Source of the DNA: a virus
Taxonomy: Duplodnaviria; Caudoviricetes
Strand: one strand, 5' to 3'
Virus record (IMG/VR): IMGVR_UViG_3300028592_000014
Coordinates: 1-54,406 of that record
Length of the DNA stretch: 54,406 nucleotides
Shown: positions 1-54,406 of the stretch, piece by piece
Position numbering within the stretch: the stretch's first letter is position 1
Layout: every line of letters begins with the position of its first letter
Program-made: the position numbers and the translations under genes
Notes under the pieces: model-generated
Told to the model about the DNA's origin: nothing
Database searches by the model: none
The model's input: the letters and a program-made list of their open reading frames with translations, nothing else

Positions 1-231
1 CACTCCTTGGCTCTCACTTGTGCAGCCACGAAGGTTACGTGCCTCATGATCTAGGAGTAACCCCAGGTTCTCGACCAGATCGCCACGAGACCTATGCGGA
101 GCACTATCCAGACGGCTACGAAATGGAGTTTGTGCCAGCCGATGAAGTGGATTCGCACGACGGATTGAATCTTGCATTCCAGCGCAACAAAGCCGCCGCC
201 CCCTCCCAATCAGATAGCGGGAGCAATCATG
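1..231 (+). repeat. Direct repeat copy 1 (partner 41189..41419)
   Basis: Manual alignment: 7 mismatches in 231 bp, perfect over 69..169; may extend left of the window. Confidence 0.97.
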
Positions 232-239
232 AAACTTAA
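1..239 (+). CDS. 5'-truncated hypothetical phage protein, near-identical to 41110..41424
   Basis: Same CSHEGYVPHDLG...YPDGYEMEFV translation. Confidence 0.85.
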   Translation, partial: LLGSHLCSHEGYVPHDLGVTPGSRPDRHETYAEHYPDGYEMEFVPADEVDSHDGLNLAFQRNKAAAPSQSDSGSNHET

Positions 240-429
240 AGCACTCCCCTCGATAAACCGGCCCTGCAAAGAGGCTGCGGTAACATTCGCGCTCGCATTA
301 ATGGATGATATTAAAAACCATGACAATAACGCAGATAACCAGGGCGGCGCTCTACCTCCGGAGCAGCAAAGACCGAAGCGACGTATCAATCGACGCACAG
401 CGGAGGCAGTTGCAGCAACTAGCATCTGA
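229..429 (+). CDS. 66-aa ORF overlapping the integrase start; possible recombination directionality factor
   Basis: GGGAG SD then ATG 229; position only. Confidence 0.4.
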   Translation: MKLKALPSINRPCKEAAVTFALALMDDIKNHDNNADNQGGALPPEQQRPKRRINRRTAEAVAATSI

Positions 430-1882
430 TCGCGGCTTTACCATCGTTGCCGAGTTCGCCGACGCGGTTGAATCCGGCAAAGACGAATTACGGGAAGGTT
501 TCCAAAAGTTACTTACTGCCATGCGCAACAAGCGGCGCGGGTGGGACACTCTCCTGATTCTCGACACATCGCGGCTTGCACGACGTCGGCATATCTCCCT
601 CGTCTTCGAAGAGGTCGAGGCTAAAAAGCATGGTGTACGGGTGGTGTACAAGTCCCTGCCTGACTCCGACCCGATTACCGAAATGCTTCTGAAATCCATT
701 CTTCAGGCAATGGACGAATGGCACAGTCTCACCAGCAAACAAAAGGGCTTGGCCGGAATGGCTGAGAACGTGCGGCAAGGCTGGCGTGCTGGCGGGCGGG
801 CGCCGATCGGCTACCAGCTCGAACACGTCGAGACAGGAGCAATGCGGGAAGGTGCGCCGGTACGCAAAAGCAAGCTGGTTCCGTCCGAAGACGCCGGCAT
901 GATGAAAACCTATCTGACGTTGCGAGCCAAGGGCGTGAACCGACCGAATGCGGCGGGTAAGGTAGGGCTGAAGGCATCGCCGAGCACCTTGGTCGGCATC
1001 GAGTGGAACGCCCTCACCTATGCCGGGCATACCGCTTGGAATGTCAGACATGAGCATGGACCGAGCGGGTATGCCGGAGGCGTCAAGCGGCGACCGCGCT
1101 CAGAATGGGTCATCCAGAAGAATACCCACGAGGCACTGATTACCGACGAGGAAGCCGAAATACTGCTGGTGCGGCTTGAATCGTTCGATCGTGGGCACCA
1201 CTCGCATGCCGACTACCTGCTGACCGGATTGCTGAAATGCCCCACAGGAAACAACTGGCGCGGCTCGGACGGTGGCGACGGCGGTTATTACCGGCTCGGG
1301 AAGGGGAAGCGGGTCAAAGCCAATACGGTGGAATCCGCGGTGCTCACCCAGGTTGTAGAGGACATGCGCACACCGGATTTCATCGAAGAACTGACGGCAG
1401 CGGCGCGCCAGCAGTTTGACGATCGACGCAAGGATGACGCCCTGCCAGCAATGAAAAGGGATGCCGCCGACCTGGAGCGCCGCATCAAACGGCTTACCGA
1501 AATGCTGTCAGACACCGCAAGGCCGGAACCGCTCCTGCGCCAGATCGAGGATTACGACGGGCAGCGCACGGCAATGCTGGTCGAGATCGAAAAGCGGGAA
1601 GAAGAAGCAAAGCAGGTTGCCAAAGTGAAAGCCTTAGCCGCGCCCCAAGTCGCGCGCATGCTAAACCTGATTGCTGAAGAATTCGATGAACTGGATAGGG
1701 AAAAACTTCGTGATCTTTTGAAAGGATTGGTTGAACAGGTCGTTTTAGACGACACTGCTCAAACTTTCCAGATCACTTACCGGTTAGCTGCTGCTACCGG
1801 TCTTAGAATGGCGTCCCCACGGAAAGACGAATCTATGACCGGGATTTTCACACATAAGCGGCGCATGCTGAAGCGAGCGTAG
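305..1882 (+). CDS. int: Large serine recombinase (integrase); start may be ATG 320
   Basis: YLRSS catalytic motif, ESG, DTSRLAR, G..P.GY recombinase domain, YLLTGLLKC zinc-ribbon-like segment, coiled coil. Confidence 0.95.
   Translation: MILKTMTITQITRAALYLRSSKDRSDVSIDAQRRQLQQLASDRGFTIVAEFADAVESGKDELREGFQKLLTAMRNKRRGWDTLLILDTSRLARRRHISLVFEEVEAKKHGVRVVYKSLPDSDPITEMLLKSILQAMDEWHSLTSKQKGLAGMAENVRQGWRAGGRAPIGYQLEHVETGAMREGAPVRKSKLVPSEDAGMMKTYLTLRAKGVNRPNAAGKVGLKASPSTLVGIEWNALTYAGHTAWNVRHEHGPSGYAGGVKRRPRSEWVIQKNTHEALITDEEAEILLVRLESFDRGHHSHADYLLTGLLKCPTGNNWRGSDGGDGGYYRLGKGKRVKANTVESAVLTQVVEDMRTPDFIEELTAAARQQFDDRRKDDALPAMKRDAADLERRIKRLTEMLSDTARPEPLLRQIEDYDGQRTAMLVEIEKREEEAKQVAKVKALAAPQVARMLNLIAEEFDELDREKLRDLLKGLVEQVVLDDTAQTFQITYRLAAATGLRMASPRKDESMTGIFTHKRRMLKRA
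1797..1842. other. attP of the serine integrase (tRNA-Glu-targeting), inside int
   Basis: CCGGTCTTAGA...TCTATGACCGG imperfect inverted repeat, 22+2+22 bp centred on AC 1819-1820; 1809..1822 is the reverse complement of CCGTGGGGACGCCA, a tRNA-Glu-type 3' end. Confidence 0.8.
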
Positions 1883-1900
1883 AATTCTATCACTACCAAA

Positions 1901-2134
1901 ATGGAGCGAAAAATGACCGAAGACCAAGCCAACCGAATAACCGCCCTCGCAATTGATGTCGAGAGAAAGCGGAATAGGTACGAATTGTTGGCGGGAAGAA
2001 ACGCCGCCAATATGAACAGGGAGGAGCGAGAAAGGGCGACGGCAGCCTACCATCTCACACATGCTGAATATATTGAGGCAGAAGCATTGCTGATGAGCGC
2101 AAAGCTATCGGTTATCGACGCCCCTGCCGTCTGA
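1901..2134 (+). CDS. Hypothetical protein
   Basis: 77-aa helical ORF filling the gap; true start may be ATG 1913 behind GGAG. Confidence 0.6.
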   Translation: MERKMTEDQANRITALAIDVERKRNRYELLAGRNAANMNREERERATAAYHLTHAEYIEAEALLMSAKLSVIDAPAV

Positions 2135-2558
2135 ATTCCCAAGGCGGCACCGGCTCAGCATCAGCCCACAGACCGCGCCGCCCTTCCCTTGCTTGATCCT
2201 GCAGTGCTGACAACGCCCGGTCCTTATTGTATTTCTTGTACACCCAGGCAAAGCCGCGCTCGACCTGGGCGCGGTTCACGTCGACGCCGTTGCAGGTGAC
2301 AACCGCCACAGTTCGCCCGTATCGGTCGACATCCTGAACGCGGTAATCAGCATCCTTTTTCCAGCAGAGGTCAGACAGGGATTGCTTTGAGCGCTGGCCG
2401 AACGCCTGGGCTTTCTCCGGTGCATCAATGTTGGCAAGCCGGACCTTCAGCGGCTTTTGGTCGACCAGGAGAGTAAGGGTATCGCCGTCGGCAATCCCGA
2501 TGACTTGGTGAGCTTGAGCAGGGATTGCGATGGTTAGGGCGAGGAGGAAATATTTCAT
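2112..2558 (-). CDS. Thermonuclease (SNase-family) with signal peptide
   Basis: DGDT, VRLANIDAPE, DRYGRTVA, GLWA..PPWEFR motifs; hydrophobic N-terminus ending AQA. Confidence 0.93.
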   Translation of the reverse strand: MKYFLLALTIAIPAQAHQVIGIADGDTLTLLVDQKPLKVRLANIDAPEKAQAFGQRSKQSLSDLCWKKDADYRVQDVDRYGRTVAVVTCNGVDVNRAQVERGFAWVYKKYNKDRALSALQDQAREGRRGLWADAEPVPPWEFRRQGRR

Positions 2559-2567
2559 GCGGGGATT

Positions 2568-2819
2568 TTACTTCGGCCAAGCCTCCACAGTTCGCGCATG
2601 ACGGATTTTGCAATCAGCGTATGCTGGCAGAACCTCGTCAATGATCCAATCCAGCCAAGCGTCATAATCCGCCGTTTCAGGGTTTTCTAGCGTTCGACAC
2701 GGTGCCGACAGTCCCGAGTCCAGCGGCGGCTTTGTTGGTGGCGTCAACAGCGGCGGCGAGGCTGCGCACGCGGACAGTATCAGGGCGGCAATCAGGAGGG
2801 AGAGGCTTTGCGTTCGCAT
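2568..2819 (-). CDS. Rz1: o-spanin lipoprotein (Rz1-like)
   Basis: LSAC lipobox, Pro-rich, overlaps Rz. Confidence 0.85.
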   Translation of the reverse strand: MRTQSLSLLIAALILSACAASPPLLTPPTKPPLDSGLSAPCRTLENPETADYDAWLDWIIDEVLPAYADCKIRHARTVEAWPK

Positions 2820-3099
2820 TTTTCAGATCCTTTTTAATATCGGCGAGCTGAGTATTCACAGCGAAGAATTCAATCCCCGCGCCGTCGGCAGCATCCTTGA
2901 TCTTCTTCGCGGCTTCGGCCAGGTCGGTGAGCGCGGCTTGTGCCTGGTCTGCGCGATCGCTTGCCCGATCAGCCTTGATACTCGAAATCTCGGCATCGAG
3001 TCGCCAGCCGTTTGCAGTCCAACCACTACCGAAGCCGATAGCCACAGCGAGCGCGCCGCCGACGAGCAGCGCCAGCGGGTTGAGTGTCAGCGGACTCAT
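2677..3099 (-). CDS. Rz: i-spanin (Rz-like)
   Basis: N-terminal TM, GWRL, coiled coil, follows endolysin. Confidence 0.85.
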   Translation of the reverse strand: MSPLTLNPLALLVGGALAVAIGFGSGWTANGWRLDAEISSIKADRASDRADQAQAALTDLAEAAKKIKDAADGAGIEFFAVNTQLADIKKDLKNANAKPLPPDCRPDTVRVRSLAAAVDATNKAAAGLGTVGTVSNARKP

Positions 3100-3593
3100 G
3101 ACTCACCCCGCGCCGCGCTATCGGCGGCAGTCCAGTTTGCCGCCCAAGTCTGGGGATGTGGCTTTCCCGGACGCCATGCGCTGATGTACTGCTGCCAGCC
3201 TTGATCGGCAGTAACCGGGAGCGATGACGGCAAGGTATAGATCAGCAGCCGCGCCGCTGTAGCCGCCACGATGTCTTGATAGCGCATCGCTTCCCACAAT
3301 CCGGCGTCGGTCGGCACCACGTTGTAGTCGGCGCATACCCGCTTCATGTGGTTTGTGGTGCTGCGATTGGTCAGCACCTCACGACAACCTCCAGCGCGCT
3401 CGAACTGCCAGAACGATGATGCAGGGCCGGATTCAGTCCCGCCGACAACCTGACGTCGATGCCGCAGTCCGGATTCCTGCAGCGCGATGGCCAGGAGAAA
3501 ACGCCGCGCCTCGAACGAATCCTTGATACCCGATCCGGCTAGATCAGCCAGCGCCGGCACAATCGCTGTCTTGAGTAAGCGTAGAGGCGTCAT
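3096..3593 (-). CDS. Putative endolysin (lysozyme/transglycosylase-like)
   Basis: ALQES and FWQFE motifs; between holin and spanins. Confidence 0.75.
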   Translation of the reverse strand: MTPLRLLKTAIVPALADLAGSGIKDSFEARRFLLAIALQESGLRHRRQVVGGTESGPASSFWQFERAGGCREVLTNRSTTNHMKRVCADYNVVPTDAGLWEAMRYQDIVAATAARLLIYTLPSSLPVTADQGWQQYISAWRPGKPHPQTWAANWTAADSAARGES

Positions 3594-3940
3594 GACTTGC
3601 CCTCCTCGTCCGAGTTCTTACCGCTGTCCGAGCGCGGAAACTTCGTCTCAAAGAACCCTTCGAGCTGGAACAGTGCGCGGCTTCCCATATGACCGGCTAT
3701 GCCGACGAATGCAGCGGTAGCCAACGGCGCGAACCCCGACCACTCGCACAGGTAGAACGTCAGCACGCCGGCGAAAGCGGACGTGAATAGCTCTCCGAAC
3801 AATTCGGCTACGTTGAATGCCCGCGCATGCCCATCCTTGACCTTTCGGATAAACGACACGGCGCCGCCCAAGGCAGACAGGCCGAACACCCACAGGTAAG
3901 TCAGGACCGAGTAGGTTTCTGGTGATTTTTCTGGCGGCAT
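3590..3940 (-). CDS. Holin (LydA-like, 3 TM)
   Basis: MPPEKSPE start, three hydrophobic helices, GHMGSRAL, charged tail. Confidence 0.85.
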   Translation of the reverse strand: MPPEKSPETYSVLTYLWVFGLSALGGAVSFIRKVKDGHARAFNVAELFGELFTSAFAGVLTFYLCEWSGFAPLATAAFVGIAGHMGSRALFQLEGFFETKFPRSDSGKNSDEEGKS

Positions 3941-3955
3941 CTTCACTCCCATAAA

Positions 3956-3977
3956 GAAAAACCCGCTCGCGGCGGGT
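3956..3977 (-). terminator. Intrinsic terminator upstream of the lysis cassette
   Basis: ACCCGC/GCGGGT stem followed by T-run on the minus strand. Confidence 0.8.
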
Positions 3978-4008
3978 GTGTTGTTCTGACTTGTATAATG
4001 CGAAGACT

Positions 4009-4095
4009 ATGCGCGAATACGGAATCGATCCCATACAGCTCGGCGCGGTCATCGCTGGCATCGTGACCGCGTGGCTCAACTCACGGAAAAAGTAG
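4009..4095 (+). CDS. 28-aa membrane micropeptide MREYGIDPIQLGAVIAGIVTAWLNSRKK (not in ORF track)
   Basis: TATAAT at 3994-3999, ORF fills the intergenic gap, single hydrophobic helix plus basic tail. Confidence 0.6.
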   Translation: MREYGIDPIQLGAVIAGIVTAWLNSRKK

Positions 4096-6264
4096 CCCTC
4101 TTTGCTCCCGCTCGTCTGGCTGCATGAATGCTGCTGGCGACATCAACAGGCCAGCCGGCGGCCTTGGCCCAAGCGGGATTTGAGACAGAAGCCCGCGCGG
4201 GACATCCATTGCCCTGTTTGCCTGCATCCCCACCGATATGTTTTGCGCTGGTCCAGAGATGTAGTTCCCAAAGGGTATCTTGCTCAACAGGGGGCTATTT
4301 GCGATCCGATCAAGCACCCCGGTAAGCGCCGCCGTGGTGTTTGAGTTGTTCACCGCCGAGCCGCGCGGCTGGAACTGCTCATAGCTGGCAACACGTCCGA
4401 TTGCTTTCAATTGCTGAATTTCCTGCGGATCGAACAGCAGCTCCAATTTTTGGTCGCCGATGCGCCTCAGGGCCTTATTAAGCGCCGACTGGCTAATGTT
4501 GGCCGCTTCGTCGGCAGCCCCATTAACTGCCTCGGACTTCAGATAACCAAGTACTTCCGACCTAATGGAATTACGCACGCCCTGGTTGTTACCAACAACA
4601 TCAAGCGTCGCCCGCAAGTCGCGCACGTTGGCATTCAGCACATGCTTTTGAAAGAACGCATCCGGCGCAGCGTCATCGATCGCGGCAGCCAAAGAGGGGG
4701 TTCTCTCGACCTGCTGCATGAAGCTGCGATTCGCCCCGCGCGCGGCGTTGAATGCGTCGATTGCCTCTTGGCCGATGTTCGGCCGTAGCTCTGCGGAGAC
4801 GCCGCCGGCCGGCTTGAGTTGAAACCCACCGTTGACGGCCGCAGGCGGTACGGCCGTATCTGCAATCAGCGGAGCATTATCCAGCGCCTGACGAATGAAC
4901 CCGAGCGCAGCACGCGCATTGCCATCGGTAGCGCCGCGCTGCGCATTGCCGATGATGGTTTTGAACTGCTCTGCAGTGTGGACATTCAACGGCACCCTGC
5001 CCGAGGCGAAATCGTTCATCATCGTGCGAATATTGTCCGGCACAAACGCACCTTTCAGATTGAAGTCGAGCAGGTTATTCGCCGTCGTGGAGAAGGCTTG
5101 CGGATCGAGCCTTGCGGCCCTTCCCTGTGAATCCTTGGCCGCGTTATAGAGGTTCGTGATTTCGCCCTGCTGCCGGGTGGCGTAACCGCCAAGCGTGTCG
5201 CGCAGCGTCTGGCCGGTCGCATATTGCCCTTGTGCTTGACCCGCGCCCAAGTCATTCAACCCGGAAATCAGTTGCCGATTGTTGGCATTCTCAACCTGGG
5301 CCAACTGCTGCGCTGCCGCATCCTTGCTGTTGGCGCCGATCTTCGCCAGATTCTTTTCTTGGGTGAGAGTTACCGGGTCAAGCGTCAGCGTACCGACGCG
5401 CGGCGTTGCGCCGGTCAGACGGTAATCGGCAAGTCTGCGGATTGCATCAGGAGACAGAACGCCATCCGAGCGCATTGCTTGCTGCACGTCGGTACGGATG
5501 CTGTTGCGAACATTGGCCGGCAGATCGGCAAACGACACGCCGCTATCTCTCAGCGCGTTATTGATCGTGACATCGACCTGCACATTTTGCGGCGCGACAC
5601 GATTGCGGAAAGCGTTTGCTGCGCTGGTGCCGACCTGCTGCACCTTGCTCAATGCCATAGGCGCGGTAATGCCAGCGGCGAGGGATGCGGCGAGCTGAGA
5701 ACCGTCATTGCCGCCAGTTTCGCGGGTGTAACCGCCGGCACCACCGGCAGCGGCTGCAGATGTCAACTGCGAACCAGGATTGCTTGCCAGTCCCTGAAGC
5801 GTCGCCTTCGTGACTCCCTCCGCACCCTGCGCCAGTCTCCCGGCGCCAGCAACCGGGACCATCGATCCAGCCATCAATCGCGCAGCATCGCCGACGACGC
5901 GCTCCGTCGAGTTCTGTGGAGTCGGCAGCCCGATCTTGTCTGCGGCATATTTGCCGATACCCGGCTTGATAGCCATCGAGTCAGGCAAGACGGCATTCAG
6001 GCCGGCACGAATCGGACTTGAGACAAACTCAAGTGCATCGCCGACGCCCTCGACAGCATGCCGCGCAGTCAATCCGACCTGACGCGGAATGTCCGCAATC
6101 TCGCGGTTCACGCGCTGGCCGAATGGTTCCTCCGGCTTTGGCGCTGCCTGCTGGCTGCCGAGTTGCGATTGCAGCATCTGGAACGCCTGCTCTTTGGTTG
6201 AGCCGTCCGGTCCGGTAACGCTGTATGTCTTGCCTTCCGGCGAAGTGAATTCGAAAGTGGGCAT
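4081..6264 (-). CDS. Internal virion / DNA ejection protein
   Basis: 727 aa, Ala/Gln/Gly-rich, last of three large genes after the tail genes, as in podoviruses. Confidence 0.7.
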   Translation of the reverse strand: MPTFEFTSPEGKTYSVTGPDGSTKEQAFQMLQSQLGSQQAAPKPEEPFGQRVNREIADIPRQVGLTARHAVEGVGDALEFVSSPIRAGLNAVLPDSMAIKPGIGKYAADKIGLPTPQNSTERVVGDAARLMAGSMVPVAGAGRLAQGAEGVTKATLQGLASNPGSQLTSAAAAGGAGGYTRETGGNDGSQLAASLAAGITAPMALSKVQQVGTSAANAFRNRVAPQNVQVDVTINNALRDSGVSFADLPANVRNSIRTDVQQAMRSDGVLSPDAIRRLADYRLTGATPRVGTLTLDPVTLTQEKNLAKIGANSKDAAAQQLAQVENANNRQLISGLNDLGAGQAQGQYATGQTLRDTLGGYATRQQGEITNLYNAAKDSQGRAARLDPQAFSTTANNLLDFNLKGAFVPDNIRTMMNDFASGRVPLNVHTAEQFKTIIGNAQRGATDGNARAALGFIRQALDNAPLIADTAVPPAAVNGGFQLKPAGGVSAELRPNIGQEAIDAFNAARGANRSFMQQVERTPSLAAAIDDAAPDAFFQKHVLNANVRDLRATLDVVGNNQGVRNSIRSEVLGYLKSEAVNGAADEAANISQSALNKALRRIGDQKLELLFDPQEIQQLKAIGRVASYEQFQPRGSAVNNSNTTAALTGVLDRIANSPLLSKIPFGNYISGPAQNISVGMQANRAMDVPRGLLSQIPLGPRPPAGLLMSPAAFMQPDEREQRGLLFP

Positions 6265-7619
6265 TAAGGCTTCTCCGTTACGGTCCAGCCATTGGGTAGA
6301 TTGTTAGCAGCCGGCGGCGGGGCGATGCGCGAGCCTCCAGGGACGCCAGCCAAGGTTCCGTGGATCGCAGTTTGGCGATTTCGGCGCTTCTGCTCGATGA
6401 CCGCATCCGAGTCGCCCGGTTGTGGGAAGTATTGCTTATCCCCGTTAGCAAATTCAGCCGGCGAAATGACAGCGCCTGATTCTTTACGCAAGGCGGCATT
6501 AAGAAAGTTGCGCTTTGCCTGCTCGACCTTTTGTTGATTCGCCGATTGCGTCCAGTTGGTGGCGGTTCCGAAAACATCGGATAGTGTCCCACCCAGGCTT
6601 TCCGTCCCGAGTCCAAGCACGCGCCCGGCTCCCTCCGCGAAAGATTTGATGTTCCCGGATCGAAGAACACCTTGATCTTCTAGTGTGCTCAAGGTTTTGT
6701 CAGCCTCCTGCATGCGCGTACCAAACAGATTGTCTTTCGACTGCGCCTCTGTCAGCGGCTTGTCCGTCCTTGGAAGTGGGGCGCCGCCGGGACCAACACC
6801 GGGCGCATATTGCCCTGTCCTTGGATTGAAGGTGAACGGCTGGCCGTCTACCGTGACATGCTGGACGCGATCAGCGTTTTGCTGCGCCCTTTCCGCGTTC
6901 TGCTTGGACAGGTTGTAATTTGCCCACCCCAAGCTGTTGGATGCAATCGAATCCGGGGATCGCGTGTGCTGAAGCGTTACGCCCGTTTGCCCTGTGTAGG
7001 GATTCACGCCGACCGTCTGGCCGTTCAGATTCTGGAAGTCCAGCTTGTCACGCGGCAGATTGTTATCAAGGCGCTTGATGGTGCCGTTCTTCCCCACAAG
7101 GTAGGTAAATGGCTGGCCGGTTGTCGGATCGACCCCAACCTGTGGACTTGTGCCGAATTCTTCCTGCTGCTTCGCTAAAGTCCGCTGCAGTTCCAGCCCC
7201 TTGAGCGGGTCAATCCCCATCAGGGAAGACACAAAGCCCTGCGTGTCAAAGCTGGGCTGCATGCCTGGAATCCTGTCTGCATTGGCCTGCGTTGGCCCCT
7301 GCCCGTTGCTCAATGCCATTTGTTCGGGTGTGCGCATCGCATCCCGCCCGGCCTGCCTGATTGCCTCTGTTTCGCCGATTTGCCGTTCCATTTCGCCCAA
7401 GCGCATGTTGTTCACTCTGCGCTGAAAGGCGCTGTCCTGCGCGTTCTGCATCCCCTGCACGCCAGCCAGCAGCCCGCCCCCAAGAATCTGCCCAAGCGAC
7501 GAGGGCCGCGTCGAGGGCCCCGAACGGTCGAGAATAGCCGCCGCTGCCGACAGCAAGCCCATGTTCTGCGGATCGGCAAAGCCACCGAGTAAGCCGCCTT
7601 GATAGTCGAGTTTTGCCAT
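6264..7619 (-). CDS. Internal virion / DNA ejection protein
   Basis: 451 aa, LRKESGAVIS..EF motif, synteny. Confidence 0.7.
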   Translation of the reverse strand: MAKLDYQGGLLGGFADPQNMGLLSAAAAILDRSGPSTRPSSLGQILGGGLLAGVQGMQNAQDSAFQRRVNNMRLGEMERQIGETEAIRQAGRDAMRTPEQMALSNGQGPTQANADRIPGMQPSFDTQGFVSSLMGIDPLKGLELQRTLAKQQEEFGTSPQVGVDPTTGQPFTYLVGKNGTIKRLDNNLPRDKLDFQNLNGQTVGVNPYTGQTGVTLQHTRSPDSIASNSLGWANYNLSKQNAERAQQNADRVQHVTVDGQPFTFNPRTGQYAPGVGPGGAPLPRTDKPLTEAQSKDNLFGTRMQEADKTLSTLEDQGVLRSGNIKSFAEGAGRVLGLGTESLGGTLSDVFGTATNWTQSANQQKVEQAKRNFLNAALRKESGAVISPAEFANGDKQYFPQPGDSDAVIEQKRRNRQTAIHGTLAGVPGGSRIAPPPAANNLPNGWTVTEKP

Positions 7620-7622
7620 GTC

Positions 7623-9389
7623 TTACCTCGTCGGTTGGTTAAATGCATTCCACAGCCCGAGCCCTGCCATCGCCCCGCCGAGCACGTTGCCCGTCTGGTT
7701 CTGGTAAAGCGGCTGGCTCTGCGTATTCGAGTTGTTCAGCCCCGTGTATTGGGACAACAAACCGCTTACATCCTTCAGGTTCCCCATCGAATACTGATCC
7801 TGTTGTTGCCCGATTCCATACGCTTGCCCCAGCAGCCCATTGGACAGACCTATGCCGGCAATCTGGTTCTGACTGTTGAGCCGGTTCGTATCAGCCTGCA
7901 GTTGCGCGTTCGTGATCGCGGTTTGATACTGCTGCCCGCCGAGCCCTGTCATCGCGGACAGTGCGCGGTTGCGGTCGGCGTCGTACGCACCGGCCTGTGC
8001 TGATACGGCCGCATCGGTGTTGTTCTGGCCGAACTGTGTCGCCGCCCTGGTCAAGTTGCTGGACAGGTCAGACAGTGCCCGGCCTTCCGCGATGCCCTGC
8101 CGGTTGCCTCCGAGGGTGTTGTTCATCACCGCGCCACCACGGATGTTCCCGAGAAGGTCCGTGGTCGCCTTCGTCGCATCCGTCATGTAGTTGCCGAATG
8201 CGTTCGTGGACTGGTTAATGCCCTTCTGGATCGCGCCTGTCAGATAGGGGTTTGCGCCGGCCTGACCGTAAATCATGTCCTGATAGGCAGGCGAGAGATT
8301 GAGATTGTTCTGACTCGGTGCGTTGACCTGGGGCGCGCTGATGTTGCTGCCCTGCAGCCCCTGCGCGGCCTGCTGATTTTTGCGGAACGTGTCCGGTCCC
8401 CAATCGTTCAGGTAGTCATCGATATTGGCGCCGAAGTTCGCCATACCCGGCGCTTGCTGCTTTCCGGACTGTGCCATGATCTGATTCAGGATTCCACCCT
8501 GCCCATAAACGTATGGGTCCATGCGCGGGTCCATCTTATTCTGACTTGTGGACGTGAGATTGTCCGGACCGCTGCTGCTGCCGCCGAGCAGGCCGCCAAG
8601 TAGGGCGCTGCCGCCCTTGCTGGTTGCGAAGTCGAGCGCCTTGCCCCACATGTCGCCGCCAGAGCCAAATAAACTATCCAAACCAAACATAGAACCTCCT
8701 GTTGTTCCAAGTCCTGCAGTTGTTGCGCCTGCCAATCCAGTGCCAAGCGCACCACCGCCGCCAGCCGTTCCCATAAGGGAGCCGACACCCGCCGTTGTCG
8801 CGCCATAGGTGCCGCTGCCCAAAGTGCCAAGGCCGCCCGCTGACGTTGCCCATGGCGCTGCTGTACCTGTTGCGGTCATGCCGCCAGCAGGAAGCGCGGC
8901 GAACCCTCCGGCGCCCTCTGCCGCCCCTGCCGCTGCTCCTGCGCCTGCACTACCTGCGCCCATAGCCGCAGCACCGCCAAACATCGCCATCAGCGCCGGC
9001 ACAACGACCGGCAATTTCCCGCCGATCTTGTCCGTCAGCCCATTGTGAAAAATGGACTGCTTTTGTGTCGTGCCGTCTTTCGATATTTCGGTGTAGTTCT
9101 GGCCGCTGCTGCCGGGGTTGTACATCCCGGTACTGCCGTTTCGGTTTTCAAACTGGTTGAAGGTCTGCCGCGTGGGGTCGAACTGAAAGCGGCCAGCGCC
9201 CGGAATGTCGTAGGTGCGGTAGGTAGTTTGGTTACTGTTGAGAAGGCCGCTTAGAGGTCCGTACTCATTGGCGCCGTAACCATATACGCCGCCTTGCGAC
9301 GATAAGCCGCCCTCGTCCGTGTAGAACCGATCTTCAAGCGACTTGTTGGAGCCAATGTAGTTCAGCAGATCGTCGTAACTCAGTGCCAT
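7623..9389 (-). CDS. Gly/Ala-rich internal virion (pilot/ejection) protein
   Basis: Composition, ANPYL motif, synteny. Confidence 0.65.
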   Translation of the reverse strand: MALSYDDLLNYIGSNKSLEDRFYTDEGGLSSQGGVYGYGANEYGPLSGLLNSNQTTYRTYDIPGAGRFQFDPTRQTFNQFENRNGSTGMYNPGSSGQNYTEISKDGTTQKQSIFHNGLTDKIGGKLPVVVPALMAMFGGAAAMGAGSAGAGAAAGAAEGAGGFAALPAGGMTATGTAAPWATSAGGLGTLGSGTYGATTAGVGSLMGTAGGGGALGTGLAGATTAGLGTTGGSMFGLDSLFGSGGDMWGKALDFATSKGGSALLGGLLGGSSSGPDNLTSTSQNKMDPRMDPYVYGQGGILNQIMAQSGKQQAPGMANFGANIDDYLNDWGPDTFRKNQQAAQGLQGSNISAPQVNAPSQNNLNLSPAYQDMIYGQAGANPYLTGAIQKGINQSTNAFGNYMTDATKATTDLLGNIRGGAVMNNTLGGNRQGIAEGRALSDLSSNLTRAATQFGQNNTDAAVSAQAGAYDADRNRALSAMTGLGGQQYQTAITNAQLQADTNRLNSQNQIAGIGLSNGLLGQAYGIGQQQDQYSMGNLKDVSGLLSQYTGLNNSNTQSQPLYQNQTGNVLGGAMAGLGLWNAFNQPTR

Positions 9390-9398
9390 GTCGATTCC

Positions 9399-9647
9399 TT
9401 ATGCGATGAATACCCAGGCGTTATCCCTGCGGTGGTACAGGCCGCGCCCACTTCCCGGATTCCAATCTGTGCCGTCTGCATAGACAGCCATCCCGTTACG
9501 TGGCTTCTTCGGCTCTACGTGCAGCTCGCGCAGCCACATGAACGACTGCTGACCGCTCAACACCTCTTGCAGCCGCTGCAGTTCGGCCAATAAAAAAGCC
9601 GGCAAATTCGCCGGCTCCTGGGGAACAATCCCTGCTTGATAGTCCAT
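9399..9647 (-). CDS. Small virion-associated hypothetical protein (82 aa)
   Basis: ATG 9647 coupled to the upstream stop (TGATG); YADGTDWNPGSG. Confidence 0.7.
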   Translation of the reverse strand: MDYQAGIVPQEPANLPAFLLAELQRLQEVLSGQQSFMWLRELHVEPKKPRNGMAVYADGTDWNPGSGRGLYHRRDNAWVFIA

Positions 9648-11197
9648 CACCACATCCCTGTTTTCTGATACTCCAATAGATAGCTTTTCAGCCGCCATGT
9701 GGCTTGCTGCACCGTCTCGAACTTGATAGCGATGTACCGCCACTCTTCCGTTACATCCACTTTCGTGTCGGTTCCGATTACGAAATTGCGCGGCGTGCTC
9801 CATGTCACCGGCTTGCCGATGTCGTTATAACCGCCCACATACACACGCACTACATTGCCCGCCGCTCCTTCGATGCGCGGATAGACTGCGGAAACCAATT
9901 TGAAGTATTGAGGGTCGCCCAGGTCGAGACCAGTCCGCGCAACATAGGATTGAAAGTTCGTCTCATCGAACAGGCGCGAAGCATCAGCCAAGTAGAGCTT
10001 TCTCGCTGCGCTGGCGATCACCATGCGCTGTGATGCCTGGGTGTACTCGTTGTAATCGAACGGGTCGGTGTAACTGTCGAAGGGGTCAAGGCGCGAATCG
10101 AAGGAGTTCGTCACGATTGTGTCGATCACGCCGGAAGCCGCGTAATGGGCGCGGGGGAGATCGCGAATCGTCCAAACGTTATCTTTGTAATTCCACACCA
10201 GGGCGACATTCGGAACGCTCGCACCAAGGCGCGGGATGCATACCCACACCTCGTTCCGTGTTGGGTTCGTCGCCAGAAAAGAGCGGTCGTAATTGCTCGC
10301 ATCCATCGACGTTTGCAGCCAGCGGCGCATTTTCTGGTTAAGGATGCTTTCGATCCTCGATCCAGTATTCAGGAAAACATCCCCTTGGCCGAGCACGGCA
10401 TGCCCGAGGTCGAAGCGCGCAATACAGTTCACCGCCAGCGCCCCGGCCTGCTCGGAAATCGGTTCTGAGAACGCCCATATATCATTCCCGCCGACGTAGC
10501 TCATGCGGTAGATGGACGATTCCTTGTATAGATAGAAATGGTCGCCGATGGAAGCGCCATCGACCAAGCGCCCCTCTGTTTTCGACAGGTCTTGCACGAC
10601 GACATCTTTTGTTGCGTCCGCCGTGTCCCACGATGCAGGCACGGTTCCAGGCTCAGCAGGATGAGAAACCAGCACTCGATGCGGCTTATCGACGCCGGAT
10701 TCGATCAGGTTCATCGCCACCAAACTGAACTTGTGCTTGCGCATTGCCTTGCATCGCAGGCCATTCGTCCAATCTGGAAGATTGACGGCCCGGCCAGTCC
10801 CTGCCCATACCTGCGGCACGTCGACGCCATTGTTCAGAACGGCGACGCCGCCGATGTCCGTTCCCGTCCAGACATTTCCCGGCGTGGCCGAGTAATCCAC
10901 ATCGACACCGCCAGTTTGCCGCGTGATATTGGAATGGGTGTCGACCGAAACCGCGTACATCTTTTGAGCGCCGGCATAAATCCAGTTGCGCGCACCGGCC
11001 ATGCTGTACGGCAGGAGGAAATAAGGCTCGATTGGCGGTGCACCATAGATGACCTGATGTCCCCGCATGCGCTCGACGTAGCCATCGGCAAAGCGTACGT
11101 TCTTGCCGTCGCTCCATGCATTGGGCGGCAACTCATGCGGGGCGGCGTCACGAATGATGCCGATCGTTCCCAAGCCATCGACGGGGTAGGTAGCCAT
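9647..11197 (-). CDS. Tail nozzle / tubular protein B-like (P22 gp10-like role)
   Basis: 516-aa beta-rich protein, start coupled by TAATG, synteny. Confidence 0.7.
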   Translation of the reverse strand: MATYPVDGLGTIGIIRDAAPHELPPNAWSDGKNVRFADGYVERMRGHQVIYGAPPIEPYFLLPYSMAGARNWIYAGAQKMYAVSVDTHSNITRQTGGVDVDYSATPGNVWTGTDIGGVAVLNNGVDVPQVWAGTGRAVNLPDWTNGLRCKAMRKHKFSLVAMNLIESGVDKPHRVLVSHPAEPGTVPASWDTADATKDVVVQDLSKTEGRLVDGASIGDHFYLYKESSIYRMSYVGGNDIWAFSEPISEQAGALAVNCIARFDLGHAVLGQGDVFLNTGSRIESILNQKMRRWLQTSMDASNYDRSFLATNPTRNEVWVCIPRLGASVPNVALVWNYKDNVWTIRDLPRAHYAASGVIDTIVTNSFDSRLDPFDSYTDPFDYNEYTQASQRMVIASAARKLYLADASRLFDETNFQSYVARTGLDLGDPQYFKLVSAVYPRIEGAAGNVVRVYVGGYNDIGKPVTWSTPRNFVIGTDTKVDVTEEWRYIAIKFETVQQATWRLKSYLLEYQKTGMW

Positions 11198-13560
11198 TAC
11201 TGCGCAATCTCCACGTTCACAACCCGTAACTGCGGGGTAGTGGGGCCAACTGTTGTGCCGTAGGTGCTGCCGAGTAGGATCACGCGATTTCCGACGATTG
11301 CAGGCGGAAAGCCTGCCGGCGTCATATTTGGAACAGGGATGGTTCCGCGCACGCTTGCCGCGTCGCCACTGCAACGGATCACCGGCAATCCATAGCCGCG
11401 AGTACCGGGGTTCACCACATAGTCACCGCCCGGCAAGCGCGCCGCCATCCCGGTGCCGCCGCTCGTGATGGATGTCGCCATCGATGTGCCAAGCAGACGC
11501 GGGGAAGACGATCCGTAAGTAACGGCCGTTCCGCTAATCTTGTGCGGGATTGCCTTTAGCGACAGCGAAGACGATGTGCCTTCCTGCTGCACCGCAAGGA
11601 ATTCGGTGGTGCCTTGCGCCGCCACCATGCCCAAGCCATCACCGGACGAGGCCGAAGAAAAACTGTTGAACAGGATGCCCCCCGGAGTCAACACACCGCT
11701 GCTTTCGCTCAGGACGACAGCGCGGGAAATGCCGTTCTCGCCCGCATACCAGAGCAGGGCGGTATTAGCCGACAGCGGGAACAGGTGCGGATTGTGGCGG
11801 GTGGCGAGCGAGTCCGAGTAATCGAGGATTGGTTCTGCCGTGGCTTCAAGTTGAATATTCGTCCCCCACGTCACCGTCGTGCTTGCAATCGTAATTGCCA
11901 CGGCATTGGGGCCGGATTCATTCTCTGGCATGCCAGCCACAAGCACCTTTGTCGCGGACAACCGGCACGATGATTTCGGGCCTGATGTTCCATAATCAGA
12001 TGACAATCCCGATGCGGCAGGCGTCCCGATAGTGCAAGTCGTTCCGGCCACACTTACAACGACAGCATTCACCTGGTACGGGCTTGATGCCCCACTGTTG
12101 TAGATCACCAGGGCCGTGGAAGCCGTCAGCGGGTAGGTGGCCGTGCTTCCGGCAACGCTGTTTGACGTGATGATGTTGGCGGCAGTGCCGATCGTAATCG
12201 TCGCCCCGCTCACCGATAGCGCGATTGCCTTGGTGTTCGTGGAATTGATATAGCTGGCAACGTACAGCGAGCCGGTCAGTTGCGCGATTTTGGGCGAACC
12301 CTTGAAGTCTTCCCCACCCCATGCGGCTGCGATGGTGTCAGTCGTGGCAACAGGCGTGCCCACCGCGAGCGAGAACGCCCCAGCAGAGCCGGAAAGCGTC
12401 AGGACAACAGCCTTGCTTGTCGCGGAATTCTGACCATAAAAACAGATCGCGTGCGTGGCATCGACCTTGAACGCCTGGACGGGAACATCTCCGCTGGTCG
12501 AACTGACCGTGACTGGCGTCGTTACCGCCTTCCCTGTGTTGTCCACGACGAATGCAGCAAACCCGCTCGAACGCTTTGCGAAGTGGATCGATGTGTTGTC
12601 ATCCAGCGCGACATAAGACGCCAAGGCATCGCCCGAATACGTGCTGCTCAGTGTGGTGTCGATCGTGGTCGAACCCGGCTGCAGGTTCGTTCCCTCGATG
12701 CGCCACTTGCCGGCAGCGGTCGAATTGTCCTGCAGGTAGACGTGGGCGATGCCACCAGGAGCAACGCAGTTCTTACCGACAAGTGCGCCGGTGGAGTCGC
12801 GCCAGCCGACCGCGTAACCTCCCTCTGTGTTGTCGATGATTGCGAGCAAGCCCAGTGCTGTGGACGTCGTGACAATCGGGGCGGTCAGGCATTTGCCCGC
12901 TGCAGTCGTGGCGCACGGCCAGATTTTTGGGACAAAATCCGTCAGCGTCAGGTTGTCGGTTACGGTCGCGCCGAGAACCGAGACGTTCGCATATTCCCAA
13001 CTTGGCTGATTGCCGTTTGTCTTGAGAAACTTCCCCGCTTGGCCGGTCTGATCCGCCTCCCATGACGCTACCGTGCCGTTCGTGACCAGGATTTTGCGCC
13101 CGGATTGCGCAGGCAGCGCCGAACTGAATGCCAGTTGATCGATATAGTTTTTCGTGGCGTAAACCAAGCGGTATTCGGTGCCGGTATCGACCATTAAGAC
13201 CGGACAGCCGGCGATGATGTCACCATAGGCCAGCGCAGCACCGGAAACACTCTTGACAGCACGCGCACCGAGATTGGAAATGTTCATCGTGCAAGCGCCG
13301 GTATTCGTGCTCGACGGCAACCATAAGACGCCTGTACTCGCGCCATAAGCTGGAAGCGGCTCAGACGGATTCAGCGCGTAGGCGTTTTCCGTTCCTTGAT
13401 CGATGCCGCCAACCAGGACAGAGCCAGTAAAGCCGGGAAACGCCTTTTTCTGGACATCCTTGAGCAGCCGGATAAAGTCATCCGCCTCATATGCCGGGTC
13501 GGATCCATCCGGCAAATTCTGGTCGAGTCCGCTGATATAGTAAGTTTGCTCAACTGGCAT
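11197..13560 (-). CDS. Tail fibre / receptor-binding protein
   Basis: N-terminal anchor (ADDFIRLLK), GKFLKTNG linkers, Ser/Thr-rich beta repeats. Confidence 0.75.
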   Translation of the reverse strand: MPVEQTYYISGLDQNLPDGSDPAYEADDFIRLLKDVQKKAFPGFTGSVLVGGIDQGTENAYALNPSEPLPAYGASTGVLWLPSSTNTGACTMNISNLGARAVKSVSGAALAYGDIIAGCPVLMVDTGTEYRLVYATKNYIDQLAFSSALPAQSGRKILVTNGTVASWEADQTGQAGKFLKTNGNQPSWEYANVSVLGATVTDNLTLTDFVPKIWPCATTAAGKCLTAPIVTTSTALGLLAIIDNTEGGYAVGWRDSTGALVGKNCVAPGGIAHVYLQDNSTAAGKWRIEGTNLQPGSTTIDTTLSSTYSGDALASYVALDDNTSIHFAKRSSGFAAFVVDNTGKAVTTPVTVSSTSGDVPVQAFKVDATHAICFYGQNSATSKAVVLTLSGSAGAFSLAVGTPVATTDTIAAAWGGEDFKGSPKIAQLTGSLYVASYINSTNTKAIALSVSGATITIGTAANIITSNSVAGSTATYPLTASTALVIYNSGASSPYQVNAVVVSVAGTTCTIGTPAASGLSSDYGTSGPKSSCRLSATKVLVAGMPENESGPNAVAITIASTTVTWGTNIQLEATAEPILDYSDSLATRHNPHLFPLSANTALLWYAGENGISRAVVLSESSGVLTPGGILFNSFSSASSGDGLGMVAAQGTTEFLAVQQEGTSSSLSLKAIPHKISGTAVTYGSSSPRLLGTSMATSITSGGTGMAARLPGGDYVVNPGTRGYGLPVIRCSGDAASVRGTIPVPNMTPAGFPPAIVGNRVILLGSTYGTTVGPTTPQLRVVNVEIAQ

Positions 13561-13562
13561 GT

Positions 13563-14174
13563 TTATCTCGCTGTCATTGAGAGTGGGGAGCCGCTGAACG
13601 CTTCCCTGTTGTCTTCAGACTGGACTTGATCTTTCACGGAACCATACTTTGCTTCCCAGAGCTGCACGCGGGCGTCGTTCTTCATGAACGGCTCTGTTTC
13701 GCACAGTGCGGCGAATAGCAACAGATCGGGGGCATTGGTCGTGAACCAGTTGAACGTGTTGTCATCCGATAGCGGATCAAGACGACGGTAATAGGTGCCT
13801 TTCACCGTATAGCCGCTATCCGGGTAGGGGCCAAAAATGAAGCTGTTCGTCTCGCGCGCGATGAACTTCGGAAATCCGTCGCCGGAGCGCATGGGATAGT
13901 TCGCATATATCCACTCAGCGTCCTTTCTGACCAATGTCCGAACCGGAGCGAGTTCGATGCGTGCGTTCTTCAGTTCGACATAGCCAGCCGGGACCGCAAT
14001 CACACCCCCGGAAATGGTCGCGTTCAGGGCTGTTTCCATCGCCCTGATGCGCAAATCACGATAGATGCGCGCCTCTCCCATAGCGATGAAATCAGGGATG
14101 AATTCGGCGAGGTCCGTTCGCTTCATCCAGCGCGCAACGGCGGCTTTCAGGTCTGAATAATTCGCAAGGCTCAT
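13563..14174 (-). CDS. Head-tail adaptor / tubular protein A-like
   Basis: YSDLKAAVARW, FIAMGEARI, NW...APDLLLFAAL pattern; synteny. Confidence 0.75.
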   Translation of the reverse strand: MSLANYSDLKAAVARWMKRTDLAEFIPDFIAMGEARIYRDLRIRAMETALNATISGGVIAVPAGYVELKNARIELAPVRTLVRKDAEWIYANYPMRSGDGFPKFIARETNSFIFGPYPDSGYTVKGTYYRRLDPLSDDNTFNWFTTNAPDLLLFAALCETEPFMKNDARVQLWEAKYGSVKDQVQSEDNREAFSGSPLSMTAR

Positions 14175-14175
14175 G

Positions 14176-14508
14176 TCATACCCATTTCGATCTGACTTTG
14201 GCGAACGGCTTGCCCGGCACCGTCAACAGATGCGGTTCGTTCGACTGGATATAGAGCAGCGCACGGCGCACCTCGTCAACGTCCGGGGACAAGAGGTTGT
14301 AGCCGAGATTTTTCAATCTCACGATGTCACCCTCGTGAACGCTGCCGACATGAATCAGGCGATCGCCCCCCATGTAACGCCCGATCGAAGGCGAATCGTT
14401 CTGCGCACGCTTGTTGTCCTCAATGACGTCGGTGTTGTCATAGCGGGTGCGGACAATCAGCTTGTCGCTCTGCTCGTCGTAATGCGACGTTTGAACGATG
14501 TCGCTCAT
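14176..14508 (-). CDS. Hypothetical protein (110 aa)
   Basis: ATGA overlap with the upstream gene. Confidence 0.7.
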   Translation of the reverse strand: MSDIVQTSHYDEQSDKLIVRTRYDNTDVIEDNKRAQNDSPSIGRYMGGDRLIHVGSVHEGDIVRLKNLGYNLLSPDVDEVRRALLYIQSNEPHLLTVPGKPFAKVRSKWV

Positions 14509-14792
14509 TGCGTCAGTTCCGTGACGTGGAGGCTTCCACCGGCTGATGCTTGAACTGCCGACACCTTCTCGCCGGCGCCGATGCGGAACACCTCGGGAAT
14601 CCCTGCCGGAACATACACATCGCTGGTTGTGGCGGTTGGATTCTTGCCGATCTTGATATACGCGGCGCTGGTACAGATGACGCGCACGGTCTTGGTTTCC
14701 GCGCCCACGGCATTGGTAATCGTGCCGGCTGTTCCGGTATAGGCAACACTCTGATGCGTGCTTAGCCGGAAACTGGTTTCTTGACCTCGCAT
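14505..14792 (-). CDS. Small beta-rich virion protein
   Basis: AGGAG SD; position in head cluster. Confidence 0.7.
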   Translation of the reverse strand: MRGQETSFRLSTHQSVAYTGTAGTITNAVGAETKTVRVICTSAAYIKIGKNPTATTSDVYVPAGIPEVFRIGAGEKVSAVQASAGGSLHVTELTQ

Positions 14793-14810
14793 ATTCTTCT
14801 CCTGATGTGA

Positions 14811-14835
14811 GAAAGGGGCCGAAGCCCCTTCTTTT
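14811..14835. terminator. Intrinsic terminator hairpin
   Basis: AAGGGGC-CGAA-GCCCCTT with A/T flanks. Confidence 0.75.
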
Positions 14836-15421
14836 AGTAATCGCCCAGATTGATCCAGGTGATCGTGATGGTTCCGGAAATGGTCTGAGTGGCGTTTGCG
14901 TCCACATCCGTGGTTGTTGCATACGCCGTATTCAGGAACACATCTTTCGCCGTGCCGGTGCCGTCGAACTGCGCCGATGCCGCCAGTGCCGCAGTAACCG
15001 CCGCACCTGGAACATTGATCGTTGCTGACGATGTGAAGGCGGTAGACGGCAACAGGTCCACCATCGTGCTGCTCAGCGTGGTTGACGATGCTGCCGCCGT
15101 ACCGAGCGAGATAGCGCCGGTAACGCTGGCATTCAACGTGCTGGCAAGCGCGCTGGTCGTTTTCTGCTGCAGTCTTCCGATTGCCCCGAGAACGAGAATT
15201 CGCCCCTCTGGAAAGTCATAAATCTGGGTGCTCTGATACTCGGTGCCGTTGACGACGGTTTGACCAACGTTATCGAGCGTCAGAGTGGTTTTACAGATCG
15301 GGCCGAACTGTTCATGCTTGGCAGTCACCGAGCCGCTTGCCGGCTGTTTCGGTGCGCCGACGCTGGACTTGTTGTCCGTGAACTGAATCGACCCGTTGTT
15401 CTGATGGATTTGATGAGACAT
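14834..15421 (-). CDS. Capsid decoration-like protein
   Basis: GGAG SD, Thr/Ala-rich beta protein directly after the major capsid gene. Confidence 0.6.
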   Translation of the reverse strand: MSHQIHQNNGSIQFTDNKSSVGAPKQPASGSVTAKHEQFGPICKTTLTLDNVGQTVVNGTEYQSTQIYDFPEGRILVLGAIGRLQQKTTSALASTLNASVTGAISLGTAAASSTTLSSTMVDLLPSTAFTSSATINVPGAAVTAALAASAQFDGTGTAKDVFLNTAYATTTDVDANATQTISGTITITWINLGDY

Positions 15422-15478
15422 TTGATTCTCCAAAAGAAAGGGCCGCACGCGGCGGCCCCTGGTGGTGGGTTAGGTCGA

Positions 15479-16426
15479 TCAGCTTGTGGTCAGGTCGTAG
15501 ATACCAGCATGCGCGGCTTCGTTGCACATCTCAAGCGTGTATTCCACGAGGATTTGCTTGCGGATCGAGTCGCCGGTTTTCGCCAGATCGGAAGTGCTGA
15601 AGTCTCGCAGGGTGGAGAACTTCACATACTCCGGATCGAAGAAGTAGCACACATCGGTCGGCGCTTGACGGCACGGAACGAGACGGACCTCGTTGCCCAG
15701 CGGGTCGATATAGATGTCCACGCTGTTCACGACCTTCTTTTTGTCGCCGTCCGATGTCTTGGTAGACGAGCCGGAGAAGGTGGCGAACTTGCGCTTTTGG
15801 AACGCGTTCAGGATGCCCAGGGTTGGCGATCCACCGTTTGCCCAAGCCGAAGCAAGAACGGCCTCCACAAACGATTCCTGGAACACGCGTGCCGTGCCGT
15901 CGGTGTGGGCATCGCTGCCGTTACCAGCCGAAGCAGTCGCATCACCTGCAATGCTGGTATTGGTCTTGATCCACGCCTGTGCGCCTGCCACTTCGCGCGC
16001 CGTGCTGTCATTGCCGGCCACAAACGCATTGTTTTCAAGCAGGGCCGCCTCAACGTCCCGCTTGAGTTCCTTCATGCGCTTTTCCATCTGGTAGGCCATT
16101 TCAGAACGGCGTCCAGCCTTCGATACGCCCTCTTGCGTACCAGTCACACGCGCAACCTTGTCAGAAATCGCGGTGTAGTTGTAGATGCGGGCGGTAGGCG
16201 AGCTAGCATCGGTGGTCGCGTCGTCACCTTCGATCACGAAGTTCGCGCTATTCGGCGCGGCCAGCGAGTCCTTCTGCCATTCGTGCTTGGTGCCGGTGGA
16301 CTTGGTGCGGCCAATAGCCGTTAGAAACGGTGTTTCGGTCGGTGAGATGTCATAGATGATGTCGGACAAGTCCTCGCGGTTGCCAACGGCGTCATATGAG
16401 GAAAAGGTATCTGCGGGCTGACCCAT
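15479..16426 (-). CDS. Major capsid protein (DUF5309/SU10-like)
   Basis: GNREDLSDIIYDISPTETPF, HEWQ.D.L, KELKRDVE, LAKTGD, EYTLE. Confidence 0.92.
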   Translation of the reverse strand: MGQPADTFSSYDAVGNREDLSDIIYDISPTETPFLTAIGRTKSTGTKHEWQKDSLAAPNSANFVIEGDDATTDASSPTARIYNYTAISDKVARVTGTQEGVSKAGRRSEMAYQMEKRMKELKRDVEAALLENNAFVAGNDSTAREVAGAQAWIKTNTSIAGDATASAGNGSDAHTDGTARVFQESFVEAVLASAWANGGSPTLGILNAFQKRKFATFSGSSTKTSDGDKKKVVNSVDIYIDPLGNEVRLVPCRQAPTDVCYFFDPEYVKFSTLRDFSTSDLAKTGDSIRKQILVEYTLEMCNEAAHAGIYDLTTS

Positions 16427-16450
16427 GATAAAACTCCTATTAGTTAAGAT

Positions 16451-17509
16451 TTAAACTTTGTTGGTAGCGAGCAGGTAATCTCTAATGCCCTGTTTGCCAC
16501 CTGATTTGACGATCTTGGTTTTGAGGTTGCGGACGGTCTGCTGCTCGCGGTTCGACTCTGGGGCCTGTCCGGGTTTAACCAGCTTTGGCGCAGTGCGAAC
16601 CTTGTTTTCAACGACCTTTTTCGACTCCTGCAGTCGGTCGTACAGCATGGCTTTGCGCAATGCAGCAACGTGAGCACTGCGAGCGATGGAATCCAGTTCA
16701 TGCGGCTCAAAACCTGCCTTGAGACCCCACTCTTTGATTTCCTTGCGCTCCTTCTCCGCAGCTTCTGCGCTCTTCCACTCGGGAATGACTTGCACGAGCT
16801 TTTCGCGCTCTGCCGCTAGAAACTCCTGCAATTGCGCTTGTCGCTGCTGCTGTTGCTGCTCGCGCTCGGCTTGAACGGTCTGCGCGGCCTGTTGAAGGCT
16901 GGCCTTGCGTGCATTCAGGTCGGTCAGCCGCGCCGAGTATTCGCCAGGGTTTTCAGCCCGCAGACGTTGCCAGTCGATCGATTGAAACTCGCGGGTAAGC
17001 TCCTGGTCAGCCATACCAATCAGCCTATCCAGATGCTCGACGCGAGCCGTAGCAGCCTGATCGACCTCAGCCATGCGCTGCTGTAGCGCCCGCTTTTGCT
17101 CTGCAACACTTCGTGATTCGTTATCGACATGCCCCCGGAGCTGGTAGGACTTGATGAGGTCATCGAACTTGGCAGTGCCGTCCTTGCCGTCGATCTTCGT
17201 TTTGATGACTGCATTGCCGTCGTCGTCAACGTCAAAAGCGGACTCATCAACACCGAAGAGCTTTGCAAGCTCGTTGGTTGTCATCTGCGGTTCGTCGACC
17301 TCACCCGGTGCATCAACTTGCGGGTCGTCGTCGTCTTGCTCTGCAGGTTCCGCAGGGTTGGGCGACTCTTGCGGCGTATCGTCATTGCCGCTTTCATCTG
17401 CCCTTGCTTGCGGTTGTGGTTGTGCTGGGGCTTCCTCTGCAGCTAGGAAATTCTCCAGCCGCTCGGAGATACTTGCGCCGGCATCGCCGGTAGGGTTCTC
17501 AACGGGCAT
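16451..17509 (-). CDS. Capsid scaffolding protein
   Basis: Acidic N-terminus, coiled coil, KAMLYD; directly upstream of the major capsid gene. Confidence 0.85.
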   Translation of the reverse strand: MPVENPTGDAGASISERLENFLAAEEAPAQPQPQARADESGNDDTPQESPNPAEPAEQDDDDPQVDAPGEVDEPQMTTNELAKLFGVDESAFDVDDDGNAVIKTKIDGKDGTAKFDDLIKSYQLRGHVDNESRSVAEQKRALQQRMAEVDQAATARVEHLDRLIGMADQELTREFQSIDWQRLRAENPGEYSARLTDLNARKASLQQAAQTVQAEREQQQQQRQAQLQEFLAAEREKLVQVIPEWKSAEAAEKERKEIKEWGLKAGFEPHELDSIARSAHVAALRKAMLYDRLQESKKVVENKVRTAPKLVKPGQAPESNREQQTVRNLKTKIVKSGGKQGIRDYLLATNKV

Positions 17510-17520
17510 CTCACTACTCC

Positions 17521-17549
17521 AAAAAATGAAGCCCGCTCAATGGCGGGCC
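17521..17549 (-). terminator. Intrinsic terminator
   Basis: GCCCGC/GCGGGC stem plus T-rich tail on the minus strand. Confidence 0.65.
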
Positions 17550-17574
17550 TCGGGTTGAAAATCGGTGTGGTTTT

Positions 17575-17862
17575 CTATCGGATAAAGCGGCGCAATCCGC
17601 GCGCCTTTTCCAACTCTTTGATCTGGATATCTGCAACCTCTCCGTCCTCTACCTTGCGCGTGACTTCACGCTTAACGGCCTGAAGCAGCTGCTTGGAAAT
17701 GATGATGCGCTGCGCCTTCACCGGATCGTCAGGACTGCAGGAAAGCGTGGCTTGATTCAGGTATTCATCCACCGCATCGAATGCTTCCTTAAACAAGGGA
17801 TTCTCAAGCAGTGCCCGCGCATCCTGTCCGCGCAACTTTCTATGTTCTGGTGTCTGTGTCAT
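17575..17862 (-). CDS. Hypothetical protein upstream of scaffold
   Basis: ARALLENPLFKEAF; ATGA coupling. Confidence 0.75.
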   Translation of the reverse strand: MTQTPEHRKLRGQDARALLENPLFKEAFDAVDEYLNQATLSCSPDDPVKAQRIIISKQLLQAVKREVTRKVEDGEVADIQIKELEKARGLRRFIR

Positions 17863-18620
17863 AGGGCCATCAATAACAGTTCGATATCATCATCTTCCGG
17901 CGCGGCCTGCTGTTCCAACCACTTGATCAGCGGGCCAATCCGGTCCTCTTTAATCATCGTGCGTGCGCGCTTCTGTGCTTCCTTGTTGTCAGGGACTTGC
18001 TTCATCAATGCGCTGACGGAGTAAGTTGCTACGGGCTCCGGCTTGATCAACGCCCACTTGCGCGGCTTCGTGCTCTTCTTCGGCTCTGGCCCCTCTTCCT
18101 CGCGGATAGCCTCAAGAAAGTCTTGCGCCTCGCTCAGTGTGTCGAAGAAATGCAGCAGATCACCGCGACGGACATGGAAGCGCCGGCGACGGTGCGGGCG
18201 GCCAACGGCAGTGCCTTTTATCTGCCCTGCGATGCTGATCGTTTCTGCTGCCTCAGTCCATGACGCCACGCCGGTTACAGGAGGCGCGCCTTCTCCTACC
18301 GTAATGTCTGAGGTCGTGGAGCCGCGCAGGACCGCATTAACGAGCAGCCGATAATCGAACTCGTAATAACCATCCGGCGCATCGGTGAACGACAGAGCGC
18401 CGGTTTCGTATGGTTTAAAGTTGCCGGCGCTCGGCTTCCTGGTGACCTGCCACAGCAGTTCCTTGTCTTCATCACCGGGCAGCAGGTCATTCAGCAGAGG
18501 GCTATCTTCTTCGCCGGTCAGCGCCAGAATTTCTGATCCGAGCACGCCACGGCCACCGCGCCCCCAATGGAATCGGTTCTCGCGGTTCGGGAGCTTCCCA
18601 CCGTATGCGAACGTTTTCAT
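17859..18620 (-). CDS. Hypothetical virion-associated protein (Ig-like N-part, WTEAA repeat, EDDDIELLL tail)
   Basis: Coupled ORF; motif shared with its neighbour. Confidence 0.7.
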   Translation of the reverse strand: MKTFAYGGKLPNRENRFHWGRGGRGVLGSEILALTGEEDSPLLNDLLPGDEDKELLWQVTRKPSAGNFKPYETGALSFTDAPDGYYEFDYRLLVNAVLRGSTTSDITVGEGAPPVTGVASWTEAAETISIAGQIKGTAVGRPHRRRRFHVRRGDLLHFFDTLSEAQDFLEAIREEEGPEPKKSTKPRKWALIKPEPVATYSVSALMKQVPDNKEAQKRARTMIKEDRIGPLIKWLEQQAAPEDDDIELLLMAL

Positions 18621-19693
18621 TGCGCTTGGTACCTATCGATGCCGCGAATGGTGCCGTCTTCGTTGAAGCAGGCCACTATGTACCATTCGCCGAATTCAAG
18701 CGCCGCGTCACTGATGGCGAGCCGCCCGGTGCTCGCATCCGTCACTTGATCGGCCAGACTCAGAACCACCGTCCGATCGAGCGCAACAACCATCACGTTA
18801 GGAATCGTCTCGCTGGTAATCGCAGCCTCATCCACCCAATTTGCAAACGGATCGGTCGTGATCGTCGCCACGTCGCTGGCAACGTTGCCCGTCACAGAAA
18901 CCGTATCTGCCGCCTCGGTCCAGGCGATCGTTCCAATCACGCCGCTGATTTCAACCTCACCGGTTGCCGCAACGGTGTCGGCAGCTTCTGTCCAGGAGAT
19001 TGTGCCGGTTACGGCAGCAGGGGCATCAAGCAAACCGCGCAGATTATCGGCACCGGGCGCACATTCGGAATTTGGCTTCTGATCACTCCATATAACGATG
19101 TCCTCGATGTCTTGCACGAGACTGTTTTGACCACCGACCAGCAGCCTATCAAGCGTAGTGTTTAGCGTTGCGTTATTTGCCGTCCAGTCTGGATCAGTGT
19201 TAAGCCGACCGACTTTTTCCTTCCAAACGTCGAGAACTTCGTTGCCAGAGCCGTTCGTACTGATCCGCAGAATGTACGTTGTCATGGCAGTGCCAAACGC
19301 ACCTATCGGTATATTTGCAATCCCCGAGGATGCATATCGAGCGCGAATATTGCCCGTGCCGCTTTGGGTCAATCCGAAGTTGGTATTCGCGTCCCCGTTT
19401 TTGTACATCTGGACAAAAGGAACGAAACCGGTACCACCAGACGGCGCGGTTACAATCTTGAGCCGGATTGCAATCGTGAAGCCGCCGCTGGCATTTGCCA
19501 CGGTGATGGCCTTCGATATGCCTGTTGCAATCGAATCCGCGCCGGAGTTTCGCCAATTCGCAAGGCCGCTATCGCCGGTCACGATGCTCAGCGTGCCACC
19601 GGTCAGGATGTCGCTGTTGTTCAGCTCATTGTGCGCAGTGGTATCGCCGAAATTTGGCTTCAAACGATAGATAATGTTGTCGGAGAACGCCAT
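18617..19693 (-). CDS. LamG/concanavalin-like domain protein with two WTEAADT repeats
   Basis: FTIAIRLK...LLVGG...IEDIVIWS pattern. Confidence 0.6.
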   Translation of the reverse strand: MAFSDNIIYRLKPNFGDTTAHNELNNSDILTGGTLSIVTGDSGLANWRNSGADSIATGISKAITVANASGGFTIAIRLKIVTAPSGGTGFVPFVQMYKNGDANTNFGLTQSGTGNIRARYASSGIANIPIGAFGTAMTTYILRISTNGSGNEVLDVWKEKVGRLNTDPDWTANNATLNTTLDRLLVGGQNSLVQDIEDIVIWSDQKPNSECAPGADNLRGLLDAPAAVTGTISWTEAADTVAATGEVEISGVIGTIAWTEAADTVSVTGNVASDVATITTDPFANWVDEAAITSETIPNVMVVALDRTVVLSLADQVTDASTGRLAISDAALEFGEWYIVACFNEDGTIRGIDRYQAQ

Positions 19694-20836
19694 TTATGCA
19701 CACCTCAAGGCTTGCAAAGCACTTGTCCAATTTGCCAACGAAACAACAACATCCAAGGCGGGAATATATTGAACCCGGCCCCACCAGTTATTTGTAGGCG
19801 TATGCAGGGAATCGCCAGTCGGCGTGACTTGAGTAACGGAGAAATCCGATAGATCAACGCGGAAAATCGTGGAGGCGTTCGTGTATAGGTACACGACATT
19901 TCTTGTCGTATCGTGAGCGCGGCCCCAACCTGGTTGCGTGCCGCTCATTGCGCTGGTGAGCGCAGATGCTCCCGATCCCGAAAGTGTGGCCGTGGTTTTG
20001 CTGCCACCACCAAGCGGGTAATACACGACGCCGCCAGATGCTCTACCAGCAAACCGAACCAATCGATTGTTGACCGCATCAACCACAAGCGCGGCGCCTT
20101 GACCTTCCGTGCCGGACAGATCAACTACATCGCTTGCCGTCTTGGTCGTGACATTGAAAATGCTTATTCGATTGTCCGTGTCCCAGACGTAGATATTCCC
20201 CGTTTCAGGATGCTGAGCAGAGGCGGTTTCCGATCCGGTTATTCTCGGCATCGGCCCATATTCCTCAGGCTCCCATTCGCGGCCTTCCATGGTGAAAGCA
20301 TCAATTGCCGTTGTCCGGACATCAGCAGAACCACCAAACGGAGCGCCGTTATATGCGAACCCCATGTTTCCATTCAGCCGGAGAAACTTGTCCTGTCCGT
20401 CTATGTTTGCGACGAACATGGCGTAGTAGGTGTGACGGCTGGTAGGCATGCCATCGGCGTAGTAGTTAGAGCCACCCAATACGTTTGCTGCCAAAGTGCG
20501 TTCTATCAGCAAATCCCAAGATGGTGAGTCGGCGGCTAGATCGGTATCGCCAATTTCATTCCCGCCATAGCCATCATGCCCGCCGCCGTGGATGCCAAAC
20601 CTCGTTCTATATCGAAAACCGCCACACCACGCATTTACCATATCCCGTTGGTTTCCCATCGATCCAGAAACAGCCGGAACAAGACCGGCTGCGGAACTTG
20701 GAGCAGTTCCCGAAATGGTGATGAGCTGGTGAGGCGCAGCGCCAGCAAGCCACGCTGGTGGTGGCGGCGAAGGCGGCAACATCCCCGCGGACAGCGCCCC
20801 GCCGCTCGGAATAACGTAGTGATCAGCTACCGGCAT
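19694..20836 (-). CDS. Kelch-like beta-propeller protein
   Basis: NAWCGG, HGGGHDGYGGNE, PTSRHTY, WGR.QY.P motifs. Confidence 0.65.
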   Translation of the reverse strand: MPVADHYVIPSGGALSAGMLPPSPPPPAWLAGAAPHQLITISGTAPSSAAGLVPAVSGSMGNQRDMVNAWCGGFRYRTRFGIHGGGHDGYGGNEIGDTDLAADSPSWDLLIERTLAANVLGGSNYYADGMPTSRHTYYAMFVANIDGQDKFLRLNGNMGFAYNGAPFGGSADVRTTAIDAFTMEGREWEPEEYGPMPRITGSETASAQHPETGNIYVWDTDNRISIFNVTTKTASDVVDLSGTEGQGAALVVDAVNNRLVRFAGRASGGVVYYPLGGGSKTTATLSGSGASALTSAMSGTQPGWGRAHDTTRNVVYLYTNASTIFRVDLSDFSVTQVTPTGDSLHTPTNNWWGRVQYIPALDVVVSLANWTSALQALRCA

Positions 20837-20840
20837 GTCG

Positions 20841-21236
20841 TTACGTGTTGCCGTCCGTGATCGTGAAATCGGTGATGCTTACGTCACCGCCCGATGTGAT
20901 CGAGGTCGTGTTGAGGATGACATTGGCGGCAGATGTCCCGACTGTCACATCGATGCAGGCCGTCGTTCCGTCTGCTTTGAGGATGCGGCCCCAGGTTGCC
21001 GTGCCACTAGCAAGGCCGGTTACATCGGCGGGAAGTGTCACGTCCTGCACCCCATTGTCTGCAGCAGGCGCAAACGGGCTTCCAAGGGTGAATTCCGCGA
21101 GCTTGGTTTGCGTCGAGATTGCACCGCCGCCCGAAGGCTTTGTGCCGTTATAGATGCGCAGTAGCCCCGCGTTGCCAATAATCGTCGCGTTCGCGTCCAA
21201 CTTCGCATTGCGCATTTCTTCTGAGTACCAAGGCAT
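20841..21236 (-). CDS. Small beta-rich phage structural protein
   Basis: LRIYNGTKP, GTATWGR; GGAG SD. Confidence 0.7.
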   Translation of the reverse strand: MPWYSEEMRNAKLDANATIIGNAGLLRIYNGTKPSGGGAISTQTKLAEFTLGSPFAPAADNGVQDVTLPADVTGLASGTATWGRILKADGTTACIDVTVGTSAANVILNTTSITSGGDVSITDFTITDGNT

Positions 21237-21295
21237 GTTTGCTCCCTACAAATGAAAACGGCACCCGAAGGTGCCGACTGTGGTGTGTTTAAGGT

Positions 21296-23599
21296 TTATC
21301 CGAGTCCGGTTGCCCTGCCGCTCTGATCGCGGACCACAGGACGCCCATTGACGTGCGTAACGCGCCCGTCTGGACCGCGCTGCAACTGGATTTGTCGCGG
21401 GCCGGCCATCATCTGCTTGATTTCGTCGTGACGTTGGCTCAATACCTGCTGCTGCTCGAACATCTGCTGCAGGCCGGTGTTGACCTCGGCCATCAGGTCG
21501 GCAAGGGTCTGCCTCGGGCGGAGGTTGCCATCGTCGCCGTACTCTGTCGGGCTGTCCGGGCTGATGTTTTGGTTGAGCGTGAGCGAGGTTTGCTTGAGCG
21601 ATGTCTTTGCCTGCATTTCGGCCTCGGCCAGCTTCGTCCGCTGCTCCATTTCGGTTTGCCAGCGGTCGAACTCCAACTGCTTTTCTTGCTTCTGCATCTC
21701 GACGTTTGCATCGAGTTGCGCCTTTTGCAGCGTGACTTGCCCCTTTGCCTGCTCGACCTCGACCATAGGATTCGGCGGCGGCTTGCGGTTCGCCATCATC
21801 TGCTGGAACTCTGGGCTGTCGGGCGACATGGCATACTTCTCTGGCATATCGAAACCGAGCGTGTTGCAGATGTCTTCGAACATCTCGAACGCCTGTTTCG
21901 GGCCGACCAAGTTCATCGCGGCAAGTTTGTCTTGCAGTCCGGACAGCAGTAGCAGCTTCTGGCGCTTCTCTTCCTCGTTGCCGGTGCCAAGGCCGACACG
22001 CGCCGTCAAATCGGTACGCTCGCGCCATTCCTGCGGATTCACCGGCACCCAATTGCCCCGCATCTTGACGACGCGCGCCTTGTCCTGGTGCTGGATCAGC
22101 AGCGCATGTACTTGGAGCATGAGTTCCTTGATGCCTGTTTCCGCGATCAACCGAACGATCATTTCGATTTTCTGTGTAGCGCGGTTCAGGTTTTCAAGGA
22201 AAGCGCCCTTCGTGCTCTGCTTCAGAATGTCAGGATCAAGTCCGGTCGAGGCGCGGGAAATACCTGTGCGGCTTTCCTTCACGCCGTTGAAGAAGTCCAC
22301 CACCGGCAGGATTTGGTCAACGATCGGCGTCGTAATCAGCGGCATAACGGCGTCACCAACCGGCCCCTCACCCTTGATGCGCTTGATCCCACCCGGCAGG
22401 GACTGCATGAAGTCCACCAGATTGGCGCGCTCGTTGACCATGATCTGCTGATTGTTGGTCAGATAGATGTTGTCGAGCAGTTGCCGCAGCAGGACGGTCT
22501 TGATTTCCTGCAGGTCGGCCAGCTCATCATCGAGCGATTCACCAACGTGTCGATGCGGCATGCGTTTCGCCACAAATCCGGTCATCGGCATTGCCGTCAA
22601 TGTTTCGTTCCACTCTTCACCGGGCGGCAACTTGTCCGCGACGGTCACCACCTTGCGCAGCTCTGCAATGCCGTCACCATCCCAATCGACGCGCAAATAA
22701 GCCTCGCAATACTCGATTTCATCCATGGAGCGATCGACAATCGCGGCGCCCGATACATCGCGCTCATCAGATACAGAATCCCGCGCTATCGTCTCTTGTG
22801 TATTGTCCGCCTCGTTGTATGCCGGCAAGCTATAGGCGAAATCGGCGTCCATGCCCATCTCGATAAGCTCGGAACGGGTCTTGCGGGTCACATGCTCGTT
22901 GAATGGTGAGCCTTGGAGCGATCCTCGGCATTTCTTGGATATCCGCACCTCTTCCGCTGGAACCGCCTCGATGCACACCTTGCCCGTTTTGCGCTTGATC
23001 TGCAGTTTGATGTCGAAGACTTCCAGCGGGACTTCTCCCATCGGCCCGGCCACCATCGCCATGCTTGGCGTAGCTGCTTTTACATCAACTTCCGCGCCAT
23101 CGGCCTGCAGCTCCGTCATGAGTCGCGTGATGTCATCCATCGTCAGGCCGGAATACTCCTCGTCGCTGATCTTTGTTGACTCATCCCAATAGTGCTTCAC
23201 GTAGCCATTGCGCAGCAGCAGCGTGTCCTTGATAGCGTCGTGCAGGATCATGAAGCCCGGATTGTCTTTCATGATCACTTGGTTGGTGTAATCCGACTCC
23301 TGCTGTGCAAGCTCCTCATCCTCGGGACCAACAGGATCAAACTCGCCCAGGCTTCCGGACTGCACAAACACGCGCATGATCGCCGGCATAGCCCAATCCA
23401 CGGCCTCGGCAAGATCGCGGCTCACAACCTGCGAGCGGCCTTCCTGCTCGTTGCCGTAGGGCCGGCCATGGTAGTGATCCATGGCGCGAGCACGATCGTT
23501 CGACAGGTCGCCATCCTCGGCGCCCAGCGAATCACGCCTGTGCGATCGGATGATCGACAGCAGATCGTTGCTTGTGAGCTTTTGAACGGTCTTTTTCAC
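21296..23599 (-). CDS. Portal protein with C-terminal coiled-coil barrel
   Basis: 767 aa after terminase; AEAVDWAMP.IMR.F, Gln-rich tail. Confidence 0.9.
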   Translation of the reverse strand: MKKTVQKLTSNDLLSIIRSHRRDSLGAEDGDLSNDRARAMDHYHGRPYGNEQEGRSQVVSRDLAEAVDWAMPAIMRVFVQSGSLGEFDPVGPEDEELAQQESDYTNQVIMKDNPGFMILHDAIKDTLLLRNGYVKHYWDESTKISDEEYSGLTMDDITRLMTELQADGAEVDVKAATPSMAMVAGPMGEVPLEVFDIKLQIKRKTGKVCIEAVPAEEVRISKKCRGSLQGSPFNEHVTRKTRSELIEMGMDADFAYSLPAYNEADNTQETIARDSVSDERDVSGAAIVDRSMDEIEYCEAYLRVDWDGDGIAELRKVVTVADKLPPGEEWNETLTAMPMTGFVAKRMPHRHVGESLDDELADLQEIKTVLLRQLLDNIYLTNNQQIMVNERANLVDFMQSLPGGIKRIKGEGPVGDAVMPLITTPIVDQILPVVDFFNGVKESRTGISRASTGLDPDILKQSTKGAFLENLNRATQKIEMIVRLIAETGIKELMLQVHALLIQHQDKARVVKMRGNWVPVNPQEWRERTDLTARVGLGTGNEEEKRQKLLLLSGLQDKLAAMNLVGPKQAFEMFEDICNTLGFDMPEKYAMSPDSPEFQQMMANRKPPPNPMVEVEQAKGQVTLQKAQLDANVEMQKQEKQLEFDRWQTEMEQRTKLAEAEMQAKTSLKQTSLTLNQNISPDSPTEYGDDGNLRPRQTLADLMAEVNTGLQQMFEQQQVLSQRHDEIKQMMAGPRQIQLQRGPDGRVTHVNGRPVVRDQSGRATGLG

Positions 23600-23958
23600 A
23601 GGTATTTCTCGAAGCCGTCAGCAGGGAGCGAGAGGGAACCGAGATAGTCTTGATAGCCGTGATGAATCAGCGCGGCCTTGATGCGTGTGACGCGATCGAC
23701 TAGCGGCAAGCTGATGGACTGGCCGTCCCAAATGCGCAGCGCGAGTGCGTTCATCGTTGCGGCGGCTGATTCTTCGGCCTCGCGGCGAGCGGCTTCCTTG
23801 GCCTTTGCTTCGGCCTCGGCCTGCTCCTGCGCTGCGCGTTCCTCTTCGGCCTTTTTCGCTGCCTCGGCTTGCGCAGCAACTACGGCCGCATCAGCTTCCG
23901 GTTGCGCAACCACCTCTTGCGCCGGCTGCTCTTCGACCTTCTTTTTGCCCTTGGTCAT
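23596..23958 (-). CDS. Hypothetical Ala/Glu-rich protein
   Basis: Coupled between terL and portal. Confidence 0.7.
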   Translation of the reverse strand: MTKGKKKVEEQPAQEVVAQPEADAAVVAAQAEAAKKAEEERAAQEQAEAEAKAKEAARREAEESAAATMNALALRIWDGQSISLPLVDRVTRIKAALIHHGYQDYLGSLSLPADGFEKYL

Positions 23959-25367
23959 ACGATTCCTCTGTTGTTGATTGGAACTGGTTTATCCCATCCA
24001 GCCGGCTTGTTTGTTCCGGCTCTGTCACTTGCAAATGTCAGCAACCACGCATCGGCCAGATTGGGACTCTTCACGCCGCGCGCTTTCATCTCATCCTTGC
24101 CTTCGACCTTGATCAGCCCGTTCGACATCACCTTGTAGGTTGGCGTTGTTAGCTCGCCTATCAACTCGTCGTCGTCACACAGATGACAGTCCATCGATTC
24201 AAGCCACTCGCGGCCCTTCCACCACAGTTCATCGCGCAATCGGGAGAACTGTCGTTCGCCAGCATTCACCGCTGCAGCCTCGGCAACGTTGACGCCATAA
24301 ACCGGCAGGTTGAGTTCCGTCAGGCGGTCCACCACGCCAGCGCCAATGCCGATCACATCGATGTTGATCGAGGCGGGCCGCTTCTTCTCTGGCGTTGCAT
24401 CCCACTCAGCCTTAATCAATCCGGCTGTCTGCATCGTGTCCTTGCCGTACCATTCGCGGGCTTTTTCAATCTGGTGATTACCCTGACGCTTCGCCAGCGC
24501 GGTAGAGTCATCGCCGAAGCGCGCCACATCCAGCCCCCAGATGATCGGAGCCTTGGCATTCAATGCCACCTCGCGAATCTTCGCGGCCTCGCACAATTCG
24601 AGCGAAATAACGCCGTCAACAGCGGCTGCAAAATCGCCTCTCACACGGACCTTGTAGATGGATGATTCGACGCCATACTTTTTCCTCATGCTTGCAACGT
24701 AGGCTTTCGACACGCGCTTGCATGTCTCGCCGTTTACATGGAGCGCCCCCCATTCAGCACGCATCTTGTGATGACTGTCGAAGAAGTAGCCGCTTTGCCG
24801 CGTGGGGTTTGCAGCCATGACCACAAAAGCGCCGTCCGTCGATAAGGCGCCCTCGGCAACCTCGAACACGTTGTCTGAGACGCCCGATGCTTCATCAATC
24901 AGGAACAGGATGTTTTCAGAGTGGAAGCCTTGCAGCGCTTCCGGCTTTTCCGGCCTGGATGTTCGAGCAACCGCGAATGATTCACTTGGGTTCGACTTCA
25001 ACTTGAATGAACCCGCCGACCATTCAAATTCACTACCAAGCGCCGGCAAGTTATCCGACAGAATGCGATGCCACTTCGCTAGCTCTGCCCACAGCACGTC
25101 TTCCAACTGGTGGCCCGTCGGCGCAGTCGCAGGCACCTTGCACGGGAAATAGCAGATGCAGAACCACAGAATGCACCACGCCATGAACGTGGACTTGCCA
25201 ACGCCGTGGCCGGATCGGATGGACAGCTTGCGGCGCTCGACAAGTATCTTGCTCGCCGTCCATTGCCATTCATCTGGCTCAGCCCTCAGCGCTTCCTTTG
25301 CAAACTGTGCCGGTCCACCTTCACGCCAGCGTTTAATGGCCTTTTGCGTCGGCGTCAGCGGCTTCAT
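23955..25367 (-). CDS. terL: Terminase large subunit
   Basis: SGHGVGKS Walker A, LIDEASG Walker B, GLDVARFGDD and SPNLADA nuclease motifs. Confidence 0.96.
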   Translation of the reverse strand: MKPLTPTQKAIKRWREGGPAQFAKEALRAEPDEWQWTASKILVERRKLSIRSGHGVGKSTFMAWCILWFCICYFPCKVPATAPTGHQLEDVLWAELAKWHRILSDNLPALGSEFEWSAGSFKLKSNPSESFAVARTSRPEKPEALQGFHSENILFLIDEASGVSDNVFEVAEGALSTDGAFVVMAANPTRQSGYFFDSHHKMRAEWGALHVNGETCKRVSKAYVASMRKKYGVESSIYKVRVRGDFAAAVDGVISLELCEAAKIREVALNAKAPIIWGLDVARFGDDSTALAKRQGNHQIEKAREWYGKDTMQTAGLIKAEWDATPEKKRPASINIDVIGIGAGVVDRLTELNLPVYGVNVAEAAAVNAGERQFSRLRDELWWKGREWLESMDCHLCDDDELIGELTTPTYKVMSNGLIKVEGKDEMKARGVKSPNLADAWLLTFASDRAGTNKPAGWDKPVPINNRGIV

Positions 25368-25668
25368 TCAGCTCGTTCAACTCTTCAGCCAACGTTCGCG
25401 TGGTGACGTTTGCATTCATCTCCACCGCCGACAGCTTCGGATGCACATACGGCGCCGCAGCCTTTGCCGCCTCGAATCTCATCGCATGGAATGCAATCTT
25501 CTGCGCCGGATCGGCACCATCCGGGCATGCTTCATCCCGCATGATTTGCAACATGAATTCGAGCGGCGTCAGACCTTCACTGGCAGCCCTGTCCGCGATC
25601 TCTCGCGTTCTCGTATTGGCGCTGCCTGCCCTGCGGCCTGCGCCATCGCGCTTTCCACCACGAGGCAT
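25333..25668 (-). CDS. terS: Terminase small subunit-like protein
   Basis: RGGKRDGAGR, TPLEFML, AAKAAAPYVHPKL; overlaps the terL start. Confidence 0.75.
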   Translation of the reverse strand: MPRGGKRDGAGRRAGSANTRTREIADRAASEGLTPLEFMLQIMRDEACPDGADPAQKIAFHAMRFEAAKAAAPYVHPKLSAVEMNANVTTRTLAEELNELNEAADADAKGH

Positions 25669-25705
25669 TTTTGATTTCCTTTGATTTTCTTTGATTCTTT
25701 TCAAT

Positions 25706-25737
25706 AAAAAAGCCCGAACACCTTTCGATGTCCGGGC
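25706..25737 (-). terminator. Intrinsic terminator before the packaging genes
   Basis: GCCCGGACA/TGTTCGGGC stem plus T6. Confidence 0.75.
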
Positions 25738-25771
25738 GAGGTCCACGCTGGTGGCGTGAAGGAGACTCTGT

Positions 25772-25939
25772 TCAGTAAAACCCAATCTTGCGCGGTGCCG
25801 GCTGCTCAACCGGCTTGCCTGTCACTTCCTCGATAACCTTGTGCAGCTGGTCGATCACGCTTTCTTCCGGCGTGCGGTCGCTGATCGCATGCGCCGAACC
25901 TGTTGCCCACGGCGTCCAGAACTCGCCCCAGTCATCCAT
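25772..25939 (-). CDS. Hypothetical protein (55 aa, ends RKIGFY)
   Basis: ATG 25939 follows a 22-codon ORF. Confidence 0.5.
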   Translation of the reverse strand: MDDWGEFWTPWATGSAHAISDRTPEESVIDQLHKVIEEVTGKPVEQPAPRKIGFY

Positions 25940-26047
25940 CGTTACCGGCCTCGTGGAATGAGATTCCACCCAAGGCGTTCACGCACCCGCTGATTCTCTT
26001 CGTGGCTCATGTTCGGCTCCAGAATGCAAAAGCCCCTCGCCAATCAC

Positions 26048-26590
26048 TCAGCAAGGGGCTTTCTCGCTCCCTCCGGAGACAGCGACGCCCTCCCTCTGGG
26101 CATCGCTCGTCGTACCGGACGGAATCAAGTTGTTGAACGGAATTGTAGTGCTACGGGAAACAGTGTCAAGAAGTTTCTCAATCGCACTCTCAGCCGCGAA
26201 CAGCTCAGCCTTGAAATGCGACGCCGGCCACTGCCTGATGCCCATCTTCCGGCAGATGACAGCGGGTTGAGCGTTCATGACGTAGCACCACCGCAGGATT
26301 GATTGCTGGCGCGCTGGCAGGCGAATGAATGCAGATGTGACGGCCTTGGCGTCCTCGATTTCGCTGCTCGTCATTGAGCGCATGCCGCCGCTTGTCTCAC
26401 GCCAACCGGCAGGCCCGGTTGCCGACGTAGCCAGCACGTTGCAGATCACGCCAGTCATGCACTTGTAGCCTTGGCCGCCATACGGCGATGCCGATCGCGT
26501 TTCCTTCGCGCGCATGCCTCCACCGCCAGGACGATTGCCGCCGCGCTGGTAGCGCCCCCAGTTTTCCAGGCGGTCGCGGATGTTCGTCAA
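26048..26590 (-). CDS. Late antiterminator Q-like protein
   Basis: RLENWG N-terminus, sigma region-4-like HTH at the C-terminus, precedes late genes. Confidence 0.7.
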   Translation of the reverse strand: MTNIRDRLENWGRYQRGGNRPGGGGMRAKETRSASPYGGQGYKCMTGVICNVLATSATGPAGWRETSGGMRSMTSSEIEDAKAVTSAFIRLPARQQSILRWCYVMNAQPAVICRKMGIRQWPASHFKAELFAAESAIEKLLDTVSRSTTIPFNNLIPSGTTSDAQREGVAVSGGSEKAPC

Positions 26591-27066
26591 AACGCGCACT
26601 CCTCAAGCGGCTGCTCCTGCTCCCGCGCATAGCTCAGCAGCGCCAGCGCGTCGGCGTGGTTGTCATCGATCGGGTGGAATCCCTTTGCCTTCGCCACTTC
26701 GATCATGTCTGCCTTTTTCGCATTGCCCTTGCCGGTCCAATGCTTCTTGATCGTCGCCGGCTGTATGCCCACCATCCGCACGCGGTTGACCTCGCACCAG
26801 ACCTGCAGCATTGCCAGAAAGCCGCCGAACACTAATGCGGCCTGATGCTGCCCCGGCCCTTGTGTTGCGTGCTCGTAGTAGACGACGTGAATGCCGCCGT
26901 GCTGCTCTCGCGTGTCGCTCAGAAACTGCCGAAACTTGAGCCAGCGCTGTGCATATGCCTCGCCGCGCTTCGGGGCAAACGATTCGCTGCCACCGGTTAT
27001 GCGTCCACCTCGTTGCAGGACGGTCCAGCCGGTTTGCGTGGCGATGTCGAGTGCAAGGATGTTCAA
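26587..27066 (-). CDS. RuvC-like Holliday junction resolvase
   Basis: ILALD..T.TGW, YYE, IKKHWTGKGNAKK, DNHADALA; TTG start behind GAGGGAG. Confidence 0.85.
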   Translation of the reverse strand: MNILALDIATQTGWTVLQRGGRITGGSESFAPKRGEAYAQRWLKFRQFLSDTREQHGGIHVVYYEHATQGPGQHQAALVFGGFLAMLQVWCEVNRVRMVGIQPATIKKHWTGKGNAKKADMIEVAKAKGFHPIDDNHADALALLSYAREQEQPLEECAF

Positions 27067-27217
27067 TGTCTTCTCCCTCGTTGTTGTTGGAAACAGCGGC
27101 CTATCCTCTCGGAAGCGAAGCGCTCGCTTATCGGCCCCTGGCACGGTCACGCAGGTTAAGGTTGTCCCGCGCTCGTGCTGCCGGAGTTTTTGCCCACACC
27201 CGGCTCGGACTCTGACA

Positions 27218-27487
27218 TCAATACCGTAGGAGATTCGCGATCTCGTCAGCCTTCATGTCCAGCATGTTTGCCTTGTCGAACTTCGCGCGCGTCGCTTCCA
27301 GGCGCGCAATCTCCTTCTGCGCGCTCGCAATCTCTTCCCGGCAGTGCTGCAAGCGCCTTTCGATGTTCTCGCCAAGTGTGGGCACTGTCCTTGTGGCGTT
27401 TTGCAAACCGATGGCTTGATTCGATGCGTAAGCCGCGTCGCTGTTGTTCCAGCCCATCCCAGCAATTCCACCAATGCGACCTTCCAT
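27218..27487 (-). CDS. Hypothetical coiled-coil protein
   Basis: AGGAGG SD. Confidence 0.7.
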   Translation of the reverse strand: MEGRIGGIAGMGWNNSDAAYASNQAIGLQNATRTVPTLGENIERRLQHCREEIASAQKEIARLEATRAKFDKANMLDMKADEIANLLRY

Positions 27488-27589
27488 TTCCTCCTCCTTT
27501 CGTTGGTTGTCACTACGTCAAAAAACCCTAAACCGGCATCTCAAGCCTTACCCTCTGCGGTCCAGCTTCGGGCAGCTCTTTGCTGAACT

Positions 27590-28516
27590 TCATAGGCCCC
27601 TTGCAATGCCCCTGCGGGCGTTCTTGTTGAAGTCCGAGAACTTGAGTGCAGCGCGGTCGTACCAGAGCTTTACGCGGCCTTCCCAATCGCCATTACGGTT
27701 CTTGTCGCAAATCAGCAAAGCGTCTGCCGTGTTCTCGTCCACCTCTTTCCCGGCATCCCGGTCACGCTCTTTGCGTTTGTTTCTCCAAACCAACAGAACG
27801 TTGTCCACCAGATCGGAAATTGCTGCGGTGCCAGAAATGTCCATCCTGGTTGGCATGCGCTCGTCGCCCTCGCCCTTCTTGAGGTGAACGACCAGGTGAA
27901 TGTGGATGTTGTAGTCGCGTGCACAGGAGGTCAGCATGTCCACGAAATCCTTTTGGCTGTTGTAGTCGTCGGTGCCGCGTACGCATTTCATGAGGCTGTC
28001 GATGGCGATGTGCTTCACCTTCAGCTTTTCCGCGCAGTGCTTGATGACCGCGATCATGCGTTCCGATTTGATGGTGCCCTGCTGGTCGTAGAGCCAGATT
28101 TTCCCGTCCGTCTGCTTCATGAACGACGAAACCTGATCCTTTGTCGGTGTCGCATATCCGAATTCCTGCCGCATGATTCGGGCGAGCGTCTTGGCTGGCG
28201 TCATCTCGAAACTGGCGATGCAAACCGTCTGGCCTGCTTTGGCGATGCCGGTCATCACCTGCCCTTGCAGTGCGGATTTACCGGAACCATTGAACCCACC
28301 CCATACCGTCACTTCTCCCGGAGCGAATTCAAGCCATGCATCTGCAAACGGCAGCTTTGGATTTTTCGATTTCTCAGGAGCGTCAGCAGGCGCCAGGATG
28401 TGCATCACCTCGTTCAGGTAGGCGCTGGCTGGCCGAACCTTTTCCGCCGGCTCTGTCTCGGCCATGTACTTTTCAAAATCGATATCGTCTGGTGTCAGGA
28501 CTTCCATGCTTTCCAC
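27590..28516 (-). CDS. DnaB-like (SF4) helicase
   Basis: GFNGSGKS, SFEM, IAIDSL, HLVVH, KNRNG. Confidence 0.9.
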   Translation of the reverse strand: MESMEVLTPDDIDFEKYMAETEPAEKVRPASAYLNEVMHILAPADAPEKSKNPKLPFADAWLEFAPGEVTVWGGFNGSGKSALQGQVMTGIAKAGQTVCIASFEMTPAKTLARIMRQEFGYATPTKDQVSSFMKQTDGKIWLYDQQGTIKSERMIAVIKHCAEKLKVKHIAIDSLMKCVRGTDDYNSQKDFVDMLTSCARDYNIHIHLVVHLKKGEGDERMPTRMDISGTAAISDLVDNVLLVWRNKRKERDRDAGKEVDENTADALLICDKNRNGDWEGRVKLWYDRAALKFSDFNKNARRGIARGL

Positions 28517-28857
28517 TCTCCTCTTTCGTATTCGATGACTTCCCCGTTGTTCAACGCCATGGCAATGACGTGTGTCGCTCCTGCATTTGCCGCTGTTTCT
28601 GCCAGCGTTATCGCTTCGTCCGTCAGCTCTTGGGCTTGCAGATGAACCCGAATTCCTGCCAGGAATCGCAGGTCAAGATGCCCTCCGAGTTCTTCCGGAA
28701 GCACGTACACGCTCGGCAAAATCTTGTGATCCAAGGCTCGTTCCGGGTCTTCAAAAACGAACCTGTGTGGTGTCGGACTCATGCCAGCAAGCAGGAAAAC
28801 CGCTGTCGGTTTCCACCCGTTCTTCCGTGCTTCGATGATTTGCATGTGTCCGATCAT
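28495..28857 (-). CDS. Hypothetical replication-region protein
   Basis: Between initiator and helicase; LDLRFLAG.RVH. Confidence 0.7.
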   Translation of the reverse strand: MIGHMQIIEARKNGWKPTAVFLLAGMSPTPHRFVFEDPERALDHKILPSVYVLPEELGGHLDLRFLAGIRVHLQAQELTDEAITLAETAANAGATHVIAMALNNGEVIEYERGEWKAWKS

Positions 28858-28861
28858 GTCG

Positions 28862-29755
28862 CTACCCGAAAGGATTCAGATCGCTGCCTGGACGTCCTTC
28901 AGGATCGCCATCAAGCCACCGCTGTTGGTTGATGTACGTGATCGGTGCAGGCTCGAAGCCTTCAGCCCAGGACTTCGTTTGCTTCATCTTTTCGACGTGT
29001 TCAACGATGCGAGTAGCGATGTTCTCCAAGCCCTTGCCTTTCCACTTTTTCAAGCAATCGGCTTTCGCAACCTTCCGATCGCTTTTCGGCCAGACCTCCC
29101 AGAACTCGGCGAAGCCGGGGGGGATGTCGTGCGACTTGTCGCACATATGTTTTTCTTTATATCCCTGTCCCTTCCCTTTACTGTCCCTTGTACCCTTTGT
29201 CCCTGGGGACATTTCGGGGGACAATTCCGAGACAACTCCGGGACTAACTTCATTTGTCCCCGGGGACAAACCGCGTTCGTCCCCTTTGGTCGGATCGACA
29301 TAATTAGGGGACATGAACTCATCGAACGTGGGATATGGGATGCTGGTGTTGTGGCGCTGGTTGTGTTTTTTGATGCGGCCGCACTCTGATCGCCAACGCT
29401 GTTCGTGCTTTGCCTGCCAGGCGTCGCGGGCCTTCTCAGCAACGACCGGATGATAGAGCCTGCCGTCGGCGCACTTGATCCAACCATAGAGCGCGCCGTC
29501 CTTGACCTTCTTCCACTCCTTCACGACGAAGCCAAAGCCGGCAAGGCGCGCAAGCTCGATATCATCGTCAGGTAAAGAAGCAGCGGGGACTTGGTGCCAC
29601 GAAGCGCACCACAAGATCACGGCGAAGAAACATTGCGCCGGGGGCACATGCGAAACCAGCTTGCTATCGCGCAGGCGACCAACATCCAGCGGCATGAACT
29701 GGAAATCGCGCAGATCGCAATCCGCCGGCGTCAGGGGCGATGGCAATTCATTCAC
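28862..29755 (-). CDS. Replication initiator (DUF1376/YdaU-like)
   Basis: DLRDFQFMPLDV.RL..S, SLPDDD..LA.LAG, F.EFW..WP, TYINQQRW; internal iterons. Confidence 0.85.
   Translation of the reverse strand: MNELPSPLTPADCDLRDFQFMPLDVGRLRDSKLVSHVPPAQCFFAVILWCASWHQVPAASLPDDDIELARLAGFGFVVKEWKKVKDGALYGWIKCADGRLYHPVVAEKARDAWQAKHEQRWRSECGRIKKHNQRHNTSIPYPTFDEFMSPNYVDPTKGDERGLSPGTNEVSPGVVSELSPEMSPGTKGTRDSKGKGQGYKEKHMCDKSHDIPPGFAEFWEVWPKSDRKVAKADCLKKWKGKGLENIATRIVEHVEKMKQTKSWAEGFEPAPITYINQQRWLDGDPEGRPGSDLNPFG
29165..29313. other. Putative replication origin (TGTCCC/GGGACA iterons)
   Basis: Multiple direct and inverted copies including the perfect palindrome TTTGTCCCCGGGGACAAA at 29253..29270. Confidence 0.7.
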
Positions 29756-29925
29756 ACCGCCCCCACCGTCATCAACTGCGACACCCGGATATAGAAAGCG
29801 TCTTTCCAGGTCCGCTCAGCATCGGTCCCCGGCAAATACGGACACTCACCCGGCCCAAACCCACGCTCAGCCGCGGCAATCGCCTCGTTCTTGATCTTGT
29901 CGATCGGAATGATTTGGTCTGTCAT
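29752..29925 (-). CDS. Hypothetical protein (57 aa)
   Basis: GAGG SD; CPY...W motif. Confidence 0.6.
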   Translation of the reverse strand: MTDQIIPIDKIKNEAIAAAERGFGPGECPYLPGTDAERTWKDAFYIRVSQLMTVGAV

Positions 29926-30086
29926 GTCTTCCTCAAAATCTCTCAACTTCTCATCGTTTCTCAACAGCCGAACCGCTCTGCTTTTCTGCGCCACTCATCA
30001 AATTCCACGCCGCAAGTCCCTTGATATTTCTCAAACTTTGAAATTTGGGCGCACGAATGCGCCGGGGTTGACCGGTCATGGTTTTG

Positions 30087-30326
30087 TCAGTGGGTGGCGT
30101 CGGGTTTGGGGTCGGGGTCGATGCCCTCGAATACATCGGGGCGAGTCAGCCGGAGGATTTTCAACTTGTCCTTGGGGATGCCGGAATGCCGCCAATCGGA
30201 AACGGAGGGCGGCTTTACCTCGCAGAGGCGTGCAGTGGCGGACGTACCGCCAAGCCGGTCAATAACGATGTTTGCGATCTTCGCCGCATCGGGTAGATCG
30301 GCGTATTGGGGTGTTTGAGTGTCCAT
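30087..30326 (-). CDS. cro: Cro-like HTH repressor
   Basis: IDRLGG..ATA.LC.V..PSVSDW...GIP; divergent from cI. Confidence 0.85.
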   Translation of the reverse strand: MDTQTPQYADLPDAAKIANIVIDRLGGTSATARLCEVKPPSVSDWRHSGIPKDKLKILRLTRPDVFEGIDPDPKPDATH

Positions 30327-30332
30327 TCCCCA

Positions 30333-30402
30333 ATTTTAGGCATGCCTAAAACGAATTGCAAGACATAAATTTAGGCTTATCTAAATGCAAACCGAATACG
30401 AT
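30333..30402. promoter_or_regulatory. OR region: operators at 30334..30351 and 30369..30386; leftward TTGCAA-17-TAAAAT promoter; rightward TACGAT -10
   Basis: Perfect palindrome TTTTAGGCATGCCTAAAA plus a degenerate copy. Confidence 0.85.
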
Positions 30403-30408
30403 TTGCGC

Positions 30409-30792
30409 ATGAAATGGAACGATCGATTAAAGCAGGCCTTTGAGGCCGCAGCCGCAGCCAAGGGGATCACTCAGACTGATCTTGCCGCCGCATGCAGCGT
30501 TAAACCTGCGTCGGTAACGGATTGGCTCAACGGGGAAACCAAGAGCATCGAGGCAAAAAATCTCCTGCCTGCCTGCAAGTTGCTGGGCGTGTCGCCGTTT
30601 TGGGTGATGTTTGGTGATGGCAATCAGTACGAGTTTGCCAAGATGTCGGAGGCAGAGCCGATTGAGCCAAGCGACGCTATAAGCCTGCTTGCGTCGCTTG
30701 CTCAATCTAGCGATGAGGGGCGGAAATTGATAGTTGAATCCGCCGAGAAAACAATGCGCTCATTCCCTCGTGGCGGGCCGGCTAAGGATTAG
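30409..30792 (+). CDS. cI: CI-like XRE repressor lacking an S24 peptidase domain
   Basis: TQTDLA..C.V...SV..W..G HTH; only 127 aa. Confidence 0.85.
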   Translation: MKWNDRLKQAFEAAAAAKGITQTDLAAACSVKPASVTDWLNGETKSIEAKNLLPACKLLGVSPFWVMFGDGNQYEFAKMSEAEPIEPSDAISLLASLAQSSDEGRKLIVESAEKTMRSFPRGGPAKD

Positions 30793-30924
30793 GACGGTTG
30801 CGATCTTTTCGTCCTCATCCTTGCCAGCGGCAAGATCGGACATGTCCACCAGCCATTGCTTTTTCTTGTCAGTCATCGACTGAAAATTATCAAGCAAGTG
30901 TTTCTCCATATCTTGCTGCTGCAT
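30760..30924 (-). CDS. 54-aa protein convergent with cI; candidate antirepressor
   Basis: GGAGGAG SD, TATACT -10 at 30983-30988. Confidence 0.6.
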   Translation of the reverse strand: MQQQDMEKHLLDNFQSMTDKKKQWLVDMSDLAAGKDEDEKIATVLILSRPATRE

Positions 30925-31061
30925 GTCTCCTCCCGGTCGCCATTTCAACGCTACATGTTACGAGTTCGTTACAGGAAAACTTAGTATAGCTACCGAATTT
31001 AGAAAAACAATTACGCACGAAAAATAACCGAGCACATCGGACTATTGATTTTCAGGGAGAA

Positions 31062-31565
31062 GTGATGAAAACAATTCTTGCTGCCATGCTTATAGCCGCT
31101 GCATTGCCAGCGGCAGCTCAAAAGGAAAAGAAATTCGGGGACTGGATAACTGATTACTCCCTCAAAGGATTCCAAATCGCAAGCACTTCCAATCCGTCCG
31201 GCTCAACCACTGGAATAATTTGCAACCTCGAAAAAGAGGGGTGCGATGCATTTATTGTGATGGGGTTGGACTGCGATAACGGAGAGGCATATCCGATGAT
31301 GCTCAGCACCGCTGTCGGGGCAGCCTCCCTTTCCAGCAAATGCCTACATATCGGGAAGATGCAAATCCTTGTTATTGACGAATTCAGCGCAATGGTTGGC
31401 GCATTTGAGAGCGGTAGCGAAATAGGGTTCGCCCTCCCAATGAAAGGCGGTCAATTTCGTGTAAGCCGGTTCAGCACTGCCGGCGCCGTCCCTGCCCTCA
31501 AAGAGGCAAGAACGCCGCCGCCCAGCAAAAACAAAAAATCCAAACTCGGTGACCAAACTCTATAG
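31062..31565 (+). CDS. Exported protein, immunity-region moron
   Basis: Signal peptide AAA/Q, GGGAG SD, FGDW motif, four Cys. Confidence 0.8.
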   Translation: MMKTILAAMLIAAALPAAAQKEKKFGDWITDYSLKGFQIASTSNPSGSTTGIICNLEKEGCDAFIVMGLDCDNGEAYPMMLSTAVGAASLSSKCLHIGKMQILVIDEFSAMVGAFESGSEIGFALPMKGGQFRVSRFSTAGAVPALKEARTPPPSKNKKSKLGDQTL

Positions 31566-31586
31566 TTTTTCCAGCAAGGAGTACGT

Positions 31587-31766
31587 ATGCGTAGCGCTTT
31601 TCGCTTTTGCATAGGATTTGGATTTGTTCTGTTGGCCGCTTATGTTTCTACCAGGCCGTATCTCGATTGCGTGCTGGAACCGAGTGTCGCGCGAGCCTTC
31701 GGAAGCATTGGAACGACATTTCTCATCTGGTACTGGATTGATCGTAGCTTGAGAAATCAGAAGTAA
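31587..31766 (+). CDS. 59-aa two-TM membrane protein (not in ORF track)
   Basis: AAGGAG SD; MRSAFRFCIGFGFVLLAAYV...FLIWYWIDRSLRNQK. Confidence 0.65.
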   Translation: MRSAFRFCIGFGFVLLAAYVSTRPYLDCVLEPSVARAFGSIGTTFLIWYWIDRSLRNQK

Positions 31767-31811
31767 CACCCTCGGCCCGCCTCTGGCCGGTTTTCAAAGG
31801 ACGTTCATTCC

Positions 31812-32054
31812 ATGCTTTCCTCTTTAGAAAAAATAACAGTCCCCGAGTTGACCGAATTTCTCGATGCAATTGGGGCAAAACCGATCTGTCCGTTTTGCAA
31901 CTGCGACACATGGCATGTTCTAACGGACATGTCGGAAAGCGGCTTCGTTCTTATAACCAATAAAAAGTGGTCCGCCGCTTGTGGGCGCTGCGGCTTTATT
32001 CGCAACCACCACGTTGAGCTCTTCAGGCAATGGAGGGCGCAAAAAAATGGCTGA
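31812..32054 (+). CDS. Zinc-ribbon protein
   Basis: CPFC and CGRCG pairs. Confidence 0.7.
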   Translation: MLSSLEKITVPELTEFLDAIGAKPICPFCNCDTWHVLTDMSESGFVLITNKKWSAACGRCGFIRNHHVELFRQWRAQKNG

Positions 32055-32445
32055 CAAGACCAAGCTGATTCCCTTCCCCAACGGTGGAGGCGCCGCAGCA
32101 AGAGGCGGCGGCGTTGACAACGGTGGCGGCCCGCCCCATGATAAGGACATGGAACCCCGAATCGCCAAGCTGGAAGAGTTTGCCACCGATGCGCGCGAGC
32201 GTTTGGTGAGGATAGAAACTCGTCTTGACCAGACCGCAACTAAGGCCGATCTTCAGGAGGGCTTGCTTAGCGTGATCAAGTGGATCGTCGGCACCGCCGC
32301 CGTTCTGGTTGCCATGGCAATCACGGTAATGACCTTCGTTCTAAACAACGCGGTCCCGAAGGCACCAGCCGCCCAGCCCGCCCCAATCATCATCCAGGTT
32401 CCAGCCGCACCAGCGGCCACTGTAGCGCCACCGCCGCAGAAATAG
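32047..32445 (+). CDS. Coiled-coil plus TM protein (DUF1640/XhlA-like)
   Basis: GGGPP, RIAKLE, ATKADL, IKWIVG TM; GGAGG SD. Confidence 0.75.
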   Translation: MADKTKLIPFPNGGGAAARGGGVDNGGGPPHDKDMEPRIAKLEEFATDARERLVRIETRLDQTATKADLQEGLLSVIKWIVGTAAVLVAMAITVMTFVLNNAVPKAPAAQPAPIIIQVPAAPAATVAPPPQK

Positions 32446-32463
32446 CCTAAGCCCTTCCACACC

Positions 32464-32490
32464 AAACCCGCCCGCCCCGGCGGGTTTTTT
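32464..32490 (+). terminator. Intrinsic terminator closing the immunity-region operon
   Basis: AAACCCGCC/GGCGGGTTTTTT. Confidence 0.85.
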
Positions 32491-32510
32491 GTTGCCCTCA
32501 TTTTGGCATG

Positions 32511-32563
32511 TTTTAGGCATGGCTAAAATAATTCTTGACTTCATCTTTAGGCATGCCTAATAT
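32511..32563 (+). promoter_or_regulatory. OL/PL: operators at 32511..32528 and 32546..32561; promoter TTGACT-17-TAATAT
   Basis: Same TTAGGCATGCCTAA motif as OR, one copy within the promoter spacer. Confidence 0.88.
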
Positions 32564-32604
32564 ATCCATCAAGACGCACCCAACACCAACCAGGAGGGCG
32601 ACAG

Positions 32605-32730
32605 ATGGAAACGAAGCCGACAGCGAAGCAAATAGACCTCATCGACTACGCCATTTTCGGCGGCTTCTGCTGGCTGGTCTATCAGGCATACAGCGTCTAT
32701 CTGCCCTTCCTCTGGAATCTCTTGCCGTGA
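32605..32730 (+). CDS. 41-aa membrane peptide, first gene of the PL operon
   Basis: AGGAGG SD; METKPTAKQIDLIDYAIFGGFCWLVYQAY... Confidence 0.6.
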   Translation: METKPTAKQIDLIDYAIFGGFCWLVYQAYSVYLPFLWNLLP

Positions 32731-32970
32731 TCAAGATTCCCGCCCCGATTTTCTCGCGTGTTGAGCGTGAGTCCGGTAGCCAGTTTGGCCGCGAGGAACG
32801 CGAGAGCCGGAAGCCGGAGGAGCCGCCCGAAGGGGCGCATGTGATTCGCAGTACGAAGTTTGTCACCTTACCGACGCCGAAACATCCCGCTGATGGCGAT
32901 CAAAAGACCAGCGGCTGAATAGACGGTAGCCGGCACGGAAAACCGGCAATTTCTAACAAGGGAGAACGCA

Positions 32971-33387
32971 ATGCAGCACAACCTAAACCAAGTCATAGAA
33001 ATTCTGCTGATAGCAAAGAAGCATGGCGTCAACCTTGCCGAAGCATTTGGACCACGGTACGCGCTTAGGTTGCATGACCACGATACAGGCACACACGTGA
33101 AAATTACCGCGCTTCTTGGCGACGAGGAATTGTGCGTTTATGAACACCATCGTTGGAAGTCCTCGCAATACGACTTCAACAACCGGGACAAGATTCTTGG
33201 CCTTCAGATCGCGGGGCCGTGGTCGGATGAAATCGACAGCATTCTTGACGACATTCGCATGGACACGCACAACAAGATTGTCGAAGAGAGGCAAGCGGAA
33301 CTTGCAAAGGAACGGGCCGCCCAGCGTACCTACGATGAGAAAGTAGCCCGGTTCCGTGCTGCGTTTGCGAAGGCAGAAGCAGCATGA
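32971..33387 (+). CDS. Hypothetical protein
   Basis: GGGAG SD, coupled to the next gene. Confidence 0.7.
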   Translation: MQHNLNQVIEILLIAKKHGVNLAEAFGPRYALRLHDHDTGTHVKITALLGDEELCVYEHHRWKSSQYDFNNRDKILGLQIAGPWSDEIDSILDDIRMDTHNKIVEERQAELAKERAAQRTYDEKVARFRAAFAKAEAA

Positions 33388-33632
33388 TCGCCCGCATCCG
33401 CCTATTCCTAATCGCGCGCAACAACGAAGCACGCATCCGCAGAGAGTGCCGCCCGCACGTCCCGAGCGTCCACATGACCAGCTACCCGACGCAGCCGGAA
33501 GAAATGCGCCTTGGCCCGTTCTATGTCGCCGTCCTTCTGTCGATTATCGGCGTTGTCGCAGCGGTCAACTATTACACCGAGTCCGAGCCGCAGACGCGGG
33601 CTTGTACGCCGGTTTTGAGGAAGATGACATGA
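33384..33632 (+). CDS. Hypothetical single-TM protein
   Basis: ATGA overlaps at both ends. Confidence 0.6.
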   Translation: MIARIRLFLIARNNEARIRRECRPHVPSVHMTSYPTQPEEMRLGPFYVAVLLSIIGVVAAVNYYTESEPQTRACTPVLRKMT

Positions 33633-34675
33633 GCAACGCATTAGCAATCGTAACCGGCGCTATTCAGGAAGCGCGTGATGACTTTTCCCGGGTGCTGGTT
33701 GATCGGTCACTCAATTTTGAGCGTGAATCTGGATTCGCGATTCAGCAGCTACAGAAAAATGAATTCACGATGAAGGTGGCGACGCAGAATCGCCAGTCTG
33801 TAATCAATGCAGTGACCAACGTCGCGGCGATCGGCGTCAGCCTGAATCCAGCCCGAAAGCAAGCGTATCTTGTTCCACGCAAGGTGAGCGGGCAAATGGA
33901 AATCTGCCTTGACCTGAGCTATATCGGCTTGCTTGATTTGGCCGTTGCCTCTGGCTCGATCCTGTGGGGCCAAGCTGAATTGGTGCGCGAGAACGATGCA
34001 TTCCGTCGCAACGGCATGGACAAGTTGCCGACGCATGATTTCGAGCCGTTCGGTAAAAATCGCGGCGACATCGTGGGCGTGTACGTTGTTGTCAAGCTGC
34101 ACAACGGCGATTACCTGACCACCACGATGGACATAGACGAGGTGCATGGAATCCGGGATCGCTCGGAGGCGTGGAAGTCATATGTCGCCAAGAAAATCAG
34201 CACATGCCCATGGCTGACGGACGAAGGTGAAATGGTCAAAAAGACCGTCATCAAGCGTGCGTACAAGACTTGGCCTAAGACTGAGAGGATGGATGAAGCC
34301 ATGCGCCGGCTGAATGAAGACAATGGCGAAGGTCTCGCGGTAGAAGTCCCCGATGGCTGGATCGACGTCGCACCCATGATCGCCGAAGCGCTGCGCACCA
34401 CGACCGACGCCGAAGCCCTCGCCTACTGGAAGGCGAATAACGGCAAGTTGGCAAAGCAGCGGCAAGATCATCAACGCCTGAAAGAGGCGATCAGCACGCA
34501 CCGGGCGAAGCTGCGCGAGCAAGCGAAACAGGCAGATGAAGCGCGCACGGTTGAGATGCCAACGCCCGAGGCAGCAGGAAAGACTGCTGACAAAATCGAA
34601 AAAATCCTCGATGAAGGCGTTGATGATTTCGTGCGGAGGCTGGATGCCGCGCAAGATACTTACACGCCGGAGTAG
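33629..34675 (+). CDS. recT: RecT-family single-strand annealing protein
   Basis: GVSLNP...AYLVP, SYIGL, PW.....EM.KKTVIKRA.K.WP. Confidence 0.9.
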   Translation: MSNALAIVTGAIQEARDDFSRVLVDRSLNFERESGFAIQQLQKNEFTMKVATQNRQSVINAVTNVAAIGVSLNPARKQAYLVPRKVSGQMEICLDLSYIGLLDLAVASGSILWGQAELVRENDAFRRNGMDKLPTHDFEPFGKNRGDIVGVYVVVKLHNGDYLTTTMDIDEVHGIRDRSEAWKSYVAKKISTCPWLTDEGEMVKKTVIKRAYKTWPKTERMDEAMRRLNEDNGEGLAVEVPDGWIDVAPMIAEALRTTTDAEALAYWKANNGKLAKQRQDHQRLKEAISTHRAKLREQAKQADEARTVEMPTPEAAGKTADKIEKILDEGVDDFVRRLDAAQDTYTPE

Positions 34676-34678
34676 ATC

Positions 34679-35332
34679 ATGATCTTGATCGAGTGCAGGC
34701 AAGGCACCCCCGAATGGTTGCAGGCACGATCCGGCGCTTGCACCGCCTCTCGCTTCGCTGATGCCGTTTCGAAACTCACGCGCGCGTCTGGCGATAAGAA
34801 GGCCGGAGACCGCAGCGGCGTATCGGATCGGTATGCCGCAGACATCGCAATAGAACGCATCAGCGGCATTCCCTACGGCGAGCCGCCGAAGACATGGCTG
34901 CTTGATCGGGGTCACGAACTGGAAGACCTTGCGCGCATCGCCTACGAGGCCCGTGCCGGCTTCCTGGTCGAAGAAACCGGCGTTGTCCTCACTGACGATA
35001 GAAAGTTTGGCTACTCGACAGATGGCATGCCGGAAGACGGCCTTATCGAAATCAAGTGCCCGATCGACAGCATCAAGATTGCCACCATGTGGCGCACCGG
35101 AGATGTGTCCGAGTACATGCACCAGATGCAGGGCGGCATGTGGATCACTGGCCGCAAGTGGTGCGATTTCATCATGTTCGTTCCTGATCTGGCGAGCGTG
35201 GGCAAAGACCTGTATGTGAAGCGCATCCATCGAGACGATGCGTTTATCGATGCGATGGTAGAGGAGCTACTCGCCTTTGATCATCGTGTGCAGGATTTCG
35301 AGGCGATTTTTCGCATGAGGGAGGCCGCGTAA
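34679..35332 (+). CDS. YqaJ/lambda-exonuclease family nuclease
   Basis: QGTPEW..AR.G..TAS, RG.ELE, STDG, IEIKCP, QMQ. Confidence 0.92.
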   Translation: MILIECRQGTPEWLQARSGACTASRFADAVSKLTRASGDKKAGDRSGVSDRYAADIAIERISGIPYGEPPKTWLLDRGHELEDLARIAYEARAGFLVEETGVVLTDDRKFGYSTDGMPEDGLIEIKCPIDSIKIATMWRTGDVSEYMHQMQGGMWITGRKWCDFIMFVPDLASVGKDLYVKRIHRDDAFIDAMVEELLAFDHRVQDFEAIFRMREAA

Positions 35333-35553
35333 TGGGCGCCCAACGCTTATCTACCTGGGTAGCCCTGCGCTGCCGCGAACCAGAGTTTCAGCGCTTCCTG
35401 TGCGTTCCCGATGCCGACACAGCAGCCCACTCAGTGCGCGCGATCTGCGAAGTCAAAAGCCGCGCAGAGATCGACACGAATCCAGAAGCAGAGAAGCGGT
35501 TTCATCAGTATGTCCGTCTTCCCTATTCGCAGTACCTGAAAGACCATCAATAA
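35332..35553 (+). CDS. Hypothetical protein
   Basis: TAATG coupling; C.V.SRAE.D motif. Confidence 0.7.
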   Translation: MGAQRLSTWVALRCREPEFQRFLCVPDADTAAHSVRAICEVKSRAEIDTNPEAEKRFHQYVRLPYSQYLKDHQ

Positions 35554-35565
35554 CCTGGAGAACTC

Positions 35566-36087
35566 ATGCTTGATTTACAAAACTGCATCCTCAAAATGTC
35601 CTCTGTGAACTTCCGCCAGGAGCTGCACGGCGAAGATCATGTGCGCGCCTGCGACCTCAAGTTCGAGGGTGTCGTGGGCAACGATGTGCTGATCGCCTTT
35701 CATCCTGAATTACGTTCGATGCTGTTCAAGAAGAACGATCAACCTGATCTAGTTGACCAAGCCGATCCAGAAGCATTAAGCGCCCTCCGCTTCCCGCGTC
35801 TCGGTACGCTGAAATATGACTGGGAAGGTACCGGCTACACGCTGACGATTGACCACGGCTTAGGCGACAAGAGCAACATCGTCTTAGGCGACTGCAAGCT
35901 GGACGGCATCCGCATCGACCCAATGCAAGGCGGCTCTGTGCGTCTCGCATTCCGCGTGATCTGTCACCCGGACGGCAAGCACGTTGATCCGCTGACCGAG
36001 AAACTTCAGAGCGATGTGGAAATTAGCGTCACGCCACCGGCACCCACCACCGTGCAAGAACTCTTCAACGAATCCAGCGCGGCATAA
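35566..36087 (+). CDS. Hypothetical phage protein
   Basis: GGAG SD; ELHGED, LRFP motifs. Confidence 0.75.
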   Translation: MLDLQNCILKMSSVNFRQELHGEDHVRACDLKFEGVVGNDVLIAFHPELRSMLFKKNDQPDLVDQADPEALSALRFPRLGTLKYDWEGTGYTLTIDHGLGDKSNIVLGDCKLDGIRIDPMQGGSVRLAFRVICHPDGKHVDPLTEKLQSDVEISVTPPAPTTVQELFNESSAA

Positions 36088-36164
36088 AGGCTTCCCTACC
36101 GGTCGGGGTTTTTTCATGTCGGCGGCCGCAACGTGACTGGGGCGGCAAGAATTCAGGAGACGTC

Positions 36165-36572
36165 ATGCCTACAGCAGAAAAAATAACAAGCGCAATTGAG
36201 AGAGAAGAATTCTCGCAGCGCCTGAAGCAAGCACTTCGGAACGCTGAATTCGATGAGGACAGCCCGACGCAGTTGCAGCGTCAATTCAACGCTCAATGGA
36301 ACGGGGACCGGATAACAGTTCATGCAGTCCGAAAATGGCTCGTGGGTGAAGCGATTCCTACACAGGAAAAATTGCGCGCACTGGCAAAGATGCTGGGCGT
36401 CTCTGCCGAATGGCTCCGATTCGGCGACACCGAAATGGCAGCAACAAAGCCCAATGGTGCGCTTCCCTCTGCAGATGTGCTGCTGTTCGACGCGTTTCGA
36501 CGGCTCGACGCAAAAACACAGCAGGCCGTCAGAGATTTTATCCGCACGATGGCTGTGGCGAGCAGGAGCTAA
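36165..36572 (+). CDS. Second XRE-family HTH regulator
   Basis: FSQRLKQAL, AVRKWL.GE.IP, LGVSAEWLRFG. Confidence 0.88.
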   Translation: MPTAEKITSAIEREEFSQRLKQALRNAEFDEDSPTQLQRQFNAQWNGDRITVHAVRKWLVGEAIPTQEKLRALAKMLGVSAEWLRFGDTEMAATKPNGALPSADVLLFDAFRRLDAKTQQAVRDFIRTMAVASRS

Positions 36573-36574
36573 AA

Positions 36575-37009
36575 GTGACCGACATCATCAAACCAAAGCG
36601 TCCAACTGGCCCAGGCTGGTGTCAAGTTCCAATGCCTCCGCAGTTCAACAACATGGGCTTTCCAGCGGCGTTCTGGTTCCATGCCGCGAATCTGCTTTCC
36701 GTCATCAGCGCGGTCGAAGTGGCGAATGATGGCGACGGCATCGACAAAGGCCCTGAATACCACATCAGCATCAGTAAGTCAGGCGCAAATGGCACCGAGC
36801 GCTGCACAAGCGCAGACGTGCTTTGGGTGCTTGCCCAATTCGAACTCGACGGTGCCGAAGAAGATAACCACGTTCCGAACGGGAAGGTACGCAATTTCTG
36901 GCGTCCGGTAGCGGATCGCCTCGTCGGTCTGGAGTGCGCTTGCAAGGATCAAGAGCCTGTCATGCGTGAAGAAAAGGGCGATTTCGTATGGCGCGGCATT
37001 TCAAAGTGA
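36575..37009 (+). CDS. Hypothetical protein
   Basis: AGGAG SD, GTG start; EYHISIS, EEDNH. Confidence 0.7.
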   Translation: MTDIIKPKRPTGPGWCQVPMPPQFNNMGFPAAFWFHAANLLSVISAVEVANDGDGIDKGPEYHISISKSGANGTERCTSADVLWVLAQFELDGAEEDNHVPNGKVRNFWRPVADRLVGLECACKDQEPVMREEKGDFVWRGISK

Positions 37010-37021
37010 ACAGGGCAAACA

Positions 37022-38290
37022 ATGACTGACAAACTCAACCGCGAAGAACTGATTGAACTGGCGAAGAATTTCAAATTGCCATACCCCGGCGCTATCAACT
37101 CAAACCTAGATACCGGCAATGTCGAGTTGTCGCCAGCGCATTTCAGAAATTATCTTGAATCTTATGCTCGCAATGCGCTTGTGGTGTTCTGCAAGTCCCT
37201 CTCCGCCCGTCAAGAGCAGGCAGAGCCGGGATGGAATGAGGCGATTGAGACTATCGCAACTTCGTTCGTACATTCGTTCCGAGAAGATGACCGGCTAGAC
37301 CCTGCTTATATCGCTGAATGCATTCTTTCGCACAAGCGTCCATCACAACCTCAAGAGCCTATTAAAGCATCTGCGAATGATCTCCAGCGCATTGAAGCAG
37401 AGCTACGCGAACAAGCGCACGAATATCGGCAAGCCGATGCATCGGTAGGAATGTTTGCTGATCCAGAGACGGCAGACATGTTTGATGAGTTCGCGGATCG
37501 CATTAAAGCCCTCTTCATCGCACAGCCAGCGGCACTCAATAATCCGGTGGAAGTTGAGTTCGCGAAGAAGGAAGCTATTGCGAACATCATCAAACAGATT
37601 TCCGAACTTCCAGAAAAGACGGGGCCACTTGGCTGTCCTGGTGCAATGCTCGTCACCGCCAATGAGTTACGCGACATTCTTGAAGATGTTCTTGTGCCAG
37701 TTGCGCAGCCAGCGGCACCTGAAGAACAATCGCGCATTGTGGCGTACCTGGAAAGAACTATGCGTTGCGGCGTTCCGGCAGTTGAGGCGGCGGCACGTAT
37801 CTGCTATGCCTTCTATGAAGGCGCAGAGATTTCCGAGCCAGCGGCACAGACGGTAGTGCCGGAAGGGTTAATTCAGGTTTCTGTAGAACGCATACAAAAT
37901 GCTGCCGCACATGCAAAACTTGCAGCCGACTGCATCGTTGGCATGGCAAAAGCAAAGCCGGGGAATATGTGCGGTTGGCTGGACGATGCCTGTACAAGTG
38001 CAGATATAGCGCATGACGTTTTGCGCAAGCTACTCGCTGACGCCGCTCCACAGCCAGTAGCGACACAGGCTGGCGAATTACTAGGGTGGGCGATTGGCCG
38101 GTGGACGGACGAAGTGGCAAACAGGCCGCTTATCAACGTGCACCGGCGTACATTGGACAGCACATGGCGACAAGTCATCAAGTACGCAGGCGGCGATGAC
38201 GTCTTGCTTATAGGGCCTCGGCACGATGATCTAGTGGCATCTGCCGCCGATCCCCAAGCCGCGCAAGCCAACAAGGACCAAAGCAAATGA
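37022..38290 (+). CDS. Mosaic multi-module early protein
   Basis: 422-aa ORF of short modules joined by AQPAA-like linkers. Confidence 0.7.
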   Translation: MTDKLNREELIELAKNFKLPYPGAINSNLDTGNVELSPAHFRNYLESYARNALVVFCKSLSARQEQAEPGWNEAIETIATSFVHSFREDDRLDPAYIAECILSHKRPSQPQEPIKASANDLQRIEAELREQAHEYRQADASVGMFADPETADMFDEFADRIKALFIAQPAALNNPVEVEFAKKEAIANIIKQISELPEKTGPLGCPGAMLVTANELRDILEDVLVPVAQPAAPEEQSRIVAYLERTMRCGVPAVEAAARICYAFYEGAEISEPAAQTVVPEGLIQVSVERIQNAAAHAKLAADCIVGMAKAKPGNMCGWLDDACTSADIAHDVLRKLLADAAPQPVATQAGELLGWAIGRWTDEVANRPLINVHRRTLDSTWRQVIKYAGGDDVLLIGPRHDDLVASAADPQAAQANKDQSK

Positions 38291-41113
38291 GCCAAGACAC
38301 AAAATGCGCAACATGTCAGCACATAGGTGCCATGTACCACACGGACGGGCTCTATTTCAATCATCTCTGTCGCAAATCGAGGGAGCGCCGCGAGGAATCC
38401 ATGCCAAGGAACGCCGATTTCTTTGACCATTTTCGCGCATTCTTCGACGCAAGAGCAGATCAGCGTGCATGCAAGCATTACATTGAGCGGCCAATTGCCG
38501 ATGATAAGACGATTGCACTTCTGCAAGGCATGGCCGCAAAGAACGGGCACGGTGAGTTTGGATTCTTCAGTGACGAAAACAGGCTCGCCGAAAAGCTCGA
38601 CGACAAGTTTATTCGCTGCGATATGCATGCGATAAGAGCGGCCCCCGGTAATCGCGTTTTCTATTTGCTGCCACTGGGCGAAGCAGAGGTAAAGCGAGTT
38701 GATACTGCCGCGCAAGCCAAGGGAGGCGAGTAATGGGCAAATTACTAGCAAGCTTCTTGCGGCTACCCATCGATGCGCAAGAACGGATGTTCGATCGCCT
38801 GATTGCAGCGCAAGATCGAGTGAGTGAACTCGAACGCCAGCTAGCCGCAGCTCAGACAACAGCACAGCAGGTAGATGAATGTGGTTTCGTCGCTGTTCGC
38901 CGCGATGCCATCGAGTGGCTGAAAATGCACTATCCGGCCTTGTGTGAAAAATCTGGATTGTGCGAGCGAATCGGAGGGAGGCTTTACACAATAACTCGTC
39001 TCTCCGCCCTGCAAGCTGGGAAGGAGCGGAGATGATTCCGACAGCCGAACAAGCGACGGTCTATCGCGGTGGCGGGCGGCGCTGGCTTACGAAGCGCGCA
39101 GCCTGTCGAGCCGAAGCAAGGGCCAAATTACGAAAACGGTGCGAGTGTGAACGCGGCGATCACATAACGCCACCCGTCACATGCTGGCACCACGACGAGC
39201 GCAATTACCAGCGGCTAGTGCGAAGACTCACAAGAATATACGAGAAAGCAATGCAATCCGCAAAGGAAGGTAAGTCATGACCAGCCACACCGATAACGCA
39301 GCGCTCGACGCATACGACGCGGGGCATCTCAACGACTTCGGGGGCGGAAACGTCGAATGGTGGCAGGACTATATCCGCGCAGAACTCGGACGTGCTCATG
39401 AGTTCTATCAATCGCAGGTAGATTCCATGATCGTCTCTCCCGCACCAGCGGAAGCGCCAGAGCTGACGGATGAGCAGATCATCGACAAGATGGAACGGGC
39501 CGGATTCATTCATGTACATGTGCTTGATGCAGTGAATAAGCACTTTGTTGGAACTGTGACTGATGTCCGCGCCCTGCTTCGCCGTCAGCCATCCAAAGAG
39601 CAGCCGAAGCTAACACACGACGAAGCATTACAGGAGCTTGTCGATATAGCCCAAGAAAACGATATGGGTTATGGGACGCAGCCGGTAGCCGGACAACCTG
39701 CGCCGGTAGCAGCGGTATCGGCAGATGTGCTGAAAGATAAAGATCGGTTGGACTGGCTCATTGAGGCTGGATTCCAGGTGTGGGAAACCAGAGACCAATA
39801 TTTTATCCACAGAGCATTCGACCATTATCCAATTTCCGATGGATATATGACTGCTCGTGAAGCCATAGATGCTTTCATGTTAAAGATGCCGATGTCGCCG
39901 CCAACATCAAACCCAAGCGGCTGCCGCTCCCCTATCGTGGATGACTGGTGGAACTTCTGTGGCGAAACGGACATGGGGCAGACAGCGCCTGTTCTATGCA
40001 CTGCATGCGGCGGTACGTTCGCTCGGAAGCCTACCGAGAACAAGCCATGACCAAGATACTCACATTTCTGATCGGCGGCACATGGGTGTTCCTGCAAGTG
40101 ATTCGCGAGCGATCTATTCAGTTGTGGAAGTGGGTTAAGCGGAGGGTGAAGGGATGAGAAATGATGAAAGATTCGCTCTCACCATTGGAATTTTGTTCGG
40201 CGCGGTTTTGATGGTCTTGTTTTTCCACATAACGACACACAACGTCTCGAAAGTTAATTGGTCTTGCACGAAGGTTAGCCAGCCACAGAAATTAGGTGAA
40301 GCGGTTGACTGTTTGCAATATACGAAGGATTACGGCCATGAATGACACCCCAAAAGACAAAGCAAAGCGTCACGGCGTTCCGGTTATTCCGCGTAGAGCG
40401 GAGTCAACGAAGCAAGCGCCACGAGACCCAAACCCCGTTGTTGCTGTTTGCGGTGAATGCGGTTTGGAAATCCGGCAAACGATGGGCTATTACTGCCCAA
40501 AAGCCAACTGTCCGACCGGTTTGGGAGGTCAATGACCATGACTGACACATCAATAGAGGCGCTGCGAGAAGCGGCGATAGCACTGTACAAGCCGCCGTTC
40601 AGATTCGATAGCGGTTATATCTTCGACGCTGAAAATCAGATGGTGGCCGACCAACACGAAACCAGCATTTGCCGGGTGCGCGGGTGGGGCCGCATCGGTT
40701 ACATGGGAAACGCTGAGGCGCTACAGAACAAGGTAGGCGAGCTAATCGCGGAGGCATTGACGAATCTTTGGAATGCCGCCCCTGCTGTCAGTCAGCAAGA
40801 GCCAATCGGGTACATCACTGAGGACGATCTTGCAGACCTGAAGAAAAGCGGCGTTTCGACCATATACGAAAAAAAGCAGAAAAGAACGTTCGGATGCCAA
40901 TGGACGCATTACGGGCTTTATCTCGCCCCACTACAGGCAGCACAGCCGGGATATGTGATGGTGCCGGTTGAGCTAACTGACGAAATGATTGAGGCCGGCA
41001 TGGAGGCGGACTGCGCCGGTCGCCCCAGCGTGGACGATGACCGTCACGTGCGGTCGATCTGGACCGCCATGATCAAAGCCGCTCCCGGGCAAGTCGATGG
41101 GGGCAAGGGATGA
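38287..41113 (+). CDS. Run of coupled small hypothetical early genes: 38287..38733, 38733..39035, 39032..39280, 39277..40050, 40047..40157, 40154..40345, 40338..40535, 40532..41113
   Basis: Successive start/stop overlaps (mostly ATGA/TAATG), most with SD sequences. Confidence 0.65.
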
Positions 41114-41424
41114 AGCCGAAAATCTACTGCTTTTCAGATACGCCAGACGGCGGCGACGGGATTGCCATTGCAATGGCTGAGGATGGAACAATCCTTGGCT
41201 CTCACTTGTGCAGCCACGAAGGTTACGTGCCTCATGATCTAGGAGTAACCCCGGGCTCTCGACCAGATCGCCACGAGACCTATGCGGAGCACTATCCAGA
41301 CGGCTACGAAATGGAGTTTGTGCCAGCCGATGAAGTGGATTCGCACGACGGATTGAAGCTTGCATTCGAGCGCAACAAAGCCGCCGCACCCTCCCAATCA
41401 GATAGCGGGGGCAATCATGGATGA
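41110..41424 (+). CDS. Hypothetical phage protein (gene shared by both phages)
   Basis: Full-length copy of the ORF truncated at the window start. Confidence 0.8.
   Translation: MKPKIYCFSDTPDGGDGIAIAMAEDGTILGSHLCSHEGYVPHDLGVTPGSRPDRHETYAEHYPDGYEMEFVPADEVDSHDGLKLAFERNKAAAPSQSDSGGNHG
41189..41419 (+). repeat. Direct repeat copy 2 (partner 1..231)
   Basis: 224/231 identity by manual alignment. Confidence 0.97.
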
Positions 41425-41761
41425 TCATGAAATGCTGATGTGGGCGGCAAAGGCAGTGGGATACGACACTTCACACCATTGGAATGTGTCGCGCATGGAC
41501 CTCGATCCGCCCATTATTGATCTTTGCATTCCCGGCGTATCGACTGCCTGGAATCCACTCATACACGAAGGTGAACGCTACCGTTTAGCGCGGGACTTGC
41601 GCATGAGTATCGATTTCGATGATTGCTACGTGTGTAAGAGGTTTCCTGACCATACCCTGATTCAAGAGTTCTGGGGCGGTGAATGCGGCGATGAGGCGCA
41701 TGCTGTTCTTCGCGTCGCCGCTGAAATCGGTCGCAGGATGGATAGCGGGAGCAAGGGATGA
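41417..41761 (+). CDS. Hypothetical phage protein
   Basis: L..AAKAVG, WNPL, RVAAEIG motifs. Confidence 0.7.
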   Translation: MDDHEMLMWAAKAVGYDTSHHWNVSRMDLDPPIIDLCIPGVSTAWNPLIHEGERYRLARDLRMSIDFDDCYVCKRFPDHTLIQEFWGGECGDEAHAVLRVAAEIGRRMDSGSKG

Positions 41762-41772
41762 CCAATAAGCCC

Positions 41773-41985
41773 CTATCTGGCCTTAGCCATATGATCCTCA
41801 TCGATTCGGCGAAGATCGGCCCTCGCCTCCTCTTCCGACGGGAATGCCTGATCGCTTGTCACAGGAATGGAAAAGAAGCCGTTGGTGTCTATCCACTTCA
41901 ATATCCAGCGCCAGCCATCCTTGCATTTGATGTAATCCTCAGTGTGCTTGAGGACCAAGGGAGCGCGAAAATTTTCAACAATCAT
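41773..41985 (-). CDS. 70-aa hypothetical protein on the opposite strand
   Basis: GGAGA SD; GWRW...F.SEEEA. Confidence 0.55.
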   Translation of the reverse strand: MIVENFRAPLVLKHTEDYIKCKDGWRWILKWIDTNGFFSIPVTSDQAFPSEEEARADLRRIDEDHMAKAR

Positions 41986-42039
41986 TGTTTTTCTCCAAAA
42001 AGCAAAAATCATCGTAACACGACCGCAAGGGACAAATAA

Positions 42040-42390
42040 ATGAGCGCAGACACTTCGAAGATGGACGTCGGCATGCAGTGGATTCAGGCCAGACGGGCAG
42101 AAGGCTGGACCATGAGCCAAATTGCCGAAGAACTTGGTGTGCCATTGGGAGTGCTTAACCGATGCCGAATGCACGGCGAGACCCCCGACAGAATTCAAAA
42201 CATTGTGTACAAGATGAGAGAACGGCAAGCACAAGTTCCGCCAAAGACCAAGCAACGACATATCACGCTGGGCTGGATAAAGAGCAAAGCGGTTCGCACG
42301 GTCTCTGCCTTAGCAATTAAAGCTGCCATCGGCACCGTGATTACTTTTCTGATGGCCCATGTTTGGCAAAGGCTTGTCGGCGGAAAATAA
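42040..42390 (+). CDS. HTH protein with C-terminal hydrophobic segment
   Basis: GWTMSQIAEELGV. Confidence 0.6.
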   Translation: MSADTSKMDVGMQWIQARRAEGWTMSQIAEELGVPLGVLNRCRMHGETPDRIQNIVYKMRERQAQVPPKTKQRHITLGWIKSKAVRTVSALAIKAAIGTVITFLMAHVWQRLVGGK

Positions 42391-42432
42391 TGAACAATGC
42401 TAACGACTCGAAGTAATGGAAGAGTAGGAGTG

Positions 42433-42780
42433 ATGATGCTAACCGCCGAACAAGCAGCGAAGGAACTGGGAATCAGCAAACGCATGATGTACGGACTCGC
42501 AGCGCCGCATGGCCCGGTTCCATGTGTTCGGTACGGTCCAAAGTGTGTTCGTTTCAGAGAGGAAGACGTCGAGGCATATAAAGAATCATGTCAACATACT
42601 ACGATAAGGATAGAAAGCGTTGGATCTTCGACTTTGACAAGGTCATTAAAGGACACCGGGTCAGAGCTACGAAGACTCTTCCAGAAGGCTGGAATCGAGC
42701 CAAAGCAGAAGCCTACGCAAAAGCCGAAACAGACCGCCTCTACGCCATTGCCACCGGCGCGGCTGAAGAACGTGTCCTGA
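42433..42780 (+). CDS. xis: Excisionase (MerR-like HTH), overlapping int
   Basis: LTAEQAAKELGIS..MMY, VRF...DV..Y; AGGAG SD. Confidence 0.85.
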   Translation: MMLTAEQAAKELGISKRMMYGLAAPHGPVPCVRYGPKCVRFREEDVEAYKESCQHTTIRIESVGSSTLTRSLKDTGSELRRLFQKAGIEPKQKPTQKPKQTASTPLPPARLKNVS

Positions 42781-43637
42781 TCAGCACCGCTGTGGCGCTA
42801 TACATCAAGGAAGTTTGTCCGCGCCTAAAGAACGGGGACGGGGTTATTGCTGAATTGGCCCGCATCCATTGGGCATATGACGGCAGGTTCATGGATGAAC
42901 TGGCGGAAGTTGCGAAGGAGTACAAGGATGGTGCTGTGCGCGAATTGAAAGACGAAAATGGCAACATGAAGGCTGTCCCGCTTTCCCCGGCCAGCATCAG
43001 GAACAAGCTGTCTTACCTACGCGCCGCCTGCCGGTACGCCCAGAAGGAACACCGGCTCGCAAAAACTGCGGACCTAAATGTTTCCATGCCAATTGTCAAA
43101 AATGAGCGTCATCATTACGCCAGTCGGAAGGAAATGCTTCAGATTGCCCGGGCGATGACGAATCGCCGCGCACGCGCCGCACTTCGAGTCGCTTTCTACT
43201 CCGGGATGAGGCTGGGCGAGATTGTTGCAGTCAAGGTTGTTGACGATGCGTTTCTACTGGAAGACACGAAGAATGGGGAGCGACGGATGGTTCCGATCCA
43301 TCCTCGCATAAGGGTTTGCCTGCGATATTTCCCACTTGCAATTCCTAAGATCACCGTACAGCGCCAGTTCAGCAATAAATCGCGGGCGCTTGGGCTGGGG
43401 CATTATCATTTCCATGACATGCGCCATAGCGCGGCCAGTCACATGATTAATGGTGGCGTTGACCTGTACACTGTGGGGGGCGTTTTGGGGCATAAGGATT
43501 CGCGCAGTACAGCGCGTTACAGCCACCTTGCTATTGAATCGCTGGCGGCAGCCGTGGCAAAAATCGGAACGGCTGGCAAAAAATCCCCAGCACCAAAAGA
43601 AAAGGCCGCAGAAGAGCGGCCTTTGAAAGACATCTAA
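42588..43637 (+). CDS. int: Tyrosine integrase
   Basis: SGMRLGE, TKNG, FHDMRHS, LGH, RYSH. Confidence 0.96.
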   Translation: MSTYYDKDRKRWIFDFDKVIKGHRVRATKTLPEGWNRAKAEAYAKAETDRLYAIATGAAEERVLISTAVALYIKEVCPRLKNGDGVIAELARIHWAYDGRFMDELAEVAKEYKDGAVRELKDENGNMKAVPLSPASIRNKLSYLRAACRYAQKEHRLAKTADLNVSMPIVKNERHHYASRKEMLQIARAMTNRRARAALRVAFYSGMRLGEIVAVKVVDDAFLLEDTKNGERRMVPIHPRIRVCLRYFPLAIPKITVQRQFSNKSRALGLGHYHFHDMRHSAASHMINGGVDLYTVGGVLGHKDSRSTARYSHLAIESLAAAVAKIGTAGKKSPAPKEKAAEERPLKDI

Positions 43638-43650
43638 GTGCTTGTATACT

Positions 43651-43711
43651 TGGCGGAAAGGGAGGGATTCGAACCCTCGATACGCATAAACGTATACTGG
43701 ATTTCGAGTCC
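43651..43711 (-). other. attP core: 3' half of tRNA-Ser(CGA), not a complete tRNA
   Basis: GGA-CTCGAAA-TCCAG anticodon arm, long variable arm, GGTTCGAATCC, CCA end; 5' half absent. Confidence 0.9.
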
Positions 43712-43759
43712 GATTCGCTCCCGACGCATAGCCCGCAAACCCGCATGGATAAAGGACTA

Positions 43760-43775
43760 CTGGTTGCGCATACAG
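43760..43775. promoter_or_regulatory. LexA (SOS) box
   Basis: CTGTATGCGCAACCAG on the minus strand fits CTG-N10-CAG with the CTGTAT half-site. Confidence 0.7.
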
Positions 43776-43942
43776 TGCATGCAATTACCCAAAAAACGTA
43801 TCGCGTGGCAAAAAATCCCCAGCACCATATCGAGCAATTTTATAGATAAGAGTAATGATATAAAACATGCAAAACAAATCGCCACGCCCTTCTGCGCGGG
43901 TGGCAATCACTTAGCTGTTTTGATCCATGAAAAGGGAGTGTT

Positions 43943-45510
43943 ATGGAAACTGAAAACAACGCACCGCTTCCAGCATACGAAGCCAAGTTCCAGCGCGAAA
44001 TCACAGAACTTGTCATGCGCCACATTGACCGCATGGAGGACGTGTGCGAACAGGATACAGCTGATCGAATCATCGAAAGCTTCACGCGTCAATTCCACCC
44101 AATCTTCCAGGCTTACTTGGATGAGAAATTTCCCGAACGCCAGCAAGTCAGCCACACGCAAAGCCCAGAAAGACCATTCGAGCCACGGAGGATAAGATCA
44201 CGCAGACGAAGCAACCCAATTCCGCCTAACGGCGCTATCGGTATGGATTGAAGAAAGAATTGTATGAACACACAAGACGAAATCAATGCTCATTGCATCA
44301 GGACCGAACCATACAAAGGCTACAAATCGACATGGTGCGGCGATGGGGCGATTATTTTCCGCGGGCCAAACGGAGACGAAATATCCGGTCATTCTGGCCT
44401 TCGAACCGGCTGGCTTGAGCCCGCGTGGCTTTCAGCCAAAGCGAAAATTGATGCCGCCCAATCCGCCAATACCTGAAAGGAAGAGATGAACAAGCCTATC
44501 CCAATAAAGGAAGCCATGGAACAGTATCCAGAGGTACGCGAAATGATGGATAAGCTGGATCGCGGGGAAATCAACCTGTGCGCCTGCATGGGGCCGATGT
44601 ACGGTGAGCCGCATTGTTATTGCTCGATGGTCCGGCTTGGCTTGCCACTGTCGCCGGAAAGGGAAAAGGCCAATGCTGAGGCAAACGAGCGCCTGAAGGC
44701 ACTGTTCGAGCCGGGCGGCCCGTTCTGGAAAGAGTCGGGATGAACACCGCCGACGTATCCACCTACCTATCGTCCCTATCGGATGACGATCTGATAGATG
44801 CGGTACATGTGGCTGAAATCGATCTTGTCCGCGCCGGAGTCGATGAGCCGAATTCGGAATGGCATGGGGCTTGTTTCACTGGCTATCTACTATATAGCAT
44901 GGAGCTTCAAAGACGCGGAATACACACTGTTTGCATGAGGGATGGGCATGGACAAGTGCATTGAAACTAGCAGGCTAGACCAGCCACCACCCGCTCCAAA
45001 CGATAAGCCTGCCGTATGGGACTTGGTAATGGAAGACATGCGAGAGCGCGATCAAGTTGGGCGGGCTAGATATGGAACGCCGCTTCAACCGCATAACGGG
45101 CGCGATGCTCTGGTTGATGCATACCAAGAGGTGCTTGATACGGCGGTATATCTGCGACAAGCTATTTTTGAACGGGATGGGAGGTAGTTATGGATAAGTG
45201 CATGGAAGCGTTCGAGGTGTGGGTGCAAAACACCATTCATCCAGAGGGTGGATATAGGCTGGACAAGATAGCATCTGGCACATACATCGATCCCGAAACA
45301 AGATGCGCCTATCGAGGCTTTCGGGCAGGACGTGCCGCAGCACTGGAAGAGGCGGCAAAGGCGTGCGATGAAATGCAGGAGCACTATTCTGCATATAGGG
45401 ACACGGCGCTTTTAAATGGCGATATTGCTCTGAGCAACGCGGCATCCGGCGAACCTCGCGCAGCCGAGTTCATCGCCACCACCCTCCGCCAACTAAAGGA
45501 CCAGCAATGA
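43943..45510 (+). CDS. Small hypothetical genes: 43943..44251, 44264..44476, 44486..44743, 44740..44964, 44942..45187 (possible all-alpha NTP-PPase-like), 45190..45510
   Basis: Tightly packed co-directional ORFs. Confidence 0.6.
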
Positions 45511-45935
45511 ATCAGATGCAGCAGGCCTTCAGGAAAGTGAACGTGAAGCAGCGCCTTGAATGCCCATATTGCCGACGCAATGCCGCTCAAGTGACAGGCA
45601 AGGAAATTTATCCGCATCGGCCTGATCTGTATGCAAAAACGTTTTACCAGTGCAAACCATGCGACGCATATGTTGGATGCCATCCGAACACGACAAATCC
45701 TCTAGGAAGGCTGGCAAATGCCGAACTACGCACAGCGAAAAAACTAGCACACGCTGTCTTCGATCCGATCTGGAGGGGCGGTCACAAGAAGCGCGGATCG
45801 GCATACGCATGGCTGAGTGATCAACTTGGCATCGACAAGAAAGACTGCCATATCGGAATGTTCGATGTTGATATGTGTAAAAGAGTTGTTGGAGTGTGTT
45901 TGCAGTTTTCCCCGATGCTTAAAGATAGGGAATGA
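45507..45935 (+). CDS. DUF3268-like zinc-finger protein
   Basis: CPYC, C..CDAYVGCH, PLG.LA, AH..FD.IW, CHIGMF. Confidence 0.85.
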   Translation: MNQMQQAFRKVNVKQRLECPYCRRNAAQVTGKEIYPHRPDLYAKTFYQCKPCDAYVGCHPNTTNPLGRLANAELRTAKKLAHAVFDPIWRGGHKKRGSAYAWLSDQLGIDKKDCHIGMFDVDMCKRVVGVCLQFSPMLKDRE

Positions 45936-46195
45936 TATTTATGAGTGCAACGATAACACCATGCCCATTCTGCGGCGGAAGTGAGCTTGTTTCCGGCGTC
46001 ACGCTAACTTACTGCGGAGATGGGGAAGGCGGCGGCAAACGATATTCACAGCCATCATGCAAATCGTGCGGCGCTGTTGGCCCCCATGCCTATTTTGACG
46101 GGGATGAAATTGATGAAGATGATGCCGAGCGAATTGCTATCGATGCTTGGAACAATCGCTCCGCAGCCGCTATTGGAAGGAGCAAGGAAGAATGA
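45932..46195 (+). CDS. Lar-like restriction alleviation protein
   Basis: PCPFCG, C..CGA.GP, AI.AWN.R. Confidence 0.8.
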   Translation: MIFMSATITPCPFCGGSELVSGVTLTYCGDGEGGGKRYSQPSCKSCGAVGPHAYFDGDEIDEDDAERIAIDAWNNRSAAAIGRSKEE

Positions 46196-46512
46196 TTGAT
46201 TGCAAACTTACAGACGCCGAGATAAACCACCTTCGCAGGCTCCTTGCTTATGTGCGTTGCGACATAGGGCAAAGTCCAGAGGAAATGAAAGAAACCATCC
46301 GATCCATTGCGCCAGCCGTAGAGAACGCCTCAGATGAAGGTAAGGAGCGTCTCGTGGCTGCGTACAAGAAGGCGGAATCGGTTCCCAAGTACGTCCGCGC
46401 TGCGGTCAAGGCGCTGGAGAAAACCATCGTTCGCCACCATGGGGAAATTGTCGATGCCGATGCAAACCGCGTTGTACAAGAGATTCCTTACCAAGCCACG
46501 GAGAAACCATGA
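46192..46512 (+). CDS. Hypothetical protein
   Basis: ATGA coupling. Confidence 0.6.
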   Translation: MIDCKLTDAEINHLRRLLAYVRCDIGQSPEEMKETIRSIAPAVENASDEGKERLVAAYKKAESVPKYVRAAVKALEKTIVRHHGEIVDADANRVVQEIPYQATEKP

Positions 46513-46850
46513 ACCTCGACCTTGAAGATCTGAAGAGGAAGGCGGAAGCGGCAACGCCGGGCGAGCGGGAATACGGCGTCCGCAATGATGGATCGATATG
46601 GCTTTCCATCGGCTCCCCGCTGAAAGGGCCGCACTATCAGGGTGACATTGTAGCGACCGCTGCTGACGCTGACTTGATATGCGCCGCCTCCCCCTCCGTC
46701 GTCCTCGAACTGATCGCCAAAATCGAACGACTGCAAGTCCGCGTTGAAGAAAGCTATCAGGCAAAGAAAGAATGGCAATCCCGCGCCAATGACATGTTCG
46801 GAGAAATTAAGCAGTTACACGCCCGTATTGCTGAATTGGAGAAGGAATGA
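46509..46850 (+). CDS. Ead/Ea22-like protein
   Basis: LK..AEAATPG, DA..I.AA.P..VL.LI..IERL. Confidence 0.8.
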   Translation: MNLDLEDLKRKAEAATPGEREYGVRNDGSIWLSIGSPLKGPHYQGDIVATAADADLICAASPSVVLELIAKIERLQVRVEESYQAKKEWQSRANDMFGEIKQLHARIAELEKE

Positions 46851-47017
46851 GCAAAGACCTTATTGAGCGCCTGAGTGCTGCAGCCATCCATTCTGAAATG
46901 GGACGCAAGCCCGATCCAACATCAATCTTCCGTATGGCAGTCGCCCGCATATCCGAGTTGGAGCAGGAGAATGCGGAGTTGAAAGCGAATTCCACCCGCC
47001 CTGATTCCAATACGTAG
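46847..47017 (+). CDS. 56-aa hypothetical protein
   Basis: DLIERL...RI.ELE; ATGA coupling. Confidence 0.55.
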   Translation: MSKDLIERLSAAAIHSEMGRKPDPTSIFRMAVARISELEQENAELKANSTRPDSNT

Positions 47018-47108
47018 CAGCAGATATTTTGATGGAAATTGCGTGTACACTTGGCAAGTTAACAATTACGTACTATTACTTACCAACAATTTCCTACTAT
47101 CACTTACC

Positions 47109-48197
47109 ATGCAATCCAAAATATCCAAGCTCGCAACATTGATGAAATACGCCTCACTCGCTAAGGCGAAAACGGGCAAGTCTCACGTCGCCCAATTTAT
47201 GGAGCTGCGGCGTTTCTTTGCTGGCGAGCACAAGCTGGGCATGGAGGAGTATTACGAGCTTGAAATGTTCGATGACCGAGCGTATCAGGGGCTTTCGACT
47301 GCGGATTGCATTGGATGGCGGACGAGTGCCGCTTTGGACAAGAAACTGAATCAAGCTTATTGGCGAGCGATTGCGAACGACAAGCTGCTTAACTACGCCC
47401 TTCTTCAGCACTACGGTTTCAATATCCCCGAGACGGTCGCTATCTTCTCACCTGATGGACGGCGCATTGGCAGCGAAACATGTTTACGAACCGAGGATGA
47501 GCTAAGGGAATTTGTCGCTACCTCACTTCGATATCCGATCTTTGCAAAGCCGGTGAGCGCGGCATTCGGTCGCGGCACTTACCTGTTGACAGGTTTTGAT
47601 TCGGCATCCTCAAGATTCACCGACGTGCATGGGAATCGTGTGCCGTTCGCTGAATTCTTGAAAGACTGCACCAACCGCTTTCATAACGGGATGTTATTCC
47701 AGAAGTGCCTGCAGCCGCACCCCGACGTTCGAGCAATGACCGGGCCGATGACTAGCTGCGTGCGCGTCATTCTGCTGGTGCACAACAATCGACCACAAGT
47801 GCATATGGCATTTTGGAAGATCGCCCGCGCCCACAACATCACCGACAACTTTTGCATGGGTGAAACGGGCAACCTGTTGGCCTGGGTGGATAAAGACAGT
47901 GGCAGAATTGACCGCGTGATTACAGGACTTTGGCCGGATGGCGTAGAGGTGGCAACGCATCCAGACACGCGCCAGACATTGAAGGGGAAGGTGCTGCCGG
48001 ATTGGGGAAAGGCAGTGGAGATGTGCTGCGCTGCAGCCATCAATTTCCCAGGCTTGCGGCTGCAAAACTGGGATGTGGCATTCTGCGAACAGGGGCCAGT
48101 GTTGATGGAGTTGAATACCGAATCCGATCTTGCCATTCCTCAATATCTTGGGCGAACACCGTTTATCAATGACTCGATCCGGGCGGCACTGGCGTGA
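47109..48197 (+). CDS. Sugar-transfer-associated ATP-grasp ligase (ATPgrasp_ST-like); start uncertain
   Basis: NDK, FAKP....GRG, Q....HP, DNF..G, HPDT, PDW, WDVA....GP.LME.N. Confidence 0.85.
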   Translation: MQSKISKLATLMKYASLAKAKTGKSHVAQFMELRRFFAGEHKLGMEEYYELEMFDDRAYQGLSTADCIGWRTSAALDKKLNQAYWRAIANDKLLNYALLQHYGFNIPETVAIFSPDGRRIGSETCLRTEDELREFVATSLRYPIFAKPVSAAFGRGTYLLTGFDSASSRFTDVHGNRVPFAEFLKDCTNRFHNGMLFQKCLQPHPDVRAMTGPMTSCVRVILLVHNNRPQVHMAFWKIARAHNITDNFCMGETGNLLAWVDKDSGRIDRVITGLWPDGVEVATHPDTRQTLKGKVLPDWGKAVEMCCAAAINFPGLRLQNWDVAFCEQGPVLMELNTESDLAIPQYLGRTPFINDSIRAALA

Positions 48198-48198
48198 G

Positions 48199-48729
48199 TT
48201 ACTTGGCGTCGTGCTCTGAGCTATTCGTCACCGCCTGAAGCTGCTTGTAGAAGTCTCGGAGCCCAAGGGCTTGTTCTCTCCATGCGAGGCAGGCGGTTGC
48301 ATTGAAGGCATTGGCTTCTGCGACTTCAGCAAGCGGAATGCCGGAGGGTTGGCGGTCAGGCTCGGCGGGAGGTCCGGGAGGCTCACTTGACCAGGCGGCA
48401 TCGTGGACGCGCACGAAGCCAGCATTGACAGTGCAGTTAGCGTTATCAGCTTGGGTAACATAGACAGGGACTTCTTTTTCAATTGTTTCACCTTTGATGT
48501 AGATTTTCTGGATGCGGTCGCGGTATTCGACCTCCTTCTGAATGACTACTTTAGTCTGGGCCTGCGCGATCTTCACGGTCTGCGCAGCCTGCTTGGCCAC
48601 ATACTCAAGGTGCTTTTCTCCCGCAATGCGTTCGCCCCGAATTTGCCCAAGCAGGAAAATGGATGCAGCGGCCAAGGCCAGCGCAAGCCACTTCGACCAC
48701 GACGGCAGGGCGACAGATAGCAGGCTCAT
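48199..48729 (-). CDS. Rz: i-spanin (Rz-like)
   Basis: N-terminal TM, KEVPVYV, GFVRVHDAA. Confidence 0.8.
   Translation of the reverse strand: MSLLSVALPSWSKWLALALAAASIFLLGQIRGERIAGEKHLEYVAKQAAQTVKIAQAQTKVVIQKEVEYRDRIQKIYIKGETIEKEVPVYVTQADNANCTVNAGFVRVHDAAWSSEPPGPPAEPDRQPSGIPLAEVAEANAFNATACLAWREQALGLRDFYKQLQAVTNSSEHDAK
48228..48461 (-). CDS. Rz1: Embedded o-spanin lipoprotein
   Basis: LASC lipobox, Pro-rich, nested in Rz in another frame. Confidence 0.75.
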   Translation of the reverse strand: MLPKLITLTALSMLASCASTMPPGQVSLPDLPPSLTANPPAFRLLKSQKPMPSMQPPASHGENKPLGSETSTSSFRR

Positions 48730-48905
48730 GATTCAGCCTTCGCCGTCGCCTTCTGCGCGACATTACCGACGATATAAGCGCCCACGGTTGCGATCACCAC
48801 GGCGGAATACACACCATCAGCAATATGCCCCGCATAGACAAGCCATGTCGCCGAAGCGAGCGTTGCCAGCGCCAGAAGGAACTTCCTGCTTGCGTACCGT
48901 TTCAT
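48726..48905 (-). CDS. 59-aa two-TM holin-like protein
   Basis: SRKFLL...AYIVGNV; GGAGG SD. Confidence 0.7.
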   Translation of the reverse strand: MKRYASRKFLLALATLASATWLVYAGHIADGVYSAVVIATVGAYIVGNVAQKATAKAES

Positions 48906-49408
48906 TGCGCCTCCATGCATTTCTTGTGCCGCTCTTGTGCTCGCAACCAAACGCCGCGACAGTTGTTTTCACGGATAGAGCAATCTCTTCCGGCTGCTCT
49001 ACGAGAATCAAGATTCAAATATGCTTCACACGCTGCAACATAGTTCCCGGCGTTGATGTTCTTTACCACCTCAGATCGACAGGTGCCGCCAGATCCGCGC
49101 CAATAACCAAAATCCACCAGAATGTCCCACTCCTCTTGGTGCAAATCGCCAGTCACGCACCGCTTGAGCTGAAGTTCATCCTTGCCAATGTGGGCGATAC
49201 TCTTACGCATCGCCTTAACGGGCGTAGTCTTATCGCCCATCTTTACTGGTGAACCATCCTCATGAAATGTGCTTCCGAATCCAACCGTTGGCCGGTCACC
49301 TTTGATCGGAATGATGGACGTATCTGTGTAGCCTTCATTCGTCACGATTCCAATAAACCCTGCCGCCGAAAGAGTCAGCGCCGTGACAGCGATCCGCACC
49401 TTGCTCAT
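48902..49408 (-). CDS. SAR-type GH24 endolysin
   Basis: Ala/Gly-rich N-terminal anchor, EG, GD.PT.GFGST, G...R...R. Confidence 0.88.
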   Translation of the reverse strand: MSKVRIAVTALTLSAAGFIGIVTNEGYTDTSIIPIKGDRPTVGFGSTFHEDGSPVKMGDKTTPVKAMRKSIAHIGKDELQLKRCVTGDLHQEEWDILVDFGYWRGSGGTCRSEVVKNINAGNYVAACEAYLNLDSRRAAGRDCSIRENNCRGVWLRAQERHKKCMEAQ

Positions 49409-49593
49409 GTTCTGCCACCCTTCCCTCGCCCTCTTCGCTTTCCAAGAAAACTTTGCACTGTCTTTGTCTCGTATATCCGTATCGCCCCCCAAATAATCGA
49501 TACCAGAGCGGCAATTGATGGCAGCCATCCGGCCAAAGTGGTAAAAACAACGCTAAGAGATAGCGTGTCGCCGAGTGACTTGAGATTGTCCAT
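49405..49593 (-). CDS. Holin / pinholin candidate
   Basis: Two hydrophobic segments, IRIYET, basic tail; coupled to endolysin. Confidence 0.75.
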   Translation of the reverse strand: MDNLKSLGDTLSLSVVFTTLAGWLPSIAALVSIIWGAIRIYETKTVQSFLGKRRGRGKGGRT

Positions 49594-49625
49594 GCGAATC
49601 CTTGTTTTTCGTTTATTGAGGGTGG

Positions 49626-49778
49626 TTAGTGAGGAAAACCGAAATACCGCAGTGCCGCTCTGTAACCGGCCTGTAGGTGTTCGGGGGAATAGGGGTAATC
49701 CGGGAATGGAAGCAGGTAGAACAGAAGCCAGATCGCCAGCATTGCAATGGCGACCCCGACGATAAAGATGCGGTCCAT
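49626..49778 (-). CDS. 50-aa single-TM protein (not in ORF track)
   Basis: MDRIFIVGVAIAMLAIWLLFYLLPFP...; weak SD. Confidence 0.45.
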   Translation of the reverse strand: MDRIFIVGVAIAMLAIWLLFYLLPFPDYPYSPEHLQAGYRAALRYFGFPH

Positions 49779-49789
49779 GTTTTGCCCAT

Positions 49790-49812
49790 AAAAAAACCCG
49801 CTCAAGGCGGGT
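49790..49812 (-). terminator. Intrinsic terminator
   Basis: ACCCGC/GCGGGT stem plus T-run. Confidence 0.85.
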
Positions 49813-49838
49813 TGTGTTGATTCGGATTGCTTGCGCTG

Positions 49839-51176
49839 CTAACTGGCGCGTATGTAATGATTTTTGAATGCTTCTGCGATAGCGCCTGGCCGCAAATGTG
49901 TTTCTTCCAGATGCCAGAGCTTGTTTGATATTCCATCGCCGCGATCCGTCATCCGGTACACGTCGAGGAAGTCTAGGCCAGCGGCGAGCGCATGAGCTTT
50001 CAGGCGTTCATTGAACTGCCTGATGACAGAAACAAGCTGCGCCGCTTTATCTGCTTCCAGTGACGACAAATCCCAATTCGTTGCCGGAACGCCGCAGATG
50101 ATCACTTTGAAGTCGCGTTCTGTCGTCTGGCTCGCAACGTAATCTATATAGCCGGAAACAGTCCGTTCAATGATGCCCTCTACCGTGCCGCCCTTGGTGT
50201 GCAATACCTTGATGACCCCCTCATCTGGACGACAATCGATTTCGCCAACGGTCAGCAGGATCGATGACCCATTCGGCAAGGAACGGAGAATTGATTCGAA
50301 CTGCGGTTTGAAGCGATTCCTATCCTCCGATCGCAAATGCCATTGCTTACAACCAAGTATCCAACTGCTGCGGCAACGCATCGCCTTCCCATCAATGGTA
50401 ATAAGGGTGTTATGTGGCGAAAGGGAATGGCTCTCGCCAATAACATGCAGCGCTTCGCTTTGCTCATTCGTAGACGCCGGGGAAAAAGCGATAAGGGATG
50501 CCAAATAGCGAAAATAATTATGTAGCTTGGTGGAGCCTATCACCTGCGAGTTTTGATATACGTCGATGATGGCTTGAGTCTCTCGAATATCGCCGCGCAA
50601 AAAGCGCAATACTGCAAGAAATGCGGCTGAATCAGCAACCCAAGCGTCAAGCGGATTACCCAAAATTCTGGTGAAGCAGTCTATCGCGCCGCTCATGTCG
50701 CCGGACGAATACAGTGCGCTACCGAGATTATGGGCAACGCCGCTGTCGTTCGTCCGTATCTCTAGCGTTTTCTTGTAATACACAATGGCCTGATCTATTT
50801 CTCCGACTGTGTACGAGATAGTGGCCAAATTGTTATACGGCGCATAATAGGCTGGATCGCAGGCAATGGCCTGCTGATAACACTTGATGGCTTGGTCATG
50901 CATCTTTTGGCTGAGGAAGACATTCCCAAGATTTTTATGCGCCTCTGCAAAATCTGGCTTTGCCGATATCGCCCTGTTTAGATACATAGACGCCATCTCA
51001 CGCTGGTCTTCACGGAGGGATATCATCCCCAGCAAATTCAATGCGCCCGGCTGTTCTGATCTGACCCCAATGATCTGCAAACAAAATGACTTCGACGCCG
51101 CCAATCTTCCGGCCTGGTAGTGCTCTTTGGCTATATCAATTGCTTGGTCAATCGTAAGCGTTACGTCCTGCCCCAT
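49839..51176 (-). CDS. TPR-repeat plus SGNH-hydrolase-like moron protein
   Basis: AHKNLG/YNNLA/AHNLG TPRs; IGESH, GEIDCR, EETHL; own TATAAT (51206-51211) and GGGAG SD. Confidence 0.8.
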   Translation of the reverse strand: MGQDVTLTIDQAIDIAKEHYQAGRLAASKSFCLQIIGVRSEQPGALNLLGMISLREDQREMASMYLNRAISAKPDFAEAHKNLGNVFLSQKMHDQAIKCYQQAIACDPAYYAPYNNLATISYTVGEIDQAIVYYKKTLEIRTNDSGVAHNLGSALYSSGDMSGAIDCFTRILGNPLDAWVADSAAFLAVLRFLRGDIRETQAIIDVYQNSQVIGSTKLHNYFRYLASLIAFSPASTNEQSEALHVIGESHSLSPHNTLITIDGKAMRCRSSWILGCKQWHLRSEDRNRFKPQFESILRSLPNGSSILLTVGEIDCRPDEGVIKVLHTKGGTVEGIIERTVSGYIDYVASQTTERDFKVIICGVPATNWDLSSLEADKAAQLVSVIRQFNERLKAHALAAGLDFLDVYRMTDRGDGISNKLWHLEETHLRPGAIAEAFKNHYIRAS

Positions 51177-51225
51177 CCCAACTCTCCCGCGCATTGTTTT
51201 GCGGGATTATATGCCGGAAATTGAC

Positions 51226-51789
51226 CTATTCCGGCCAACCTGATGTCGGATCAATCGCGCTCAGCTCTTCGAGAGTTTCCGTGCCGTCCAATTGGTCCTC
51301 TAAGCGCTGGCGGTAACCAATCATCCTGCCGCAATACACCTCAAATGGCTCAACCTTTGCCATGATGCGGGCAGCCATTTCTGCCTTACTCAACCCGCGC
51401 TCCGTTGCCAGCATATCAAGCAGCGGCGTCACCGCCACAGAATTGGCTAAATATGCTCGCGCTTGCTCCTCCTGCTTGGTGAAAGTTTGCTGCTCCCGCT
51501 CTGGATAGCTCGCCACAAACAACGACATGCGACGATCACATTCTGCATTTGCAGTTTTCAGCTTACTTTCTTTTGCTAGGCTCAACGCCAACGAATTTGC
51601 AGCAGACAAAAGATCCTCATCAACCACTAAAGAACTTCCTTCGCGTCGCATCGCCCCGAGGATAACTGAAGGCAACGGGCCATCGACGCGCTCATCCCAA
51701 AGCACCCTACTCGGCTCAAAATACTGGCCGCCCGGTCCAACTGCGATGATTTCTTGTGTACCCACTGGGGTGTTTACCAAAAGCTTCAT
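51226..51789 (-). CDS. Tail fibre assembly/chaperone-like protein
   Basis: YP..E..T...Q..QA..Y, TPLL..LA..RG, G.RQRLED. Confidence 0.75.
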   Translation of the reverse strand: MKLLVNTPVGTQEIIAVGPGGQYFEPSRVLWDERVDGPLPSVILGAMRREGSSLVVDEDLLSAANSLALSLAKESKLKTANAECDRRMSLFVASYPEREQQTFTKQEEQARAYLANSVAVTPLLDMLATERGLSKAEMAARIMAKVEPFEVYCGRMIGYRQRLEDQLDGTETLEELSAIDPTSGWPE

Positions 51790-52766
51790 ACAAATCCAAC
51801 CTTTCTGATGGCGAAGATGTTCCGATTGGTTGTGCCAGTGGTGCCGCCACTGCCACTCGTATGCGCCCGAATAACATCGCCCGCGCTGAGCATTACCGTT
51901 CGACTAACAACGGCTCGGCCTGTTGATCCAGCATTCCCTACTTGCGTCGAAAGCATAAGCCTGTTTGCCACAGTGATATTAGCGACAGCCGTTGTCAGTT
52001 CTGAGCTATTTACAGAAACACCAATGATGTTATCGACCGGCCCCTCATCAGAGTAATGAATTGCATACAAGCCAGTATCATTGATCGTAAAACTCGCGCC
52101 GTTCGCCGCACTATCCGCATAGGTAATCGCAGTGCCGACATTAACCATTGCAGTTGTAAATCTTCGAATCACCGTATTGGTTGACCCATAGCCGTTTCCT
52201 GTATGGACAACAACCTCATGATTTCCGACTGCCGCCACTGGGCCGGTGTCACCCTTATCACCATTTCGCGTGAACAACAGAAGAATCGAATCCCCATTCA
52301 CAAATGGACTTGTATCGCTTGAGCCCACATTCGTGACCGCCAAATTCCGGTACCCGGAAGGCACTGACAGGGCGGCTGCATTGAACGCAAGCCACTTCGT
52401 TCCATCACTCACTTTGACGAGCCGAACTTGTCCTTTCACATCGCTTGTCGAGTCGTCGAAGGTATCGAGAACATTGGTCCAGGTCTTGCCATCAGCGCCG
52501 GTTAGATCAAAGCGCATGGTTGTAGCCGCGTTCTGCGTGGCGTTATTCAAGCGCAGCATACCCGCGCCAGGATCGGAATCTGTCGTAGTGGTCGAGAACG
52601 TGTACGGGATCGCAAACGCAGTACCGGCAGCAATGGCAGTCATCGCAGCGGCTAGTTCATTCGCCTCTACGCCAAATTGAGGAATGAGACTTCCGAAGTA
52701 CGTATCAACATCAGTTTTAAACGAGCCGGACGTTCTGTCCAGCGGGGGTAATGGTGTAATTGACAT
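51786..52766 (-). CDS. Tail fibre protein
   Basis: YTFSTTT.DSDPG.G, GDKGDTG collagen-like linker, C-terminal beta-sandwich. Confidence 0.75.
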   Translation of the reverse strand: MSITPLPPLDRTSGSFKTDVDTYFGSLIPQFGVEANELAAAMTAIAAGTAFAIPYTFSTTTTDSDPGAGMLRLNNATQNAATTMRFDLTGADGKTWTNVLDTFDDSTSDVKGQVRLVKVSDGTKWLAFNAAALSVPSGYRNLAVTNVGSSDTSPFVNGDSILLLFTRNGDKGDTGPVAAVGNHEVVVHTGNGYGSTNTVIRRFTTAMVNVGTAITYADSAANGASFTINDTGLYAIHYSDEGPVDNIIGVSVNSSELTTAVANITVANRLMLSTQVGNAGSTGRAVVSRTVMLSAGDVIRAHTSGSGGTTGTTNRNIFAIRKVGFV

Positions 52767-53665
52767 TAGATGAGGCCCTCAACTTCCAGTGAGCAAAGAT
52801 GATGCGCAGGGTATGCAACATCGATTGAAAAATCCTTGAAGAATCCGTAGACGATCAAGGGCTCATAGCCTTGATACTCGGTTCCGATATAAACAGCAGG
52901 CGTGGCACGAAGCGCAACCAAGGTTCGATAGATTTTGTTGAACCGATATTTTTCGGTAATGACCTCGAACGTTCCCTTCTTGCTGTAGGCCCGCTGGACA
53001 ATGATCGTATTGCCCCACTGGTCTCGGTCCTTTTTGCTGTAATCGACGATACCGACACGCGCCCCGTATTGAGTTCCGCCGATGTCGATTACCATCCCCG
53101 GCTTGCATACGCCACAGGCCGCATCGCCACTTGTGGCAGTAATCGTGATCGTCAATTCGCAGCCTGTGAACTGCCCTGGCAGGTCCGTCAATACGGCATC
53201 GGTGCGCTGTTCGAATTCGCTGAAAAACCAGTCGTAGATGCTTTCAATGATCGTGCCGTCGAGGTCGATAGTCCGGTCATACACCACCGTCCCGCCGGGT
53301 CCGTCTTTCATCGTCGCCTGCACCTGCCTTCCCATCAGTTCAAGCAGAGCAAGGCCGGTAACGCTTCCCGGCTCCAGAACCACAGTAAGCGGAGAATCGT
53401 GGGTGGTGACGGTTCCAACTACATCATCAAACATCGCCCAACGGTTTGTCGGGCCGATGTCGAGCCAGTTTGTCGAATCGCTTTCCGGTGGCGTTGTGCC
53501 TGCCCCAGCAGTGAGGCGTTCATAGATGCGATGCGTTTCGACCCTGATTCTCTTATCTCCGATTACATACGTAGTGCCGGATACCCACACTGCATGGTCA
53601 TCCTCTGCAACCGTGCTTGAAACCAGCATTGCATCAGTGATGACTGTCGGCTTAATTACCTTCAT
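52766..53665 (-). CDS. Tail tip / minor tail protein
   Basis: W..GTTY, W.DIGPTNRWAMFD, GIVDYSKK..D. Confidence 0.75.
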   Translation of the reverse strand: MKVIKPTVITDAMLVSSTVAEDDHAVWVSGTTYVIGDKRIRVETHRIYERLTAGAGTTPPESDSTNWLDIGPTNRWAMFDDVVGTVTTHDSPLTVVLEPGSVTGLALLELMGRQVQATMKDGPGGTVVYDRTIDLDGTIIESIYDWFFSEFEQRTDAVLTDLPGQFTGCELTITITATSGDAACGVCKPGMVIDIGGTQYGARVGIVDYSKKDRDQWGNTIIVQRAYSKKGTFEVITEKYRFNKIYRTLVALRATPAVYIGTEYQGYEPLIVYGFFKDFSIDVAYPAHHLCSLEVEGLI

Positions 53666-54406
53666 GCTGTCACCTCCCGAGTAGCAAACGCGTCACCTTC
53701 AGGCATTGCGCGCTCAATCAGCCTTGCGGTCTTGTTGCCGGATTGCGCAGAGGATTTCGTCTCGGCGCTGATGTTCTCCAATAGCGCTTCGACGCGCAGC
53801 AGAACACGCTCAACGCTGGCGCTATTCCCGCCACCCTGTAGGGCGTTGATGATTGCCCGGTTATCTGCCGCTGGAATGATCCGCTCACCTTCGTGCGCCA
53901 TGATCGGCATGTCTTTGGGAAGGTAATTTGTGCCAACAGCAAAACCCGGCAGGTTCTGCAATCCGTATTTGTCTTGGATTTGCTGGAATGCGTCCTGCGT
54001 CATCCCGAACAGCATCTGGAATGTCTCGTCAATCGTATAAACCGCACCGAGAGCAGCAGATTGGGCTTGAGATACCGTAGCAGCAGCGAGCTTTGCGGCG
54101 TAGTCGTTGACGCCCTCGATAAGGTAGTAGGCATCCGGCCCCTTCTCCGCCCCATACGCGGCGATGTCGGAGAATTGGCGATCCACGATACCGCCTGTGG
54201 TTGCGCCTTCTGGCATGCCTGTGTTCGTCTGATCTTTCGTGCCGCCAGCGCCGAAATACTGGTCGAGAGCTTCCCGAACTGAAATCACGGACTTGTTCAC
54301 GTCGAGAATGCCGGTCACTGAGAGGGTAAGCATGTCGAGCTGCTGCTGCGCGACGCTGACTTGTTTATCTGCGGTGTTGGCCGCATCGTCCAGCCCGGCG
54401 CGGACC
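53662..54406 (-). CDS. Tape measure protein C-terminal part (5' end outside the window)
   Basis: FAVGTNY.P.DM....HEGERI.PAA.N motif; frame continues past the window edge. Confidence 0.75.
   Translation of the reverse strand, partial: VRAGLDDAANTADKQVSVAQQQLDMLTLSVTGILDVNKSVISVREALDQYFGAGGTKDQTNTGMPEGATTGGIVDRQFSDIAAYGAEKGPDAYYLIEGVNDYAAKLAAATVSQAQSAALGAVYTIDETFQMLFGMTQDAFQQIQDKYGLQNLPGFAVGTNYLPKDMPIMAHEGERIIPAADNRAIINALQGGGNSASVERVLLRVEALLENISAETKSSAQSGNKTARLIERAMPEGDAFATREVTA

Follow-up and report, generated by a model that had tools for sequence, protein, structure and literature searches.

A viral contig joining a complete temperate phage to an arm of an unrelated temperate phage through a shared gene

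The window analysed in the present study is an entire IMG/VR record of 54,406 bp. The contig comprises one complete temperate phage (hereafter referred to as X) and a 13-kb arm of an unrelated temperate phage (hereafter referred to as Y), both of which carry the same gene, g. The two are probably separate phages with a shared mosaic gene that were threaded together by one assembler. An assembly chimera is more likely than a real cointegrate, because X and Y are found on separate contigs elsewhere, Y occurs without X in two sequencing runs and the contig starts inside the repeat formed by the 3' part of g. A first-pass annotation of the same DNA was right to hold that a cointegrate and an assembly chimera cannot be told apart from the letters alone. 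Its anatomy of the contig was sound as regards the two integrase classes, the unrecombined attP of Y and the single shared gene, whereas the details of a serine attP and a tRNA-Glu target were not confirmed.

The repeat and the shared gene

A direct repeat, 97% identical between its two plus-strand copies (copy A, 1-231; copy B, 41189-41419), occurs with a start-to-start spacing of 41,188. The seven mismatches lie at columns 3, 65, 68, 170, 180, 200 and 222 and the run at 69-169 is thus the longest perfect one, with 101 nt; alignment of both copies reproduced the length, mismatch count and perfect stretch reported for this repeat earlier. The identity stops at 231/41419, which is the G of an ATG, and the previous observation that it ends at the start codon of the next gene also holds, as the ATG of copy B (41417) opens the phrog_5086 gene; within the TTG-start ORF 41360-41761, the alignment to this PHROG sets in at residue 20. 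Copy A begins at base 1 of the contig, 2 nt before the first mismatch (position 3). Since the left edge of the repeat is the contig end in a window that spans the whole record, 231 bp is a minimum length, and this left edge was rejected as a biological boundary. Copy A is a g allele truncated by the contig start to its 3' part and continues into the serine integrase region, while copy B is flanked by X early DNA on the left and Y DNA on the right.

Gene g (41110..41424, plus strand) encodes 104 amino acids matching phrog_24023 (E 2.9e-30), and its last 236 nt contain copy B. Homologues with 66-73% amino-acid identity are present on 12 IMG/VR contigs of varied context, and in exact-sequence look-ups in public assemblies the full-length g formed a cluster of one, found only on this contig. 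Its map position is the same in X and Y, where it closes or almost closes the early operon and precedes the integrase. A comparison of the X proteins with the Y proteins revealed no likeness outside g. The shared stretch is thus a high-identity segment with unrelated flanks and an edge at a gene border, as judged on the right flank alone. These features suggest that g is a normal mosaic module with near-identical alleles in X and Y and a right edge exactly on a gene start, and that this early gene was probably exchanged recently between the two phages, with the joint at the gene boundary.

The two phages and their integration modules

Phage X is a complete lambda-like temperate phage with a unit of 41,188 bp and a serine integrase. 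Its leftward block (2112..29755, minus strand) encodes an SNase-like nuclease, a spanin, tail and virion proteins, the major head protein, a scaffold, the portal, the large and small terminase, a DnaB-like helicase and a replication protein. The rightward early operon (29891..41113, plus strand) ends at g and includes an HTH repressor-like gene (30385-30792), RecT (33356-34675) and a YqaJ-type exonuclease (34679-35332), all on the plus strand; the recombination genes had been recognised in the first-pass annotation. No tape measure was detected among the 20 late-region proteins scanned, and this absence together with the gene set is compatible with a podovirus. Of the podovirus gene set of 41,188 bp described earlier, the full set and the unit therefore stand, and the podovirus nature fits but is unproven. 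The unit size matches that of a relative (G334) of 40,626 bp, for which CheckV gives 100% completeness and which carries a near-terminal repeat of 137 nt. An X-like contig has been binned in a Noviherbaspirillum MAG.

The integrase of X (305..1882, plus strand) is a large serine recombinase carrying the catalytic resolvase domain (PF00239, residues 14-159, E 2.8e-20). It aligns over residues 6-487 with the phrog_95 integrase (E 2.5e-55), and its score of 19.6 bits for the Recombinase domain PF07508 is under the cut-off of 21.1. A serine attP with both inverted arms had been proposed beside this gene. Within 232-304 and 1883-2112, no dyad scored above 12 of 24 positions, a value equalled or exceeded at 0.9% of all positions of the window, and at that rate several such dyads are expected by chance across the approximately 600 centres tested; the best dyad is hence at chance level. 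The tRNA-Glu target assigned to this integrase likewise found no support, as scans for tRNA-like fragments yielded none at E<=5 within 1-2700 and none at E<=0.5 in the rest of the window, and searches of 232-2120 against five Noviherbaspirillum genomes returned chance-level matches only.

Phage Y is a temperate phage of another kind, probably long-tailed. Its arm in the window measures 12,987 bp and has the order g, phrog_5086, tyrosine integrase, tRNA-Ser attP, accessory region and tail genes. The first Y-specific gene (phrog_5086, E 1.1e-13) occupies 41417..41761 on the plus strand. The accessory region (44264..49765, plus strand), which can be likened to the lambda b region, encodes a Lar-like protein, a DUF3268 zinc-finger protein and an ATP-grasp_ST enzyme, and its minus strand carries a spanin-like gene (48199-48729). 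The end of the late operon (49839..54406, minus strand) encodes a TPR protein, phrog_2618, a 326-aa protein, phrog_6278, whose gene adjoins a tail-fibre gene in a relative (L013), and an ORF cut by the contig end (53662-54405, minus strand) that resembles the C-terminus of the tape-measure family (E 1.1e-7). The earlier notion of two virion types draws on this one weak match in the last Y ORF.

The second integrase class claimed for the contig, beside the serine enzyme at 305-1882, was confirmed by the Phage_integrase catalytic domain (PF00589, E 5.6e-17) in the tyrosine integrase of Y (42588..43637, plus strand; phrog_1, E 1.6e-38). The attP core (43651..43711, minus strand) is identical to tRNA-Ser(CGA) from the anticodon loop onwards, a stretch of 61 nt that reaches the 3' end of the tRNA, and an Rfam family matches this stretch on the opposite (plus) strand with 52.6 bits. 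A 52-nt pattern of the core occurs exactly at seven places, all of them Noviherbaspirillum tRNA-Ser(cga) genes, and BLAST gave 100% identity over 61-64 nt in five of these seven loci; of the two tRNA targets inferred previously, the serine one is thus retained and the glutamate one of X was not confirmed. The core is bracketed by arm-type direct repeats of 38 nt, 87% identical with 21 nt exact, the left one (43558-43595, plus strand) contained in the 3'-terminal part of the integrase gene and the right one at 43790-43827 (plus strand), in agreement with the earlier description of an unrecombined site with arm repeats on both sides. PHROG-matching genes flank the attP on both sides. Neither ARAGORN nor an Rfam scan of the window yielded a complete tRNA or a family reaching its gathering score, respectively, and the reported lack of host genes and complete tRNAs was upheld. 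No close relative of the Y integrase was found in IMG/VR or the GTDB species genomes. X and Y probably infect Noviherbaspirillum.

Occurrence elsewhere and the origin of the join

The exact sequences of the X integrase, portal and replication protein recur in public data on a different contig, of 41,313 bp (41,188 + 125), and those of the phrog_5086 and ATP-grasp proteins of Y on a separate contig of 12,599 bp in another public assembly. Both contigs, identified through these identical proteins, may come from another sample, and the 125 additional bases may be a circular overlap. The join was not reproduced in independent assemblies, where the X and Y proteins lie on separate contigs; as g is found only on the present contig, an independent assembly evidently keeps X and Y apart and is likewise interrupted within g.

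Four sequencing runs were compared as Logan contigs, of which 35-58% were read in each run, so that gaps in them prove nothing. Within this portion, Y occurs without adjoining X DNA in two runs, X2 and X4. The leftmost Y piece in both begins at 41413-41415, which is the right edge of the repeat. In run X2, a fraction of 0.46 of the sampled words of 36500-46499 was present, the Y part making up 0.51 of that stretch, and the exact pieces among those listed all fall within 41415-53067. For run X4, depth is 0 in the X bins between 35828 and 41139. In run X1, the probable source, a Logan contig covers 41096-41357 exactly with a depth of 61.3, while X pieces just upstream of g have depths of 32-33 and exact Y pieces depths of 8-20. 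One end of this g piece falls where a third, L015-like phage branches off (41095), the other at the mismatch at 41358. Its depth and ends suggest that g is a collapsed node common to several co-resident genomes. No piece bridging 41189-41419 with both flanks is present among the Logan pieces listed, the X1 piece ending at 41357. X and Y thus show neither equal abundance nor regular co-occurrence, with little or no X-left DNA beside Y in runs X2 and X4 and unequal depths in run X1. The unequal depths count against the cointegrate, on data that are weak, since each contig has one depth value and the Y arm several strain variants. The sequence of the attP core itself reaches depths of 650-1500 in each of the four runs (Logan contigs), where it shows many differing loose ends.

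Mixed-origin over-length contigs recur in this phage group. Two relatives, G332 (IMGVR_UViG_3300049207_000026; 74,109 bp) and G333 (IMGVR_UViG_3300049200_000031; 49,794 bp), exceed one unit, and the surplus in each comes from a non-identical relative. CheckV estimates G333 as 66% complete beside the 74,109-bp G332, and the present record as 69%, which corresponds to an expected genome of approximately 79 kb.

Under the preferred explanation, X and Y would be separate temperate phages co-resident in one soil sample and sharing g. Phage X would be a circular unit of approximately 41.2 kb, with an early operon ending in g, the serine integrase and the end of the late operon, and Y would have an X-like layout of g, phrog_5086, tyrosine integrase, attP, accessory region and tail genes. 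The assembler would start in one g allele, circle X once, re-enter g and exit through the other allele into Y; a contig end within a repeated node is what an assembler yields at a fork. We infer that the source sample held no molecule linking X and Y. Against this explanation, a large-k or read-pair assembler may have had genuine path support, as the perfect run is just 101 nt, short enough for one read of 150 nt to phase columns 68 and 170, and the RecT and exonuclease of X could make such a crossover.

A real cointegrate, in which co-resident X and Y recombined homologously in g, possibly through RecT and the exonuclease, to give the order Y-left, gA, X, gB, Y-right, is an unlikely origin. 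Both attP would remain intact in such a product, either a short-lived intermediate of replication or a composite element that is stably kept. This topology is exactly that of the assembled contig, X encodes the enzymes, non-identical units are likewise joined in G332 and G333, and the depth of the g piece, approximately twice the 32-33 of X-left, is also expected if each molecule carries g twice. A shared host genus is plausible, with the Y attP core in Noviherbaspirillum tRNA-Ser genes and an X-like contig in a Noviherbaspirillum MAG. However, other assemblies hold a near-unit-length X and the Y arm separately and without an intact g, Y occurs without X in two runs, and the exact Y depth in run X1 (8-20) falls short of that of X. 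Moreover, the Y early DNA required to the left of copy A is missing, as the contig starts there. Headful and cos packaging limits bound phage genome length in general, and X plus a whole Y, at approximately twice the 41-kb unit of X, would presumably be too long for the X head. The more specific proposal of a hetero-cointegrate of a podovirus-like and a long-tailed Noviherbaspirillum phage formed through g, with two integrase classes and two intact attP on one replicon, appears more doubtful still. The earlier inference that X sits inside Y by a crossover is accordingly unsupported, as the two are separate in other assemblies and Y is found without X in the runs.

A single phage genome larger than 54 kb, with two paralogous g copies, two integrases and a contig broken at the repeat, would agree with the CheckV value and with the frequent breakage of contigs at internal repeats, but is very improbable. 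The 41,188-bp unit already holds a full phage gene set and is of the same size as the complete G334, the X proteins occur elsewhere on a contig of 41,313 bp, and the Y arm has a tape-measure-like tail gene needless for the X gene set; the CheckV estimate itself may rest on over-length relatives, as the values for G332 and G333 illustrate. Tandem prophages in a host chromosome, the second integrated into the first, are the least credible origin of all. Tandem lysogens regenerate a complete attP between units, as is known from lambda biology, so that an intact attP alone leaves integration possible; however, X and Y are joined within a protein-coding gene, away from both att sites, the integrases belong to different classes, host genes and complete tRNAs are absent from the window, and genes with PHROG matches are found on both sides of the Y attP.

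Implications and comparison with known systems

Should the join be artefactual, the IMG/VR record is best treated as two genomes, a complete 41.2-kb X and a 13-kb Y fragment, and the 69% completeness given by CheckV misleads; mixed-origin, over-length contigs such as G332 and G333 can feed back into completeness references. The remaining biology would be ordinary but useful, with two new temperate phages, of which Y has a clean tRNA-Ser(CGA) attP. If the join is true, one replicon would carry two different virion types, a rare case in nature, and a cointegrate would make G332 and G333 further natural heterodimers in this phage group.

In mosaic module exchange among lambdoid temperate phages, the joints fall at gene boundaries. 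The g segment resembles this in being near-identical in otherwise unrelated genomes, with its right edge on the ATG of the next gene, and in keeping one map position in both phages; it differs in that its left edge lies beyond the contig start. The integration module of Y resembles lambda-type tRNA integration, as the tyrosine integrase is transcribed towards the adjacent attP and the core equals the 3'-terminal 61 nt of a host tRNA-Ser(CGA) with arm-type repeats on both sides, the difference being that no attL/attR or lysogen was found for Y.

G332 and G333 are similar to the present contig in belonging to the same podovirus-like group (portal proteins 62-64% identical) and in having one full unit followed by non-identical phage DNA, with a period of approximately 41 kb. 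Both of their units are homologous end to end (75-96% identity), whereas the partner of X in the window is another kind of phage. According to the CheckV paper (PMC8116208), chimeras of related viruses are an artefact that the program does not detect. Compared with the chimeric or over-length contigs that arise in metagenome assembly of co-existing related phages (Roux et al. 2017, PMC5610896; PMC8116208), the present contig is alike in exceeding one unit, in ending in a repeat and in having its join in a stretch common to co-resident genomes, where another assembly splits. It differs from chimeras of related phages in that X and Y share one small gene, with 97% identity and a perfect core of 101 nt. 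The concatemer cases in PMC8116208 consist of one genome repeated, whereas X and Y are unrelated along their length.

Repeat and shared early gene

The window is one entire IMG/VR record (54,406 bp, classed 'linear', CheckV completeness 69%), so that its first base marks the end of a contig. The long repeat reported by the first-pass annotation was recovered as described: positions 1-231 (copy A) and 41189-41419 (copy B) match at 97% with a spacing of 41,188, the seven mismatches falling at columns 3, 65, 68, 170, 180, 200 and 222 of the repeat and leaving a perfect core of 101 nt at columns 69-169. Beyond column 231 the sequences adjoining the two copies are unrelated, and the right edge lies, as had been claimed, at a gene start, the ATG at 41417 of the phrog_5086 gene. 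The repeat constitutes the 3' three-quarters of g (41110-41424, 104 aa, phrog_24023, E 2.9e-30), an early gene common to phage X, the 41,188-bp unit with a serine integrase, and phage Y, represented by a 13-kb arm with a tyrosine integrase. In copy A this gene is truncated where the contig begins, the first mismatch lying just 2 nt inside; the length of 231 bp is thus a lower bound, and the point at which the shared segment truly begins on the left lies out of view.

The junction motif GATAGCGGGRGCAATCATG is present at the two repeat copies only. A 14-nt partial copy of it closes the phrog_5086 gene (41741-41754), where it repeats the last part of g (GATAGCGGGAGCAA, the copy-A variant); within the same stretch (41741-41761) it is followed by a stop/start overlap, GCAAGGGATGA, identical to that preceding g (41097-41113). 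The pattern may be a recurring gene-junction sequence of these phages or a product of chance. In copy A, the ATG at the end of the repeat opens an ORF of 66 codons (229-426, plus strand) overlapping the annotated start of the serine integrase, which could be a real gene, such as one for a directionality factor.

Organisation of the two phages

Phage X (232-41188 plus g) is a complete temperate phage of lambda-like layout. Its early operon (29891-41424, plus strand) carries an HTH repressor-like gene, RecT (phrog_148, E 1.1e-58), a YqaJ/RecE-like exonuclease (phrog_149, E 1.5e-30) and, as the last gene, g. Across the junction of the X circle lies a large serine recombinase (305-1882, plus strand; Resolvase E 2.8e-20, phrog_95 E 2.5e-55), which in the source annotation has 490 aa and begins at a later non-ATG codon. 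Facing it is a second block on the minus strand, encoding an SNase-like nuclease, an Rz-like spanin, virion and tail-fibre-like proteins, the major head protein (phrog_1328, E 1.8e-101), a scaffold, the portal (phrog_1216, E 6e-128), the large and small terminases, a DnaB-like helicase and a replication protein. No tape measure was detected among the 20 scanned proteins of this block, which fits a short-tailed phage and is not proof of one. A search with the portal retrieved 70 related loci, among them the X-like record G334 (40,626 bp, CheckV 100% complete, ends repeated over 137 nt at 99.3%), so that 41.2 kb is an ordinary length for a full genome in this group.

The inverted arms formerly assigned to a serine attP were not borne out, since the best dyad pairs 12 of 24 positions, a score matched at 0.9% of all window positions and no better than chance; likewise, the tRNA-Glu target found no counterpart, Rfam E-value scans returning no tRNA-Glu-like fragment. 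BLAST of 232-2120 against five Noviherbaspirillum genomes gave chance-level matches only. The evidence that X infects Noviherbaspirillum is weak, namely the binning of an X-like contig with a MAG of that genus. In the terminase region (25704-25767, minus strand), a match to RF02278, a toxic small RNA of Betaproteobacteria, was observed at 30.9 bits (E 0.025), below the gathering score of 50; if real, it would be consistent with a betaproteobacterial host.

Phage Y (41420-54406) opens with the phrog_5086 gene, followed by a 162-aa gene on the minus strand and the tyrosine integrase (42588-43637; PF00589, E 5.6e-17). The integrase has no relative in viral_contigs, and partial matches only (24-41%) in genome_contigs. 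The attP core (43651-43711, minus strand), 14 nt downstream of the integrase, corresponds to the 3' portion of a tRNA-Ser gene. A 52-nt pattern taken from it has exact matches at seven places in the GTDB species genomes, all in Noviherbaspirillum and each inside a 90-nt tRNA-Ser(cga) gene, with 100% identity over 61-64 nt at five of them; judged from the attP sequence, Noviherbaspirillum is plausibly the host of Y. Direct repeats of 38 nt, 21 nt of them exact, lie on either side of the core (43558-43595 and 43790-43827), so that this attP is unrecombined, as first annotated. In all four of the sequencing runs compared, 43651-43684 reaches depths of 650-1500, and numerous distinct loose ends lie to either side of it, which is the look of a universally conserved tRNA end.

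To the right of attP, small plus-strand genes (Lar-like, DUF3268) are followed by an ATP-grasp_ST enzyme (47043-48197, plus strand; PF14397, E 1.4e-33) and a spanin-like gene. The minus strand encodes a TPR protein (49839-51194), phrog_2618, a 326-aa protein, phrog_6278 and a cut last ORF with a match to the C-terminal end of a tape-measure family (E 1.1e-7). The ATP-grasp_ST enzyme and the TPR protein, placed between attP and the tail genes, occupy the usual position of accessory cargo. The phrog_6278 gene adjoins a tail-fibre gene in one relative (L013), and a PDB sequence search with its product gave no meaningful match. From this gene order, Y has a lambda-like layout as in X, with g at the same map position in both. 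Comparison of the proteins of X and Y revealed no resemblance outside g.

Occurrence of the junction in relatives, assemblies and sequencing runs

Relatives of g were found at 12 IMG/VR loci (66-73% amino-acid identity) in varied contexts, none with the serine integrase adjoining g or with phrog_5086 directly downstream, and neither g nor the portal of X accompanies any of 29 loci related to the serine integrase. Neither adjacency is therefore conserved, and neither helps in deciding whether the join is real. With the query used, g was not found in five Noviherbaspirillum genomes or in 301 genomes of their family. In three of the 29 serine-integrase relatives (L017, L028 and L037), a homologue of the Y tail-region gene phrog_6278 is encoded on the other strand, 4-5 kb downstream of the integrase; this type of serine integrase is thus also found in phages with Y-like tails. 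A locus from another sample, L015 (IMGVR_UViG_3300038441_000471, 6689-6785), is a mosaic relative of the X early region, and its contig stops 56 nt into g, those 56 nt being the window sequence.

Exact-sequence look-ups in a collection of 15 billion proteins placed the X integrase (same sequence, the entries differing only in the notation of the non-ATG start), portal and replication protein also on a public contig of 41,313 bp, that is, 41,188 + 125, and the phrog_5086 protein and ATP-grasp enzyme of Y on one of 12,599 bp, the Y arm of the window being 12,987 bp. The exact look-up of full-length g returned a cluster of one, from this contig only. Taken together, these sequences point to at least one other assembly in which X would be of unit length, the Y arm separate and g likewise not intact. 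The 125-base excess yielded no consistent k for its assembler. Near-identical DNA was absent from the phage collection for both 29000-41500 and 41100-54406, and exact scans of viral_contigs and metagenome_contigs returned neither the core of g nor the Y 30-mer just right of the junction.

Parts of 36500-46499 are present in eight runs. Four runs (X1-X4) were compared as Logan contigs, 35-58% of each being read. X1, holding 0.99 of the sampled words, may be the source run; its uncovered parts (41804-43131 and 44460-51099) were not counted as evidence because only about 35% of it was read. X2 holds 0.46 of the words, the Y part being 0.51 of the stretch, and X3 has pieces of both X and Y. Every listed exact piece in X2 and X4 belongs to Y, from 41413/41415 to about 53,070; over 35828-41139 the depth is 0 in X4 and 0-2.6 in X2, the latter from contigs mostly lower in identity. 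In both, the leftmost Y piece starts where the repeat ends on the right (41413-41415). From these pieces, Y exists without adjoining X DNA, and the border of g and phrog_5086 is a fork there too.

A 262-nt contig in X1 covers 41096-41357 exactly at a depth of 61.3, with exact pieces of X just upstream at 32.1 and 33.3 and of Y at 20.2, 9.9, 9.2 and 8.3; the argument from these depths is weak, each being one value per contig and the Y arm having strain variants. This 262-nt contig starts immediately after the last position that differs from an L015-like third phage, present in X1 at a depth of 14-17, and stops immediately before the column-170 mismatch. On these grounds, g is a node common to at least two or three co-resident genomes, at which assemblies fork.

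Origin of the join and relation to known phages

Most likely, the fusion of X and Y is not real. The evidence is explained, with good probability, by two separate temperate phages that recently exchanged an early gene, their mosaic joint coinciding with the start of a gene, and that were joined by the assembler. A single real X-Y molecule is unlikely, although the contig has the topology it requires, X encodes RecT and an exonuclease, and Noviherbaspirillum is a plausible host of both phages. The twofold depth of g is also compatible with two copies per molecule; the 101-nt perfect core is short enough for reads of 150 nt to phase, so that the assembler may have had support, and no allele of g is phased with its own left flank in the present data. 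One large phage carrying the gene in duplicate and tandem prophages are, even together, very improbable; tandem prophages fail as an explanation because the junctions fall within a coding gene rather than at an att site and because the window contains no host DNA. The repeat and the Y attP of the first-pass annotation stand; of its two alternatives for the join, a real cointegrate or an assembly chimera, the chimera is the more likely.

Over-length contigs also occur among the X-like records. G332 (IMGVR_UViG_3300049207_000026, loci L133-L136; 74,109 bp, CheckV 100% complete) holds two non-identical X-like units arranged in tandem; the period is about 40.85 kb, and the units are 75-96% identical to each other. 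The second of them (39797-74108) matches G334, from another sample, at 99.94% over 34.3 kb, the identity stopping sharply about 30 nt past a gene start. G333 (IMGVR_UViG_3300049200_000031, loci L140-L142; 49,794 bp) comprises one unit plus about 8.4 kb, the extra part matching the start of the record only in patches (1-8817 against 41395-49794, 88-98%); within this phage group, G333 too is over-length and mixed in origin. CheckV rates G333 as 66% complete, beside the 74-kb G332, which suggests an over-length reference behind the 69% rating of the window as well. The authors of CheckV name chimeras of closely related viruses among the artefacts still missed by the tool (PMC8116208). X and Y are new phages of kinds already known.

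Follow-up and report, generated by a model that had tools for sequence, protein, structure and literature searches.

A probable attP site inside a phage large serine integrase gene that targets tRNA-Glu and would exchange the enzyme's C-terminal tail

The integrase gene of a phage genome ends in DNA that resembles both an attachment site and the 3' end of a tRNA gene, which raises the question of whether the gene contains its own attP and what integration would then do to the encoded enzyme. The window analysed here is the whole 54,406-nt stretch of a linear IMG/VR virus record (completeness ~69%). We consider it highly probable, judging from sequence comparison, that positions 1797–1842 form the attP of a temperate-phage large serine integrase, that the target is the 3' end of tRNA-Glu, and that integration swaps the C-terminal tail of the enzyme. 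At the level of aligned sequences, comparison with relatives demonstrates which gene is targeted, how the junctions are built, the existence of two predicted isoforms, and a conserved symmetry centre.

The integrase gene occupies positions 320–1882 on the plus strand and, as found in the window, would encode the free-phage isoform of 520 aa counting from the ATG at 320, with an alternative ATG at 305. Its N-terminal catalytic domain was recognized by Pfam Resolvase (PF00239, residues 14–159, E 2.8e-20), and in an alignment of 61 sequences residues R14, S15, and S16 hardly vary. The match to the PHROG 95 integrase family covers residues 4–482 (E 6.1e-55), and this homology stops at residue 482. 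No match to the Pfam Recombinase or zinc-ribbon domains was obtained at E ≤ 0.001, and the protein lacks a four-Cys zinc site because it contains a single Cys. The AF2 model (pLDDT 82.4) shows a catalytic domain and a long helix, then a recombinase domain and a beta-rich domain that carries a coiled-coil insertion; its last hairpin is at residues 471–488. In Foldseek, this model best matched serine integrases over their full length, among them phiC31, Bxb1, and 4kis (E 3e-16 to 5e-8), with alignments to full-length integrases spanning 540–590 columns (E 3e-16). It should be noted that a PDB sequence search matched the catalytic domain only, and that the full-length relation came from the fold search. 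By its catalytic domain and predicted fold, the protein belongs to the large serine integrases, and it shares with phiC31, Bxb1, and A118/LI the predicted domain order and fold and, in all probability, a short attP in which an imperfect inverted repeat flanks a central dinucleotide.

The integrase family is large (1481 database proteins at E ≤ 1e-30). A tblastn search against INPHARED returned no close cultured-phage relative, the distant matches having ≤27% identity (N-terminal 58%). No recombination directionality factor (RDF) was identified in the phage, in which a 77-aa ORF at 1901–2134 had no family match in Pfam or PHROG, and no second recombinase was present among the ORFs checked in window positions 1–6264. 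Short contigs from two soil-metagenome runs covered positions 2220–2400 and 2253–2286 of the window only, with none over attP, and no junction of this particular phage was seen.

The candidate attP core is a 46-bp imperfect inverted repeat at 1797–1842, within the final 25 codons of int, and was delimited from the sequence and from the sites of relatives. The outer repeat of the P arm, CCGGTCTTAGA at 1797–1807, lies within the int coding sequence, and that of the P' arm, TCTATGACCGG at 1832–1842, codes for tail residues 505–508. The two arms are 11 nt each, are complementary at 10 of 11 positions, and have 24 nt between them, so that the repeat is centred between 1819 and 1820 (A|C). Treated as 22-nt half-sites flanking a 2-nt spacer, the repeat is complementary at 15 of 22 positions. 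It contains a copy of the tRNA-Glu 3' end, which reads CCGTGGGGACGCCA on the minus strand at 1809–1822. The plus-strand sequence, TGGCGTCCCCACGG, occurs a single time in the record and in the int frame encodes M497 A S P R501, which is followed by a 19-residue tail, KDESMTGIFTHKRRMLKRA, and the stop codon at 1880–1882. The sequence-only reading had proposed both a repeat centred on AC 1819–1820 and the reverse complement of a tRNA-Glu 3' end within int; the sequence confirmed the first, and the second proved to be an exact match.

Taken alone, the inverted repeat is weak evidence and near chance level, with three centres in the window scoring at least 15/22 (1819, 16810, and 29261), whereas 20 block shuffles gave 1.0 on average. 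The attP reading gains weight because the repeat falls on the tRNA-Glu 3' end, because 8 of the 14 host tRNA-Glu genes adjoining homologous integrases end exactly in CCGTGGGGACGCCA, and because of the comparative data from related loci.

These data came from 21 genome loci encoding homologous integrases, 17 of which were scanned for tRNA genes. At 14 of the 17, a complete tRNA-Glu on the opposite strand overlapped the end of int. The integrase ORF ended in ...SP[RAG]G[FI]EPxxxP or ...LP(R)GFEPxxx[PT] immediately before the stop at 14 of the 21 loci, and two further loci read the same DNA in another frame (WRPHGDSNPG...). The integrated copy at locus L008 has a 588-aa ORF that reads into the host flank and acquires an arbitrary host-encoded tail. 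Six attL/attR pairs, which imply prophages of ~36–50 kb, share direct repeats of 14, 14, 18, 18, 12, and 20 bp, beginning at the TGG of the CCA end in four pairs and one base 5' of it in the other two. In every attL, the equivalent of the P arm directly adjoins the tRNA-derived block on its 5' side, the equivalent of the P' arm is present at attR of prophages G001, G003, G004, and G007, and at locus L028 the DNA past attR carries homologues of window positions 1823 onward. Viral contigs with relatives (n = 29) included 10 with the integrated form and 19 with the free form. No tRNA-Glu was found at the free-form loci scanned, and no tRNA gene of any kind within the 54,406-nt window. From the relatives adjoining tRNA-Glu, the attL/attR pairs, and the common symmetry centre, we infer that the window is the free, non-integrated form of the phage.

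In the mechanism that we propose, attP and the 3' end of the host tRNA-Glu(UUC) gene would be brought together by the integrase and each cleaved at a 2-bp overlap, most likely AC 1819–1820, where the acceptor stem of the tRNA meets its T stem. Upon strand exchange, phage bases 1809–1820 would substitute for the last 12 nt of the tRNA, which would stay intact because the replaced nucleotides are identical to the incoming ones. Integration would fuse int at codon 501 to the tRNA antisense strand, and the 19-residue tail would give way to about eight residues (GFEPxxxP), making an isoform of ~509 aa that ends at a TGA read from the anticodon loop in antisense; excision would bring back the long tail. 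The loss of 19 residues and gain of GFEPxxxP had been anticipated before any relatives were compared, and the integrated relatives agree with it. The homologues expected to end in ...ASPRGFEP... next to tRNA-Glu exist and directly adjoin that gene, and host tRNA-Glu genes with the predicted 3' end were likewise found.

Does the tail that is exchanged matter to the protein? The tail is encoded at 1823–1882 on the plus strand (codons 502–520 plus the stop), is specific to the free form, and would be replaced upon integration according to the reading frame and the relatives. It is predicted to be unstructured, with average pLDDT values of 42, 41, and 52 in 10-residue blocks from residue 491 to the end of the AF2 model. 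Comparison with the endings of relatives marks out its basic, Ala-ending C-terminus, HKRRMLKRA (residues 512–520, positions 1853–1879), which lies beyond the attP repeat. Among the 80 free forms within the top 120 homologues, the middle of the tail is variable and the end is usually basic with Ala. The terminal residue is Ala in 55 of the 80 and another residue in 25, Ala making up 12.2% of the protein body, and 41 of 80 end in RA or AA. Arg or Lys occupies position -3 in 57 of 79 free forms, at least two Arg/Lys residues occur within positions -6 to -2 in 55 of 80, and no acidic residue occurs in the last 12 positions in 65 of 80. Entropy is 1.85–2.82 bits at positions -1 to -4 versus 3.1–3.9 bits at -6 to -15. 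When the sequences were clustered, at least half of the members ended in Ala in 22 of 34 clusters at 70% identity and in 9 of 12 at 60%. Relatives with flipped orientation have tails ending in Gly or Gln, which, like the 25 free forms that lack a terminal Ala and the arbitrary tail of L008, speaks against a function of the tail.

The Ala and Arg codons, the stop codons, and the downstream DNA all vary among free forms, and frame-2 variants also end in HNRRAA. That the ending is kept while codons, stops, and reading frame vary suggests selection on the protein, and we regard it as likely that the end of the free-form tail is selected as such. The conservation of the first ~10 tail residues is attributable to a DNA constraint, since they overlap the P' arm. 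The conserved basic and Ala ending of free-form tails is a new observation of this study.

The strongest alternative accepts the attP-in-gene layout as real but assigns no function to the tail swap: the site would have been placed for compactness in a dispensable, disordered extension, with conservation reflecting P' arm DNA and shared ancestry. We give this explanation serious consideration, at somewhat less than an even chance. It accords with the predicted disorder of the tail and the end of PHROG 95 homology at residue 482, with the overlap of tail residues 502–511 and the P' half-site, and with the tolerance of integrated copies for tails as diverse as GFEPxxxP, the frame-2 GDSNPG..., and the long ORF of L008. 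The antisense-ssrA part of the serine recombinase DsiB was also judged unlikely to be functional by McMurdie et al. (PMC3146451). However, conservation along the tail is highest at its last four positions, 30–60 bp past the centre and outside the repeat, and these are retained in a second reading frame as well as across differing codons, stops, and downstream DNA. The excess of terminal Ala over its 12% background is a further point against a tail without function.

If the tail is functional, one candidate role is protein turnover. By visual comparison alone, the endings RRAA, RRRA, LKRA, and HRRRAAI look like the tags of MuA and ssrA, for which PMC12723719 gives CILEQNRRKKAI (C-motif-2 degron of MuA) and AANDENYALAA (ssrA). 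The sequence-only reading had suggested that the basic, Ala-ending tail could be a protease tag, and the retention of this ending in diverged relatives lends that suggestion indirect support. It is possible, though we lean against it, that integration removes with the free-form tail a C-terminal tag of the ClpX type or some other regulatory module. The narrower proposal that the integrase rewrites its own stability tag, with a MuA/ssrA-like ClpX-type tag in the free form that integration deletes, is more doubtful still. In that case, the tagged free-form enzyme might be short-lived or be stripped from the product complex after infection or excision, and the prophage would make a stable, tag-less enzyme that awaits an excision factor.

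A separate issue is the position of the crossover within the block shared by attP and the tRNA gene. Cleavage by serine integrases takes place in the middle of the symmetric att site, and among 16 intact attP sites the symmetry centre coincided with bases 11–12 of TGGCGTCCCCxx in 15, with one tie. When attP was rebuilt in silico from attL and attR, the same centre was the clear best in four of six cases; the best centre was 3 bp off in G002, and G009 gave a tie. The shortest attL/attR repeat, the 12 bp of G009, is TGGCGTCCCCAC and ends exactly at the equivalent of position 1820, that is, at the central dinucleotide. From this symmetry, the crossover is probably at AC 1819–1820, and the relatives' junctions bound it to TGGCGTCCCCAC. 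The earlier choice of AC as the centre thus holds for the symmetry of relatives' intact attP sites and attL/attR pairs, and for the crossover itself it holds to within those 12 bp. It is unlikely, but not negligibly so, that the crossover lies elsewhere in the common block, for example closer to the CCA end. The direct repeats of 12–20 bp permit any position inside TGGCGTCCCCAC. In addition, the central dinucleotide is AC, AA, or AG in 14 of the 16 intact sites and TA in two (L049 and L061), which is awkward since a palindromic TA should give no orientation control in a serine integrase. Against such a displaced crossover stand the recurrence of one centre across intact and rebuilt sites and the established cutting of serine integrases at the centre.

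We think it improbable that the tail is a DNA-binding or synapsis-control module and not a degron, in which case the free isoform would be biased towards attP x attB and the tail-less prophage isoform towards excision. The strongly basic composition of the tail, noted above at positions -6 to -2, and its coding directly beside the P' arm would fit such a role, and contacts of the C-terminal domain and coiled coil are established determinants of serine integrase directionality. However, no fold or contact is predicted for the tail (pLDDT blocks of 41–52), and the conserved terminal Ala would be left unexplained. That the repeat and the tRNA-like 14-mer are coincidental and attP lies elsewhere in the phage is scarcely credible: the repeat score alone is near chance, but 14 of 17 related loci adjoin tRNA-Glu at precisely that point of the gene, and the phage DNA resumes past attR in L028.

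The arrangement favoured here, with attP inside the serine integrase gene, differs from that of canonical large serine integrases, in which attP is intergenic, attB lies in protein genes, and the common sequence is ~2 bp. Here, 12–20 bp are common to the att sites because the tRNA end must be rebuilt. In the literature searched, we found no description of a serine integrase with attP in its own gene at tRNA-Glu, and the cases of attP within an integrase gene were tyrosine or archaeal ones. Myxococcus phage Mx8 (IntP/IntX) is a tyrosine-integrase phage with attP inside int. RAP44-like Riemerella phages also have a tyrosine integrase with attP inside int, at tRNA-Ser (PMC12169736). As in our proposal, integration of such phages at the tRNA 3' end cuts int near its 3' end, alters the lysogen integrase, and restores the tRNA, whereas the enzyme family of both RAP44-like phages and Mx8 is unrelated, the mechanism is another one, and the common core is longer. 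Mycobacteriophage BPs, known for integration-dependent immunity (PMC9262239), similarly has its attP within a gene and matches a tRNA 3' end, and its integrase is also tagged. In BPs, the gene that is split encodes the repressor, which loses a C-terminal degron in this way, and integration relies on a tyrosine enzyme; here the serine integrase gene itself is split, and its tail is no more than a candidate degradation tag.

A serine recombinase gene that spans its own att site is not unprecedented, as DsiB was reported at ssrA in 2011. [quoted passage not shown] 2011, PMC3146451). Its stop codon changes with integration, and the gene was considered by the authors to be perhaps fully functional only on the circle (PMC3146451). 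The window integrase is similar in that the 3' end of its gene spans the att site, and in relatives it runs antisense into the target RNA gene. Tandem arrays of elements, known from the Dehalococcoides islands, were also seen here in L082. Unlike DsiB, which inserts in the T-loop of ssrA, the integrase studied here targets tRNA-Glu, and unlike the small, mobilisable DsiB islands with their second small recombinase DsiA, the window is a phage with a lysis cassette. Moreover, the DsiB tails are reported to be divergent whereas the free-form ending is conserved here, and DsiB is likened to our integrase by layout, not by sequence. Thermotogota group 1 proviruses (MPV1 and others) also have serine recombinases inserted next to tRNA-Glu (bioRxiv 10.1101/2020.11.07.368316), and are comparable, by description, as phages combining a serine recombinase with this insertion locus. 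They belong to another phylum, and the part of the preprint available mentions neither attP inside the recombinase gene nor a change of its C-terminus. The main text of PMC12884075, as far as available, does not mention the layout, though its supplementary tables could list such integrases.

Large serine integrases are widely used DNA-insertion tools, and the family described here uses an attB that many Beta- and Gammaproteobacteria already carry in a conserved gene, that of tRNA-Glu, which integration would rebuild while it would alter the integrase's own product. If the tail is a protease or unfoldase tag, the locus would be a natural circuit in which a recombination event edits the regulation of its own recombinase. 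If it acts on stability, it would constitute an integration-dependent switch on the serine integrase itself, setting the lysogeny frequency and blocking re-integration after induction. If the tail is neutral, the locus is still a clean case of attP inside a serine integrase gene with both forms documented.

A phage-supplied terminator for the rebuilt tRNA was also considered. No T-run was seen by eye in the window, and a hairpin followed by a T-run was visible by eye in L006 and L032.

The integrase ORF (305/320-1882, plus strand) lies at the left end of the window, a linear IMG/VR virus record with an estimated completeness of 69%, in which a tRNA scan found no tRNA gene. Its product contains the resolvase catalytic domain PF00239 (Pfam, E 2.8e-20), and residues 4-482 match the PHROG 95 integrase family (E 6.1e-55). 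The AlphaFold2 model, built from an alignment of 61 sequences (mean pLDDT 82.4), comprised a catalytic domain, a long helix (118-152) and a recombinase domain, followed by a beta-rich domain into which a long coiled coil is inserted (about 334-470) and by a last hairpin (471-488); pLDDT was below 50 at residues 494-508 and 517-520. The top Foldseek matches were full-length large serine integrases (E 3e-16 to 5e-8), and entries titled 'serine integrase' complexes, phiC31, Bxb1, and 4kis were among the matches. Because the protein has a single cysteine and no match to the Pfam Recombinase and zinc-ribbon models at E <= 0.001, we consider it a divergent large serine integrase by sequence.

On the minus strand, int is followed by a secreted-type SNase-family nuclease homologue with a signal-like N-terminus (2112-2558; Pfam/PHROG matches), an 83-aa ORF of PHROG 2425 (2568-2819) forming an embedded pair with an Rz-like spanin (2677-3099), a member of PHROG 3108 (3096-3593; PHROG match), and a holin (3590-3952; Pfam/PHROG matches). 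PHROG assigns no function to PHROG 2425 and 3108. The predicted nuclease, spanin, and holin on the opposite strand confirm the phage context of the integrase. Once integrated, this lysis block (2112-3952) would stand at the prophage end opposite int.

The attP-type inverted repeat that the sequence-only reading had centred on AC 1819-1820 inside int was confirmed. Its arms (1797-1807 and 1832-1842) are complementary at 10 of 11 positions, with 24 nt in between and the centre at A1819|C1820, and each half-site pairs at 15 of 22 positions. By itself the repeat is barely above chance: three window centres scored at least 15/22, whereas 20 shuffles gave 1.0 on average. The other two centres with this inverted symmetry about a 2-nt spacer are at 16810 and 29261. 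The reverse complement of a tRNA-Glu 3' end was likewise present inside the repeat as the 14-mer TGGCGTCCCCACGG at 1809-1822, which occurs once in the whole record and codes for M497-A-S-P-R501; the next 19 residues are KDESMTGIFTHKRRMLKRA. The P' half-site (1821-1842) is similar to the T-arm of tRNA-Glu read antisense (ACGGaaAgaCGAAtC versus ACGGggAttCGAAcC), so the attP and attB half-sites would be alike on that side. This likeness is stronger in G003 (GGCGATCCGAGCC), a genome holding an integrase relative.

Relatives were collected from one genome per species, giving 21 loci that encode proteins of 42-76% identity (tblastn), and most alignments ended at query residue 500-506 of 520. The tRNA scan took in 17 of the 21 loci, leaving out L012, L018, L021, and L022 as short or cut. 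Of the 17, 14 had a complete tRNA-Glu gene on the opposite strand that overlapped the int 3' end; tRNA-Ala(GGC) usually stood behind this gene. Homologues with ASPRGFEP-type endings beside tRNA-Glu, as the sequence-only reading had anticipated, were found: the int frame closed as ...SP[RAG]G[FI]EPxxxP or ...LP(R)GFEPxxx[PT] before the stop in 14 of 21 loci, read the tRNA-Glu DNA in another frame (WRPHGDSNPG...) in L005 and L006, and left the contig before a stop in three. The stop of the integrated form is a TGA inside the antisense anticodon loop. A tRNA-Glu with the window's 3' end also exists in hosts, since 8 of the 14 genes end exactly in the 14-mer CCGTGGGGACGCCA. At L021 (2936-3142, Undibacterium genome), the integrase homologue breaks off at a stop 68 residues into the match and is probably a decayed copy. 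At L009 (2940-3000), only the 3' half of tRNA-Glu follows attL, with divergence after the anticodon loop and no tRNA called by ARAGORN, which may reflect a rearrangement or a break in the MAG assembly.

Second copies of the tRNA end were sought by pattern search in ten genomes. In G001, G002, G003, G007, and G009 they shared a contig with the first copy at a distance of 36-50 kb, and in G004 the second copy was on a separate contig; the P' arm stands to the right of each. In G001, a Herminiimonas MAG whose integrase is 76% identical, the P' arm reads ...CCTGACGAATCTAAGACCGG... versus AAAGACGAATCTATGACCGG in the window, and by our own reading attR (L028) runs on in frame to ...LKRA and a stop. 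The six attL/attR pairs share direct repeats of 14, 14, 18, 18, 12, and 20 bp, which start exactly at TGG (the CCA end) in four pairs and one base further 5' in two (G004, G007). The shortest, TGGCGTCCCCAC in G009, terminates exactly at AC. When attP was rebuilt in silico, the best symmetry centre fell on block bases 11-12 in four of six cases, with a tie in G009 and a best centre 3 bp away in G002. A second, related int 3'-end remnant precedes the attR of the Nitrosospira prophage (L082, G007:C16 about 143000, versus L086); this junction looks tandem or accreted, like the Dehalococcoides arrays.

Viral contigs with relatives (n = 29) comprised 10 integrated forms, 14 free forms in the window frame, two free forms in a second frame, and three free forms of a flipped type. 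The tRNA scan took in 27 of the 29 (L040 and L052 left out) and found no tRNA-Glu in any scanned free-form locus. Among 16 intact sites (the window and 15 loci), 15 had their best symmetry centre on the dinucleotide that follows TGGCGTCCCC, and L061 gave a tie. The centre was AC in 12 sites, AG in one, AA in one, and TA in two (L049, about 4502; L061, about 4475), the last two having the weakest repeat scores of the set. A palindromic overlap should give no orientation control; the TA of L049 and L061 matches hosts whose tRNA-Glu ends in ...CCCTAGGGGACGCCA.

Taken together, the class of the enzyme and the arrangement of its site favour recombination by a serine integrase, with a 2-bp overlap located at the centre of symmetry. 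The crossover centre would map to the acceptor-stem/T-stem junction of the tRNA, which is quasi-palindromic there (TCCCC AC GGGGA, antisense strand). Because window positions 1809-1820 are identical to the last 12 nt of the tRNA, phage DNA would stand in for them and rebuild the gene, and the complete tRNA-Glu called at attL by ARAGORN is consistent with this. A shared block of 12-20 bp far exceeds the need of a serine integrase, and we infer that it is held by selection for tRNA restoration. The R501 codon, CGG, sits in the shared block; R501 would therefore be kept on integration, and the isoforms would differ from residue 502 onward. For the window phage, we infer these steps from the anatomy of the site and comparison with the junctions of relatives; contigs from two sequencing runs gave no coverage over its attP. 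The proposed tail swap on integration into tRNA-Glu is supported, and the window carries, in its non-integrated state, a serine integrase gene that contains attP and targets this tRNA.

The integrase family included 1481 proteins at E <= 1e-30 from 7999 scored candidates, and the best 120 of the 1481 homologues consisted of 30 integrated forms, 80 free forms, and 10 other or cut sequences. Terminal Ala was found in 55 of the 80 free-form tails, versus 12.2% Ala in protein bodies, with endings RA (27), AA (14), and VA (6). At least two R/K occupied positions -6 to -2 in 55/80 tails, and the last 12 residues were acid-free in 65/80, versus 14.2% D+E in bodies. Entropy anchored at the C-terminus was 1.85-2.82 bits at -1 to -4 and 3.1-3.9 bits at -6 to -15; core-anchored tail positions 4-9 were likewise constrained, but they overlap the P' arm DNA. 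The Ala-ending pattern is not accounted for by redundancy: single-linkage clusters of protein bodies were mostly Ala-ending in 22/34 cases at 70% identity and 9/12 at 60%. Because the Ala and Arg codons at the tail end vary in 16 loci, all three stops occur there, the DNA that comes next is unrelated, and frame-2 free variants end in ...HNRRAA too, we read this as selection on the extreme C-terminus of the protein, present only in the free form. Counting against a required function, 25/80 free-form tails end in a residue other than Ala, the last residue of flipped-type tails is Gly or Gln, and integrated isoforms accept tails of arbitrary sequence. The contribution of this analysis is the conserved tail, basic and ending in Ala, through which the idea that integration switches the integrase itself becomes testable.

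Phage Mx8 has a tyrosine integrase with attP within int. So do RAP44-like phages (PMC12169736), and the serine recombinases of Thermotogota proviruses adjoin tRNA-Glu (bioRxiv 10.1101/2020.11.07.368316). McMurdie et al. 2011 (PMC3146451) described a serine recombinase gene of this layout, Dehalococcoides DsiB, which the authors speculated is perhaps fully functional on the circle only. In mycobacteriophage BPs, according to a review (PMC9262239), both repressor and integrase carry ssrA-like tags and the repressor sheds its tag on integration, whereas here the integrase tail, tag-like by eye, would be exchanged. By eye, the endings RRAA, RRRA, LKRA, and HRRRAAI look like the tags of MuA (C-motif 2) and ssrA printed in PMC12723719. 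A literature search with supplements outside its scope found nothing on the proteobacterial phage family of the window integrase or on a conserved free-form integrase tail.

In the flipped subtype (L041, about 2900-3140; L044, about 4390-4530; L047, about 4040-4262), the tRNA-Glu 3' end lies in sense orientation within the int 3' end, between the arms of an inverted repeat of its own (13 bp in L047 by our own reading). A tRNA-Asp gene directly follows int in L041 and L047. L008 (about 7380-7560, with L066/L071) is an integrated copy of this subtype, in which int continues into the displaced tRNA end and host flank to give an ORF of 588 aa, and the rebuilt tRNA-Glu lies 40 kb upstream. In L006/L032, a GC-rich hairpin with a T-run behind it was seen by eye on the tRNA strand some 45 nt upstream of the TGG block (antisense copy of the tRNA CCA end), within the int coding 3' end and immediately beyond the rebuilt tRNA. 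With it the phage may provide a terminator in place of the host's own, which has been displaced and is seen at attR in L027.
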